From NCBI RefSeq assembly GCF_008065095.1, contig NZ_CP042911.1, forward strand, positions 3,570,001 to 3,602,000: DNA of 32,000 bases, in the 5' to 3' direction. The notes below the pieces were generated by a model, which did not search any database, had not been told where the DNA came from, and worked only from the letters and a program-made list of their open reading frames with translations. The translations under genes were made by a program, and so were the position numbers. This DNA is from Gemmata obscuriglobus. GTDB lineage: Bacteria; Planctomycetota; Planctomycetia; Gemmatales; Gemmataceae. Below are positions 1 to 32,000 of this stretch, one piece after another. Numbering within the stretch: position 1 is the stretch's first letter; every line of letters starts with the position of its first letter.

Positions 1-1055
1 CCCTGCCGGAGCACATCGGTGGGGTGCGGAACTGGGACTACCGGTACTGCTGGCTGCGGGACGCCACGTTCACCCTCGCCGCCCTCCTCCAGAGCGGGTA
101 CGCGGACGAGGCGAAGGCGTGGCGGGAGTGGCTGCTGCGGGCCGTCGCGGGCAAGGGCGCGGACCTGCGCATCATGTACGGGGTGGGCGGCGAGCGGCGG
201 CTGCCGGAGACGGAACTGCCGTGGCTGCCGGGGTACGAGGGGTCCCAACCGGTGCGGGTCGGGAACGGGGCCTACGACCAGTTCCAGCTCGACGTGTTCG
301 GGGAGACGCTCGACTGCCTGCACCTGGCCCGGCACTACGGGCTGTCGGCCGCGGCCGACGACTGGCGGGTCGAGCGGGAGCTGCTCGGGCGGCTGGAAGA
401 CGTTTGGCGGGAGCCGGACGAGGGCATCTGGGAGGTGCGGGGGCCGGCCCGGCACTTCACCCACTCGAAGGTGATGGCGTGGGTGGCGTTCGACCGGGCG
501 GTCAAGGACGTCGAGCGGTTCGGGCTGGGCGGCCCCGTGGACCGCTGGCGGGCGCTGCGGGACGGGCTGCACGCGGAGGTGTGCGCCCGCGGGTTCAGCC
601 GGGAGCGGAACGCGTTCACCCAGTTCTACGGGAGCACCGAGGTCGATGCCGCGGTGCTGGTCATGGCCGAGGTCGGGTTCCTGCCGCCGACCGACCCGCG
701 CCTGGTCGGCACCGTCGCGGCCGTCGAGAGCGATCTGGTCCGCGACGGTTTCGTGGACCGGTACCGCACCGAGAGCGGGGTGGACGGACTGCCCAAGGGT
801 GAGGGGGCGTTCCTCCTGTGTACCTTCTGGCTGGCCGACAACTACGCCCTCATGGGCCGGACGGAGGACGCCCGGCGCGTACTGGAGCGGGTGCTGGCGG
901 TGCGCAACGACGTGGGGCTGTTGGCCGAGGAGTACGACCCGGTCGCCCGCCGCCAGCTCGGCAACTTCCCGCAGGCGTTCTCGCACCTGGGGCTGGTCAA
1001 CACGGCCCGCAACCTGACCCAGCGGGAGAAGCCGGCACAGGTGCGGACGGCGTAG
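1..1055 (+). CDS. Glycoside hydrolase family 15 protein (glucoamylase/trehalase-like), C-terminal ~350 aa; 5' end lies outside the window
   Basis: The frame of ORF 24..1055 stays open back to the window edge. The translation LPEHIGGVRNWDYRYCWLRDATFTLAAL is the classic GH15 catalytic-domain motif. Later segments (FLLCTFWLADNYALMGR, FPQAFSHLGLVNTA) fit the GH15 (alpha/alpha)6 barrel C-terminus. Recognised from memory; no search run. Confidence 0.85.
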   Translation, partial: LPEHIGGVRNWDYRYCWLRDATFTLAALLQSGYADEAKAWREWLLRAVAGKGADLRIMYGVGGERRLPETELPWLPGYEGSQPVRVGNGAYDQFQLDVFGETLDCLHLARHYGLSAAADDWRVERELLGRLEDVWREPDEGIWEVRGPARHFTHSKVMAWVAFDRAVKDVERFGLGGPVDRWRALRDGLHAEVCARGFSRERNAFTQFYGSTEVDAAVLVMAEVGFLPPTDPRLVGTVAAVESDLVRDGFVDRYRTESGVDGLPKGEGAFLLCTFWLADNYALMGRTEDARRVLERVLAVRNDVGLLAEEYDPVARRQLGNFPQAFSHLGLVNTARNLTQREKPAQVRTA

Positions 1056-1545
1056 CTGGCGCCCCCAGCTTGGCCCGGATGTCGGCCGCGATCCGGTCCG
1101 GGGGCGGGGCGGCGTCCACCGTCACCTCCCCGACCGGCGGCTCCATCGCTTCGAGCTGGCTCCGCAGCATGTTGGCACCCATGAAGTGCCCCTTCCGGCT
1201 CTCCAGCCGCTCGCGGAAGAGGGCCTCCGACCCGTGCAGGTACACGTACCGGACGCACGCCGGGTCGTCGCGCTCGAGATAATCCCGGTACTCGTGCTTC
1301 AGCGCCGAGCACGCCACCACGATGTTCTCGTCGGTCGCGCACGCCGCGTCGATCCGCTGCCGCAGGGCCTTCAGCCACGGCCTCCGGTCGGCGTCGGTGA
1401 GCGGGGTGCCGCCCGCCATTTTCGCGACGTTCTCCGGCGGGTGGTAGTCGTCCCCCTCGACGAACTTCCACCCCAGGTCGGCGGCCAACTGCTTCCCGAC
1501 CGTCGTCTTGCCCGAGCCGGAAACGCCCATCAGTACGATCACCAT
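997..1545 (-). CDS. gntK: Gluconokinase (gluconate kinase, P-loop)
   Basis: MVIVLMGVSGSGKTTVGKQLA (Walker A), GDDYHPPENVAKMAGGTPLTDADRRPWL, VVACSALKHEYRDYL and RKGHFMGANMLRSQLEAMEPP match E. coli GntK motif for motif as I remember it. GGAGG lies 5 nt upstream of ATG 1545. The ATG is 11 nt after the antiporter stop, so the two look like an operon. The 3' end overlaps the convergent GH15 gene by 59 nt. Confidence 0.9.
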   Translation of the reverse strand: MVIVLMGVSGSGKTTVGKQLAADLGWKFVEGDDYHPPENVAKMAGGTPLTDADRRPWLKALRQRIDAACATDENIVVACSALKHEYRDYLERDDPACVRYVYLHGSEALFRERLESRKGHFMGANMLRSQLEAMEPPVGEVTVDAAPPPDRIAADIRAKLGAPATPSAPVPASPAGSGCGPC

Positions 1546-1556
1546 GTGGACCTCCG

Positions 1557-2789
1557 TCAGTGCGCCGCTGTGGCCACCAAATCGCGCTCCGCCGGCTCAC
1601 CCGCCCGCTCACGCGACCACCGATCGGCCAGGAAGAACGCGACCGGGTTGAGGGTGATGGACAGCAGCGCCCCGGCCACGATCAGGCTCTGCCCTTCGGG
1701 CGGGAGCAGCTCCAGGGCGATCCCCAGCCCGGCCAGGATGAACGAGAACTCGCCGATCTGGGCCAGCGCCGCCGAGACGCTCAGCGCGGTCTGCCGCGCT
1801 CCGCCGAGCCCCAGCACGATGCCGACCGCCGCCAGCGACTTGCCGACGACGATGATGCCGAGCACGGCCAGCACCCGGAGCGGCTGCTCGACCAGCACCC
1901 GCGGGTCGAACAGCATGCCGACGGACACGAAGAACAGCACCGCGAACACGTCCTCCAGCGGCTGCAACTTGTCCACCGCCTTGTGCCCGACTTCCGAGGC
2001 GTTCAGCACCATCCCGGCGAAGAACGCGCCGAGCGCGAACGACACCCCGAACACTTCCGTCGCGGCGTATGCGATGCCGACCGACTGGGCGACCACCGCC
2101 AAGGTGAACAGTTCCCGCGACCCGATCGCTTCGACCTTCCTCAGCAGCCACGGGAACAGGCGGGTGCCGACGACGAGCATGAGGGCGACGAACGCCGCCA
2201 CCTTGCCCAGCGCGAGCCCCAGCGTGGCCCACAGGTTCGACCCGTCCGCCGCCGCCTTCCCGCCGAGCGGCCCGGCCAGGGCGGGGAGCAGAACGAGAGC
2301 CAGGACGATGACCAGGTCCTCGACGATCAGCCACCCGATCGCGATGCGGCCGTCGCCCGTGTCCAGCCGGTTCCGGGCTTCGAGCGCCTTGAGCAGGACG
2401 ACCGTGCTCGCGACCGACAGTGCGAGGCCGAACACAACGCCGGCCCCGAGGGACCAGCCCCAAAAGTACGAGACGCCCACGCCCATGCCGGTGGCGGCGG
2501 CGATCTGCACGATCGCCCCGGGCAGCGCCAGCTTGCGGACGGCCCACAGGTCGTGGATGGAGAAGTGCATCCCGACCCCGAACATGAGCAGGATGACCCC
2601 AATCTCGGCGAGTTCGTGGGCGATCTTCGCGTCGCCCACGAACCCGGGAGTGAACGGGCCGACGGCGACGCCGGCGAGCAGATACCCGACGAGCGCGGGG
2701 AGTCGGAGCCGAACGGCGACGCACCCGAGCGCGAACGCGAGGGTGAGGCCGACGGCGATCAGGGCGATGAGGGACGTTTCGTGCGGCAT
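1557..2789 (-). CDS. Cation:proton antiporter, CPA2 (Kef/YbaL-like) membrane domain without RCK domain
   Basis: MPHETSLIALIAVGLTLAFALGCVAVRLRLPALVGYLLAGVAVGPFTPGFV...HELAEIGVILLMFGVGMHFS is the typical N-terminal region of CPA2 antiporters. The 410-aa product is hydrophobic throughout with many predicted TM segments. Start placed at ATG 2789 (MPHETS) rather than the ORF-track start 2843. Confidence 0.8.
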   Translation of the reverse strand: MPHETSLIALIAVGLTLAFALGCVAVRLRLPALVGYLLAGVAVGPFTPGFVGDAKIAHELAEIGVILLMFGVGMHFSIHDLWAVRKLALPGAIVQIAAATGMGVGVSYFWGWSLGAGVVFGLALSVASTVVLLKALEARNRLDTGDGRIAIGWLIVEDLVIVLALVLLPALAGPLGGKAAADGSNLWATLGLALGKVAAFVALMLVVGTRLFPWLLRKVEAIGSRELFTLAVVAQSVGIAYAATEVFGVSFALGAFFAGMVLNASEVGHKAVDKLQPLEDVFAVLFFVSVGMLFDPRVLVEQPLRVLAVLGIIVVGKSLAAVGIVLGLGGARQTALSVSAALAQIGEFSFILAGLGIALELLPPEGQSLIVAGALLSITLNPVAFFLADRWSRERAGEPAERDLVATAAH

Positions 2790-3036
2790 AACGGTCCTAA
2801 CGGTGCGGTCAGCGTGTCCATCTCGCCAATGGCGGGGGCGCAAAGTGGGGCCGGGCTACGAATCGGCTTCGCCCAGCACCTGATGTGCACCACACCGGAC
2901 GCCGCAAGGCGTGGGCGTGCGGAACAGCAGCACGAAAGAAGCCGGTGCCGGCACGAACACCCCTGCCGGAAAGTGCCGGAGCGAGATCGGCTGACGACGA
3001 GAAGCACATGCCATGCCCGCAGAGCTGTTCTGGTCC

Positions 3037-3130
3037 GACGGCAGCGCGGTGACTGGGTAGCGAGGCTCAAGGCTGAAGTGAGGTGTTCAACTTCTGGCAG
3101 CGCGTGCGGAAGTTGAACACGGCTGCCGTC
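3037..3130. repeat. Nested inverted repeats: 9-bp outer stem (3037-3045/3122-3130) and 12-bp inner stem (3083-3094/3109-3120)
   Basis: Read directly: gacggcagc...gctgccgtc and gtgttcaacttc...gaagttgaacac, both perfect. Located in the 561-bp non-coding gap between the antiporter start (2789) and the stop of the 3351 gene. No U-tract on either strand. Confidence 0.4.
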
Positions 3131-3350
3131 TCGGCAGGTGACCAACGCGCACAGCACTGTAGTATAGTCAAGTTTAGATCGGTCGTTTTGTCGTGCGGTA
3201 ATTGATGGTGGGGAGTGGACTCGTACCGAAACGACATGCCGGGGGTGGGCGATGACACACCGCCCGTGAGCGGGCGGTGTGAGGTGAACTCGTTCACTCC
3301 GACGGCGGCCGCATTCTTCAAGATCGCCGGGCCGCGCAACCTGATCGCGG

Positions 3351-3767
3351 TCACCCCTTGTTCTTCGCTTCGGGCACGACGGTCGGCAGTTGGTGTTGGG
3401 GCAGGTCCTCGGACTCGATCTTGATGCCGGTGACCGGGTGCACCTTGCCCTGCTTGTCCTTCCACCCGATCAACCGCAACCGCGTCCCGCTCACCTTCTC
3501 GGCCACGAACCCGTTGTTCTCCCAGCCAACGACCGCCGCCTCCACGCCGCTCGAACGGTAGTTGCCATGACTGACCGAGTACTGGCCCGGCTTATTAAAG
3601 CCATCAACGGTGACCTTGTAGCTGATGGTGCACCGCCCGTCCTCCGGCGGCCCGCAGAGGTCGATGACCACGCCCACCCGCTTGGGCGGCTTCGGGTCGT
3701 CGGCGGGGAGGTGGTGAGCCAAGAACGCGGCAAGTGCCACCGTAAGGATCAACTGTATCGCCCGCAT
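3351..3767 (-). CDS. Small secreted hypothetical protein (paralog 1 of a tandem pair)
   Basis: MRAIQLILTVALAAFLAHHLPADDPKP looks like a Sec signal peptide. GGAGG lies 6 nt upstream of ATG 3767, so this start is preferred over 3773 and 3803. The protein is homologous over its full length to the 3882..4301 product; the C-terminal 44 aa are 35/44 identical by my count. No known family recognised. Confidence 0.7.
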   Translation of the reverse strand: MRAIQLILTVALAAFLAHHLPADDPKPPKRVGVVIDLCGPPEDGRCTISYKVTVDGFNKPGQYSVSHGNYRSSGVEAAVVGWENNGFVAEKVSGTRLRLIGWKDKQGKVHPVTGIKIESEDLPQHQLPTVVPEAKNKG

Positions 3768-3881
3768 GGACATCCTCCGTCGGCGACCGCCGGCCCAAAC
3801 CACGAGGGTCTGGCCAGCGGCGGTCAGGTCAAGGAACGTTACTACGCCTGCAAATTGAGGCGGACGGTTGCCGCCGCGGGG

Positions 3882-4301
3882 TCAGCCCATGTTCTTGGCG
3901 TCGGGAACGACTTTGGGGAGTTGCTCGGCCGGCAGGTCCTTGGACTCGATCTTGATACCGGTGACCGGGTACACCTTGCCCTGCTTGTCCTTCCGCCCGA
4001 TCAACCGGATGCGGGTGTCGCCCGCCTTTTCCACCACGTAGCCGGCGGTCTGCCAGCCGTCCATGGCCGCCGCGACCTTCGTCGGGTTGTACCCTCCGCC
4101 GTAGCAGATCGGGCAGACATCCGTTTGTAGTCCCCCCCCGAAGGTGATGGTGAAGGTGATGGTGAAGTTCCCGCCCTCGGGCGGGTTCGGCGGCCCGCGC
4201 AGGTCGAGGACCACACCCGAGGGCTTGGGGTCGTCGGCGTGCACCGCGGTGGTGACGCCGAGCGCGAACAGCAGCAAAAAAGGAATCGTGAGGGTTCGCA
4301 T
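3882..4301 (-). CDS. Small secreted hypothetical protein (paralog 2 of a tandem pair)
   Basis: MRTLTIPFLLLFALGVTTAVHADDPKP looks like a signal peptide. AGGAG lies 9 nt upstream of ATG 4301. The C-terminus TRIRLIGRKDKQGKVYPVTGIKIESKDLPAEQLPKVVPDAKNMG matches paralog 1. The coding strand contains a G8 tract and a 12-bp x2 tandem repeat (FTITFTIT). Confidence 0.7.
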   Translation of the reverse strand: MRTLTIPFLLLFALGVTTAVHADDPKPSGVVLDLRGPPNPPEGGNFTITFTITFGGGLQTDVCPICYGGGYNPTKVAAAMDGWQTAGYVVEKAGDTRIRLIGRKDKQGKVYPVTGIKIESKDLPAEQLPKVVPDAKNMG

Positions 4302-4497
4302 TGTCGAAAACTCCTGCGGTTGGAAGGCCGTGCGTCAGAGTCGGGCAACTCAAACGCCGATGGCCCACGGCGACCGCTGCCCGCACCTGTGACGGTGAAC
4401 GGGAAGCGGCAGCGACGACCAGCAACTCGCCTCTGCCCGGTCGAAAGTGTCGAAGCTGACTCAGCACACGGCCGTGGCTGTTAGTAACGTTTGATAA

Positions 4498-4682
4498 CGA
4501 GCCGCGACCGCCAGGGTAATGGCACTCGTTTTCCCTGTTTACCTGGTCGCCTGTGCGCTGAATTTGGATAACCTGAGCAAACTTTCCGACGCAAAGCCGA
4601 ATTCAGACTTCCCGAATTCAGCGCACAAGTGAACACTAAAAACCGAAAACGAGTGCCATTACCCTGGCGGTCGCGGCTCGTC
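4498..4682. repeat. MITE-like 185-bp extended palindrome (37-bp perfect terminal inverted repeats plus an inner 13-bp inverted repeat)
   Basis: Arms 4498-4534 (aacgagccgcgaccgccagggtaatggcactcgttttc) and 4646-4682 are perfect reverse complements. An inner pair, 4553-4565 (tgtgcgctgaatt) and 4616-4628, is also perfect. The element is lower in GC than its flanks and has no coding potential. Its 20-nt core acgagccgcgaccgccaggg recurs at 30284 and 30325. Confidence 0.7.
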
Positions 4683-4710
4683 GAAACGCGCAGTGCAACC
4701 ACGGCCGTCT

Positions 4711-5589
4711 TTAGTTGGCCGTCCCGGTTGGGAAGTTGCGGTCCGATTTACCGGTTGCCCCGTAATGTCCGGAAACGTGGGGTAGGTAGAAGATGGCGCC
4801 AGGGGCTGCTGAGTGACGGACAGACGCACGTCGCTGATTCGCGTCACCCTTACCCCAGACGGTTACCACACCTGTGCCGGCGTCCACATCGATGCCGAGG
4901 CTCTTCAGTTCGTCCTTGACCCGCTCGGCGGCCTTGATGCCGTTGACATTTAGCTCTGCCTGTGTGAAGTTGATGAGGACCGAAGTTATGGTGTCATCGT
5001 CAAGGAGAACTCGAACGTTGACCTGCGGCGGTATGACTTCCAGACCAGTAAAATCGATCTTCACATACGGTTTGTTGGCCGCGGCGAGCACTGGACTCGT
5101 GAACTGCGTGCCGGCCGCATCGACGCCGGTGGCCGCGCCACCGCTCAGCAGCAGTTGCTGGTACGCTCCGGAGGCCGCGGGCAGGTCAAACGCTGCCGAT
5201 AACCCCACGAACAGGCCGTTCTGGTACTCGGCCATTGGCGTCGTCACGGCGTTTGCGCTCGTCAGGTAAGTGCCCTGGAACGTGAGCGTCAGATCGGACA
5301 CCGGGAGCGATTGGGATGACAGCGCCGGGTTAACGCCCGATGGATCGGTGAACTCGCCGACGCCCGTCTCGCCGGGCAGGTCGAACGTGAAGACCGCGGG
5401 CACGTCGCGGACCTCGAATCGCTCCAGCGCCGGCCGGAAGCGGCTCGCGCCGTTCGTATTCACTGACACTTGGTCGCGTGGGGGAATGATGCCCCGAGGA
5501 CACGGCGCAGGGTTGCCGCAACTCGCGAACGGATCATGGACGAAACTCCCCTGGATTTGCCGAACGGGATTTGGGCCGGAGAGGTACAA
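4711..5589 (-). CDS. Hypothetical secreted protein with planctomycete-type LExxExRxxP N-terminal motif; start codon uncertain
   Basis: RPALERFEVRDVPAVFTF resembles the LE-x-LE-x-R-x-x-P leader motif seen near the N-terminus of many planctomycete extracellular proteins (from memory). The rest is T/S/G/A/V-rich and looks beta-type. The track start 5589 is a TTG. A sigma70-like promoter at 5592-5620 would place the TSS at about 5585, so in-frame GTG codons at 5469 and 5463 are alternative starts. Confidence 0.55.
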   Translation of the reverse strand: MYLSGPNPVRQIQGSFVHDPFASCGNPAPCPRGIIPPRDQVSVNTNGASRFRPALERFEVRDVPAVFTFDLPGETGVGEFTDPSGVNPALSSQSLPVSDLTLTFQGTYLTSANAVTTPMAEYQNGLFVGLSAAFDLPAASGAYQQLLLSGGAATGVDAAGTQFTSPVLAAANKPYVKIDFTGLEVIPPQVNVRVLLDDDTITSVLINFTQAELNVNGIKAAERVKDELKSLGIDVDAGTGVVTVWGKGDANQRRASVRHSAAPGAIFYLPHVSGHYGATGKSDRNFPTGTAN

Positions 5590-5591
5590 GA

Positions 5592-5620
5592 ATGGTAAAC
5601 CCGCCAGACCAACCTGTCAA
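5592..5620 (-). promoter_or_regulatory. Sigma70-like promoter candidate (-35 TTGACA, 17-nt spacer, -10 TACCAT)
   Basis: The minus strand reads TTGACAggttggtctggcgggttTACCAT in an AT-richer 76-bp gap upstream of the 4711..5589 ORF. Planctomycete promoter consensus is poorly defined, so this is only a pattern match. Confidence 0.3.
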
Positions 5621-5665
5621 CATTATTAGTCGCGAGTTGCGCCGAATTTATCTTCAACAGAAAGG

Positions 5666-7108
5666 TTACTCTCCGCCCTTGCGCTTCGGCGGGTCGCGGT
5701 AGTCGAGCGGCGGCGGCTGGTCCTTGTCGAGCATCGCCGCGTACTTGCGCCCGTCGAGGCGCTTCGTGTGCTCGGCCTTCGCGGCGTCGCGTAGCTTCTC
5801 GTCGGTGAACAGGTCGAACGCGGTGGCGGCGAGCGTGCGGGCCGCGAGGTTCATGCCCTTCTTGCCGATCGTCGTACCGCCGCACGCGACCGCCTGCCAG
5901 GAGTGGCCCGGGGTGCCCGGCACCCAGCACGCGGTGCCGAACCCGACGACCGGGACCGCCCACGACACGTCGCCCACGTCGGTGCTGCCCCCGCTCGACT
6001 TCCCGGACACGTCGAACACATGCGAAATGTCGTCCAGCGGCGGCGCCTTGTCCGGGAACGTTTCGCGCAAGCGGAGCGCGAACTTCGTTTCCGTGTCGTC
6101 GTACTTCAGGTCGTTGAGTGCGGTGAGGTTCTTCTTCGCGACCTGCGCGAGTGTGTCGTTGGGCAGGATCTCCATCGTGCCGCCCAGGTACACGACTTCA
6201 AGCTTCGTTTCGGTCGCGAGCGCCGCCCCCTGGGCGCACTTCAGGAGCCGCGGGTAGAGCTTCTGAACCACGTCGGCCTTCGGGTGCCGCACGTAGAAGA
6301 ACCCCTCGGCGAACTCGGGCACGACGTTGGCGGCCCCGCCCCCGCTCGTGACGGTGTGGTGCAGCCGGGTGCCGTCGGGCGTGTGCTCGCGCATCAGTTC
6401 CACCGCGTGCATCGTGAGCACCAGGGCGTCCAGCGCGGATCGTCCCTTTTCCGGCGAACCGGCGGCGTGTGCGGCGGTGCCGTGGAACCGGAACTTCACC
6501 GCGATGCGCGCGAGGCAACTGGCGTCGCCGGCCGAGTTCCGCGCGCCCGGGTGCCAGTGGAGCACCGTGTCGCAGTCGTCGAACAGCCCGGCTCGCGCCA
6601 TGAACACCTTCGCCGCCCCCCCCTCTTCGGCCGGGCACATGTAGAACCGCACCGTGCCCTTCAGTTTGCCGGCCTTGATCTGCTCCGCGATGGCGATACT
6701 CGCGGAGAGCGACGCGGTGCCGAACAGGTGGTGCCCGCACGCGTGGCCGTACCCGTTACCGTCCTTGCGCGGCTGGCGGAACGGGACGGCATCTTGTGAC
6801 AGCTCGGGGAGCGCGTCGAACTCGCCCAGAATGCCGATGACGGGTTTGCCGCTGCCGAACTCGGCGGTGAACGCGGTCGGAATCTTGGCCACGCCCTTCG
6901 TCACCTTGAAGCCCGCTTTTTCGGCCACTTCGGCAAGCGCGAGGGCGGATCGCTTCTCCTGGTAGCCCGGCTCGGCGAACTCCCAGATCTTCAGCGCCAC
7001 CGGCCAGTTGGCGTCGGCGTGCGTCCCGGCGGACGCGATCGCGGCGTCCTTTTGGGCCAGCGCGATCGCCGGTGTGAGCAGAGCAACAAGAACGGGAAGC
7101 AATCGCAT
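5666..7108 (-). CDS. M20 family amidohydrolase, AbgB-like (aminobenzoyl-glutamate utilisation protein B family), with N-terminal signal peptide
   Basis: GKPVIGILGEFDALPELSQ, GHACGHHLFGTASL, GTVRFYMCPAEEGGAAKVFMARAGLFDDCDTVLHWHPG, FHGTAAHAAGSPEKGRSALDA, STDVGDVSW and GTPGHSWQAVACGGTTIGKKGM align block for block with E. coli AbgB as I remember it. The N-terminus MRLLPVLVALLTPAIALAQ looks like a Sec signal. Confidence 0.85.
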   Translation of the reverse strand: MRLLPVLVALLTPAIALAQKDAAIASAGTHADANWPVALKIWEFAEPGYQEKRSALALAEVAEKAGFKVTKGVAKIPTAFTAEFGSGKPVIGILGEFDALPELSQDAVPFRQPRKDGNGYGHACGHHLFGTASLSASIAIAEQIKAGKLKGTVRFYMCPAEEGGAAKVFMARAGLFDDCDTVLHWHPGARNSAGDASCLARIAVKFRFHGTAAHAAGSPEKGRSALDALVLTMHAVELMREHTPDGTRLHHTVTSGGGAANVVPEFAEGFFYVRHPKADVVQKLYPRLLKCAQGAALATETKLEVVYLGGTMEILPNDTLAQVAKKNLTALNDLKYDDTETKFALRLRETFPDKAPPLDDISHVFDVSGKSSGGSTDVGDVSWAVPVVGFGTACWVPGTPGHSWQAVACGGTTIGKKGMNLAARTLAATAFDLFTDEKLRDAAKAEHTKRLDGRKYAAMLDKDQPPPLDYRDPPKRKGGE

Positions 7109-7226
7109 GGTGTGTCCTGGGGCGACGAGGGTACTCGATTCTCACCCGCACACGCGGTCCGAGCAACGGTTTCGCGGTCGGGCCGGTGGGGGGCTCCCTA
7201 CACTCATTTAGGAGGGAACCCCGCAC

Positions 7227-7769
7227 ATGACCGCGATCGATTTTCTGGGCGCCGGCGAGATCCTCGGGGCGATGATCACGCCGGCTCTCCTCATCAGCGC
7301 GTCGGGCACGCTGTCGCTGTCGACCGCGAACCGGCTCGGCCGCGTGGTGGACCGCATCCGCGCGCTGACCGAGGTGGCCGAGGGGCTGCCGGACGGGGTG
7401 GTCACCGAGGAGGTGGTCGCGAAGCGGGCACTGATCGCGGACCAGATCCGGTGGCACACGCAGCGGCTGACCCTGCTCCAGAGCACCATCGTGACGCTGT
7501 ACACGGCCATCGGGCTGCTGGTGGGCGCGAGCCTGACGGTCGGGCTGTCGGCCTCGACGAAGTGGGCGCTGGGGTGGATCCCGGTGGCGTTCGGGCTGTC
7601 GGGCGCGTGCGCGCTGCTGGTGGCCGCGGTGCGGCTCATCCGGGAGTCGCGGCTCGCGGTCCGCGGCGCCCAGGTGGAACTCAGTTACGTGGCCAAGGTG
7701 GTGGCGCGGAAGACCACCGTGCCGGTTCCGATCATGGACAAGCCCGAAGGCGGCCAGGGCGAGGGCTAG
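7227..7769 (+). CDS. DUF2721 domain-containing membrane protein
   Basis: GAMITPALLISASGTLSLSTANRLGRVVDRIRAL matches the conserved DUF2721 N-terminal block (from memory), followed by two further hydrophobic segments. AGGAGGG lies 10 nt upstream of ATG 7227. Confidence 0.7.
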   Translation: MTAIDFLGAGEILGAMITPALLISASGTLSLSTANRLGRVVDRIRALTEVAEGLPDGVVTEEVVAKRALIADQIRWHTQRLTLLQSTIVTLYTAIGLLVGASLTVGLSASTKWALGWIPVAFGLSGACALLVAAVRLIRESRLAVRGAQVELSYVAKVVARKTTVPVPIMDKPEGGQGEG

Positions 7770-7966
7770 GCGTTCACATGCCGGGATCATGTGCGTTCGT
7801 GCGGGACCCAGCCTACACCGGGCATCCTATGGTATGCCACCGGCGACTCACGGTTGCTTGAGGCGCTTGCGCCTGCGGGGTGTTGCCCTCGATCCTTGGT
7901 TCACGGCCCGTTGGTCCCGGTGGCGTCCCGCCTTCCACAAGCGCGGTACGCGCGGAGCAATCCCAC

Positions 7967-10900
7967 TCACCGGACGCCCGCGGCGCGAGCGGCGGCCGGG
8001 TCCACGCGCCGCAGCGCCCGCGCCAGAATCGGGGTCAGGTCGTCGTCCGCGTGCGCGGCCAGCGCGTCCGCCAGCACCTTCGACGCCGGACGCGCCGATG
8101 CGTCCAGTCGCCCTGCTACCGCGTACTCTGGCAACAGGTAGACCGAGTTCCGAACCGGATCAGGCGGCGCCGTCAGCGCGCCCACGAGCGCGGTCATCAC
8201 TTCGACGGCACGCGCCGGATCGGCGCGGAGCAGCAACTCCCCCACTTCCGCACGGCGCAAGTAGTTCGGATCGGCATAGTACTTCGCAAAGATGTCGGCC
8301 GCCGGCGCCAGCGCCGCGGAACTCAGCCCGCGCAGCGTGGTCAGCGGTTCGCGGTTGTTCGTCACCCCAACGACTATCGGCCGCGGATCACCTTGGAGCA
8401 CCTGTTCTTCCGGCGTGAGCGGCGCGAGCGCGTAGCGTGCCAGGGTCCGCACCGCGTCCGGCTGGCCCGACGGATCGATCGCCAGAAGCGCCTCCGCGGT
8501 GGCCCAACGGATCGCCGGGTACTTGTCGTTCAGTGCCTTCGTGAGTGCCGGAACCGCCGCCGCCGCCTTCGGCCCGATTTTCATCAGTGCCAGCGCCGCG
8601 CGCACCCGGATCTCCGGCGAGCGGTCGGGAGCGAGCCGCGCCGTCAGCGGGCCGACCGAGTCCGGCGCGGCCCGTACCACTGCGCGAACGATTGAGTGGG
8701 TTTCTATGCTGTGCCAGTCGCCCGCATCCTTGTCGCTGGCTTCGACCAGGAGCGCGGCGTGTGCCCGCAGCGCCCGCGGGTCCGTTTCCGAAACCGCGAA
8801 CGCCGTGTCTCCCAGGCGAAGAGCGGCCATCGGATCGCTCCACGCCCCGCGTTCAATTACCCGGGCCAGCCGGAGCGGCAGCAGGCGCCGGTTGGTCGCC
8901 CGGTGCCACGACTCGATGGCCTTCTGCTGCTCGGGCGTCGGGTGAACAAACGGACGCCCGAGCGCTACCGCTGCCGCCCGCGCCGATACCGGGTCGCTCT
9001 CGCCCGCGGCCCGGGCACGGAGGCGGGCTTCGTCCTTGCCCGCAACGCCGACGGTGGCGAGTACGCCCCACGCCGCTCGCCGAACGGAAGCAGTGCTGTG
9101 GGCCGTGCCGTCGGCCGCGAGCCGTCGCAGTGCGGGGTCGGCGTCGTTCCAAACCGAAGGGCCGAGGATGAAGTCGTCGGCCAACAGGTTGAGAATCTCG
9201 GCGGTTCTGTCCGGTGCGTGGTGAACGAGGAATAAAGCGAGCCCGTGGCACCGGCGGCCGTCCCGACGAGCGAATTCAATCAACTCGGGAACGGCAGTGC
9301 GGGCCGCCGGGCCGAGCGCGATCAGCGCTTCCGCCGCGTACAATCGGGCGTCCGTGTGATGCTTCCGGGGGGATTTCCGGCGCCCGGTGAGAACGTCCGT
9401 CAGCCACGGCACGACCGCCGGATCGGCCGGGTCGATCCGGCCGACTGCGCCGACCGACCGAACGATGGTGCCCACCGGGGATTGCTCGGTCAGTGGGGCG
9501 TCCAGGCACGTCCGCAAGAGGGGAAGGGCGGTGCGGGCGTGCGTACCGAGCGCGCTGAGGGCTTTGGCCGCGATTTCCCCGTGGTACGGGGCCGTGCCGT
9601 CTTTCGCCCTGAGCCAGTCTTCCATCTTGAGCCCGCTTTCGACCAGGGCCATCAACTTCGGAACGTGCGGCGTGGCCGCGGCCCCTTGCTTGCCGAGCAG
9701 CTCAACGGCCAGGTAGGCGTCTTCGGTCCGCTCCTCGACGACCGCCACAATGGCGTTGATCGCCTCGGGATCGCCCGGAACGACCTGCAGGATCGCGTCT
9801 GCGGTGCGGAGGATTTCTTCGCGACGCGTGCCCTTGAGGCCGCGGCGCATGAACGGCACGGCGGCCTTCGCCGCAGGTCCGAAGCGCCCGGCCAGTGCCA
9901 CCGCGGACTCGAACGCCGGCGGGCCGTCTTTGTCGGCCGGGGCCGCAAGGTAGCGCACCACGAGAGCGAGCGTCCCGTCCGCGCCCGGTCCGGTCGTCGG
10001 CAGCCGATCGAAGGCGTTCGAGAATCCGGGCTTGCCATTGGGTGGCAGCACCCGCGCCGCGACGAAGTCGAGGGCCGCCTGCGGAAGTTCATCAAAGAGG
10101 CGGAGCCACTCGTCGAACCACGTCTCGAGGATCGGGTCGGGCTCGCGGCGCAAGTACTCCGCGACTTGGGGAACAGCCGATGGCGGCCACTGCCACGAGA
10201 GCAGGTCTCGCGCGGTGGCCCGGCGCGCGCTCGGGTCCGGGTCGGCGAACGCCGGGGCTAGCGCGTCCGGGTCGGTCGCGCCTGCCGTCTGTAGCACCTG
10301 AAGCGCGGCACGTTTCGCGCGCAGCGTCTTGCCGTTACGGAGCTCGGGCGCGGCGACGGCGCGCACCTGCTCCTTTTCCGCCGCCGAGTTACGCGCTTTG
10401 GTCAGGCGCTCGCGCACGACGAGCGGCAGATAGTTCGGTTGGCGGCGCGCGCCGGGTTCGTCGAACTGCTGCTCCCACACGGCCCACACGGGCCACTCGT
10501 GGGCGAGTACGACCGGCAGACCTTTGGCGAATTCGCCGGACAGTACCAGGACCGCGCCCCCGATCCCGGCCAACTTCTGGTCCGGGTCGGCGAGCAGCGG
10601 CACCCATTCGGCCGCCTGTTCCGGGGTGAGGCGGGACCAGACGCGCACGTCCTCCTCGCTCGGCACCGGCGCAGTGCGACCGACCTCGGTAGGGCCCCGA
10701 ACGAACGCGGACCACAGGAGTTCGCGGGCGCGGGCGCGGCCGGGGTGTTTCGGGTCGCGGAGGATCTTGAGCAGCGCCGGGTACGAGGGGTCGTCGGGCC
10801 GGCAACCAATGGTCTCGATGAGTTTGAACGCCGCGTCGCGTCGCGCGGGAACTTCGGACACGAGTCTCGGAGCGGCGACGAGGGCGCCGATGCGTGCCGG

Positions 10901-11359
10901 GTCGCTCTTGGAGCCCGGAAGGCCGAGCGCGCGGGCGAGGTGCGCGTCGGAGCGCTCGGGTTCGATGGCGCACTCCGCGAGTGCGGCCCAGTACGCGACG
11001 CCGCGGTCGTTCTTGATCGACCGGAGGGCGGGGAGTGCCGCGCGGGCCGCCGGCCCGCGGCTGGCGATCTCCCGGAACGCACCGATCCAGGAGGAGTAAT
11101 CGGCGGAGTTGTCGAGTCGGTCGATCACCTCGTCGACCGTCAACTTCGACAGATCGGGCGGCGCCGGTGGTGCGGGCGGCGCGTCCAGCGGGTCTGGATC
11201 GGGTGCGTCGAACGGGTCGGCGGGTTCGGCTTGCGCCACGTCTTCAGGTAGAACCAGTGCGGGGCCAGGGGTGTGAGTGAACCGGATCAGGAGCGCGGCG
11301 ACCAAGACGGTCGCGAGGACCGCGATACCGGAAAGGAACAGGGCCGGCCGTCGCCGCAT
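7967..11359 (-). CDS. Membrane-anchored HEAT-repeat protein (about 1130 aa)
   Basis: The N-terminus MRRRPALFLSGIAVLATVLVAALLI is a TM anchor, followed by a Pro/Asp-rich linker. Many HEAT-like units follow (for example AVPALTKALNDKYPAIRWATAEALLAIDPSG and ALPALRSIKNDRGVAYWAALAE). Start set at ATG 11359, which has GAGGG 6 nt upstream. Alternatives are 11401 and the track start 11482. Confidence 0.75.
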   Translation of the reverse strand: MRRRPALFLSGIAVLATVLVAALLIRFTHTPGPALVLPEDVAQAEPADPFDAPDPDPLDAPPAPPAPPDLSKLTVDEVIDRLDNSADYSSWIGAFREIASRGPAARAALPALRSIKNDRGVAYWAALAECAIEPERSDAHLARALGLPGSKSDPARIGALVAAPRLVSEVPARRDAAFKLIETIGCRPDDPSYPALLKILRDPKHPGRARARELLWSAFVRGPTEVGRTAPVPSEEDVRVWSRLTPEQAAEWVPLLADPDQKLAGIGGAVLVLSGEFAKGLPVVLAHEWPVWAVWEQQFDEPGARRQPNYLPLVVRERLTKARNSAAEKEQVRAVAAPELRNGKTLRAKRAALQVLQTAGATDPDALAPAFADPDPSARRATARDLLSWQWPPSAVPQVAEYLRREPDPILETWFDEWLRLFDELPQAALDFVAARVLPPNGKPGFSNAFDRLPTTGPGADGTLALVVRYLAAPADKDGPPAFESAVALAGRFGPAAKAAVPFMRRGLKGTRREEILRTADAILQVVPGDPEAINAIVAVVEERTEDAYLAVELLGKQGAAATPHVPKLMALVESGLKMEDWLRAKDGTAPYHGEIAAKALSALGTHARTALPLLRTCLDAPLTEQSPVGTIVRSVGAVGRIDPADPAVVPWLTDVLTGRRKSPRKHHTDARLYAAEALIALGPAARTAVPELIEFARRDGRRCHGLALFLVHHAPDRTAEILNLLADDFILGPSVWNDADPALRRLAADGTAHSTASVRRAAWGVLATVGVAGKDEARLRARAAGESDPVSARAAAVALGRPFVHPTPEQQKAIESWHRATNRRLLPLRLARVIERGAWSDPMAALRLGDTAFAVSETDPRALRAHAALLVEASDKDAGDWHSIETHSIVRAVVRAAPDSVGPLTARLAPDRSPEIRVRAALALMKIGPKAAAAVPALTKALNDKYPAIRWATAEALLAIDPSGQPDAVRTLARYALAPLTPEEQVLQGDPRPIVVGVTNNREPLTTLRGLSSAALAPAADIFAKYYADPNYLRRAEVGELLLRADPARAVEVMTALVGALTAPPDPVRNSVYLLPEYAVAGRLDASARPASKVLADALAAHADDDLTPILARALRRVDPAAARAAGVR

Positions 11360-11763
11360 AGTGTACCCTCGTGTCGGGTTCGGAAGTGCGCTTCTTCTCA
11401 TGGTAGCGAACGGAAATTGGTCCGCGGTGTTCGCGTCGGCTACTCGGGGCGGTGCGTACCGGAACCCGGCGGGGCTGGCCAACGAGCACTGGTTCGCTGT
11501 GAACAGACATGCGCGGACGGAAGGGCACTTGCTCTTCCGCCCGCCTGGAGGCGTGAACGGTTGCGGCGAGCCCGGGCGGCGTTTCGAGCCAGAACGCCGC
11601 CACGGCCCAGGCGCTTACGTCATCGGGTTCGGTCACAAGTCTTAACGCCGCATCACCTGTTGCGATGACACTTCGTTGAGGTCTTCCGTCAGTTCGTGCG
11701 GTTCGCGGGCTCTCGTCCCAGGTGCGGCAAACCGCCGGAGCCGCAAGGGCTGGCTCGTCAGAC

Positions 11764-14154
11764 CTACCCCAGCTCCACCACGGCCATCGTGTGGATTTCG
11801 AGCTTCGGGACCGCGAACGTCGTCTCCTCGCCGCGCTGCTTGAACGGCAGTACGCGCGCGCCGGGTTCCTGGCGCACCTGCTTCACGCGGTACCCCCGCA
11901 ACGTGACCTCAATGTCGTGAATCGGGATCGTCTCCTCGCGGAGCGGCACTTCCTCGGCCGGGTGCCCGTGCCCCGCGGTCGTGCTCACGTCGTTGAACAG
12001 GTGAACCACGAGCCGCTCGCCGTCCCGGCTCTGTCGCACCGTGGTCGCGTGCACGCACATCGGCGCCGTCACCTCGACCGGCGGTGCCGCCGCCGCCGCC
12101 CAGCGCAGCGCCCGGGCGAGTGTGGCGCGGTAGTACGGATACGACGACAGGTAATGGGCCGCGTCGATCCCGGCCGCGAAGTAGACCGCCTTCCCGGTCG
12201 CGGCTGTGCGAGACACGATCGCCGGCAACGGTTCGCCTTTCGAACTGTCCTTCGGGCGCACGGTCGCATGGACGGTGCTCCCGGGGAGCGGCTCGGTGCG
12301 GACGACCGGGCCTTTGAACGTGACGAACTCGGCCCCGATCAGCGCGTCCAGTCGTTCGGTCGCCAGCAGCGGCGAGTCGGCGCCGCGCTTGAAGTCCCAA
12401 ACGCCTTTGCGCTTCGCCCAGTACTCGGGAGGGAGCGTTCGCGCGAAGTTCTCGTCGAGCCTGTCGTCCCCCTTTCCGGCCACCGCGATTCCTTGGTGGG
12501 TGACGCCCAGGACGTTTGCGAGCGCGGGCGTTTTACGCGGGGTGCCGAACTCGTCGCACAGCCCGGTGTCCAGGCTCGCCACGACCCCGCCGCCGCGCTC
12601 GACGAACTGCGCGACCGCCGCGCACTGCGCGTCGCTCAGGCAGGCCGCGTTGGGCAGCACCAGCACCTTGTACGGTGCCAGATCCCCGGGCGTCAGGTTC
12701 CAGTCGTTGATGAGGGTGACCGGCAGGTGCTCTTCCAACGCCGCCCGGAAGAACCCGAACACGTTCGCGAGGTACCGCTCCTCCACCTGGCCGCTGCTGC
12801 GGCCGTAAAACACGCGGGTGTTGTCGCTCACCAGGAGCGCGGCCCACGGCTCGGGGCGATTGTGGGTGAGCCACGGCTTCCGCTCCGTCAACGCGGCCAG
12901 GCTGTTCTTCACGGCGGGTTTGAGGCGCTCGGGTTGGAGCACCGCGAGACTCGGGCCGGCCCCGTGGGTGAGCGCGAGCAGCACCCGCCGCTCGACCTCG
13001 TGGGCCGGGAAGCTGTCCTTACCGTAAGGGTTCCCGCGGCTCATCAGGTACGGCTCGGCGAAGGCCGTCCGGTGGTTCGTTACCGCCCACACGTAGGCCG
13101 CGCCGAACGCGGGCACCACGCTCGACCCGCGGTTCGTCTCGTCCATCCAGAACTCCTGGTCCGGGGCGTCGAACAGGAGGTTCAGCCGGGCCGGCATGTT
13201 GCGCGGGATGTCGAGCAGGTGCCCGAACCGCCCGGCGTTGGTGGTCCAGGTGACGAGTGCGATGTCGGGGTTGAGCGCTTTGAGCCGCTCTTGCATCCGC
13301 TGGACGAGGGCTTCGAGCCGCCGGTCCGCCCAGTGCAGGTACTTGCGGAACGCCTCGCTCTGCATGTCGCGCTTCGGGATCGGCCCGCCGGTGTCGGACG
13401 TGTAGTTCGCGCGGCAGTGCTTGCAGTAGCACCCGCCGGCGTGGTGCAGCCCGTCGAAACTGAACGCGCTCACCGCCGGGAACTGCGTGGCGATCTCGCA
13501 CAGCACATCAATGAAGAAGTCGCCGTATGGCCCGAGCGGGCAGAGCATCCCGCCGTGCGCGAACTTCTTCAGATCGACTTCGGGCACCTGGTCCGTGTCG
13601 GTGGCGACGCGGCGCCAGTCCGGGTGCAGTTCCCACACCTCACCCTGAAGCGTGGGCGGGTACACGCCGAGGATGCGCACGCCGAGCTTCTGGTACTCCT
13701 CAATGTCCTTTTTCACTCGATCGAGCGGAACGTGCGGGCTGCGCCGCTTCAACAGCTTGCTGTCGTAGTAGGCGTACAGTGGGTCCACGAAGCCCACTTC
13801 GCTGAGCGTCACGCCCCACCCGGCGGCTTCCTTTCGCTGGGCGGGGCTCATGACCGACAGCGTGTACCCGACGCCGACGGTGTCCCGCACCCACGCGGGC
13901 GGTTCGACCGCGCGGAACGCGCCCTTCTCGAACGGCTGCGGCATGACGGCCGCTCCCCAACCGGACACCGGCTTACGGTCCGCTGGAGCGGCCGATGACA
14001 CAAGGGCGCCGGTTGCGGCAGCGGCAATGAACTCGCGGCGATCAGGAAGGGGTTCGGGCACGGTGGGGCTCCGAGAGGTCAATGGACCCGAGTGTACCGC
14101 TTTGGTGAACCCAATGCTCGCACGAATTGCTCGCCGAATCGGTTGAGGTGTCAC
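11764..14154 (-). CDS. Tat-signal glycoside-hydrolase-like protein (GHL6-type TIM barrel plus beta-galactosidase-trimerisation/GATase1-like domain)
   Basis: DRREFIAAAATGALVSS is a twin-arginine motif. MLCPLGPYGDFFIDVLCEIATQFPAVSAFSFDGLHHAGGCYCKHCRANYTSDTGGPIP resembles the GHL6 family core. PWAALLVSDNTRVFYG...YKVLVLPNAACLSDAQCAAVAQFVERGGGVVAS resembles the Glyco_hydro_42M-type domain. Family call is from memory. Confidence 0.6.
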   Translation of the reverse strand: MTPQPIRRAIRASIGFTKAVHSGPLTSRSPTVPEPLPDRREFIAAAATGALVSSAAPADRKPVSGWGAAVMPQPFEKGAFRAVEPPAWVRDTVGVGYTLSVMSPAQRKEAAGWGVTLSEVGFVDPLYAYYDSKLLKRRSPHVPLDRVKKDIEEYQKLGVRILGVYPPTLQGEVWELHPDWRRVATDTDQVPEVDLKKFAHGGMLCPLGPYGDFFIDVLCEIATQFPAVSAFSFDGLHHAGGCYCKHCRANYTSDTGGPIPKRDMQSEAFRKYLHWADRRLEALVQRMQERLKALNPDIALVTWTTNAGRFGHLLDIPRNMPARLNLLFDAPDQEFWMDETNRGSSVVPAFGAAYVWAVTNHRTAFAEPYLMSRGNPYGKDSFPAHEVERRVLLALTHGAGPSLAVLQPERLKPAVKNSLAALTERKPWLTHNRPEPWAALLVSDNTRVFYGRSSGQVEERYLANVFGFFRAALEEHLPVTLINDWNLTPGDLAPYKVLVLPNAACLSDAQCAAVAQFVERGGGVVASLDTGLCDEFGTPRKTPALANVLGVTHQGIAVAGKGDDRLDENFARTLPPEYWAKRKGVWDFKRGADSPLLATERLDALIGAEFVTFKGPVVRTEPLPGSTVHATVRPKDSSKGEPLPAIVSRTAATGKAVYFAAGIDAAHYLSSYPYYRATLARALRWAAAAAPPVEVTAPMCVHATTVRQSRDGERLVVHLFNDVSTTAGHGHPAEEVPLREETIPIHDIEVTLRGYRVKQVRQEPGARVLPFKQRGEETTFAVPKLEIHTMAVVELG

Positions 14155-14287
14155 TCAACACGGACGATGCAACCGGGAGGGGTATTTGATCGATGTTTTG
14201 TCGGCGCAGTCGTTTTGATCTGGCGACGGCCGTGACGAGATCGATCGCCGGATCGGGGCATTCCCAGGTTACACCCGCCTGTGTCAG

Positions 14288-14321
14288 CAGGCGGTTCGAC
14301 CGTGACTTGTCGAACCGCCTG
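14288..14321 (-). terminator. 13-bp perfect GC-rich hairpin (8-nt loop) downstream of the 14407..14904 gene; possible terminator or regulatory stem
   Basis: caggcggttcgac cgtgactt gtcgaaccgcctg. It is flanked by the direct repeat gtcagcaggcgg (14283 and 14323). It lies 85 nt after the stop at 14407 and 134 nt upstream of the start at 14154. There is no U-tract, so it is not a canonical intrinsic terminator. Confidence 0.3.
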
Positions 14322-14406
14322 CGTCAGCAGGCGGGTGGCGCACAACCAACGAACTGGAAACTACCGGGTTCAGTCGCGCACCGGTTGTGCCGCAGCAGGG
14401 TGGAGT

Positions 14407-14904
14407 TCACTTGCCGGGCGTTTCTTGTGCGTTGTACTCGTCGGGCAGGTCGGCTCGGCACCCGACGCATTCGAACACGCCGTGTTTGACCAAGTTGAGC
14501 CAGCCGCACGCCACGCAGCGCCGGAACTCGCACCGCGGGTCGAATCCGGCTGTCGGTTCGAGACCGACCGCGCGCAGAGCGTCGGCCACCGCGTCCCACG
14601 AATCAGGTTCGGGGCAGTAACCCGTTGACTGGTTGCTGACCCGTGTGACGACCACACGCCCGCGCTCGATCGCGAAGCACATTTCGCCCGCCGCGCGCAC
14701 CGGGCGGTTGCCCGCACAGGCGACGTGTTCCGAGTGCCGGTCGGCAACGAGTAGCGTGCCTTCGGCGCTGACGACGAACGTGACGGTAACGTTACCCGAA
14801 CTGAGCCGCGGTAGCAGGTCGGTAGGAGTGCTGACGGGCACACCGCACACGGCGGCCCCACTTCGCGCGGCGATCGACCGCGGCCCGACGTAGTGGTAGA
14901 GCAT
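14407..14904 (-). CDS. Hypothetical protein with C-terminal CxxC...CxxC zinc-ribbon
   Basis: 165-aa ORF flanked by non-coding gaps of 252 bp (14155-14406) and 371 bp (14905-15275). It contains LLVADRHSEHVACAGNRPV, VSNQSTGYCPEPDSW and a terminal CVACGWLNLVKHGVFECVGC. No named family recognised. Confidence 0.55.
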   Translation of the reverse strand: MLYHYVGPRSIAARSGAAVCGVPVSTPTDLLPRLSSGNVTVTFVVSAEGTLLVADRHSEHVACAGNRPVRAAGEMCFAIERGRVVVTRVSNQSTGYCPEPDSWDAVADALRAVGLEPTAGFDPRCEFRRCVACGWLNLVKHGVFECVGCRADLPDEYNAQETPGK

Positions 14905-15004
14905 CGAATCGGCTCGGCGAGCTGATACAAGAGCCCGTCGTGAGTGTCGCGTTCCTGACGAGCCGGGGGCGTCCGGGAGGGTAGCGCGTATACCGCTCCC
15001 GGCC

Positions 15005-15271
15005 CGTCAAGGACAGCGACACGACCACCGGGCACGAGGACGAGAACGGGCGGCTTTTTGCGGCCCGTGCGGGGCGCACGCTTCTAAAGGCCGTTTTTGA
15101 CAGGATCGACGGGATGAACAGGATAAAGACCGATCGATTTTAAATCCTGTTCATCCCGTCGATCCTGTCAAAACGGTCTTCGCGTCCCCATCGCGCGTTC
15201 GTGCCCCGCTTTCTGACGATCCTGTCTCGTCAAGAACAGCGACACGACCACCGCACACGAGGACGCGAACG
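15005..15271. repeat. Pair of 44-bp imperfect direct repeats (15005-15048, 15228-15271; 40/44 identical) bracketing the 15095-15173 inverted repeat
   Basis: cgtcaagGacagcgacacgaccaccgGGcacgaggacgAgaacg versus cgtcaagAacagcgacacgaccaccgCAcacgaggacgCgaacg. The second copy ends 4 nt before the stop codon (15276) of the prenyltransferase-like gene. Confidence 0.7.
15095..15173. repeat. 30-bp perfect inverted repeat (19-nt loop); each arm consists of three tandem 9-bp units ATCCYGTNN
   Basis: Left arm ttttgacaggatcgacgggatgaacaggat (15095-15124). Right arm atcctgttc|atcccgtcg|atcctgtca|aaa (15144-15173). The stem extends by 3 bp if a 1-nt bulge is allowed. The loop contains the cgatcg palindrome. 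Confidence 0.75.
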
Positions 15272-15275
15272 CCGG

Positions 15276-16316
15276 TCACTTCTGGTAGATCGGCAGGTAG
15301 TGCGTCGGGACGCTGAGGATCAGCACCGCAATAGCGGTCTGGTAGGTCGGACCGTAGGCCGCCTCGCGGTAGATGTCGTGCCACTCGCCGGTGCCCTTCT
15401 GAAAGCCCGGGGCGAGCAACTGGTCCCGCATCCGCTTGTAGTACTTCTCCCACAGCTCCCCGCCGACCTGGTTCATCGCGTGGCACGCGTAGTAGTGCCC
15501 GTACCAGAAGTGCCCCTGGTCGTCGCCCGTCTTGGTCAGGAATTCGACCGCCTTCTTGATCTCGTCCGCGTCGTACTCGCCGCAGAGCTGGAGCACGCAC
15601 ACCCCGGCCGCGGTTCGCGCGTACCCGGCGCCCGCGGAGAACGGCTGGTACTTGTACCCGCCGGTTTTTTTGTCGTAGCACCGGTTCACGTACTTCAGGG
15701 CGTCTCGCATCACCTTGTCCGGCACGTGGATGCCGGCGTCCTTCGCGCCGCGCAGCGCCATGACCTGCATGATGGTGACCGAGATGTCCGCACCGGTCGG
15801 GGACGGGTCGTACCGCCAGCCGCCCTCGTTGTTCTGCGTCCTGACGATCAGGTCGATGGCCCGCTTGGTGACCTTCTTCACGTTCTCGTCGCCGGTCATT
15901 CCGTAGGCCTGCGTGAGGGCCAGGGTCGCCATCCCGTGGCAGTACATGTTGCCGCCGCGGGCGCCGACGAGGTAGCCGTCGGCGCGGGCGGCGGAGCACA
16001 GGTGGCCGACGCCCTTCGCGACGTGCCGGCCGTAATCGCCCTGGTCCGGCATGTGGCCGTTCGCCATGAACGCCAGCAGCACGAACCCGGTGATGGCGGT
16101 GTTGCCGCTGGCCCAGGCGCCGTCGGCCTCCTGCCGGCCGGCGAGGTACTTGAGTGCCTTATCGACGGCCTTCTTGGTCGCGTCGTCCATCTTCACGTTG
16201 TCCTTCGGGGCAACGCCGGGCGCGCTGTCGGCCTGCGGCGGTTGCGTGCCCGCGGGGGCGGCGAACGCGCCCGCGAGCGAGCCCGTCAGGACGAACGAGA
16301 AGAAGAAGCGGCGCAT
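15276..16316 (-). CDS. Secreted prenyltransferase/squalene-cyclase-like (alpha/alpha toroid repeat) protein
   Basis: Signal peptide MRRFFFSFVLTGSLAGAFAAPA. Repeated QxxDGGW-type units are present: GRQEADGAWAS, TQNNEGGWRYD and KKTGGYKYQP. Aromatic/Gly-rich helices (GFVLLAFMANG, MYCHGMATLALTQAY) are typical of the terpenoid cyclase/prenyltransferase repeat fold. Confidence 0.7.
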   Translation of the reverse strand: MRRFFFSFVLTGSLAGAFAAPAGTQPPQADSAPGVAPKDNVKMDDATKKAVDKALKYLAGRQEADGAWASGNTAITGFVLLAFMANGHMPDQGDYGRHVAKGVGHLCSAARADGYLVGARGGNMYCHGMATLALTQAYGMTGDENVKKVTKRAIDLIVRTQNNEGGWRYDPSPTGADISVTIMQVMALRGAKDAGIHVPDKVMRDALKYVNRCYDKKTGGYKYQPFSAGAGYARTAAGVCVLQLCGEYDADEIKKAVEFLTKTGDDQGHFWYGHYYACHAMNQVGGELWEKYYKRMRDQLLAPGFQKGTGEWHDIYREAAYGPTYQTAIAVLILSVPTHYLPIYQK

Positions 16317-16446
16317 GTGGGGCTCCGGCGGGCGCCTCGGGAACGTGCGGGCGGGGCGAGAATAACCAAGCCGGTGAGCCGTGTTGCGCTCGCCAGCGCG
16401 TGCGGTTCACCGGCCCGGCGGAACGACGAGCGGGGCGGCCTCCGGG

Positions 16447-19400
16447 TCACTTGCCGCGCGGGGCGGTGCCCATCGGCTTCCCGTTCTTGATGGTGACGTT
16501 GTACTGCTTGATCAGTTCGCGGAACTCGGCCGGGAACTGGGCGTCGGTGGTCTGCTGCACCTTGTCGCGGTCCTTGCTGCGGAGCTTGATGAAGGCGCCG
16601 TCCCCGGTCGTTCCGGTTCCGGACGAGCCGGCGTTCTTGAGCTTCTCGCCGCCGGCGCGGTCGCCTTCGCTCGTCCCCATGTTCGTACTCTGTTGGGACG
16701 TGCCCATTCCCATACCCATTCCCATCCCGGGTTGCATCCCCATCCCGGCCTGAGCCATACCCGTGCCCATCCCCGGCTCCATTCCCATGCCCATGCCGGG
16801 TTGCGTGCCCATTCCCATACCGGCCTGGGCCATCTGACCCATTCCGGGTTGGGCACCGGGCATGCCCTGGGCCATTGCGGCCTGGTTCAGCGCGTCGAGC
16901 GCTTGCTGGAGCCCCTGAGCGGCCTGCTGCTGGCTCATTCCGGCCTGATCCGGTTGCCCCTTCTGCAATTGATCGCCTGCTTTCTGGAGCTGGTCACCGG
17001 CCTGTTGCAACTGGTTCTGCACGGCCATCGGCGCGTTCGCCTGGGCCTGCTGGAGGGCGGCTTGGGCCTCGGCGTTCGCCTGCTGCGACTTGCGGAGCGC
17101 CTTTGTGGCGTCGAGCACCTTCTGCTGGAGTTCGATGAGCTGATCGGTCGTCGGGCTCTCGGGCAGCTTGTATTTCTCGATCAGCTCCTTGATGTCCTTG
17201 TCGCCCGCATCCTTATCGTCCAGCGGGGCGCACGGGTTGTCCGGCGGCCCCTTGTCACCCTTCTTGTCCAGCTCGGCCTTCTGCTCCTGTTCAACCTTCA
17301 CTTTCTTCAACGCGCCGAGCGCGCGCTCCTGGTACTCGATGCACTGCGGCACGTCGCCTTTCTCGAACGCTTTCGCGGCGAGATCGGCGGCCTTTGCGGC
17401 GTCGGGCATGTTCTGCTCGGCCGCTTTGATCGCGATGTACTTCTGGAGCGCCAGGATCTGCGGCCCGTCCTTCTGCTTGGCGTCGGCGGGCGTGCCGTCC
17501 GGGACGTTCAGCGGCTGTGCCTTTTTCGCCTTCTCGGCGGCGTCCTTCGCCTGCTCGATGGCCTTCGCGAGCTGCTGCGCGGCCTGCTGCGGGTCGACCT
17601 TGTTGGGCTGAAGCGCGGCCTGGTCCGCGGCCTCCTGGCCCTTCTTTTCGTCGATCTTCTTCTGCACGTCCTTTGCGGCGTCGGCGAGCTTGTCCGCGGC
17701 TTCTTTGGCCTTTTGGCCGCCCGCCATCGGCATGTTCATCGCGAGGTCGCTCTGCGCGCCCTCTTGCTTCGTGTTCGCATCGCCGACCTTGCCGGCGGCA
17801 TCGGGGGCGAGTTCCTTCAGCTCTGCGCCCACATCTTTCGTTGACTGATTCAGGTCCGCTTGCTTCTTCGCGAGGTCCCCGGTTTCGGGCTTTTTCGGAT
17901 CGCCGGCGGCCCGGTCGGCTGCCTTCGCCACGTCCTTCTCGCCTTTGGCGAGTTCGTCCAGTTTGCCCTTGAGGTCTTCGAGCTTGGCGATCTCGGCGCG
18001 GCGCTGTTCGATCGCCTTCGCTTGTTTTTCCAACTCGTCTCTGGCCCGTTCGAGGGCCTGCAGCGCGTCCTGCTGCTTCGGCTTCGCCGCGTCCGGTTGC
18101 TGGTTATCGAGTTGCGCGGCCGCCTGCTTTTGCGCGTCCAGCGCCTTGTCGAGCGCTGCTTTTGCGTCGGTGTTGGGCGGGAGCGGGGCGCCGCGTAGCT
18201 CCTCGGTCTTCTTGGCGACATCCTTCTGTGCGGTCGCGGCCTCGGGGGCACGTTCCGGCTTGGCCGAGGCCTTATCGGTTTTGGCGTTCGCGTCCTTCTG
18301 TTCCTTGATGATGGCGTCGAGGCGTTCGGCGGCCTGTTTGGTGGCGGCCAGCGAGTCCACCTTTGCGAGTTCCGCGGCGGCGATCTGGCGGTCGAGTTCG
18401 TCCTTCGCCTCGTTCAGCTCCTCCAGGGCCTGCTGCTGGGGCTCTTTGGCGCTGGCGATGTCGCGGTTGCGGAGCTTCTCTTCGGCGTCCCACTCTTTGC
18501 GCTCGGCGGAGCGGAGCTTCTCGGCCACGTCCGGGGCCGCCTCGAACGTCGCCTTATGGGCGTCGCGGGCGGCGAACTCGGCCTTGGTCTGCTGGTTGGC
18601 CAGTTCGTTCGCGCGGACGGTGTTCGGGTCGCTCCCCTGGCGCTGGATGCGGCGCACCTCGGCGGCGTCGAGCCGCTCGGCGGTGTCCCGGTTCACTTTC
18701 GTCTGGGCGCCGATCGCCTTATTGACCTCGGCTTGCGCCTTCTTGAGCGCGTCGAGCCGGCTGGCGGGCGGGGTCCGAAGCGCCGCTGCCAGATCCTTCA
18801 GCTCCTTCGTGTGGCGCCGCTGCGGCACGCTGGCACTGGTAAATGCACCCGCTTTTAGAAGGCCGGCGGTGTCCTTCATGTCCTCGGCCAGCTTCGCGCC
18901 GCGGGACAAAGCCTCGGCCCGTTCGAGCCGGGCCAGTTGGTCCGGGGTGAGCAGCTTCTCGGTCACCAGTCGGTTGACCTGTTTGAACACCGCGAGCACC
19001 TCGACCCGCAGTTCGCCCTGTTCGGCGGCGAGCGGCCCGCGGTCGTCGATGCGTACCGACCCGCGGGTGGGCAGGGTGGTGTTCGTGTGCGTGTCGCCGA
19101 TCAGCGCGATCTGCTTTTCGGCCGCCCGCTCGAGCCGGTCGGCGGCCTCGTCGAGGTTCTTGATGACGTCCAGTTGGCCCAACATCACCTTGAGCTGGGT
19201 GATGATCGTCTTGCTCGCCTCGGCGGCCTCTCTTTGCTCCTTGGTCGCGTTGGCGGGCGCCGCGACGGCCGCTTCAAGGTGGGCGAGTACGGCCCGGATC
19301 TCGGTCTCGCTCAGCCCGCGGAGGTCGTCGGCCACGCCGCGGAGCATCTTCTGCTCGGCGCCCGGCGCGAGCCGCTGGAACATGAGCGCGTCGAGCGTCG

Positions 19401-19560
19401 AGGACGTGCGGCGCGCGGCCTCGTCGATGCGGGCTTTGATCTTCTGCTGGTCGTCCCGCTGCTTGGCCGGGTCGGCGCTCTTGTCCTGCGAGGTGGCGAG
19501 CGGAACGAGGAGCCCGACCAGGAGCAGCGCGGCCGCGAACCAGCTACGACGGGTCGTCAT
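16447..19560 (-). CDS. Secreted giant coiled-coil/low-complexity protein (1037 aa) with a C-terminal Gly-Met repeat tract
   Basis: AAGGAGG lies 7 nt upstream of ATG 19560. MTTRRSWFAAALLLVGLLVPLATSQ is a signal peptide. About 900 aa are A/K/Q/E/D/L-rich heptad-like sequence. These are followed by a 55-aa GM tract and a C-terminal block GDGAFIKLRSKDRDKVQQTTDAQFPAEFRELIKQYNVTIKNGK. Confidence 0.8.
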   Translation of the reverse strand: MTTRRSWFAAALLLVGLLVPLATSQDKSADPAKQRDDQQKIKARIDEAARRTSSTLDALMFQRLAPGAEQKMLRGVADDLRGLSETEIRAVLAHLEAAVAAPANATKEQREAAEASKTIITQLKVMLGQLDVIKNLDEAADRLERAAEKQIALIGDTHTNTTLPTRGSVRIDDRGPLAAEQGELRVEVLAVFKQVNRLVTEKLLTPDQLARLERAEALSRGAKLAEDMKDTAGLLKAGAFTSASVPQRRHTKELKDLAAALRTPPASRLDALKKAQAEVNKAIGAQTKVNRDTAERLDAAEVRRIQRQGSDPNTVRANELANQQTKAEFAARDAHKATFEAAPDVAEKLRSAERKEWDAEEKLRNRDIASAKEPQQQALEELNEAKDELDRQIAAAELAKVDSLAATKQAAERLDAIIKEQKDANAKTDKASAKPERAPEAATAQKDVAKKTEELRGAPLPPNTDAKAALDKALDAQKQAAAQLDNQQPDAAKPKQQDALQALERARDELEKQAKAIEQRRAEIAKLEDLKGKLDELAKGEKDVAKAADRAAGDPKKPETGDLAKKQADLNQSTKDVGAELKELAPDAAGKVGDANTKQEGAQSDLAMNMPMAGGQKAKEAADKLADAAKDVQKKIDEKKGQEAADQAALQPNKVDPQQAAQQLAKAIEQAKDAAEKAKKAQPLNVPDGTPADAKQKDGPQILALQKYIAIKAAEQNMPDAAKAADLAAKAFEKGDVPQCIEYQERALGALKKVKVEQEQKAELDKKGDKGPPDNPCAPLDDKDAGDKDIKELIEKYKLPESPTTDQLIELQQKVLDATKALRKSQQANAEAQAALQQAQANAPMAVQNQLQQAGDQLQKAGDQLQKGQPDQAGMSQQQAAQGLQQALDALNQAAMAQGMPGAQPGMGQMAQAGMGMGTQPGMGMGMEPGMGTGMAQAGMGMQPGMGMGMGMGTSQQSTNMGTSEGDRAGGEKLKNAGSSGTGTTGDGAFIKLRSKDRDKVQQTTDAQFPAEFRELIKQYNVTIKNGKPMGTAPRGK
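16702..16866 (-). repeat. Coding Gly-Met microsatellite-like tract (GMPGAQPGMGQMAQAGMGMGTQPGMGMGMEPGMGTGMAQAGMGMQPGMGMGMGMG)
   Basis: The plus strand shows iterated cccat(t/a/g)cc units. By my count the 55 residues contain 16 Met and 20 Gly. Confidence 0.85.
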
Positions 19561-19703
19561 CGGCGGGCCTCCTTGAGGCGTTGGGGTCGTGGGAGAGCGG
19601 CGACCCGACGAGAATCCGTTAAGTATCCAACCGTTCCGCACCGAATGCAACCGGGAATCGGTCCGCCCGTTACCGGTTCGCTGCGGCGCCGGACGGGCCG
19701 GCG

Positions 19704-21995
19704 CTATTTCTTCTCCGGCTCTTTCGGCGCGTTCGTGGTTTGCCGGAACAGGTCGGCCTGGTCGGTGGCCAACTCGCGGAGCTTGTCCTGGAGCTGGAGC
19801 TGGAGCTGGCGGTTCTGCTCGTCGCGCATCTTGATCGCGACGCCCGCTTCCTCACCGGTCACCACGGTTTTCCGCCGGGCCTCGCGCGAGTGCCCCGGCG
19901 CGCGCCCGGGCGTAGGGTTCTTGTCGAACGCCTCGACGTATAATTCAACCGTGTCCCCGACCTCAAGTTTCGCGGTGGTGAACCCGCCGCTCCCGTCCGG
20001 GACGGTTTTTTGCAGCCCGTCGATCTCGAACATGTACCGCCCGCCGGCCTCCAGACCGGCGGGTTCCGCTTCCGGGTTCGGCGATGGCTGTGAGTAGAAC
20101 TCGACGTTCACCTTGAACTGGTCGAACTTGCTCAGCCCCTGCCAGGACTTCTCGAACAGCCCCAGGTCGGGCACGTAGTTGCCCACGGCCGCCAGGTTCG
20201 CGGTGACCGGTTTCAGCGGGAGTCGCTTGAAGACCTTCTTGTTCTCGGGCCAGTTCCAGTCCTGGCGCGGGTGCTGGACCTGTTGCCACTCGGGCGGCAT
20301 CGCGTCGGGGGCGACGCCCTTCGGGATCACCCGATAAGCGACGGCGGCCCGACCGACGCCCTGTTCCGAGCGGGCGCTGTAGACAACCATCACGCGCCCC
20401 CCTTCGGCGAGGGGGAACCGGTCGCCCCACTCGTGCGCCAGCTTGGCGGTGGACGTGCCGTGGTAGTTCTCCGGGTCCGGGTGCCGGGTGGACTCGGGCA
20501 GGAGCGCGACCGCCGGCGGGCGGTCCTCCAGCATGCGAACGGTGCGCCGGATCGGCACCTCGTTCGTGAACCCGCGGTCGTCGGTCAGTTCGATGCGGTA
20601 GCCGATCAGCTTCTCGTTCGTGGGGAACAGCCAGACCGCCGAGCGGCGGTCGGTGTCGATGTCGCGGGGCAACTGGAAGTTGTCCCCCGCCGACGGAACG
20701 AAATCCCGTTCGCGCGCCCCCTCGCGCAGGATCGGCACGAGCCGAGCGGACCGCACCGGCTTGTTGAACTTGGCGTCCACGCGGATCTGGGCGAGGGGCA
20801 GGGCGTCGCTCACGTCGCCGCGGACCCAGCCGTCGGTCCGGCGCACGAACGGCCCGCCGTCGGGTTGCGTGCCGAGGAACTTCGGGAGCCACAGTTCCGC
20901 GGTGAGTGCGTCGCCGTCGGGGCTGAGCTGCGGCCGCCCCTCGAACCGCACCCGGCCGGTTTCGCGCGTGCGGCCGCTGTCCAGGCGCGCCGAGAACCCG
21001 AAGTTGATGGACGAGGGCGGCAGCTTCGTGACGAAGTACGCTGCCCCGGGCTTGCCGGGCACCTCCTTCTCGTACACGAGGTCGTAGGTCTCTTCGGGCT
21101 GGCCGTCGGGCTCGACCCGTAGCCGGCCGCTGAACCCGGCGGTCGGCGGCGGGAGCGCGAACCCGAGTTCCGCACGAAGGCGGTCCGTGAACCACGGCCG
21201 CGGGTACGCGCCGGTCACCTCGTAACGCACCTGGACCTCCGCACCGATCGGCCATACCTCTTCGGACACGTTCTTCAACTGGATGCTGCGCGGGATCTCG
21301 GCGCTCACCAAAAGCTGGCGGCGGAGCAGCACCCCGGCCAGCGCGGGTTTCGCGAGCCCGAACACGGTCCAGCCGATCAGGACCGGCGCCGCCACGAGCA
21401 GCGCGAAGCCCAGCCGGCGGTAGTCCACGAGTTGTAGGAGGTTGTGAGCGGCGGCCAACTGGCCCGCCTCGCGCGTCACCGCGGCGATGAGGGCGGGCGA
21501 CATCCCGTGCGTGCGCGCGGCCGGGCGGTTCAACTGGATGGCGGTTACGAGCCGGTGCCCGAACGCCGGGATCGCCTTTTCCGCATGCTGTGCGAGGTCG
21601 TCGATCGGCGGGGTGCGCAGCCACGGGCGGACGAGCAGCCAGTAGGTCAGCCCCAGGGCGAGGGCGAGCTGCCCGAAGGTCATTCCGGCGTGCATCCAGC
21701 CGGGGGTATCATCGATGACCGCGGCCGGCGGGGGGCGGAACCCGTGGGCGAGCCGCATGTGGTCGCTGAACCAGCGCTCCTCGGCGGTGGGTGCGGTGGG
21801 GGCGAACACCCAGGTGGCGCTGAGCACCCGGCGCCACGTCTCGGACCCGAGGTAGCGGTCGGCGGTCCAGTCGGCGAAGCACGCGAGCGCGAGAACGGTG
21901 CCGAGGATCGCGACCAGCCGCGCCCCGCCCCACACGACCCGGATGAGCCGCTCGGTGCGCCGCCAGTGCCGGAGTTGCTCGAGTAGCAGGTTCAT
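19704..21995 (-). CDS. Large membrane protein (3 predicted TM segments plus a ~500-aa extracytoplasmic beta-rich domain); DUF4175-like N-terminus
   Basis: MNLLLEQLRHWRRTERLIRVVWGGARLVAILGTVLALACFADW resembles the N-terminal arrangement of DUF4175-type proteins found next to Bat/VWA genes (weak, from memory). Further TM segments are GMTFGQLALALGLTYWLLV and LGFALLVAAPVLIGWTVFGL. Start set at ATG 21995 rather than track start 22190. Confidence 0.6.
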   Translation of the reverse strand: MNLLLEQLRHWRRTERLIRVVWGGARLVAILGTVLALACFADWTADRYLGSETWRRVLSATWVFAPTAPTAEERWFSDHMRLAHGFRPPPAAVIDDTPGWMHAGMTFGQLALALGLTYWLLVRPWLRTPPIDDLAQHAEKAIPAFGHRLVTAIQLNRPAARTHGMSPALIAAVTREAGQLAAAHNLLQLVDYRRLGFALLVAAPVLIGWTVFGLAKPALAGVLLRRQLLVSAEIPRSIQLKNVSEEVWPIGAEVQVRYEVTGAYPRPWFTDRLRAELGFALPPPTAGFSGRLRVEPDGQPEETYDLVYEKEVPGKPGAAYFVTKLPPSSINFGFSARLDSGRTRETGRVRFEGRPQLSPDGDALTAELWLPKFLGTQPDGGPFVRRTDGWVRGDVSDALPLAQIRVDAKFNKPVRSARLVPILREGARERDFVPSAGDNFQLPRDIDTDRRSAVWLFPTNEKLIGYRIELTDDRGFTNEVPIRRTVRMLEDRPPAVALLPESTRHPDPENYHGTSTAKLAHEWGDRFPLAEGGRVMVVYSARSEQGVGRAAVAYRVIPKGVAPDAMPPEWQQVQHPRQDWNWPENKKVFKRLPLKPVTANLAAVGNYVPDLGLFEKSWQGLSKFDQFKVNVEFYSQPSPNPEAEPAGLEAGGRYMFEIDGLQKTVPDGSGGFTTAKLEVGDTVELYVEAFDKNPTPGRAPGHSREARRKTVVTGEEAGVAIKMRDEQNRQLQLQLQDKLRELATDQADLFRQTTNAPKEPEKK

Positions 21996-22108
21996 TCGTC
22001 GGTGCCCAAACGCGCCAGCACGTTGGCTCTTTGTGACCCCTGCTCCCTTGCGGGAAGGGGCAAAAATCGAACGCCAGCGCGGAGGCGCCGGCCGGTGAGG
22101 CGGGTTAC

Positions 22109-24634
22109 TCAGCTCAACCCGCTGAACTTTCGCAGGAACCACTCGACCGACAGCAGCCCGATGAGCAGGAACAGGGGCCACCGGTTCCACAGGACGACTT
22201 CCTCGCGCTTGGTGAACGTTGCGAACTGCGCCTTCACGTCGTCTGGTAGCCGGTGCAGATCTTCCTCGCGGTAGAAGCGGCCCGGTCGTTCGGCCGACCC
22301 GCTCTCGGCCGCGAGCTTCGCCATCTCGGCTTCGGCCAAGCTCCCCGGCGCCTGTTCGTGATCGGGCGGCAGCGTGACCCGGTATTCCAGCGTCGCGGGC
22401 GAACGGTTGCCCGGCGACACGTGGAGCTTGTACCGCCCCGCACGGCTGAACGTCAGCGGCGCGACGTACTCGCCGTCCTGGCCGGGCAGCTTCTGGAGCT
22501 TCACCGGCGTGCGGGCGTCTTTGTCGTCCCCGCCCCCTCCGATCCGCTCCAGCGTGGCGCTGACCTCGTCCGCGGTGAGCGCCTTAAAGTTCTCGTCGAG
22601 CACCCGGGCGTAAACCTGCCCGGTCCGGCCCTGCACCGGTTCGAGCGTGTCCAGCGACACCTGGGTCAGCTTCGTCCCCGTCGCCCGCGGGACGCCGGCC
22701 TGGTACACGCACTGGCTCCAGAACCGGCCGAAGTACCGGTCGGCCTCGTTGAACCGCCACTTCCAGGTGTCGTCGAACGCGCTGAACAGCACGTACCCCT
22801 TGCCGTAATAGTGGCCCGCCAGCAGCGGCAGCGGCCGGTCGTCCGGCCCGGGGGTGCGCTGGGTCGGGTGGACTAAGAACGCCTCGGCGCCGGGCTTCAG
22901 CCGCGTCACGGGGTAGTACCACTCCATCGGCTGCAACTGCTTCGTCTGCGACGCCCGCTCCGGGGGCTCGGCCGCTTCGGTGCGGGCGGTGCGGTCCCAC
23001 AGCATCGCGTTGTCGGTCGGGATGTCTTCCAGCGCCACCAGCGGGCTGCGGATCGCGCTGGGCGCCAGCGCCGGAACGAACGGCTGGTAGTACCGGCCCC
23101 CCGGCGGGCGGGGCGGGAACTTTACCGGGACCGCCTCGACCGGGAGCACGTCCGCGATGGTGTGCCGGCCCGTCTCGGCGCTGAGCCACTCGTGCGGCGC
23201 GTGGACCTTCCCGGCGATGTGGATCAGCCCGCCCCCCTCGGTCACGAACTCCTTGATCACCTGCTGCTGGTCGGGCGTGAAGAACGCGCCCGGGACGTCG
23301 CCGATGATCAGGAGGTCGTAGGCGTTGATCAGCTTGCGGAACGACTCGCGCTCGAGCGCGAGGGTGCCGTTGTCCTGCTGCGTGAACTCGGCCAACCACG
23401 GCTCGCCGAGCTTCATCGCGTCGCGGTCGCCTTCGGTGAGGAAGAACCGCGCGTCCACCCGCCGGTCCCGCTGCAGCGCCCGCATCAGGAACTGGAAGTC
23501 CTTCCGCGGGAGCCCTTCGACCACGAGCACCTGGAGCTTCTTGGTGATGATCTGGGCCGGCTTGGTCACGGTGTCGGTGAGCGGGTCGCGCGCGCCGGGG
23601 CCGTCGGGCCGCACCGTGACCGTGACGGTCACCTCCTGCCGATTCGCCGCGATGTCTTCTTGCGTCGGCACGAAGCTGAGTTGCTCGCGGATGTCGTCGC
23701 CCTCGCGCACCGGGATGTCCCGCTTCGCGGCCACCTCGCGGTCGCCGAACTTCACCACGACGTCTACCTTGCCCGCGGCCACGCCCTTCACGGCGTACCG
23801 CACCGGCACCGTCACGATGTCGTCCTGGAACACGGACTCGGGCACGCTGGCGTCGCGCAGGCGGAGCTGTCCGAAGGACGAGCTGCCGACGCCGTAGACG
23901 TGCAGCGGCACCTTGCGGTCGCGGAACCGCTCGGCGAGTTCCGCGAAGGTCTTGCTGCCGCCGTTCTCGCGCCCGTCGGTGACCACCACCACCGCCGCGG
24001 GCAGGTCGTTGTCGTCTCGGTTGAGCAACTCCAGCGCGGACGCGACGAGGGCCGTGCGCGGCTGGTCGGGGGTCTGTGCCTTGAGCCACTCGAGGTCGTT
24101 ACCGTCCTTACCGCCGGAGCGGGTCGTGCCGAACGTCGAGACCTCGAGCGGTCCGATCGCCTTGAGCCGGTTCAGCAGGTCGAGGCGCGGGTTCGTGAGC
24201 GCGGCGCGGGCGACCGCGAACCGCGACGGGCGCTCCTCCTTTTCCGGCGGGGCCGTCGGGAGCGGTTTGTTCGGCTCGATGAGGTCGAACGCCAGTGCCG
24301 CCCGCCAGTGGTCTTCCGGCGCGGGCCGCGGGTCCTTCTGGTCCATGCTCTGGGACACGTCGATGAGCACCGCGACGGGGCGCCGGCGCTGGGCGCTGTC
24401 CTCCCGGACCCATGTGGGGCGGAGCAGCAGGAACGCGACGACCAGCACGACCGACATGCGAACGCCCGCGAGCAGCAGCCGGCGCACGACGCCGAGCCCG
24501 CCGGCCTCGAACACGTACAGCGCCCCGACCGCGACCACCGCCGCCGCCGCAAGAAGCAGCGCCAGCCACGCGGGGAACCAGCCGCGGCGCTGCAACTCGG
24601 CGAACAGTTCGGCGGACGCGAACAGAGCGTTCAT
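22109..24634 (-). CDS. Membrane-anchored VWA-domain protein with GATase1-like domain and C-terminal TM anchor (841 aa)
   Basis: Two N-terminal TM segments (WFPAWLALLLAAAAVVAVGALYVF and GVRMSVVLVVAFLLL). MIDAS-like VAVLIDVSQSMD, then AAVVVVTDGRENGG. LQVLVVEGLPRKDFQFL...YDLLIIGDVPGAFFTPDQQQVIKEFVTEGGGLIHIAG resembles a class-I glutamine-amidotransferase-like fold. The C-terminal anchor is WPLFLLIGLLSVEWFLRKF. Start at ATG 24634; the longer track ORF runs through a palindromic repeat. Confidence 0.75.
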   Translation of the reverse strand: MNALFASAELFAELQRRGWFPAWLALLLAAAAVVAVGALYVFEAGGLGVVRRLLLAGVRMSVVLVVAFLLLRPTWVREDSAQRRRPVAVLIDVSQSMDQKDPRPAPEDHWRAALAFDLIEPNKPLPTAPPEKEERPSRFAVARAALTNPRLDLLNRLKAIGPLEVSTFGTTRSGGKDGNDLEWLKAQTPDQPRTALVASALELLNRDDNDLPAAVVVVTDGRENGGSKTFAELAERFRDRKVPLHVYGVGSSSFGQLRLRDASVPESVFQDDIVTVPVRYAVKGVAAGKVDVVVKFGDREVAAKRDIPVREGDDIREQLSFVPTQEDIAANRQEVTVTVTVRPDGPGARDPLTDTVTKPAQIITKKLQVLVVEGLPRKDFQFLMRALQRDRRVDARFFLTEGDRDAMKLGEPWLAEFTQQDNGTLALERESFRKLINAYDLLIIGDVPGAFFTPDQQQVIKEFVTEGGGLIHIAGKVHAPHEWLSAETGRHTIADVLPVEAVPVKFPPRPPGGRYYQPFVPALAPSAIRSPLVALEDIPTDNAMLWDRTARTEAAEPPERASQTKQLQPMEWYYPVTRLKPGAEAFLVHPTQRTPGPDDRPLPLLAGHYYGKGYVLFSAFDDTWKWRFNEADRYFGRFWSQCVYQAGVPRATGTKLTQVSLDTLEPVQGRTGQVYARVLDENFKALTADEVSATLERIGGGGDDKDARTPVKLQKLPGQDGEYVAPLTFSRAGRYKLHVSPGNRSPATLEYRVTLPPDHEQAPGSLAEAEMAKLAAESGSAERPGRFYREEDLHRLPDDVKAQFATFTKREEVVLWNRWPLFLLIGLLSVEWFLRKFSGLS

Positions 24635-24728
24635 AGGCGCGCGGCACCCGTTATCGAACAAAGACCCGGCGTCTGACACCACGTCCGGTTGAAGGCGAGT
24701 TCCCAAGAACGCCGCCGCATGTATTCGT

Positions 24729-24861
24729 GGAGCGACCCACCCCCGACCCCTCCCTGCAGGGAGGGGAGCGAAGCACTTCGGAATCGCTTCGCACATCGTG
24801 TTCGCTTGGCGCTGACGCAGAACTCCCCTCCCTGCAGGGAGGGGCCGGGGTGGGTCGCTCC
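24729..24861. repeat. Composite palindromic element: two inverted ~37-38-bp units, each containing the perfect 20-bp palindrome cccctccctgcagggagggg (24747-24766, 24825-24844)
   Basis: Left unit ggagcgacccacccccgacccctccctgcagggagggg. Right unit cccctccctgcagggaggggccggggtgggtcgctcc, the near-perfect reverse complement. The spacer carries a 7-bp hairpin gcgaagc...gcttcgc. The element lies in the 361-bp gap between the two VWA genes. Confidence 0.8.
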
Positions 24862-24995
24862 GCGAACACGCGCGCCAAACAACGGCTCCTCATCCACACC
24901 GTGAGAATGAGTACCAACTCGGCGCATCCGGAGGATGCACGGTTACCAGTCAGTTGGCCCGGCGGTGGTAGATGTCGCGCCGCGCCGTTCGCAGG

Positions 24996-27242
24996 TCACC
25001 ACGCCCGGCCGCAGAACCACGCCCACGTCGCTTCACCCATCAGGAGCAACAACAGCGCCAGCAGGACCCACTCGGTCCATTCGCCGTGGGTGCGGCGCTC
25101 GCGGATCGCGGTCTCGGTGCCGGCCCCCGCCTGGATGATCGTTGGGCGGTACCCGAGCATTTTCTCCAGCTCTGAATCAGACACCGGTTCGAGGTTGTCG
25201 GTTTCGCGCAAATCCGGATTGACCGCGAACGTGGCGCCGTCGGCTTGAGCCCCGCCGGCCGGCACGATCGCGTATTCGCCGGCCACCAGCGAATCGGCGG
25301 TGCTGACGACCGGCCGCGCCCCGGCACCGGCCTTCGCTTCGCCGAGCTTCACCCGCAGACGGTTCCGGCCGTCGTCGCCTTTACCGGTTCGCGGGCGCGG
25401 CTTGATCAGTTCGTACCCGGACGCCGCAACCGGCGGCGCCCAGGTTAGCGTGTCGCCGGCCGTCCGCGCGCCGCCCGGAACCTTGCGGCCCGTGAGGTGC
25501 GAAACGATGTACGTGGTCAACGGGACCGCGAACTGGCCGTCTGCCATCAGCCGGCTACCCCAGGACTCGTCAAGCGGGGCGGCGAAGAAGAGCACCTCGC
25601 CGTCGCCGACCACCCGCGACGCCACCAGCGGCCGGTTGTCGGTGGTGCGGACCCGCACCCGCCCGCCGGCGGCGTCGGGGCCGGTGTCGTCCAGGTGCAG
25701 CATCCGGGTGAACGTGGCGCGGTCGATCCAGTCGGCGTAGGGCTTCACCTTCCCGAACACGTCGTCCCGGTCGTCGATGCTTTCGACCGCCGGCCGGAAC
25801 GGCGCCTCGGCGGTCGCGGCCGGGAGGTCCGGCCCGAGCGGCACGGGTAACAGCCCGGCGCCCGCGCGGCCCAGCACGCGGTTGTAGTCGCCCGGGTTTA
25901 CCAGCGGGCCGGCGCCGAAGACGAGCCCGCCGCCGCCCTTCACGAACTCGGCGAGCTGCGAGACGAACGCGGGCGGCATCCCGACGAACGGGTCGTCGGT
26001 GCGCACCGGCGCGTTCAACAGGTAGACGATGTCCTTGCCGGCCAGCTTGTCCGGCCCGACCTCGGCCGGTTGCACGGACTCCGTGGCGATGAAGTACTTT
26101 TCGATCTTGTCCCGCTCGCGCTCGGTGTCGAACGGGACCAGGGCTTTGCGCACGAACCAGTCGCCGGCGTCGGTGGCCGGCAGGCCAGCGAACGGGTGGG
26201 CCACCAGGAGCGCGTTCACCTTATCGCGCACGCCGACGATCTTGTAGAGGACGTTGTCCCCGTCGAGCCCGTCGCCGTCGGCGTACACCGCCAGCAGCCG
26301 CGGCCCGGACTCCTCAAGGCCGCCGGTGAGCGTGACCTCGGCGGTGGCGCCGGGGTCGATTTGGTCGATCTGGGTCGCGTCGCGCTCCACCGCCTTGCCG
26401 TCGAGTTCGAGCGACACCTTGATCCCGCGGACCGGTTCCGGGCCGGTGTTCTTGACCGTCACGACGAAGGGCACGCGGGTGCGGGTGTGCGGGATCGCGG
26501 CCAGTAGCTTCACGTCCACGACCGAGACGTTCGGGATCTTGCGCCCCGGGTTCCCGCACCGGACGAACACGAGGCCCGCCTTCTTCTCGCGGGCCTCCTC
26601 GCACTTCGCCCGCAGCCCCGGCTGCTGGCGCTCGAACCCGCTCTTCTGCAGGTCACTGAAGACGTAAATCTCCTTCGCCGGGGCGGTGCCGGTCTCGGCC
26701 GCCGCGAGCGCGTCGGTCAGCCCGGGCAGGACGTCCGTCGAGAGGCTCGTCACCTCGATGGAGCGAACGAGCTGCTTCGCCTGGTCGCGGTTGTACCGCG
26801 ACACCGGGCCGAGCGCTTGCGCGCGGTCGGCACAGGCGTAGATCTGCACGGACGACTGGTCGGGCAGGGCGTCGAGCACCGCGACGGCCGCGTCCTTGGC
26901 GCGCTCGAGGCGCGTTTTCTCGCCGTCGCGGGCGGCCATGCTGTACGACGTGTCGAACATCAGGACCGCGTCGACGGGGCCGTCCGATGCGGCCCCGGAC
27001 ACGGAATCGAGCGCCGGGCGGGCCAGCGCGAGGGCGAGCAGGATCAGCGCGAGGCACCGGAGCAGCAGGAGCAACCGCTCCTGAAACTTGAGGCGGCGGC
27101 TGGTCTGCTCGACGGCCTCTCGGAGCAGCTTCATCGGCCCCCACGGCAGCGGCTTGTACCGCGCGCGGTAGAAGAAGTGCAGCGCGAGCGGCACGGTAAC
27201 GGCCGCCGCGCCGAACAGCATCAGGGGGGCCTGGAACGGCAT
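24996..27242 (-). CDS. BatA-like protein: N-terminal double-transmembrane domain plus VWA domain plus C-terminal TM anchor (748 aa)
   Basis: MPFQAPLMLFGAAAVTVPLALHFFYRARYKPLPWGPMKLL...LLLLLRCLALILLALALARP is the aerotolerance-regulator (BatA) N-terminal double-TM signature. The VWA MIDAS is VDAVLMFDTSYSMAARDG. The C-terminus EWTEWVLLALLLLLMGEATWAWF is a TM segment. Confidence 0.85.
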   Translation of the reverse strand: MPFQAPLMLFGAAAVTVPLALHFFYRARYKPLPWGPMKLLREAVEQTSRRLKFQERLLLLLRCLALILLALALARPALDSVSGAASDGPVDAVLMFDTSYSMAARDGEKTRLERAKDAAVAVLDALPDQSSVQIYACADRAQALGPVSRYNRDQAKQLVRSIEVTSLSTDVLPGLTDALAAAETGTAPAKEIYVFSDLQKSGFERQQPGLRAKCEEAREKKAGLVFVRCGNPGRKIPNVSVVDVKLLAAIPHTRTRVPFVVTVKNTGPEPVRGIKVSLELDGKAVERDATQIDQIDPGATAEVTLTGGLEESGPRLLAVYADGDGLDGDNVLYKIVGVRDKVNALLVAHPFAGLPATDAGDWFVRKALVPFDTERERDKIEKYFIATESVQPAEVGPDKLAGKDIVYLLNAPVRTDDPFVGMPPAFVSQLAEFVKGGGGLVFGAGPLVNPGDYNRVLGRAGAGLLPVPLGPDLPAATAEAPFRPAVESIDDRDDVFGKVKPYADWIDRATFTRMLHLDDTGPDAAGGRVRVRTTDNRPLVASRVVGDGEVLFFAAPLDESWGSRLMADGQFAVPLTTYIVSHLTGRKVPGGARTAGDTLTWAPPVAASGYELIKPRPRTGKGDDGRNRLRVKLGEAKAGAGARPVVSTADSLVAGEYAIVPAGGAQADGATFAVNPDLRETDNLEPVSDSELEKMLGYRPTIIQAGAGTETAIRERRTHGEWTEWVLLALLLLLMGEATWAWFCGRAW

Positions 27243-27272
27243 CGCGGGGAACCCTGTCGGGGAGCGGCGTCG

Positions 27273-27827
27273 TTACCGGTTGCTCGTCAGGGGACGCTTG
27301 GCCGGGGCGGGCGGCTTCTCGGCGGACTTCTCGAACTTCAGCACGAGGACGCCCGGCGCGGACGGCTGGGGCGTGCGGGCCTTGAACTCGGTCGGCAGTG
27401 CGCCGCCGCCAGAGAACGCGACGAGGAGGTGGTCCCCGTCGAACTGGTAGATCCACTTTTCCGGCGGCTGCGGCTTCCCGTCCGGTCCGCTCGGGGTCAG
27501 GGTCAGCGTCTTCGGGTTCGCGGCGGTGTCCCAAACGACGGCGTGCGTTTCGCCCGGATCGGCGGACGATTCGCCGTAGGTCAGCTTGGTGCTCGAAAAG
27601 TGCAGCCACAGCGCGCGGTCGGCGGACGGCGATTTCATCCCGTCCCCCTTGTCCCCGCCGACCATTTTCCAGTACCCCTGGCACCGGTCCTGGTCCGACG
27701 CGGTCGCCCCGGGGCCGGACGGCCCCGGAGGAGCGCCCTCGGGAGCAGGGGCGGGTGCGGGCGTTTTGCCGCACCCGGCGGCGAGAACCGTGCCCACGAG
27801 CAGCGCGGTGAAAGCGGGCGTGCGCAT
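27273..27827 (-). CDS. Lipoprotein with TIGR03067-like (Planctomycetes uncharacterised) domain
   Basis: MRTPAFTALLVGTVLAAGC is a lipobox. Domain blocks are CQGYWKMVGG, ANPKTLTL, KWIYQFDGDHLLVAF, LPTEFK and VLVLKFEK. AGGAG lies upstream of ATG 27827, which is 17 nt after the preceding stop. Confidence 0.7.
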   Translation of the reverse strand: MRTPAFTALLVGTVLAAGCGKTPAPAPAPEGAPPGPSGPGATASDQDRCQGYWKMVGGDKGDGMKSPSADRALWLHFSSTKLTYGESSADPGETHAVVWDTAANPKTLTLTPSGPDGKPQPPEKWIYQFDGDHLLVAFSGGGALPTEFKARTPQPSAPGVLVLKFEKSAEKPPAPAKRPLTSNR

Positions 27828-27844
27828 CGGTTCGTTGCTCCTGG

Positions 27845-28579
27845 CTACTTGGTCGTCGCTCTGATCGGGAGTGTGCTCACGGGCTGGGTGCTGGCTCGCG
27901 TCCGGAACGGCGGCGGTTCGGTCGTTCTCTTCAGCGTGATGACCATCACCGCGGGGACCGCCGGCTGCCCCGCCTGGCTCGATTCCGCCCGGGGCTTGAA
28001 CTCCGTCGGCACCAACGTTTTGTTCTTCTTGATGAACGCGACCGTGAGGGTGTCGCCGTCCAGTTTGTAGATCCAGCGCCACGTTTCCGACGGGCGCGGG
28101 GGATTGGCGCTGCCGGCACCCGTTCCGTAGGCCGCTCCTCGGGAGGTGCCGGCCCGATAGGACCCCGCCCGCGCGGTGCTGAACGCCGCCGTCGCGCGCG
28201 GGGCGACCGCGGTGCCGCCGCGCGCGGTGGACACCGCCACGGGAACGTCCGGGCCGCCGAGCCGGAGCGCCAGCACCTTCGGGTTCTTGGATTCATCCAG
28301 GGTGAACGACACCGGCTCGTTCTCGCCCTGCTCGACGATGATCATCCGGTACCCGTCGAACACGAGCCGGACCTGCTTGATCATCTCCTCGGCTTCCTTC
28401 CGCTCAACGCCGGTGAGCGTCTAGATGTGCCCGTCCTCGGCGGACGTGACGGCCCAGACGCCCTGGAGCGCCTTGGCGTCTCCTCTGAGTTCGTCGGACC
28501 GGGAGTTGGGCTGGGTCGGCCGCGCGCAGCCGCCAACGGCGGCTGCGGCGATCAGTACGAGCGGGACGAACTTGCGCAT
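27845..28579 (-). pseudogene. TIGR03067-like lipoprotein gene interrupted by an in-frame TAG at codon 53 (28421-28423)
   Basis: ATG 28579 gives MRKFVPLVLIAAAAVGGCARPTQPNSRSDELRGDAKALQGVWAVTSAEDGHI*TLTGVERKEAEEMIKQVRLVFDG... and continues in the same frame as track ORF 27845..28384. The paralogous fragment at 29320-29490 has GAA (Glu) at this codon. A GAGGAA RBS precedes the ATG, 15 nt after the upstream stop. Confidence 0.65.
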
Positions 28580-28594
28580 GGACGTTTCCTCGCT

Positions 28595-29101
28595 TCACTT
28601 CGGGACGCGGGTGAAGGTCATGAGCTGGATGCCGCCCGGTGTGTCCTTGTTGTCGAACCCGCGGGGCGCCTGGTTGCCGCCCGAAGTAGCGAGTACGAGT
28701 GTATCAGCTTTGAACGTGTAAATCATCACGCACGGTAGCTCCGCTGCCTCGTCTCGAACCGGCACGCCCTTCAGGGTGGTCACCCGCGCTTCGGGCCACG
28801 CCAGCCGGGTCGGGTTTGCCGTCGTGTCGATTCGAATCACGGCGATACGCCGTTGGTTCTGTTGTTTGTCAACTACGGTCAGCTTGTTACCCCGAAACTC
28901 CAGGACGATTTCAATACGGGTGTCAGGTGGTACGTTTTTTCCGTTGATTTCCATCTCTGTGAGCTTCCAGTCGCCCTGGAGCTTTTGGAGATCCGGCTCC
29001 TCGCCCTTCATCAGGTGCCTGGGCACCGGGCCGCCCAGCACCAGATTGCCGGGGGCACAGATAAGTGCGAAGGGAACCGCGAACAGCGCGAGGAACTTCA
29101 T
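28595..29101 (-). CDS. Secreted TIGR03067-like domain protein (copy A of a tandem duplication)
   Basis: MKFLALFAVPFALICAPGNLVLGG is a signal peptide. Domain blocks are LQKLQGDWKLTEMEINGKNVPPD, IDTTANPTRL, CVMIYTFKADTLVLATSGGNQAPRGFDNK and IQLMTFTRV. Start at ATG 29101; the longer track ORF reads through the upstream leader. Confidence 0.75.
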   Translation of the reverse strand: MKFLALFAVPFALICAPGNLVLGGPVPRHLMKGEEPDLQKLQGDWKLTEMEINGKNVPPDTRIEIVLEFRGNKLTVVDKQQNQRRIAVIRIDTTANPTRLAWPEARVTTLKGVPVRDEAAELPCVMIYTFKADTLVLATSGGNQAPRGFDNKDTPGGIQLMTFTRVPK

Positions 29102-29319
29102 GGGGCGTTTCCTGGCCTGGAGGCCCGTTGCCGGTGGCACTGTTAGCAAGCGATCGCACCACACGACCGCTGGGGAAAATTGAACAGGACCGACGCGATG
29201 AGTGAGGTGCGAGGGGCCGGAGGGGGGCCGCTCTCGCTCATCTCTCTCCCGTGGATCCGGTCTGCCACCGTCTTCGGTTCCGCCACTGTGCAGCCACAGG
29301 CCGAGGGGAACAAGCCCAT
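29102..29319. repeat. 218-bp conserved leader/intergenic repeat, copy 1 (213/218 identical to 30019-30236)
   Basis: Aligned by eye, with 5 mismatches. It lies immediately upstream of the MKFLALF start codon in both copies. Confidence 0.85.
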
Positions 29320-29490
29320 GTCCTTCCGCTCCGCGCCGGTGAGCGTTTCGATGTGTTCGTCCTCGGCGGAAATGACGGCCCACACGCCCTGGAGCGCCTC
29401 GGCGTCCCCCTTGAGTTCGTCCGACCAGGAGTTGGGCTGGGTCGGCCGCGCGCAGCCGCCAACGAGTACGAGCGGGACGAACTTGCGCAT
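29320..29490 (-). pseudogene. Truncated 5' fragment (~57 codons) of a TIGR03067-like lipoprotein gene, cut off at the tandem-duplication junction
   Basis: MRKFVPLVLVGGCARPTQPNSWSDELKGDAEALQGVWAVISAEDEHIETLTGAERKD is homologous to the N-terminus of the 27845..28579 gene. After codon ~57 the ORF (track 29143..29490) runs into leader repeat copy 1 and loses all domain similarity. Confidence 0.7.
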
Positions 29491-29505
29491 GGCCGGTTCC
29501 TCGCT

Positions 29506-30018
29506 TCACTTCTGGACGCGGGTGAAGGTCAGGAGCACGACCTCCGGTTCGTTCTTGTTGTCGAACCCGCGGGGCGCCTGCTCCTGGTTGCCGCTGCGGG
29601 CGGCGAGTACGAGTTTACCAGCTTCAAACTTGTAAAGCATCACGCACGGCTTCTCCGCATCGTCGTCCTTCACCGGCCCGCCGTTCAGGTCGGTGACCCG
29701 CGCCTGCTGCCAGGTGATTCGGGCCGGCTGCGCTTTCGTGTCGAGCCGGAAGGTGGCGGTCGTCCGCTGGTTTTGTTGCCCGGCGGTCACGATCAGCGTG
29801 TCGCCGCGCACCTCCAGCCCGCTGCCGGCGTTGTGTCGGCTCATGTCGATTTCGGCTCCGCCGAGCGACACCGCCGTGAGGTTCCACTCGCCCTGGAGTT
29901 TTTGAAGCTCCGGGTCTTCGCCCTTCATCAGGTGTTTGGGCACCGGGGCGCTCAGTACCGGGTCGCCGAGGGCACAGACAAGTGCGAAGGGAACCGCGAA
30001 CAGCGCGAGGAACTTCAT
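29506..30018 (-). CDS. Secreted TIGR03067-like domain protein (copy B of a tandem duplication)
   Basis: MKFLALFAVPFALVCALGDPVLSA is a signal peptide. Domain blocks are LQKLQGEWNLTAVSLGGAEI, LDTKAQPARI, CVMLYKFEAGKLVLAARSGNQEQAPRGFDNK and VVLLTFTRV. Start at ATG 30018. Confidence 0.75.
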   Translation of the reverse strand: MKFLALFAVPFALVCALGDPVLSAPVPKHLMKGEDPELQKLQGEWNLTAVSLGGAEIDMSRHNAGSGLEVRGDTLIVTAGQQNQRTTATFRLDTKAQPARITWQQARVTDLNGGPVKDDDAEKPCVMLYKFEAGKLVLAARSGNQEQAPRGFDNKNEPEVVLLTFTRVQK

Positions 30019-30236
30019 GGGGCGTTTCCTGGCCTGGAGGCCCGTTGCCGGTGGCACTGTTAGCAAGCGACCGCACCACACGACCGCTGGGGAAAATTGA
30101 ACAGGACCGACGCGATGAGTGAGATGCGAGGGGCCGGAGGCGGGCCGCTCTCGCTCATCTCTCACCCGTGGATCCGGTCTGCCACCGTCTTCGGTTCCGC
30201 CACTGTGCAGCTACAGGCCGAGGGGAACAAGCCCAT
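30019..30236. repeat. 218-bp conserved leader/intergenic repeat, copy 2
   Basis: See 29102-29319. Similarity ends abruptly at caagcccat (30236), which marks the outer boundary of the duplication. Confidence 0.85.
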
Positions 30237-30280
30237 TTTCATCCTGATTCGTGAACCCATCTGCGGTGTCGCTTTTGTTG

Positions 30281-30347
30281 TTGACGAGCCGCGACCGCCA
30301 GGGAGCGGGGTAAGTGGCTCCGCTCCCTGGCGGTCGCGGCTCGTCAA
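30281..30347. repeat. 28-bp perfect stem / 11-nt loop hairpin; REP-like element sharing a 20-nt core with the 4498-4682 element
   Basis: ttgacgagccgcgaccgccagggagcgg (30281-30308) is the perfect reverse complement of 30320-30347. The core acgagccgcgaccgccaggg is identical to 4498-4517. It lies 42 nt downstream of the stop of the 30389..30943 gene. Confidence 0.8.
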
Positions 30348-30388
30348 GAAAGCGGCCGTGTTACCGGGTACGCGTACGAGTTCAGGCA

Positions 30389-30943
30389 TCAGGGGCGTTC
30401 CAGCACCCACACGGGCGGGCCGTCGGGCGCGTCGAACGCCGCCGGGCGCGGGCTCGGGTCGGGCGCGACGACCACCCTGGCGGTTCCGTCCGAGAACGCG
30501 TAAATCCCGCGCAACACGAACGCGGACGGCTGATCGTCGGGGCCGATTAGCGCGAGGTCGAGTTCCTTCGGGTTCGCTTCGGGGCGGAGCGTGAGCCGGT
30601 ACCGCTTCTGCTCCTGCTCGCCGACGAGGTACACCCACCGGTCGCCGGTGATCCGCACCGTCACCGGGAGCCGGGTCTCGCGCCCGTTCGGGGCGAGGAG
30701 CCACACGCCCTGGAGCCGTTCGGCGTCGTCCCGGGGTTCAAGAGACCGGAGCGCGAAGTACCCGACGGCGCCTGCGGCGAGCCCCAGCACCACGAGGCCG
30801 ATACCCCAAAACCGCTTTCCGGAGGACGGCCGGGGAGGGCCGACCGGCGGGCGTGCGGAACCGGTGCCGGCTTGCGAAAGCCGTTCTTCCCCCTTCGCTT
30901 CGGTTGGGGGTGCCGGGGGTGTCGGTTCTTCAGCCACGCTCAT
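30389..30943 (-). CDS. Membrane-anchored TIGR03067-like domain protein, translationally coupled to DUF58
   Basis: ATG 30943 overlaps the DUF58 stop as ATGA. The product has a Pro-rich N-terminus, then a TM segment FWGIGLVVLGLAAGAVGYFAL. Domain blocks follow: ERLQGVWLLAPNGRE, ANPKELDL, LRGIYAFSDGTARVVVA, PRPAAFD and VWVLER. Confidence 0.7.
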   Translation of the reverse strand: MSVAEEPTPPAPPTEAKGEERLSQAGTGSARPPVGPPRPSSGKRFWGIGLVVLGLAAGAVGYFALRSLEPRDDAERLQGVWLLAPNGRETRLPVTVRITGDRWVYLVGEQEQKRYRLTLRPEANPKELDLALIGPDDQPSAFVLRGIYAFSDGTARVVVAPDPSPRPAAFDAPDGPPVWVLERP

Positions 30944-31830
30944 TTGCGTCCCATTTGCAGCCGGCGCACGAGGTATTCCGACAGCGCCACCTCGAGCGGT
31001 CGGTTCGTGAGCATCTTGACGTAGTCTACGCCGGCCCGGTCGCAACCGGCCTGGATGTCCGCGAGGTACCGCTTCACCACCCGCAGGTACGCCGGGCGCA
31101 ACAGTTGCGGGCGCGTCCGCAACTCCTCCGCGCCCTCCAACCCGACGAACCGGATGTTCCCGTCCAACGGGAAATTCACCTCGTCCGGGTGAAGCACGTG
31201 GAACAGGATCACCTCGTGCCCGCGGAACCGCAGGTGGCGTAGCCCTTCCAGAATGGGTTCAAGGTCTTCGAGGCAGTCGGAGATCAGGCACACGATCCCG
31301 CGGCGGCCGAGCCGGTCCGCGACCTCGCCGAGCAGCGGGCCGATGCGGGTACGGTCCCGCGGCTCCGTCCCTTCCAGCGTGTGGGTGATCGCGTTGATGT
31401 GCGCGAGGGACGAACTCGCCGGCAGCTCCGCGACCCAGCCGGTGTTGAAAATGCGGAGGCTGACGGTGTCGCGCTGGCGAACCGTCAGGTACGCCAGCGA
31501 CGCCGCGAGCAGTTTCGCGAACGCCAGCTTGTTCGCGTCCCCGCGGCCGTACCGCATCGAGTTGCTGCCGTCGAGCAGCAGGTGGCACAGGAAGTTGGTT
31601 TCCTGCTCGTACTGCTTGATGGTGTACCGCTCGCTGCGCCCGTAGCCCTTCCAGTCGATGTGCCGGATGTCGTCGCCGGGCACGTACTCGCGGTGCTGCA
31701 CAAACTCGACCGAGAACCCCTTGAACGGGCTCTTGTGGTCGCCCACGCGCAGCCCCTCCACCACCTGCCGGGCTTTCAAACCCAGGGCTTCGGCGCGGGC
31801 CAGGACTCGGGGATCGAGGTAGGTCGGCAT
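30940..31830 (-). CDS. DUF58 domain-containing protein (VWA-like, MoxR-associated)
   Basis: MPTYLDPRVLARAEALGLKARQVVEGLRVGDHKSPFKGFSVEFVQHREYVPGDDIRHIDWKGYGRSERYTIKQYEQETN is the canonical DUF58 N-terminal signature (HxSxxxGxSxEFxxxRxYxPGDDxRxIDW). Confidence 0.9.
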   Translation of the reverse strand: MPTYLDPRVLARAEALGLKARQVVEGLRVGDHKSPFKGFSVEFVQHREYVPGDDIRHIDWKGYGRSERYTIKQYEQETNFLCHLLLDGSNSMRYGRGDANKLAFAKLLAASLAYLTVRQRDTVSLRIFNTGWVAELPASSSLAHINAITHTLEGTEPRDRTRIGPLLGEVADRLGRRGIVCLISDCLEDLEPILEGLRHLRFRGHEVILFHVLHPDEVNFPLDGNIRFVGLEGAEELRTRPQLLRPAYLRVVKRYLADIQAGCDRAGVDYVKMLTNRPLEVALSEYLVRRLQMGRK

Positions 31831-31840
31831 TTTAGGATTG

Positions 31841-31943
31841 CGGAATGCGGAGCGCGGAATTCGGAATCAGAAGCACACCGGCGCGGAAGCGAACGCAGTT
31901 CGGATTCCTAGCTTTCGTTCCGAATTCCGTGTTCCGCATTCCG
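31841..31943. repeat. 26-bp imperfect inverted repeat (24/26) rich in CGGAAT units, in the moxR-DUF58 intergenic gap
   Basis: cggaatgcggagcgcggaattcggaa (31841-31866) pairs with ttccgaattccgtgttccgcattccg (31918-31943). The region is AT-richer than its surroundings. Each arm contains an EcoRI-type gaattc. Confidence 0.7.
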
Positions 31944-31949
31944 GGTTCG

Positions 31950-32000
31950 TCAGGCGGCCACCGCCTTGGCGGCAGTTTTGACCAACCGACGGATCACCTC
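31950..32000 (-). CDS. 3' end of an upstream gene, probably a MoxR-type AAA+ ATPase (only the last 16 codons are in the window)
   Basis: The minus-strand frame reads ...EVIRRLVKTAAKAVAA* and is open to the window edge. The MoxR assignment rests only on conserved MoxR-DUF58 gene order. The fragment itself is not diagnostic. Confidence 0.35.
   Translation of the reverse strand, partial: EVIRRLVKTAAKAVAA

Follow-up and report, generated by a model that had tools for sequence, protein, structure and literature searches.

Known MoxR-VWA systems

Bat operons, such as those of Bacteroides fragilis, Borrelia (bb0170-bb0176) and Leptospira (bat), encode a MoxR ATPase (AAA_3) followed by a DUF58 protein. 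They also encode membrane proteins with a BatA-type N-terminal double transmembrane segment and a VWA domain with a MIDAS motif. The Gemmata obscuriglobus locus described here shares all these elements. Other Bat products, seen for instance in locus L065, are BatD-family and TPR/SH3 proteins (BatC, BatE); the window, i.e., the whole 32,000-nucleotide stretch that we analysed, encodes none of them. The Gemmata BatA and VWA2 proteins have 750-840 residues, against about 330 in Bacteroides; the additional parts are beta-sandwich and GATase1-like regions together with an anchor at the C-terminus. Three further Gemmata proteins (TM3; CC, the long helical protein; cyc, the toroid protein) are without a Bat counterpart, and an hhalign comparison of TM3 with BatD gave no sign of similarity (probability 0.08%). 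The first-pass annotation had considered the coiled-coil and toroid tail foreign to the classic bat operon, and the Bacteroides operon used for comparison indeed lacks genes for a long helical protein and a toroid, with BatD and TPR genes in their place. Even Bat-type systems have no settled function: a Leptospira biflexa strain without any bat gene showed no phenotype (PMC3557215).

The cmdA-D operon of Rhizobium leguminosarum (RL3499-RL3502) encodes MoxR, DUF58, a TIGR02226 double-anchor protein and a TIGR02302/DUF4175 protein. Its first three gene types are like those of the Gemmata locus. The fourth protein is anchored in the membrane and exposes a long Gln/Gly-rich stretch of low complexity outside the cytoplasm, and TM3 and CC resemble a split DUF4175 protein, a likeness in architecture for which homology is not established. 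To our knowledge, the four-gene cmd operon has neither a second VWA protein nor a toroid gene. Mutations in this operon impair the envelope and cell morphology (Vanderlinde et al. 2011, cited by PMC5700661).

The NorQ/NorD, CbbQ/CbbO and RavA/ViaA pairs likewise combine a MoxR AAA+ hexamer with a MIDAS-bearing VWA protein, which couples ATP hydrolysis to remodelling of the target (PMC13036017, PMC9976466). Their targets are defined cytoplasm-facing enzymes, whereas the Gemmata locus encodes no client enzyme and its remaining VWA proteins seem to be oriented towards the periplasm.

With a probability of roughly 55%, we read the locus as the form taken in Gemmata by a planctomycetal MoxR-VWA envelope module that is conserved, related to Bat/Cmd and equipped with a lineage-specific periplasmic extension. 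The first part of this module is a five-gene core (MoxR, DUF58, BatA, VWA2 and TM3), a relative of Bat and Cmd. The second part, judging from sequence comparisons, is a tightly paired tail of CC and cyc that is usually attached to the core. The cluster thus joins a widespread, poorly understood Bat/Cmd-type ATPase/adhesion-domain module to TM3, CC and cyc, all three uncharacterised and either membrane-bound or exported. The first-pass annotation gave no described function for such an extended planctomycete version, and our literature search found no paper on it.

Organisation of the locus

All genes from 15276 to 32000 are on the minus strand (Table 1), both in the list of open reading frames and by third-position GC, which indicates minus-strand coding in the same frames over 15.3-32.0 kb. 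The one-strand gene train of the first-pass annotation was correct as to strand. Of this train, 3.7 kb are a lineage-specific insertion of TIGR03067 genes, and the minus-strand run goes on below 15276. The genes below this position show no synteny in the loci of relatives and lie outside the conserved block. Among the tight junctions reported earlier, the ATGA overlap (DUF58/T1) and the spacings of 15, 15, 17 and 30 nt match the gene coordinates; a junction of 41 nt had been missed. The wider intergenic gaps, taken from the gene models, are of 113, 119, 130, 143, 361 and 370 nt.

Table 1. Features of the Gemmata obscuriglobus locus (positions in the window).
Feature	Position	Strand	Length (aa)	Description
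cyc	15276..16316	-	346	secreted single-domain (alpha/alpha)6 toroid, three QW-type repeats
CC	16447..19560	-	1037	signal peptide; helical region of ~850 aa rich in Ala/Lys/Gln/Glu
TM3	19704..21995	-	763	N-terminal helical membrane domain, ~4 beta-sandwich domains, C-terminal long helix
Terminator-like hairpin	22073..22092	-		just 3' of VWA2 stop; 8 pairs, 7 G-C
VWA2	22109..24634	-	841	double-anchored, MIDAS DVSQS, GATase1-like/DUF7408 region
Palindromic repeat element	24716..24874	.		within 361-nt BatA-VWA2 gap
BatA-type protein	24996..27242	-	748	N-terminal double-TM hairpin, VWA, CARDB beta-sandwich, C-terminal TM
T6	27273..27827	-	184	TIGR03067 lipoprotein, 82.4 bits, lipobox-like LAAGC
Pseudogene	27845..28579	-		TIGR03067 lipoprotein pseudogene, in-frame TAG at 28421-28423
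T4	28595..29101	-	168	secreted TIGR03067 protein, 93.6 bits
Gene remnant	29143..29490	-		TIGR03067 lipoprotein, ~60 N-terminal codons, then unrelated sequence
T2	29506..30018	-	170	secreted TIGR03067 protein, 96.5 bits
T1	30389..30943	-	184	TIGR03067-like membrane-anchored protein; start overlaps DUF58 stop (ATGA)
DUF58 protein	30940..31830	-	296	soluble, VWA-like, MIDAS DGSNS
MoxR-type AAA+ ATPase	31950..32000	-		3' end (16 codons and stop); remainder outside the window

Terminator-like sites are, in total, no more numerous in the region than expected by chance. The palindromic element folds as RNA at -131.7 kcal/mol (z-score -10.8) and is missing from all 62 other loci compared; it is strain-specific and unlikely to be a working part of the system. 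Given the gaps of 113-361 nt, the hairpin after VWA2 and this stable palindrome, a single transcript is not assured at the Gemmata obscuriglobus locus.

Proteins of the core

Orthology alone identifies the gene cut by the window edge as MoxR. Its translation ends in EVIRRLVKTAAKAVAA before the stop codon, and its C-terminus matches that of the orthologue of Gemmata sp. IIL30 (L001:865-1878), which ends in DEVIRQLVKSAAKAVAA. This orthologue matches AAA_3 (209 bits), AAA_lid_2 (60 bits) and PDB 2R44 (4e-79), and also the bpMoxR model (47 bits). The AAA+ partner that had been proposed from gene position is thus confirmed through its orthologue. The DUF58 assignment holds (PF01882, 133.5 bits; VWA_2, 30.1 bits, in the Pfam profile search). 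The protein lacks a hydrophobic segment and has its MIDAS motif at residue 87, with DxSxS present in 35 of 35 orthologues.

BatA matches BatA_N (65.5 bits), VWA_2 (48.4), CARDB (33.6) and TIGR02226 (78), and its hydrophobic segments are two at the N-terminus and one C-terminal anchor. The two double-anchored VWA proteins with intact MIDAS motifs of the first-pass annotation are present: DTSYS is at residue 97 of BatA and DVSQS at residue 92 of VWA2, and DxSxS is kept in 36 of 38 and 39 of 42 orthologues, respectively. Hence, the motif is conserved in all three VWA-type proteins. The profile matches anticipated for these proteins were obtained for BatA (BatA_N, TIGR02226, VWA_2), but VWA2 stayed below the Pfam thresholds (VWA, 19.7 bits; GATase1_like, 20.1 bits). 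Distant VWA2 orthologues match DUF7408 (33 bits, cut-off 27).

TM3 matches no Pfam or NCBIfam family, although it belongs to a large unnamed family with 1417 cluster representatives at E<=1e-10. Its high-confidence AlphaFold2 model (pLDDT 87.9) suggests a stalk, anchored in the membrane, in which some four Ig-like domains are followed by a terminal long helix, and Foldseek matched it to generic Ig/MG-domain arrays only.

Conservation across planctomycetes

We studied synteny around TM3 in 58 Gemmatales genomes, where the order DUF58-BatA-VWA2-TM3 is nearly invariant. VWA2 is present in 42 of 43 loci, BatA in 38 of 39 and DUF58 in 34 of 35. CC comes next in 36 of 43 loci, and cyc is there in 31 of 39. 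In Limnoglobus roseus the seven genes are packed into an operon and lie only 3-45 nt apart. The same seven genes, with overlapping stop and start codons, occur in two divergent planctomycetes (L059 and L060, the latter with a GC content of 40%), and a third locus (L062) shows the TM3-CC-cyc portion on a short contig. In these divergent lineages TM3 is 23-24% identical, and CC and TM3 together span 23-29%. When metagenome contigs were anchored on cyc instead, CC adjoined it in 18 of 20 and the core lay upstream in 16 of 19. The linkage of the distal genes to the MoxR/DUF58/VWA core, on which the first-pass annotation depended, therefore holds for the majority of Gemmatales genomes and also for planctomycete lineages that are far more divergent.

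The Bat-like core, the CC-cyc pair and the TIGR03067 array might nevertheless be functionally separate units whose adjacency reflects shared history. The gaps of 113-361 nt, the terminator-like hairpin after VWA2 and the large hairpin element are compatible with this. So is the independent distribution of the parts: CC and cyc stay paired when detached from the core (L063, L083, L102, L103), e.g., in Urbifossiella limnaea and three metagenome contigs, the core occurs without the pair in L016, L024, L046 and L047, and loci have from 0 to 4 TIGR03067 copies. Yet order and strand persist at 23-24% TM3 identity and across a 26-point GC difference. Such conservation, with the codon overlaps of L059, would be hard to maintain without selection, and the core is upstream of cyc in most contigs. 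We therefore regard separate units as rather unlikely.

The CC-cyc tail

CC has the length, the signal-peptide-like N-terminus and the long helix expected of the secreted coiled coil that had been announced, but a coiled coil is not demonstrated: the heptad power (0.95) is below the shuffle maximum (1.08), and the protein has 48 prolines. On its C-terminal side, a Gln/Gly/Met/Pro-rich low-complexity stretch precedes the conserved motif FPAEFRELIKQYN. No Pfam or NCBIfam profile matched CC above threshold. The DUF4175 match that had been predicted did not materialise beyond sub-threshold hits in five of 14 CC orthologues (best 25.9 bits, cut-off 27.3). TIGR02302 matched one of the 14 (4e-4), none of three distant orthologues matched either profile, and TM3 reached at most E=0.42.

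The description of cyc as a secreted alpha/alpha-toroid protein is supported by its signal-peptide-like N-terminus and by SQHop_cyclase_C (38.3 bits) and SQHop_cyclase_N (33.3 bits). Its profile matches squalene-hopene cyclase at 1.7e-10. Toroids of squalene-hopene cyclases and prenyltransferases share the (alpha/alpha)6 fold with cyc, which has QW-type repeats, and so do the thioester domains of alpha-2-macroglobulin and complement. Unlike these proteins, cyc consists of just one domain of 300 aa, carries a signal peptide and lacks both the DxDD and the thioester motif; it is conserved as partner of CC and not in a terpenoid pathway context. A squalene cyclase is thus disfavoured; the most likely identity of cyc is that of a ligand-binding module or of an enzyme other than a cyclase.

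If cyc were an active periplasmic glycan or isoprenoid/triterpenoid enzyme, the cluster might process or export an envelope polymer or lipid, with CC and TM3 as scaffold. The conservation of cyc fits this: none of the other distal proteins comes near it (52-53% identity in the divergent lineages, against 23-29% for TM3 and CC), and many of its polar and aromatic residues are invariant, among them those of MY[CS]HG, GGWRY and DIS[VA]T. Foldseek searches with its high-confidence AlphaFold2 model (pLDDT 88) retrieved many toroid enzymes and thioester domains, including GH76 mannanases, cellobiose 2-epimerases, AprG and terpene cyclases, but with TM-scores of just 0.5-0.66 at 9-15% identity. The catalytic motifs of these neighbour families were not found in cyc, two orthologues have Ser in place of the conserved Cys of MYCHG, and no substrate-synthesis genes are linked. 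This makes an enzymatic cluster doubtful.

Proposed role of the module

For the envelope module, a role in assembly is suggested by topology and by the phenotypes of distant relatives. By analogy with characterised MoxR/VWA pairs such as NorQ/NorD, the cytoplasmic MoxR hexamer and the soluble MIDAS-bearing DUF58 adaptor would use ATP to remodel or assemble membrane clients. These clients would be BatA and VWA2, held in the cytoplasmic membrane by a hairpin of helices at the N-terminus and one more helix at the C-terminus, with their VWA/MIDAS, beta-sandwich and GATase1-like domains exposed to the periplasm. This orientation is drawn from the charge distribution, ambiguous for VWA2, and from the Borrelia homologue BB0173, whose VWA domain was mapped experimentally to the periplasm (PMC5700661). 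The exported CC, a helical protein of about 1000 residues, and the exported cyc would probably dock on the BatA/VWA2/TM3 platform via the MIDAS sites. The assembled parts may form a periplasmic structure contributing to envelope architecture or integrity, as suggested by the rhizobial cmd mutants with their defective envelope and morphology.

The homology of the core to Bat genes also recalls the aerotolerance or oxidative-stress role proposed for the Bacteroides operon. Gemmata species are aerobes, no product has a redox domain in the Pfam and NCBIfam profile searches, and the locus lacks BatD and the TPR proteins, which are specific to Bat. Stress phenotypes are reported for moxR and batA mutants of Riemerella (PMC11834572), but the Leptospira bat deletion had no oxidative phenotype (PMC3557215), and such a role is quite improbable here. 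An anti-phage or conflict system is scarcely credible: MoxR-vWA ternary systems are described as conflict systems (PMC7159879) and the MoxR orthologue matches bpMoxR, but no component matches a PADLOC model beyond noise, effector-like domains are absent, and the cluster, single-copy in each Gemmatales locus compared and with a common gene order, points to vertical inheritance.

The TIGR03067 array

The inserted array comprises four intact TIGR03067 genes and two remnants. T2 is part of a tandem duplication of about 920 nt; T4 is 57% identical to it, with flanks 90-94% identical in DNA. The pseudogene matches TIGR03067 in its C-terminal part (43 bits). T1 resembles T6 (BLASTP 1e-4), and its orthologue follows DUF58 in loci of the Gemmata/Frigoriglobus clade and is absent from those of Fimbriiglobus and Limnoglobus. 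Translationally coupled to DUF58, T1 is the only candidate for an extra subunit among the TIGR03067 genes.

Gene content of the cluster

The cluster at 15276–32000 is a MoxR-VWA module like those of the Bacteroides aerotolerance (Bat) and rhizobial cmdA-D (Cmd) operons, set apart by a conserved extension of three genes, TM3, CC and cyc, whose families are undescribed. Gene content and order are conserved, and the products carry MIDAS motifs, hydrophobic anchors and signal peptides. We read the cluster as encoding a periplasmic assembly, driven by MoxR and DUF58, for envelope architecture or integrity (probability around 0.55). The first-pass annotation had proposed an envelope system here; it was largely right, and the finding is real.

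The G+C content ranges from 61 to 73% across the window, and the coding frames are therefore sharply marked by the GC of third codon positions. Between 15.3 and 32.0 kb, the phases with high GC3 and low GC2 are those of minus-strand genes, in the same frames as the long ORFs, which bears out the minus-strand gene train described from the sequence. We picked start codons from the alignment of orthologues and from N-terminal features. The gene coordinates reproduce the junctions initially listed, i.e., one ATGA overlap, gaps of 15, 15, 17 and 30 nt, and gaps of 113–370 nt.

Coordinates of the cluster genes and of other features of the window
Feature	Position	Strand	Remark
165-aa protein, GH42M/ThuA-like 796-aa protein, HEAT-repeat 1171-aa protein	7967–14904	minus	downstream of cyc
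M20 peptidase			downstream of cyc
cyc	15276–16316	minus	346 aa, exported toroid protein
CC	16447–19560	minus	long helical exported protein
AT skew of -0.5 to -0.56	17001–19000		within CC
TM3	19704–21995	minus	membrane protein, Ig-like domains
Hairpin and T run	22073–22092	minus	directly 3' of the VWA2 stop codon
VWA2	22109–24634	minus	second VWA protein
Palindromic element	24716–24874		~160 nt
BatA	24996–27242	minus	
T6 (TIGR03067)	27273–27827	minus	intact
Larger TIGR03067 remnant	27845–28579	minus	decayed lipoprotein gene
Tandem duplication	28395–30168		~920 nt
T4 (TIGR03067)	28595–29101	minus	intact
Shorter TIGR03067 remnant	29143–29490	minus	decayed lipoprotein gene
T2 (TIGR03067)	29506–30018	minus	intact
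T1 (TIGR03067)	30389–30943	minus	intact
DUF58	30940–31830	minus	
MoxR, 3' end	31950–32000	minus	final 16 codons

The window contains no Rfam family and no tRNA. A scan with a sigma-70 model, which is uninformative for Planctomycetota, found no promoter. Between the VWA genes and TM3, the G+C-rich hairpin with its T run may serve as an internal terminator or attenuator; terminator-like hairpin sites were overall not more numerous than expected by chance. The AT skew is the DNA footprint of the CC gene, which has an A-rich coding strand and a product rich in Ala, Lys, Gln and Glu.

The MoxR-DUF58-VWA core

The AAA+ partner, previously deduced from its position, is a MoxR by orthology. Its orthologue in Gemmata sp. 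IIL30 (L001) matches AAA_3 with 209 bits, and the C-terminus of this orthologue (...DEVIRQLVKSAAKAVAA) matches that of the gene at the window edge (EVIRRLVKTAAKAVAA). The MoxR gene has the same position in four other loci (L044, L047, L060 and L061). DUF58 starts directly downstream of the MoxR stop codon, after 119 nt, and matches PF01882 with 133.5 bits, as had been expected. The BatA call held as well (BatA_N 65.5, TIGR02226 78 and VWA_2 48.4 bits, MIDAS motif DTSYS); this protein also matches CARDB (33.6 bits). The proposal of a second VWA protein stood for the MIDAS motif (DxSxS), kept in 39 of the 42 VWA2 orthologues, but not for the family match, which remained below the cut-off (VWA 19.7 bits, cut-off 23.8), as did a match to GATase1_like. 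The architecture of VWA2 parallels that of BatA, and distant VWA2 orthologues pass the threshold of DUF7408. Sequence searches of the PDB with DUF58, BatA, VWA2 and TM3 returned no related solved structure.

Conservation of the gene order

We retrieved 58 loci from a species-representative genome collection using the TM3 profile. They are labelled Gemmatales or Planctomycetota, save three MAGs labelled Alcaligenaceae (L040, L043) and Bacteroidales (L047). Counting only the loci where the contig leaves room, the genes upstream of TM3 included VWA2 in 42/43, BatA in 38/39 and DUF58 in 34/35 cases. Synteny of the distal genes with the core, on which the proposed system had been staked beforehand, held: CC was found downstream of TM3 in 36/43 loci and cyc in 31/39. 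The locus of Limnoglobus roseus packs the seven genes of the cluster, from MoxR to cyc, at gaps of 3–45 nt, without TIGR03067 genes.

Three distant members of the TM3 family were traced to their contigs. Two of these, with 66% (L059) and 40% GC (L060, whose relatives are labelled Planctomycetota), encode the entire cluster with unchanged gene order and with stop codons that overlap start codons; the third (L062) encodes the TM3-CC-cyc portion. Proteins of L059 and L060 are 52–53% identical to those of the window for cyc, 43–44% for DUF58, 28–33% for BatA, 27–29% for VWA2, 25–29% for CC and 23–24% for TM3.

Reciprocally, we scanned metagenome contigs with cyc as the anchor. CC was directly upstream in 18 of 20 contigs; in the other two, a gap of the size of CC precedes TM3. 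Of 19 contigs, 16 had the core upstream. The exceptions had only the CC-cyc pair, and the same holds for the complete genome of Urbifossiella limnaea. Since this pair sometimes stands alone, the cluster comprises two sub-modules, i.e., a core of five genes and the CC-cyc pair, which is fused to the core in most but not all cases. Solitary pairs could also point to separate neighbouring units; we regard this reading as improbable, and favour a single periplasmic assembly.

None of the 58 loci has a counterpart of the four genes downstream of cyc, and we rejected these genes as members of the system. The conserved block therefore ends at 15276. Three of these genes lie directly below the cluster: the 165-aa protein has no family, and the 796-aa protein has GATase1-like domains of the GH42M/ThuA type. 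Separately, the 81 kb plasmid pPL62-3 of Planctomyces sp. SH-PL62 (L064) carries at 551–8531 a core of a second type, which comprises a frameshifted DUF58, BatA, VWA and a membrane protein of 744 aa. The similarity of this protein to TM3 is only weak (hhalign E 0.0012) and concerns the N-terminal domain of TM3. Unrelated genes follow where CC and cyc would stand.

The TM3, CC and cyc proteins

TM3 and cyc are 97% identical to proteins of Gemmata algarum / Gemmata sp. JC717 and JC673. TM3 matches no Pfam or NCBIfam model, nor does either database have a model for the large family to which it belongs (1417 cluster representatives at E ≤ 1e-10 in a 50%-identity library). Its structural model (pLDDT 87.9) predicts an N-terminal helical membrane domain, around four beta-sandwich domains and a C-terminal helix of 38 residues, for which Foldseek returned only generic arrays of Ig/macroglobulin domains. 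We rejected homology with BatD (hhalign probability 0.08% against Bacteroides BatD). The NCBI name of a 97%-identical orthologue of TM3 (P0001) is "FUSC family protein", which has no Pfam or NCBIfam support in TM3 or in the 14 relatives aligned with it. Some TM3 relatives have 1000–1340 aa (P0104, P0245, P0246, P0254, L061:10001–13009); in these, repeated C-terminal domains of PA14-like or WD40-like type replace the separate partner encoded downstream. No TM3-CC fusion, i.e., no Rosetta-stone link, was found among the long relatives, and the two are separate genes in every locus examined.

CC also lacks a match in Pfam and NCBIfam. It is composed of 18% Ala, 10% Lys and 9.5% Gln, and contains 48 prolines. 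Its heptad periodicity exceeds the mean of shuffled sequences but not their maximum. The label "coiled coil" originally given to CC was hence dropped in favour of the safer "long helical exported protein". The DUF4175 match anticipated in the first-pass annotation was found neither in CC nor in TM3, and membership of either in this family is not supported. Among 14 CC orthologues, five match the C-terminal half only of the DUF4175 model (PF13779) below threshold (best 25.9 bits, cut-off 27.3) and one matches TIGR02302 (4e-4); none of three distant orthologues matches either model. These matches may be compositional.

The cyc protein has the expected similarity to squalene-hopene cyclases (SQHop_cyclase_C 38.3 and SQHop_cyclase_N 33.3 bits; profile comparison 1.7e-10), through their QW repeats. 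It has a signal peptide, and its model predicts a single (alpha/alpha)6 toroid (pLDDT 88.0), in agreement with the secreted alpha/alpha-toroid protein originally described. Its Foldseek neighbours are single-domain cyclase-like proteins, AprG, GH76 mannanases, 2-epimerases and thioester domains, at TM-scores of 0.5–0.66 and 9–15% identity. The QW repeats and the toroid are shared with squalene-hopene cyclase, but the catalytic DxDD is not conserved in the cyc alignments, and the two-domain beta-gamma architecture (~630 aa) is absent from this single domain. Scores against NCBIfam equivalogs were 29–33 bits, for cut-offs of 322–431. We do not read cyc as a cyclase because it lacks DxDD, is only half as large as a cyclase and has a signal peptide. 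The annotation "terpene cyclase/mutase" is, like "FUSC family", corrected here as unsupported as a functional call. A Zn site at MYCHG is unlikely, the Cys being Ser in two orthologues.

Given its high conservation, cyc may be an enzyme or a specific ligand binder. A machine centred on an enzyme would accord with this conservation, and less well with the missing DxDD; we consider such a machine unlikely, and prefer an assembly for envelope architecture or integrity.

In a Planctomycetia MAG (L061, 1484–2479), a divergently oriented gene for a different secreted SQHop-like toroid adjoins moxR. We rejected it as a rearranged linkage, as it is a 22%-identical paralogue of cyc without the motifs of cyc orthologues. 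Many such paralogues seem to exist in planctomycetes; hence the presence of a neighbouring toroid gene counts for little by itself.

Comparison with known systems

The classical Bat operon (B. finegoldii record) encodes AAA, DUF58, BatD, VWA, VWA, TPR, BatD and TPR. The window has the same first two genes and BatA-type VWA proteins, whereas no product of the window matches BatD or TPR (BatC/BatE). Conversely, the CC and cyc tail is absent from the Bat operon, as the first-pass annotation had stated. The nearest system in architecture is the Cmd operon, which encodes MoxR, DUF58, a double-anchor protein and a DUF4175 protein. A CmdD-like protein of the DUF4175 type combines, in a single chain, 2–3 TM helices at the N-terminus with a long extracytoplasmic tail rich in Gln and Gly, whereas in the window two genes encode the membrane part (TM3) and the helical, low-complexity part (CC).

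The cmd operon is the sole relative with an envelope and morphology phenotype (Vanderlinde et al. 2011, as cited in PMC5700661). The function of Bat is otherwise unsettled: bat-type genes give stress phenotypes in Riemerella (PMC11834572), and bat gives no phenotype in Leptospira (PMC3557215). We give little weight to aerotolerance, to which the Bat likeness might point, or to defence. PADLOC matched no defence model: MoxR gave only AAA hits at noise level (E ~0.005), and the seven remaining proteins gave none. The first-pass annotation knew of no function for the extended planctomycete version, and we found no paper on it in the literature library searched. The cluster genes are not mentioned in Pinos et al. 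2016. The "conserved genetic module" of PVC bacteria (Kamneva et al. 2012) was rejected as a match, since it consists of DUF1501/PSCyt.

A proposed periplasmic assembly for the envelope

Among MoxR/VWA pairs, NorQ/NorD is the one with the best understood mechanics: a finger of the VWA protein inserts into the pore of the AAA+ ring, and a linker is twisted (PMC13036017). The BatA-type VWA domain of Borrelia BB0173 faces the periplasm (PMC5700661). In the assembly that we favour, MoxR and DUF58 would act from the cytoplasm on BatA and VWA2, and the periplasmic VWA domains of these two proteins would form one periplasmic assembly with the TM3 stalk, CC and cyc, which would serve the envelope. The planctomycete version brings in three conserved partners whose locations and shapes are clearly predicted: a putative Ig-domain stalk, an exported helical protein of ~1000 aa and a strongly conserved exported toroid. 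They are concrete candidates for the assembly product of the motor. If the assembly is structural, it would bear on the construction of the atypical planctomycete envelope.

A more specific and quite speculative version is that TM3, CC and cyc, on a VWA platform assembled by MoxR, form a planctomycete-specific structure spanning the periplasm, with a membrane-anchored Ig-domain stalk, a helical spacer and a toroid cap binding lipids or glycans. It could tether the envelope layers or keep them spaced, or else move triterpenoid lipids from one layer to another. In that case, these genes would open the unusual enlarged, invaginated envelope of Gemmata-like bacteria to genetic study. To our knowledge, few bacterial gene clusters that lack a mechanism are as widespread as the MoxR-DUF58-VWA ("Bat/Cmd") operons, which were discovered more than two decades ago. 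The cluster offers a well-delimited way into this long-standing problem and perhaps into the biology of the planctomycete envelope.

Lineage-specific insertions

The TIGR03067 genes T6, T4 and T2 score 82.4, 93.6 and 96.5 bits, and the larger remnant, a pseudogene, 43 bits (NCBIfam cut-off 40.15). Family support for T1 is a BLASTP match to T6 only (1e-4); T1-like genes after DUF58 are confined to the Gemmata/Frigoriglobus clade. The extra copies result from the tandem duplication. The flanks and signal-peptide regions of the duplicates are 90–94% identical in DNA, while the central parts diverged and the proteins are 57% identical overall. Such a pattern points to gene conversion of the ends or to diversifying change of the central part. 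The larger remnant has an in-frame TAG where its sister copy has GAA, and the shorter is cut off after ~60 codons at the duplication junction.

The palindromic element fills much of the 361-nt gap between BatA and VWA2. It consists of two copies of CCTCCCTGCAGGGAGG inside longer inverted arms, and as RNA would fold at -131.7 kcal/mol (z-score -10.8). Neither the 62 other loci compared nor the plasmid collection contains this element, which may be a strain-specific REP/MITE-like insertion. It could act as a transcript barrier or stabiliser. T1, the TIGR03067 duplication and this element explain the 17-kb length and the loose spacing of the gene train.

Follow-up and report, generated by a model that had tools for sequence, protein, structure and literature searches.

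A lineage-specific array of TIGR03067 genes in a MoxR–DUF58–BatA operon of Gemmata obscuriglobus

Bat operons and the Gemmata locus

Operons of the MoxR–DUF58–BatA type occur in several phyla, including Bacteroidota, Spirochaetota and Planctomycetota, and have been associated with stress tolerance and virulence; we know of no mechanism for the system. Known examples are BatA-E of Bacteroides fragilis, the Bat genes of Leptospira, BB0170-0176 of Borrelia, and the operons of Francisella and Riemerella. The locus described here shares with these its core, MoxR (AAA_3)–DUF58–BatA-type VWA membrane protein, and its tight packing. It differs in that, across Gemmata and its closest relatives, between one and six genes of the TIGR03067 family are inserted, the first of which (g1), and not BatA, is coupled to DUF58; BatB-E are unrecognisable, and large planctomycete-specific membrane proteins lie downstream. 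Neither lipocalin-like nor TIGR03067 genes are mentioned in the Bat operon literature that we found.

The window (the whole stretch analysed, 32,000 nucleotides of the G. obscuriglobus chromosome) contains the locus as GobsT_30450..30530 in RefSeq, with every gene considered here on the minus strand. DUF58 (GobsT_30530; 30940..31830; Pfam DUF58, 8.2e-39, and VWA_2) is the second gene of the operon; only 170 nt of the window remain upstream of it, such that MoxR falls beyond, but in G. algarum and metagenomic relatives MoxR (AAA_3) sits directly upstream. A MoxR-class AAA+ gene (as seen in relatives), DUF58 and a BatA-type VWA gene are thus co-directional. The BatA-like gene (GobsT_30450; 24996..27242; Pfam BatA, VWA_2 and CARDB; TIGR02226) encodes an N-terminal double-TM domain, followed by VWA, CARDB and a C-terminal TM segment. 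From its TM segments and K/R distribution, the large middle part of the protein (VWA/CARDB) is predicted to be periplasmic, a topology established by experiment in BB0173, a BatA-domain protein of Borrelia (PMC5700661). MoxR and DUF58 carry neither an export signal nor a TM segment. The next gene of the operon (22109..24796; true start probably near 24634) codes for a large membrane protein (the 895-aa protein below) whose VWA and GATase1-like matches are weak, and is kept after BatA in most loci that reach far enough.

Six TIGR03067 units separate DUF58 from the BatA-like gene: four are intact genes, one is a gene broken by an in-frame TAG and one is a truncated remnant. Their coordinates are those given in an earlier note on this DNA, all of which hold on the minus strand. 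In the direction of transcription these are g1 (GobsT_30520; 30389..30943), copy A (GobsT_30510; 29506..30018), the remnant, frag (GobsT_30500; 29143..29490), copy B (GobsT_30490; 28595..29101), the interrupted gene, ps5 (GobsT_30480 + 30470; 27845..28579, TAG at 28421-28423), and g6 (GobsT_30460; 27273..27827). RefSeq already annotates the TIGR03067 genes as 'TIGR03067 domain-containing protein'. PADLOC defence-system models gave no match for g1, copy A, g6, DUF58, BatA or the 895-aa protein.

Family membership, fold and targeting

The earlier note had seen one common pattern in all six units and proposed a search with the TIGR03067 HMM (107 positions; NCBIfam curated cutoff, 40.15 bits). Five of the six exceed this cutoff, with whole-protein scores of 53-97 bits: 65.2 for g1, 97.3 for copy A, 95.3 for copy B, 53.5 for ps5 and 83.5 for g6. 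Matches for g1, A, B and g6 run from model positions 1-3 to 107, and so are near full length, whilst that of ps5 is split into two stretches by an inserted loop; frag gave no match to the model. The motifs of the proposed pattern fall on alignment columns that are conserved: Q-G-x-W, the P of NPK, Y and the P of RP. TIGR03067, a large family (20,635 clusters at 50% identity), was also correctly described as a domain of unknown function: we found no paper that mentions it, no function, structure or operon context in the literature, and no Pfam model.

The structural predictions that had been suggested were made for g1 (AlphaFold2 pLDDT 83.9, 8 strands) and copy A (pLDDT 84.4). Both models consist mainly of β-strands, and their top Foldseek matches are all lipocalin-like or FABP (nitrophorin 4, DUF4822, BACUNI_01346 and FABPs), with weak E-values (6e-3 to 5e-2), probabilities of up to 1.00, and TM-scores of 0.3-0.63 that are mostly ~0.4, the value of 0.63 (target-normalised) being that for BACUNI_01346 (4qrl). 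The predicted fold is a lipocalin/calycin-like β-barrel. With bacterial lipocalin-like proteins (Lipocalin_4, PF13648; 4qrl, 5byp, 4nw4) and calycins it would share a small antiparallel β-barrel with an opening G-x-W strand; it differs in its weak Foldseek E-values and in that the single-domain proteins of the array have no Pfam match at E≤0.01, to lipocalin families or otherwise. Lipocalin_4 is reached in 19 of 57 multidomain TIGR03067 relatives (best 3.7e-17), by summing weak per-domain matches.

Among these 57 relatives, 15 are fused to sigma-70 r2/r4, six to a protein kinase and two to BlaR1 M56; fusions to VWA, BatA, DUF58 or AAA+ number zero. In such planctomycete ECF-sigma, Ser/Thr-kinase and BlaR1-type proteins the same domain stands beside signalling domains, often in 2-12 tandem copies, whereas the proteins of the array are single-domain, lack a signalling domain and have the operon as their partner. 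Taken together, the fold assignment and the fusion census suggest that the TIGR03067 family as a whole may be an extracytoplasmic binding or sensing module.

Targeting was assigned by rule (the PROSITE lipobox rule, and hydrophobic segments), and the view that the paralogues carry different export or anchoring signals is borne out: g1 has a TM segment, the N-termini of A and B are hydrophobic but lack a lipobox (Sec-type), and g6 and ps5 match the lipobox rule, which frag fails because its h-region is shortened. Since every copy has an export or membrane-anchor signal, the TIGR03067 domains should sit outside the cytoplasm. Unlike the family at large, the copies in the window form three operon-specific subfamilies (anchored, Sec-type and lipoprotein), and one of them, ps5, has a low-complexity loop inserted within the putative barrel as well as a low-complexity C-terminal tail.

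Conservation and turnover of the array

The coupling of the first gene to DUF58, claimed earlier from this one sequence, is both present and recurrent. The ATG of g1 (30943-30941) overlaps the TGA of DUF58 (30942-30940), as read directly from the sequence, and this ATGA overlap (30940..30943) is kept in 19 of 19 close-relative genome loci (L001-L018, L061) and on metagenomic contigs (L081, L083, L085 and L088). The g1 protein comprises a variable N-terminal tail, a single TM helix (its only hydrophobic segment, residues 47-65; AlphaFold2 predicts a helix at 45-66), a conserved juxtamembrane motif (WYFAxRxPEPRDD) and the TIGR03067 domain. The tail, which would be cytoplasmic, is unconserved, varying from ~5 to 70 residues, and is of low complexity with in-frame repeat-derived motifs. 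Orthologues of g1 are monophyletic (95% bootstrap; 98% for the Sec-type clade), and no close relative with a contig of sufficient reach lacks g1. Six of six homologues retrieved by sequence alone sit in MoxR–DUF58–g1–…–BatA, and such retrieval placed the g1 and Sec-type subfamilies in this operon alone.

We compared 80 loci from Gemmataceae and related genomes, in which synteny is partly inherited, such that the loci are not independent. All loci that reach far enough and have a DUF58 identity of ≥75% contain TIGR03067 genes between DUF58 and BatA, and 35 of 36 TIGR03067 matches in 1.145 Mb of relatives' DNA fall in this junction, all on the operon strand. About 55 of the 80 loci, however, have no TIGR03067 genes; the association with DUF58/MoxR posited earlier is restricted to one clade, and TIGR03067 genes are a clade-specific, not a regular, component of MoxR–DUF58–VWA operons. 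Elsewhere in Gemmataceae BatA directly follows DUF58, or unrelated sequence is inserted (a gene for a 275-aa secreted protein, a four-helix-bundle gene, a GxxExxY gene, or REP-like repeats). Two Fimbriiglobus genomes hold a different, lipoprotein-type TIGR03067 gene in the same slot, in one case (L029) with a TGATG stop/start overlap, and this may be an independent acquisition; in three other Fimbriiglobus genomes the lipoprotein is reduced to a 45-aa signal-peptide remnant. A single one of the 36 matches lay outside the junction.

Beyond g1, the lipoprotein- and Sec-type copies are separate subfamilies that occupy the same slot in 0 to 5 copies, varying through duplication, deletion and decay; copy number differs even between strains of one species. 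Copy A and frag are the products of an old tandem duplication of ~920 bp. Unit 2 (29321..30236) combines an upstream region with copy A and the 5' portion of a lipoprotein gene of ps5 type, and unit 1 (28395..29319) an upstream region with copy B and the 5' portion of ps5; the two are 82% identical over 940 columns. G. algarum JC717 lacks unit 2. The first ~57 codons of frag derive from a ps5-type gene, of which nothing more is left; its reading frame then passes the duplication junction near 29320 and enters duplicated intergenic sequence. It shares 85-89% identity with G. algarum, whereas neighbouring genes share ~96%.

The TAG of ps5 arose from GAG by a single substitution and is common to three G. 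obscuriglobus assemblies, whilst both G. algarum strains have an intact ps5 that encodes 246 aa. Both ps5 and frag are decaying units. The intact copies are all under purifying selection (dN/dS 0.13-0.40 against G. algarum; 0.20 for g1 and 0.40 for g6), and copies A and B, compared with one another, give a dN of 0.30 and a dS of 0.45 (dN/dS 0.67).

Possible roles of the array

Synthesising these findings, we consider it somewhat probable that the array serves the MoxR–DUF58–BatA envelope operon of the Gemmata/Frigoriglobus/Urbifossiella clade as a lineage-specific accessory module. As the first TIGR03067 gene is always overlapped with DUF58, it is most likely an accessory part of this kind and not a random insertion; and the recurrent ATGA, the operon-only subfamilies and the purifying selection favour the functional tie proposed in the earlier note, at least for g1, although the single clade, the variable copy number and the decaying units limit how far this extends. 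The core Bat system, meanwhile, works without these genes, since they are absent from the loci noted above and from all characterised Bat operons.

In the best reading that we can offer, the proteins are clade-specific extracytoplasmic binding subunits, with g1 as a core and the secreted and lipoprotein copies as a variable periphery. We suggest that g1 would be synthesised in step with DUF58 and inserted in the inner membrane beside BatA, with its β-barrel facing the periplasm, on the same side as the BatA VWA/CARDB region. There the barrel might bind a small hydrophobic ligand or a segment of a partner, such that g1 would act as an adaptor or specificity subunit, whilst, in the periplasm and at the outer membrane, the soluble and lipoprotein paralogues might add binding specificities that evolve faster. 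Of the roles previously put forward, that of substrates for MoxR/DUF58 is unlikely, because all copies are exported or anchored outside, and an export signal is lacking in both MoxR and DUF58; that of adaptors or specificity subunits, on the periplasmic side, is more tenable.

A less probable account, though one that we take seriously, is that these are hitchhiking paralogues: a copy from a very large and expanding planctomycete family landed in a permissive junction of a well-expressed operon, was inherited and then locally duplicated, and the genes profit from the transcription of the operon with no function in the Bat system. The size of the family speaks for this, as do the unrelated genes and repeats taken up by the same junction in other lineages, the many Gemmataceae without an array, the strain-level presence and absence, the nonsense mutation, the truncated remnant and the domain-less remnant in Fimbriiglobus, along with the dN/dS of A against B. 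Set against it are the purifying selection on all intact copies, the restriction of the g1 and Sec-type subfamilies to this operon, the second TIGR03067 subfamily in the same slot in Fimbriiglobus and the persistence of g1 as one orthologous lineage with a strict 4-nt overlap in at least three genera, at DUF58 identities down to 75%. It is rather improbable that the array is a sensor module, in which the TIGR03067 domains would sense a periplasmic signal and the TM segment and tail of g1 would relay it to DUF58/MoxR, regulating the system. The sigma-70, kinase and BlaR1 fusions among the 57 relatives, the tail–TM–ectodomain layout of g1 (that of a minimal transmembrane sensor) and its translational coupling to cytoplasmic DUF58 would fit such a role, but the tail, unconserved, of low complexity and repeat-derived, is poorly suited to form a specific interface in the cytoplasm, and the Sec and lipoprotein copies lack any cytoplasmic portion.

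MoxR ATPases are generally regarded as chaperones of proteins encoded beside them, and the co-location of the TIGR03067 genes and their coupling with DUF58 would likewise suit clients that need a MoxR/DUF58 chaperone pair for folding or maturation. We regard this as very improbable, given that the Sec, lipoprotein and signal-anchor copies leave the cytoplasm unfolded while neither MoxR nor DUF58 has an export signal or a TM segment, and that thousands of TIGR03067 proteins elsewhere, many in other architectures, need no MoxR neighbour. Finally, and only as a long shot, we speculate that anchored g1 in the inner membrane, soluble A/B in the periplasm and the lipoproteins ps5/g6 might pass a hydrophobic molecule across the periplasm as a relay, which MoxR–DUF58–BatA would gate or serve as a platform for; this would resemble LptC–LptA–LptD/E, where proteins of the same fold bridge the envelope, and would, if true, provide a concrete transport function for TIGR03067 and the Bat system in planctomycetes.

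Under the accessory-subunit reading that we prefer, the DUF58-coupled subfamily offers a handle on two unknowns, TIGR03067 and MoxR–DUF58–BatA, in a genetically tractable organism; from it one would expect an accessory subunit that binds a ligand or partner in the periplasm, and the face of BatA on that side would be a site at which the system acts. The finding extends existing annotation and overturns nothing.

The 370-nt spacer between g1 and copy A also contains a perfect 28-bp hairpin (30281..30347, minus strand; ΔG -71 kcal/mol, z -12), 41 nt past the g1 stop. We rejected a role as a conserved terminator, as the same site holds different palindromes in G. algarum and other genera; this variation between relatives identifies the hairpin as a variable REP-like element.

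The gene array between DUF58 and BatA

Six units, all on the minus strand, lie between the DUF58 gene (30940..31830, minus strand; Pfam DUF58, 8e-39) and the BatA-type gene (24996..27242, minus strand; BatA N-terminal double-TM domain, VWA_2 and CARDB). These are g1 (30389..30943; 65.2 bits against TIGR03067), A (29506..30018; 97.3 bits), the truncated remnant frag (29143..29490), B (28595..29101; 95.3 bits), ps5 (27845..28579; 53.5 bits), which carries an in-frame TAG at 28421-28423, and g6 (27273..27827; 83.5 bits). An earlier note had described an array of TIGR03067-like paralogues here; each of its coordinates was confirmed from the sequence and, on scoring with the NCBIfam HMM, five of the six units exceed the curated cutoff of 40.15 bits, with frag giving no hit. 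None of the six matches a Pfam model. The window is from Gemmata obscuriglobus, its copy A and GobsT_30510 sharing 100% identity, and family membership is itself already annotated, RefSeq giving the intact copies the name ‘TIGR03067 domain-containing protein’. The genes are spaced by 15-41 nt, except for a 370-nt spacer 3' of g1, and the ATG of g1 overlaps the TGA of DUF58 at 30940-30943.

By rule-based assignment, the products of these TIGR03067 (T) genes fall into three targeting classes. Both g6 and ps5 satisfy the PROSITE lipoprotein rule, whereas a shortened hydrophobic region makes frag fail it; in A and B the N-terminus is hydrophobic but lacks a lipobox, and a conserved APVPKHLMKGE segment comes next; and g1 has a 46-residue low-complexity tail, then a single hydrophobic segment (residues 47-65) modelled by AlphaFold2 as a helix. 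Amongst g1 orthologues the tail is not conserved (about 5 to 70 residues), and the conserved parts are the TM end, a juxtamembrane motif (WYFAxRxPEPRDD) and the barrel. The tail of g1 holds in-frame, repeat-derived motifs (PLPEGKGE/PLPSGRGAGG), and orthologous cytoplasmic tails contain one to three in-frame copies of PTPPAPLPEGKGEK and PLPSGRGAGGVGSS motifs (P0022, P0026, P0046; L061 678..1361; window 30806..30943). They have the look of a translated Gemmata-type palindromic repeat, such that repeat elements appear to be tolerated within the coding region. In ps5-type lipoproteins (window 27845..28579; L002 2305..3000; L013 5331..6029) a low-complexity loop of ~60 residues, rich in S/T/R/G/A and conserved in position, interrupts the barrel, and the C-terminal tail is of similar low complexity.

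Synteny and its limits

We scanned 80 genome loci around DUF58 relatives, in six frames, with a T-domain profile. Every sufficiently long locus whose DUF58 is 75% identical or more (L001-L015, L017, L018 and L061, from Gemmata, Frigoriglobus, Urbifossiella and further Gemmataceae) has one to six T genes at the DUF58/BatA junction; overall, 35 of the 36 T matches in 1.145 Mb fall there, each of them on the strand of the operon. In these close loci the first T gene invariably has the tail–TM–domain layout, and the start/stop coupling to DUF58 claimed by the earlier note, and seen in the window, recurs in 19/19 close loci (a count that includes L016, a contig ending just past the junction). First T genes form one clade (95% bootstrap) and the Sec-type copies another (98%), with the lipoprotein-type copies less well resolved. 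Furthermore, six homologues of g1 or A/B, retrieved from metagenomes by sequence alone, all sit in a MoxR(AAA_3)–DUF58–g1–…–BatA arrangement, again with the 4-nt DUF58/g1 overlap wherever it is readable.

The sole match outside the junction, in G. algarum (L001 535..993; lipoprotein-type, 45.9 bits), lies 3 kb upstream of MoxR, with an opposite-strand gene and galE between. On one metagenomic contig (L084 5784..6818) a second MoxR-type ATPase gene replaces BatA 3' of g1, either through rearrangement or as an assembly chimera. In Fimbriiglobus (L029 and L035) a lipoprotein-type T gene occupies the DUF58–BatA slot, overlapping DUF58 by TGATG in L029.

The association with DUF58 stands for the close loci, but does not extend to about 55 more distant ones (DUF58 <=71% identical), where the profile scan found no T gene; in several of these BatA itself overlaps or abuts DUF58. 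An unfiltered HMM search of outgroup DUF58→BatA gaps found no divergent T genes, and exposed instead Fimbriiglobus mini-lipoprotein remnants (signal plus linker, equivalent to the N-terminus of the L029 T lipoprotein with its barrel deleted) and unrelated insertions: a 275-aa secreted protein (L026 914..1770), a four-helix-bundle (23S rRNA IVS-type) gene (L047 10889..11378) and a GxxExxY gene (L049 10889..11363). REP-like repeats are also inserted at the junction in other lineages. Taken together, the T-less loci, insertions and remnants mean that T proteins are dispensable for the core system and that the junction is permissive; a large part of the syntenic conservation reflects inheritance, and is not independent.

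The mini-lipoprotein ORF (~45 aa; MRGLLILGLLTLALGC…PPSGWSP…TKPTGSKVE) is conserved in three Fimbriiglobus genomes (L024 4493..4630, L028 3717..3870, L076 730..880), its start overlapping or adjoining the DUF58 stop (TGATG in L024 and L028). An IVS-type gene is also inserted between MoxR and DUF58 in L083 (3614..4045).

Duplication, decay and repeats

Two tandem segments, 28395..29319 and 29321..30236, are 82% identical across 940 columns. Each comprises a Sec-type gene together with its upstream region, plus the 5' part of the lipoprotein gene that comes next, an arrangement that accounts both for the A/B pair and for frag, a lipoprotein start running on into duplicated intergenic sequence. 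The duplication is old, judging by the divergence of A from B (dN 0.30, dS 0.45). It is present in G. algarum JC673 (L001); G. algarum JC717 (L089) has g1–B–ps5–g6 only, and so the unit is polymorphic within one species. Over the A tract G. obscuriglobus and JC673 share 99-100% identity, where the background is about 95-97%; frag is only 85-89% identical, as expected of decaying DNA. Synonymous divergence from JC673 is 0.008 for copy A and 0.05-0.15 for flanking genes (window 29450..30050 vs L001); the near-identity of A, along with its absence from JC717, could reflect recent interspecies exchange of the A unit, or loss in JC717.

The TAG of ps5 is a single GAG→TAG change. Sequencing error is ruled out by the split gene being found in three independent G. 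obscuriglobus assemblies and, with an intact 246-aa orthologue in both G. algarum strains, the interruption is real and recent. Purifying selection acts on the intact copies, whose dN/dS values are 0.13-0.40 (DUF58, 0.04).

At 30281..30347, starting 41 nt past the g1 stop, there is a perfect 28-bp hairpin (RNA ΔG -71 kcal/mol, z -12). We rejected it as a conserved terminator, as unrelated palindromes occupy that spot in G. algarum (a different long palindrome) and other genera; L007 and L011 have ATAGCCAGGGGTTGAC-type palindromes there. The site looks like one of turnover of REP/MITE-like elements. The palindrome CCCCTCCCTGCAGGGAGGGG occurs twice in identical form (24747..24766 and 24825..24844), within a larger 28-34-nt inverted repeat, in the gap from BatA to the next gene; the two copies give rise to spurious PSLQGG/PPCREG ORF fragments and are probably the cause of a false N-terminal extension of that gene's 895-aa ORF. 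An Rfam scan matched no RNA family in the whole window, hence the well-conserved, duplicated A/B upstream region is not a known riboswitch or leader. A scan of 27000-32000 gave no promoter-like site, and terminator-like sites occurred at chance level only, all on the non-coding strand.

Predicted fold and possible role

AlphaFold2 models of g1 and A, built on an 87-sequence alignment (pLDDT 83.9 and 84.4 respectively; pTM 0.75 for A), are confident and consist of a short helix followed mainly by β-strands. Foldseek matches in the PDB include nitrophorin 4 (E 6e-3, probability 1.00), DUF4822, BACEGG_01585, many FABPs, the anti-sigma factor RsfG and lipocalin-like BACUNI_01346 (target-normalised TM-score 0.63). 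Weak but one-sided, these matches favour a lipocalin-like fold. A family-profile search of PDB sequences found no solved structure for TIGR03067; a designed protein was dismissed as spurious, and FABP and RsfG appeared at E about 0.5.

The family is large, with 20,635 members at E≤1e-3 amongst 1.84 billion cluster representatives, many with 2-12 tandem T domains. Across 57 multidomain members we counted Pfam Lipocalin_4 matches, by summing, in 19, ECF sigma-70 regions in 15, DUF1559 in eight, Ser/Thr kinase domains in six, and BlaR1 M56 and trypsin-like peptidases in two each; none is fused to VWA, BatA, DUF58 or AAA+. On these predictions, the best description of the T domain is that of a binding module, lipocalin-like and extracytoplasmic, often joined to signalling proteins.

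BatA contains three TM segments (3-21, 56-74 and 726-744), the first and second separated by a K/R-rich loop, which predicts a periplasmic VWA/CARDB body; an equivalent topology has been demonstrated by experiment for BB0173, a BatA-domain protein of Borrelia (PMC5700661). Exported T domains would share this compartment; MoxR and DUF58 have no export signal. From this, and from the pairing in g1 of a variable tail with a conserved TM end, juxtamembrane motif and barrel, we lean towards a model in which g1 is expressed together with DUF58, inserts in the membrane beside BatA and, facing the periplasm, serves as a binding or adaptor subunit, with the Sec-type and lipoprotein paralogues forming a variable, faster-evolving periphery.

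A less probable reading, albeit one to be taken seriously, is that the paralogues are hitchhikers: the junction's permissiveness would suit them, and the coupled first gene and the purifying selection on intact copies count against them. That g1 is a transmembrane sensor regulating MoxR/DUF58 seems unlikely; the g1 segment preceding the membrane helix is the variable one. Least plausible is that T proteins are chaperone clients, given that they are exported.

The Bat-like operon itself is known but poorly understood. We found no paper mentioning TIGR03067, and literature on Gemmata and MoxR, or on planctomycete lipocalin-like domains, gave no account of this association; nor did we find earlier descriptions of its clade-specific, start/stop-coupled character, the three localisation classes, the predicted lipocalin-like fold or the fusion-partner census. 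PADLOC returned no defence-system match for g1, A, g6, DUF58, BatA or the 895-aa protein. The association should help in planning experiments on Bat operons as well as on TIGR03067.

Downstream of the operon lie two large minus-strand ORFs without a Pfam or NCBIfam match, 19704..22190 (828 aa) and 16447..19650 (1067 aa), the latter in a region of strongly negative AT-skew (-0.5 at 17-19 kb) and followed by a prenyltransferase/squalene-cyclase-like gene at 15276..16316.
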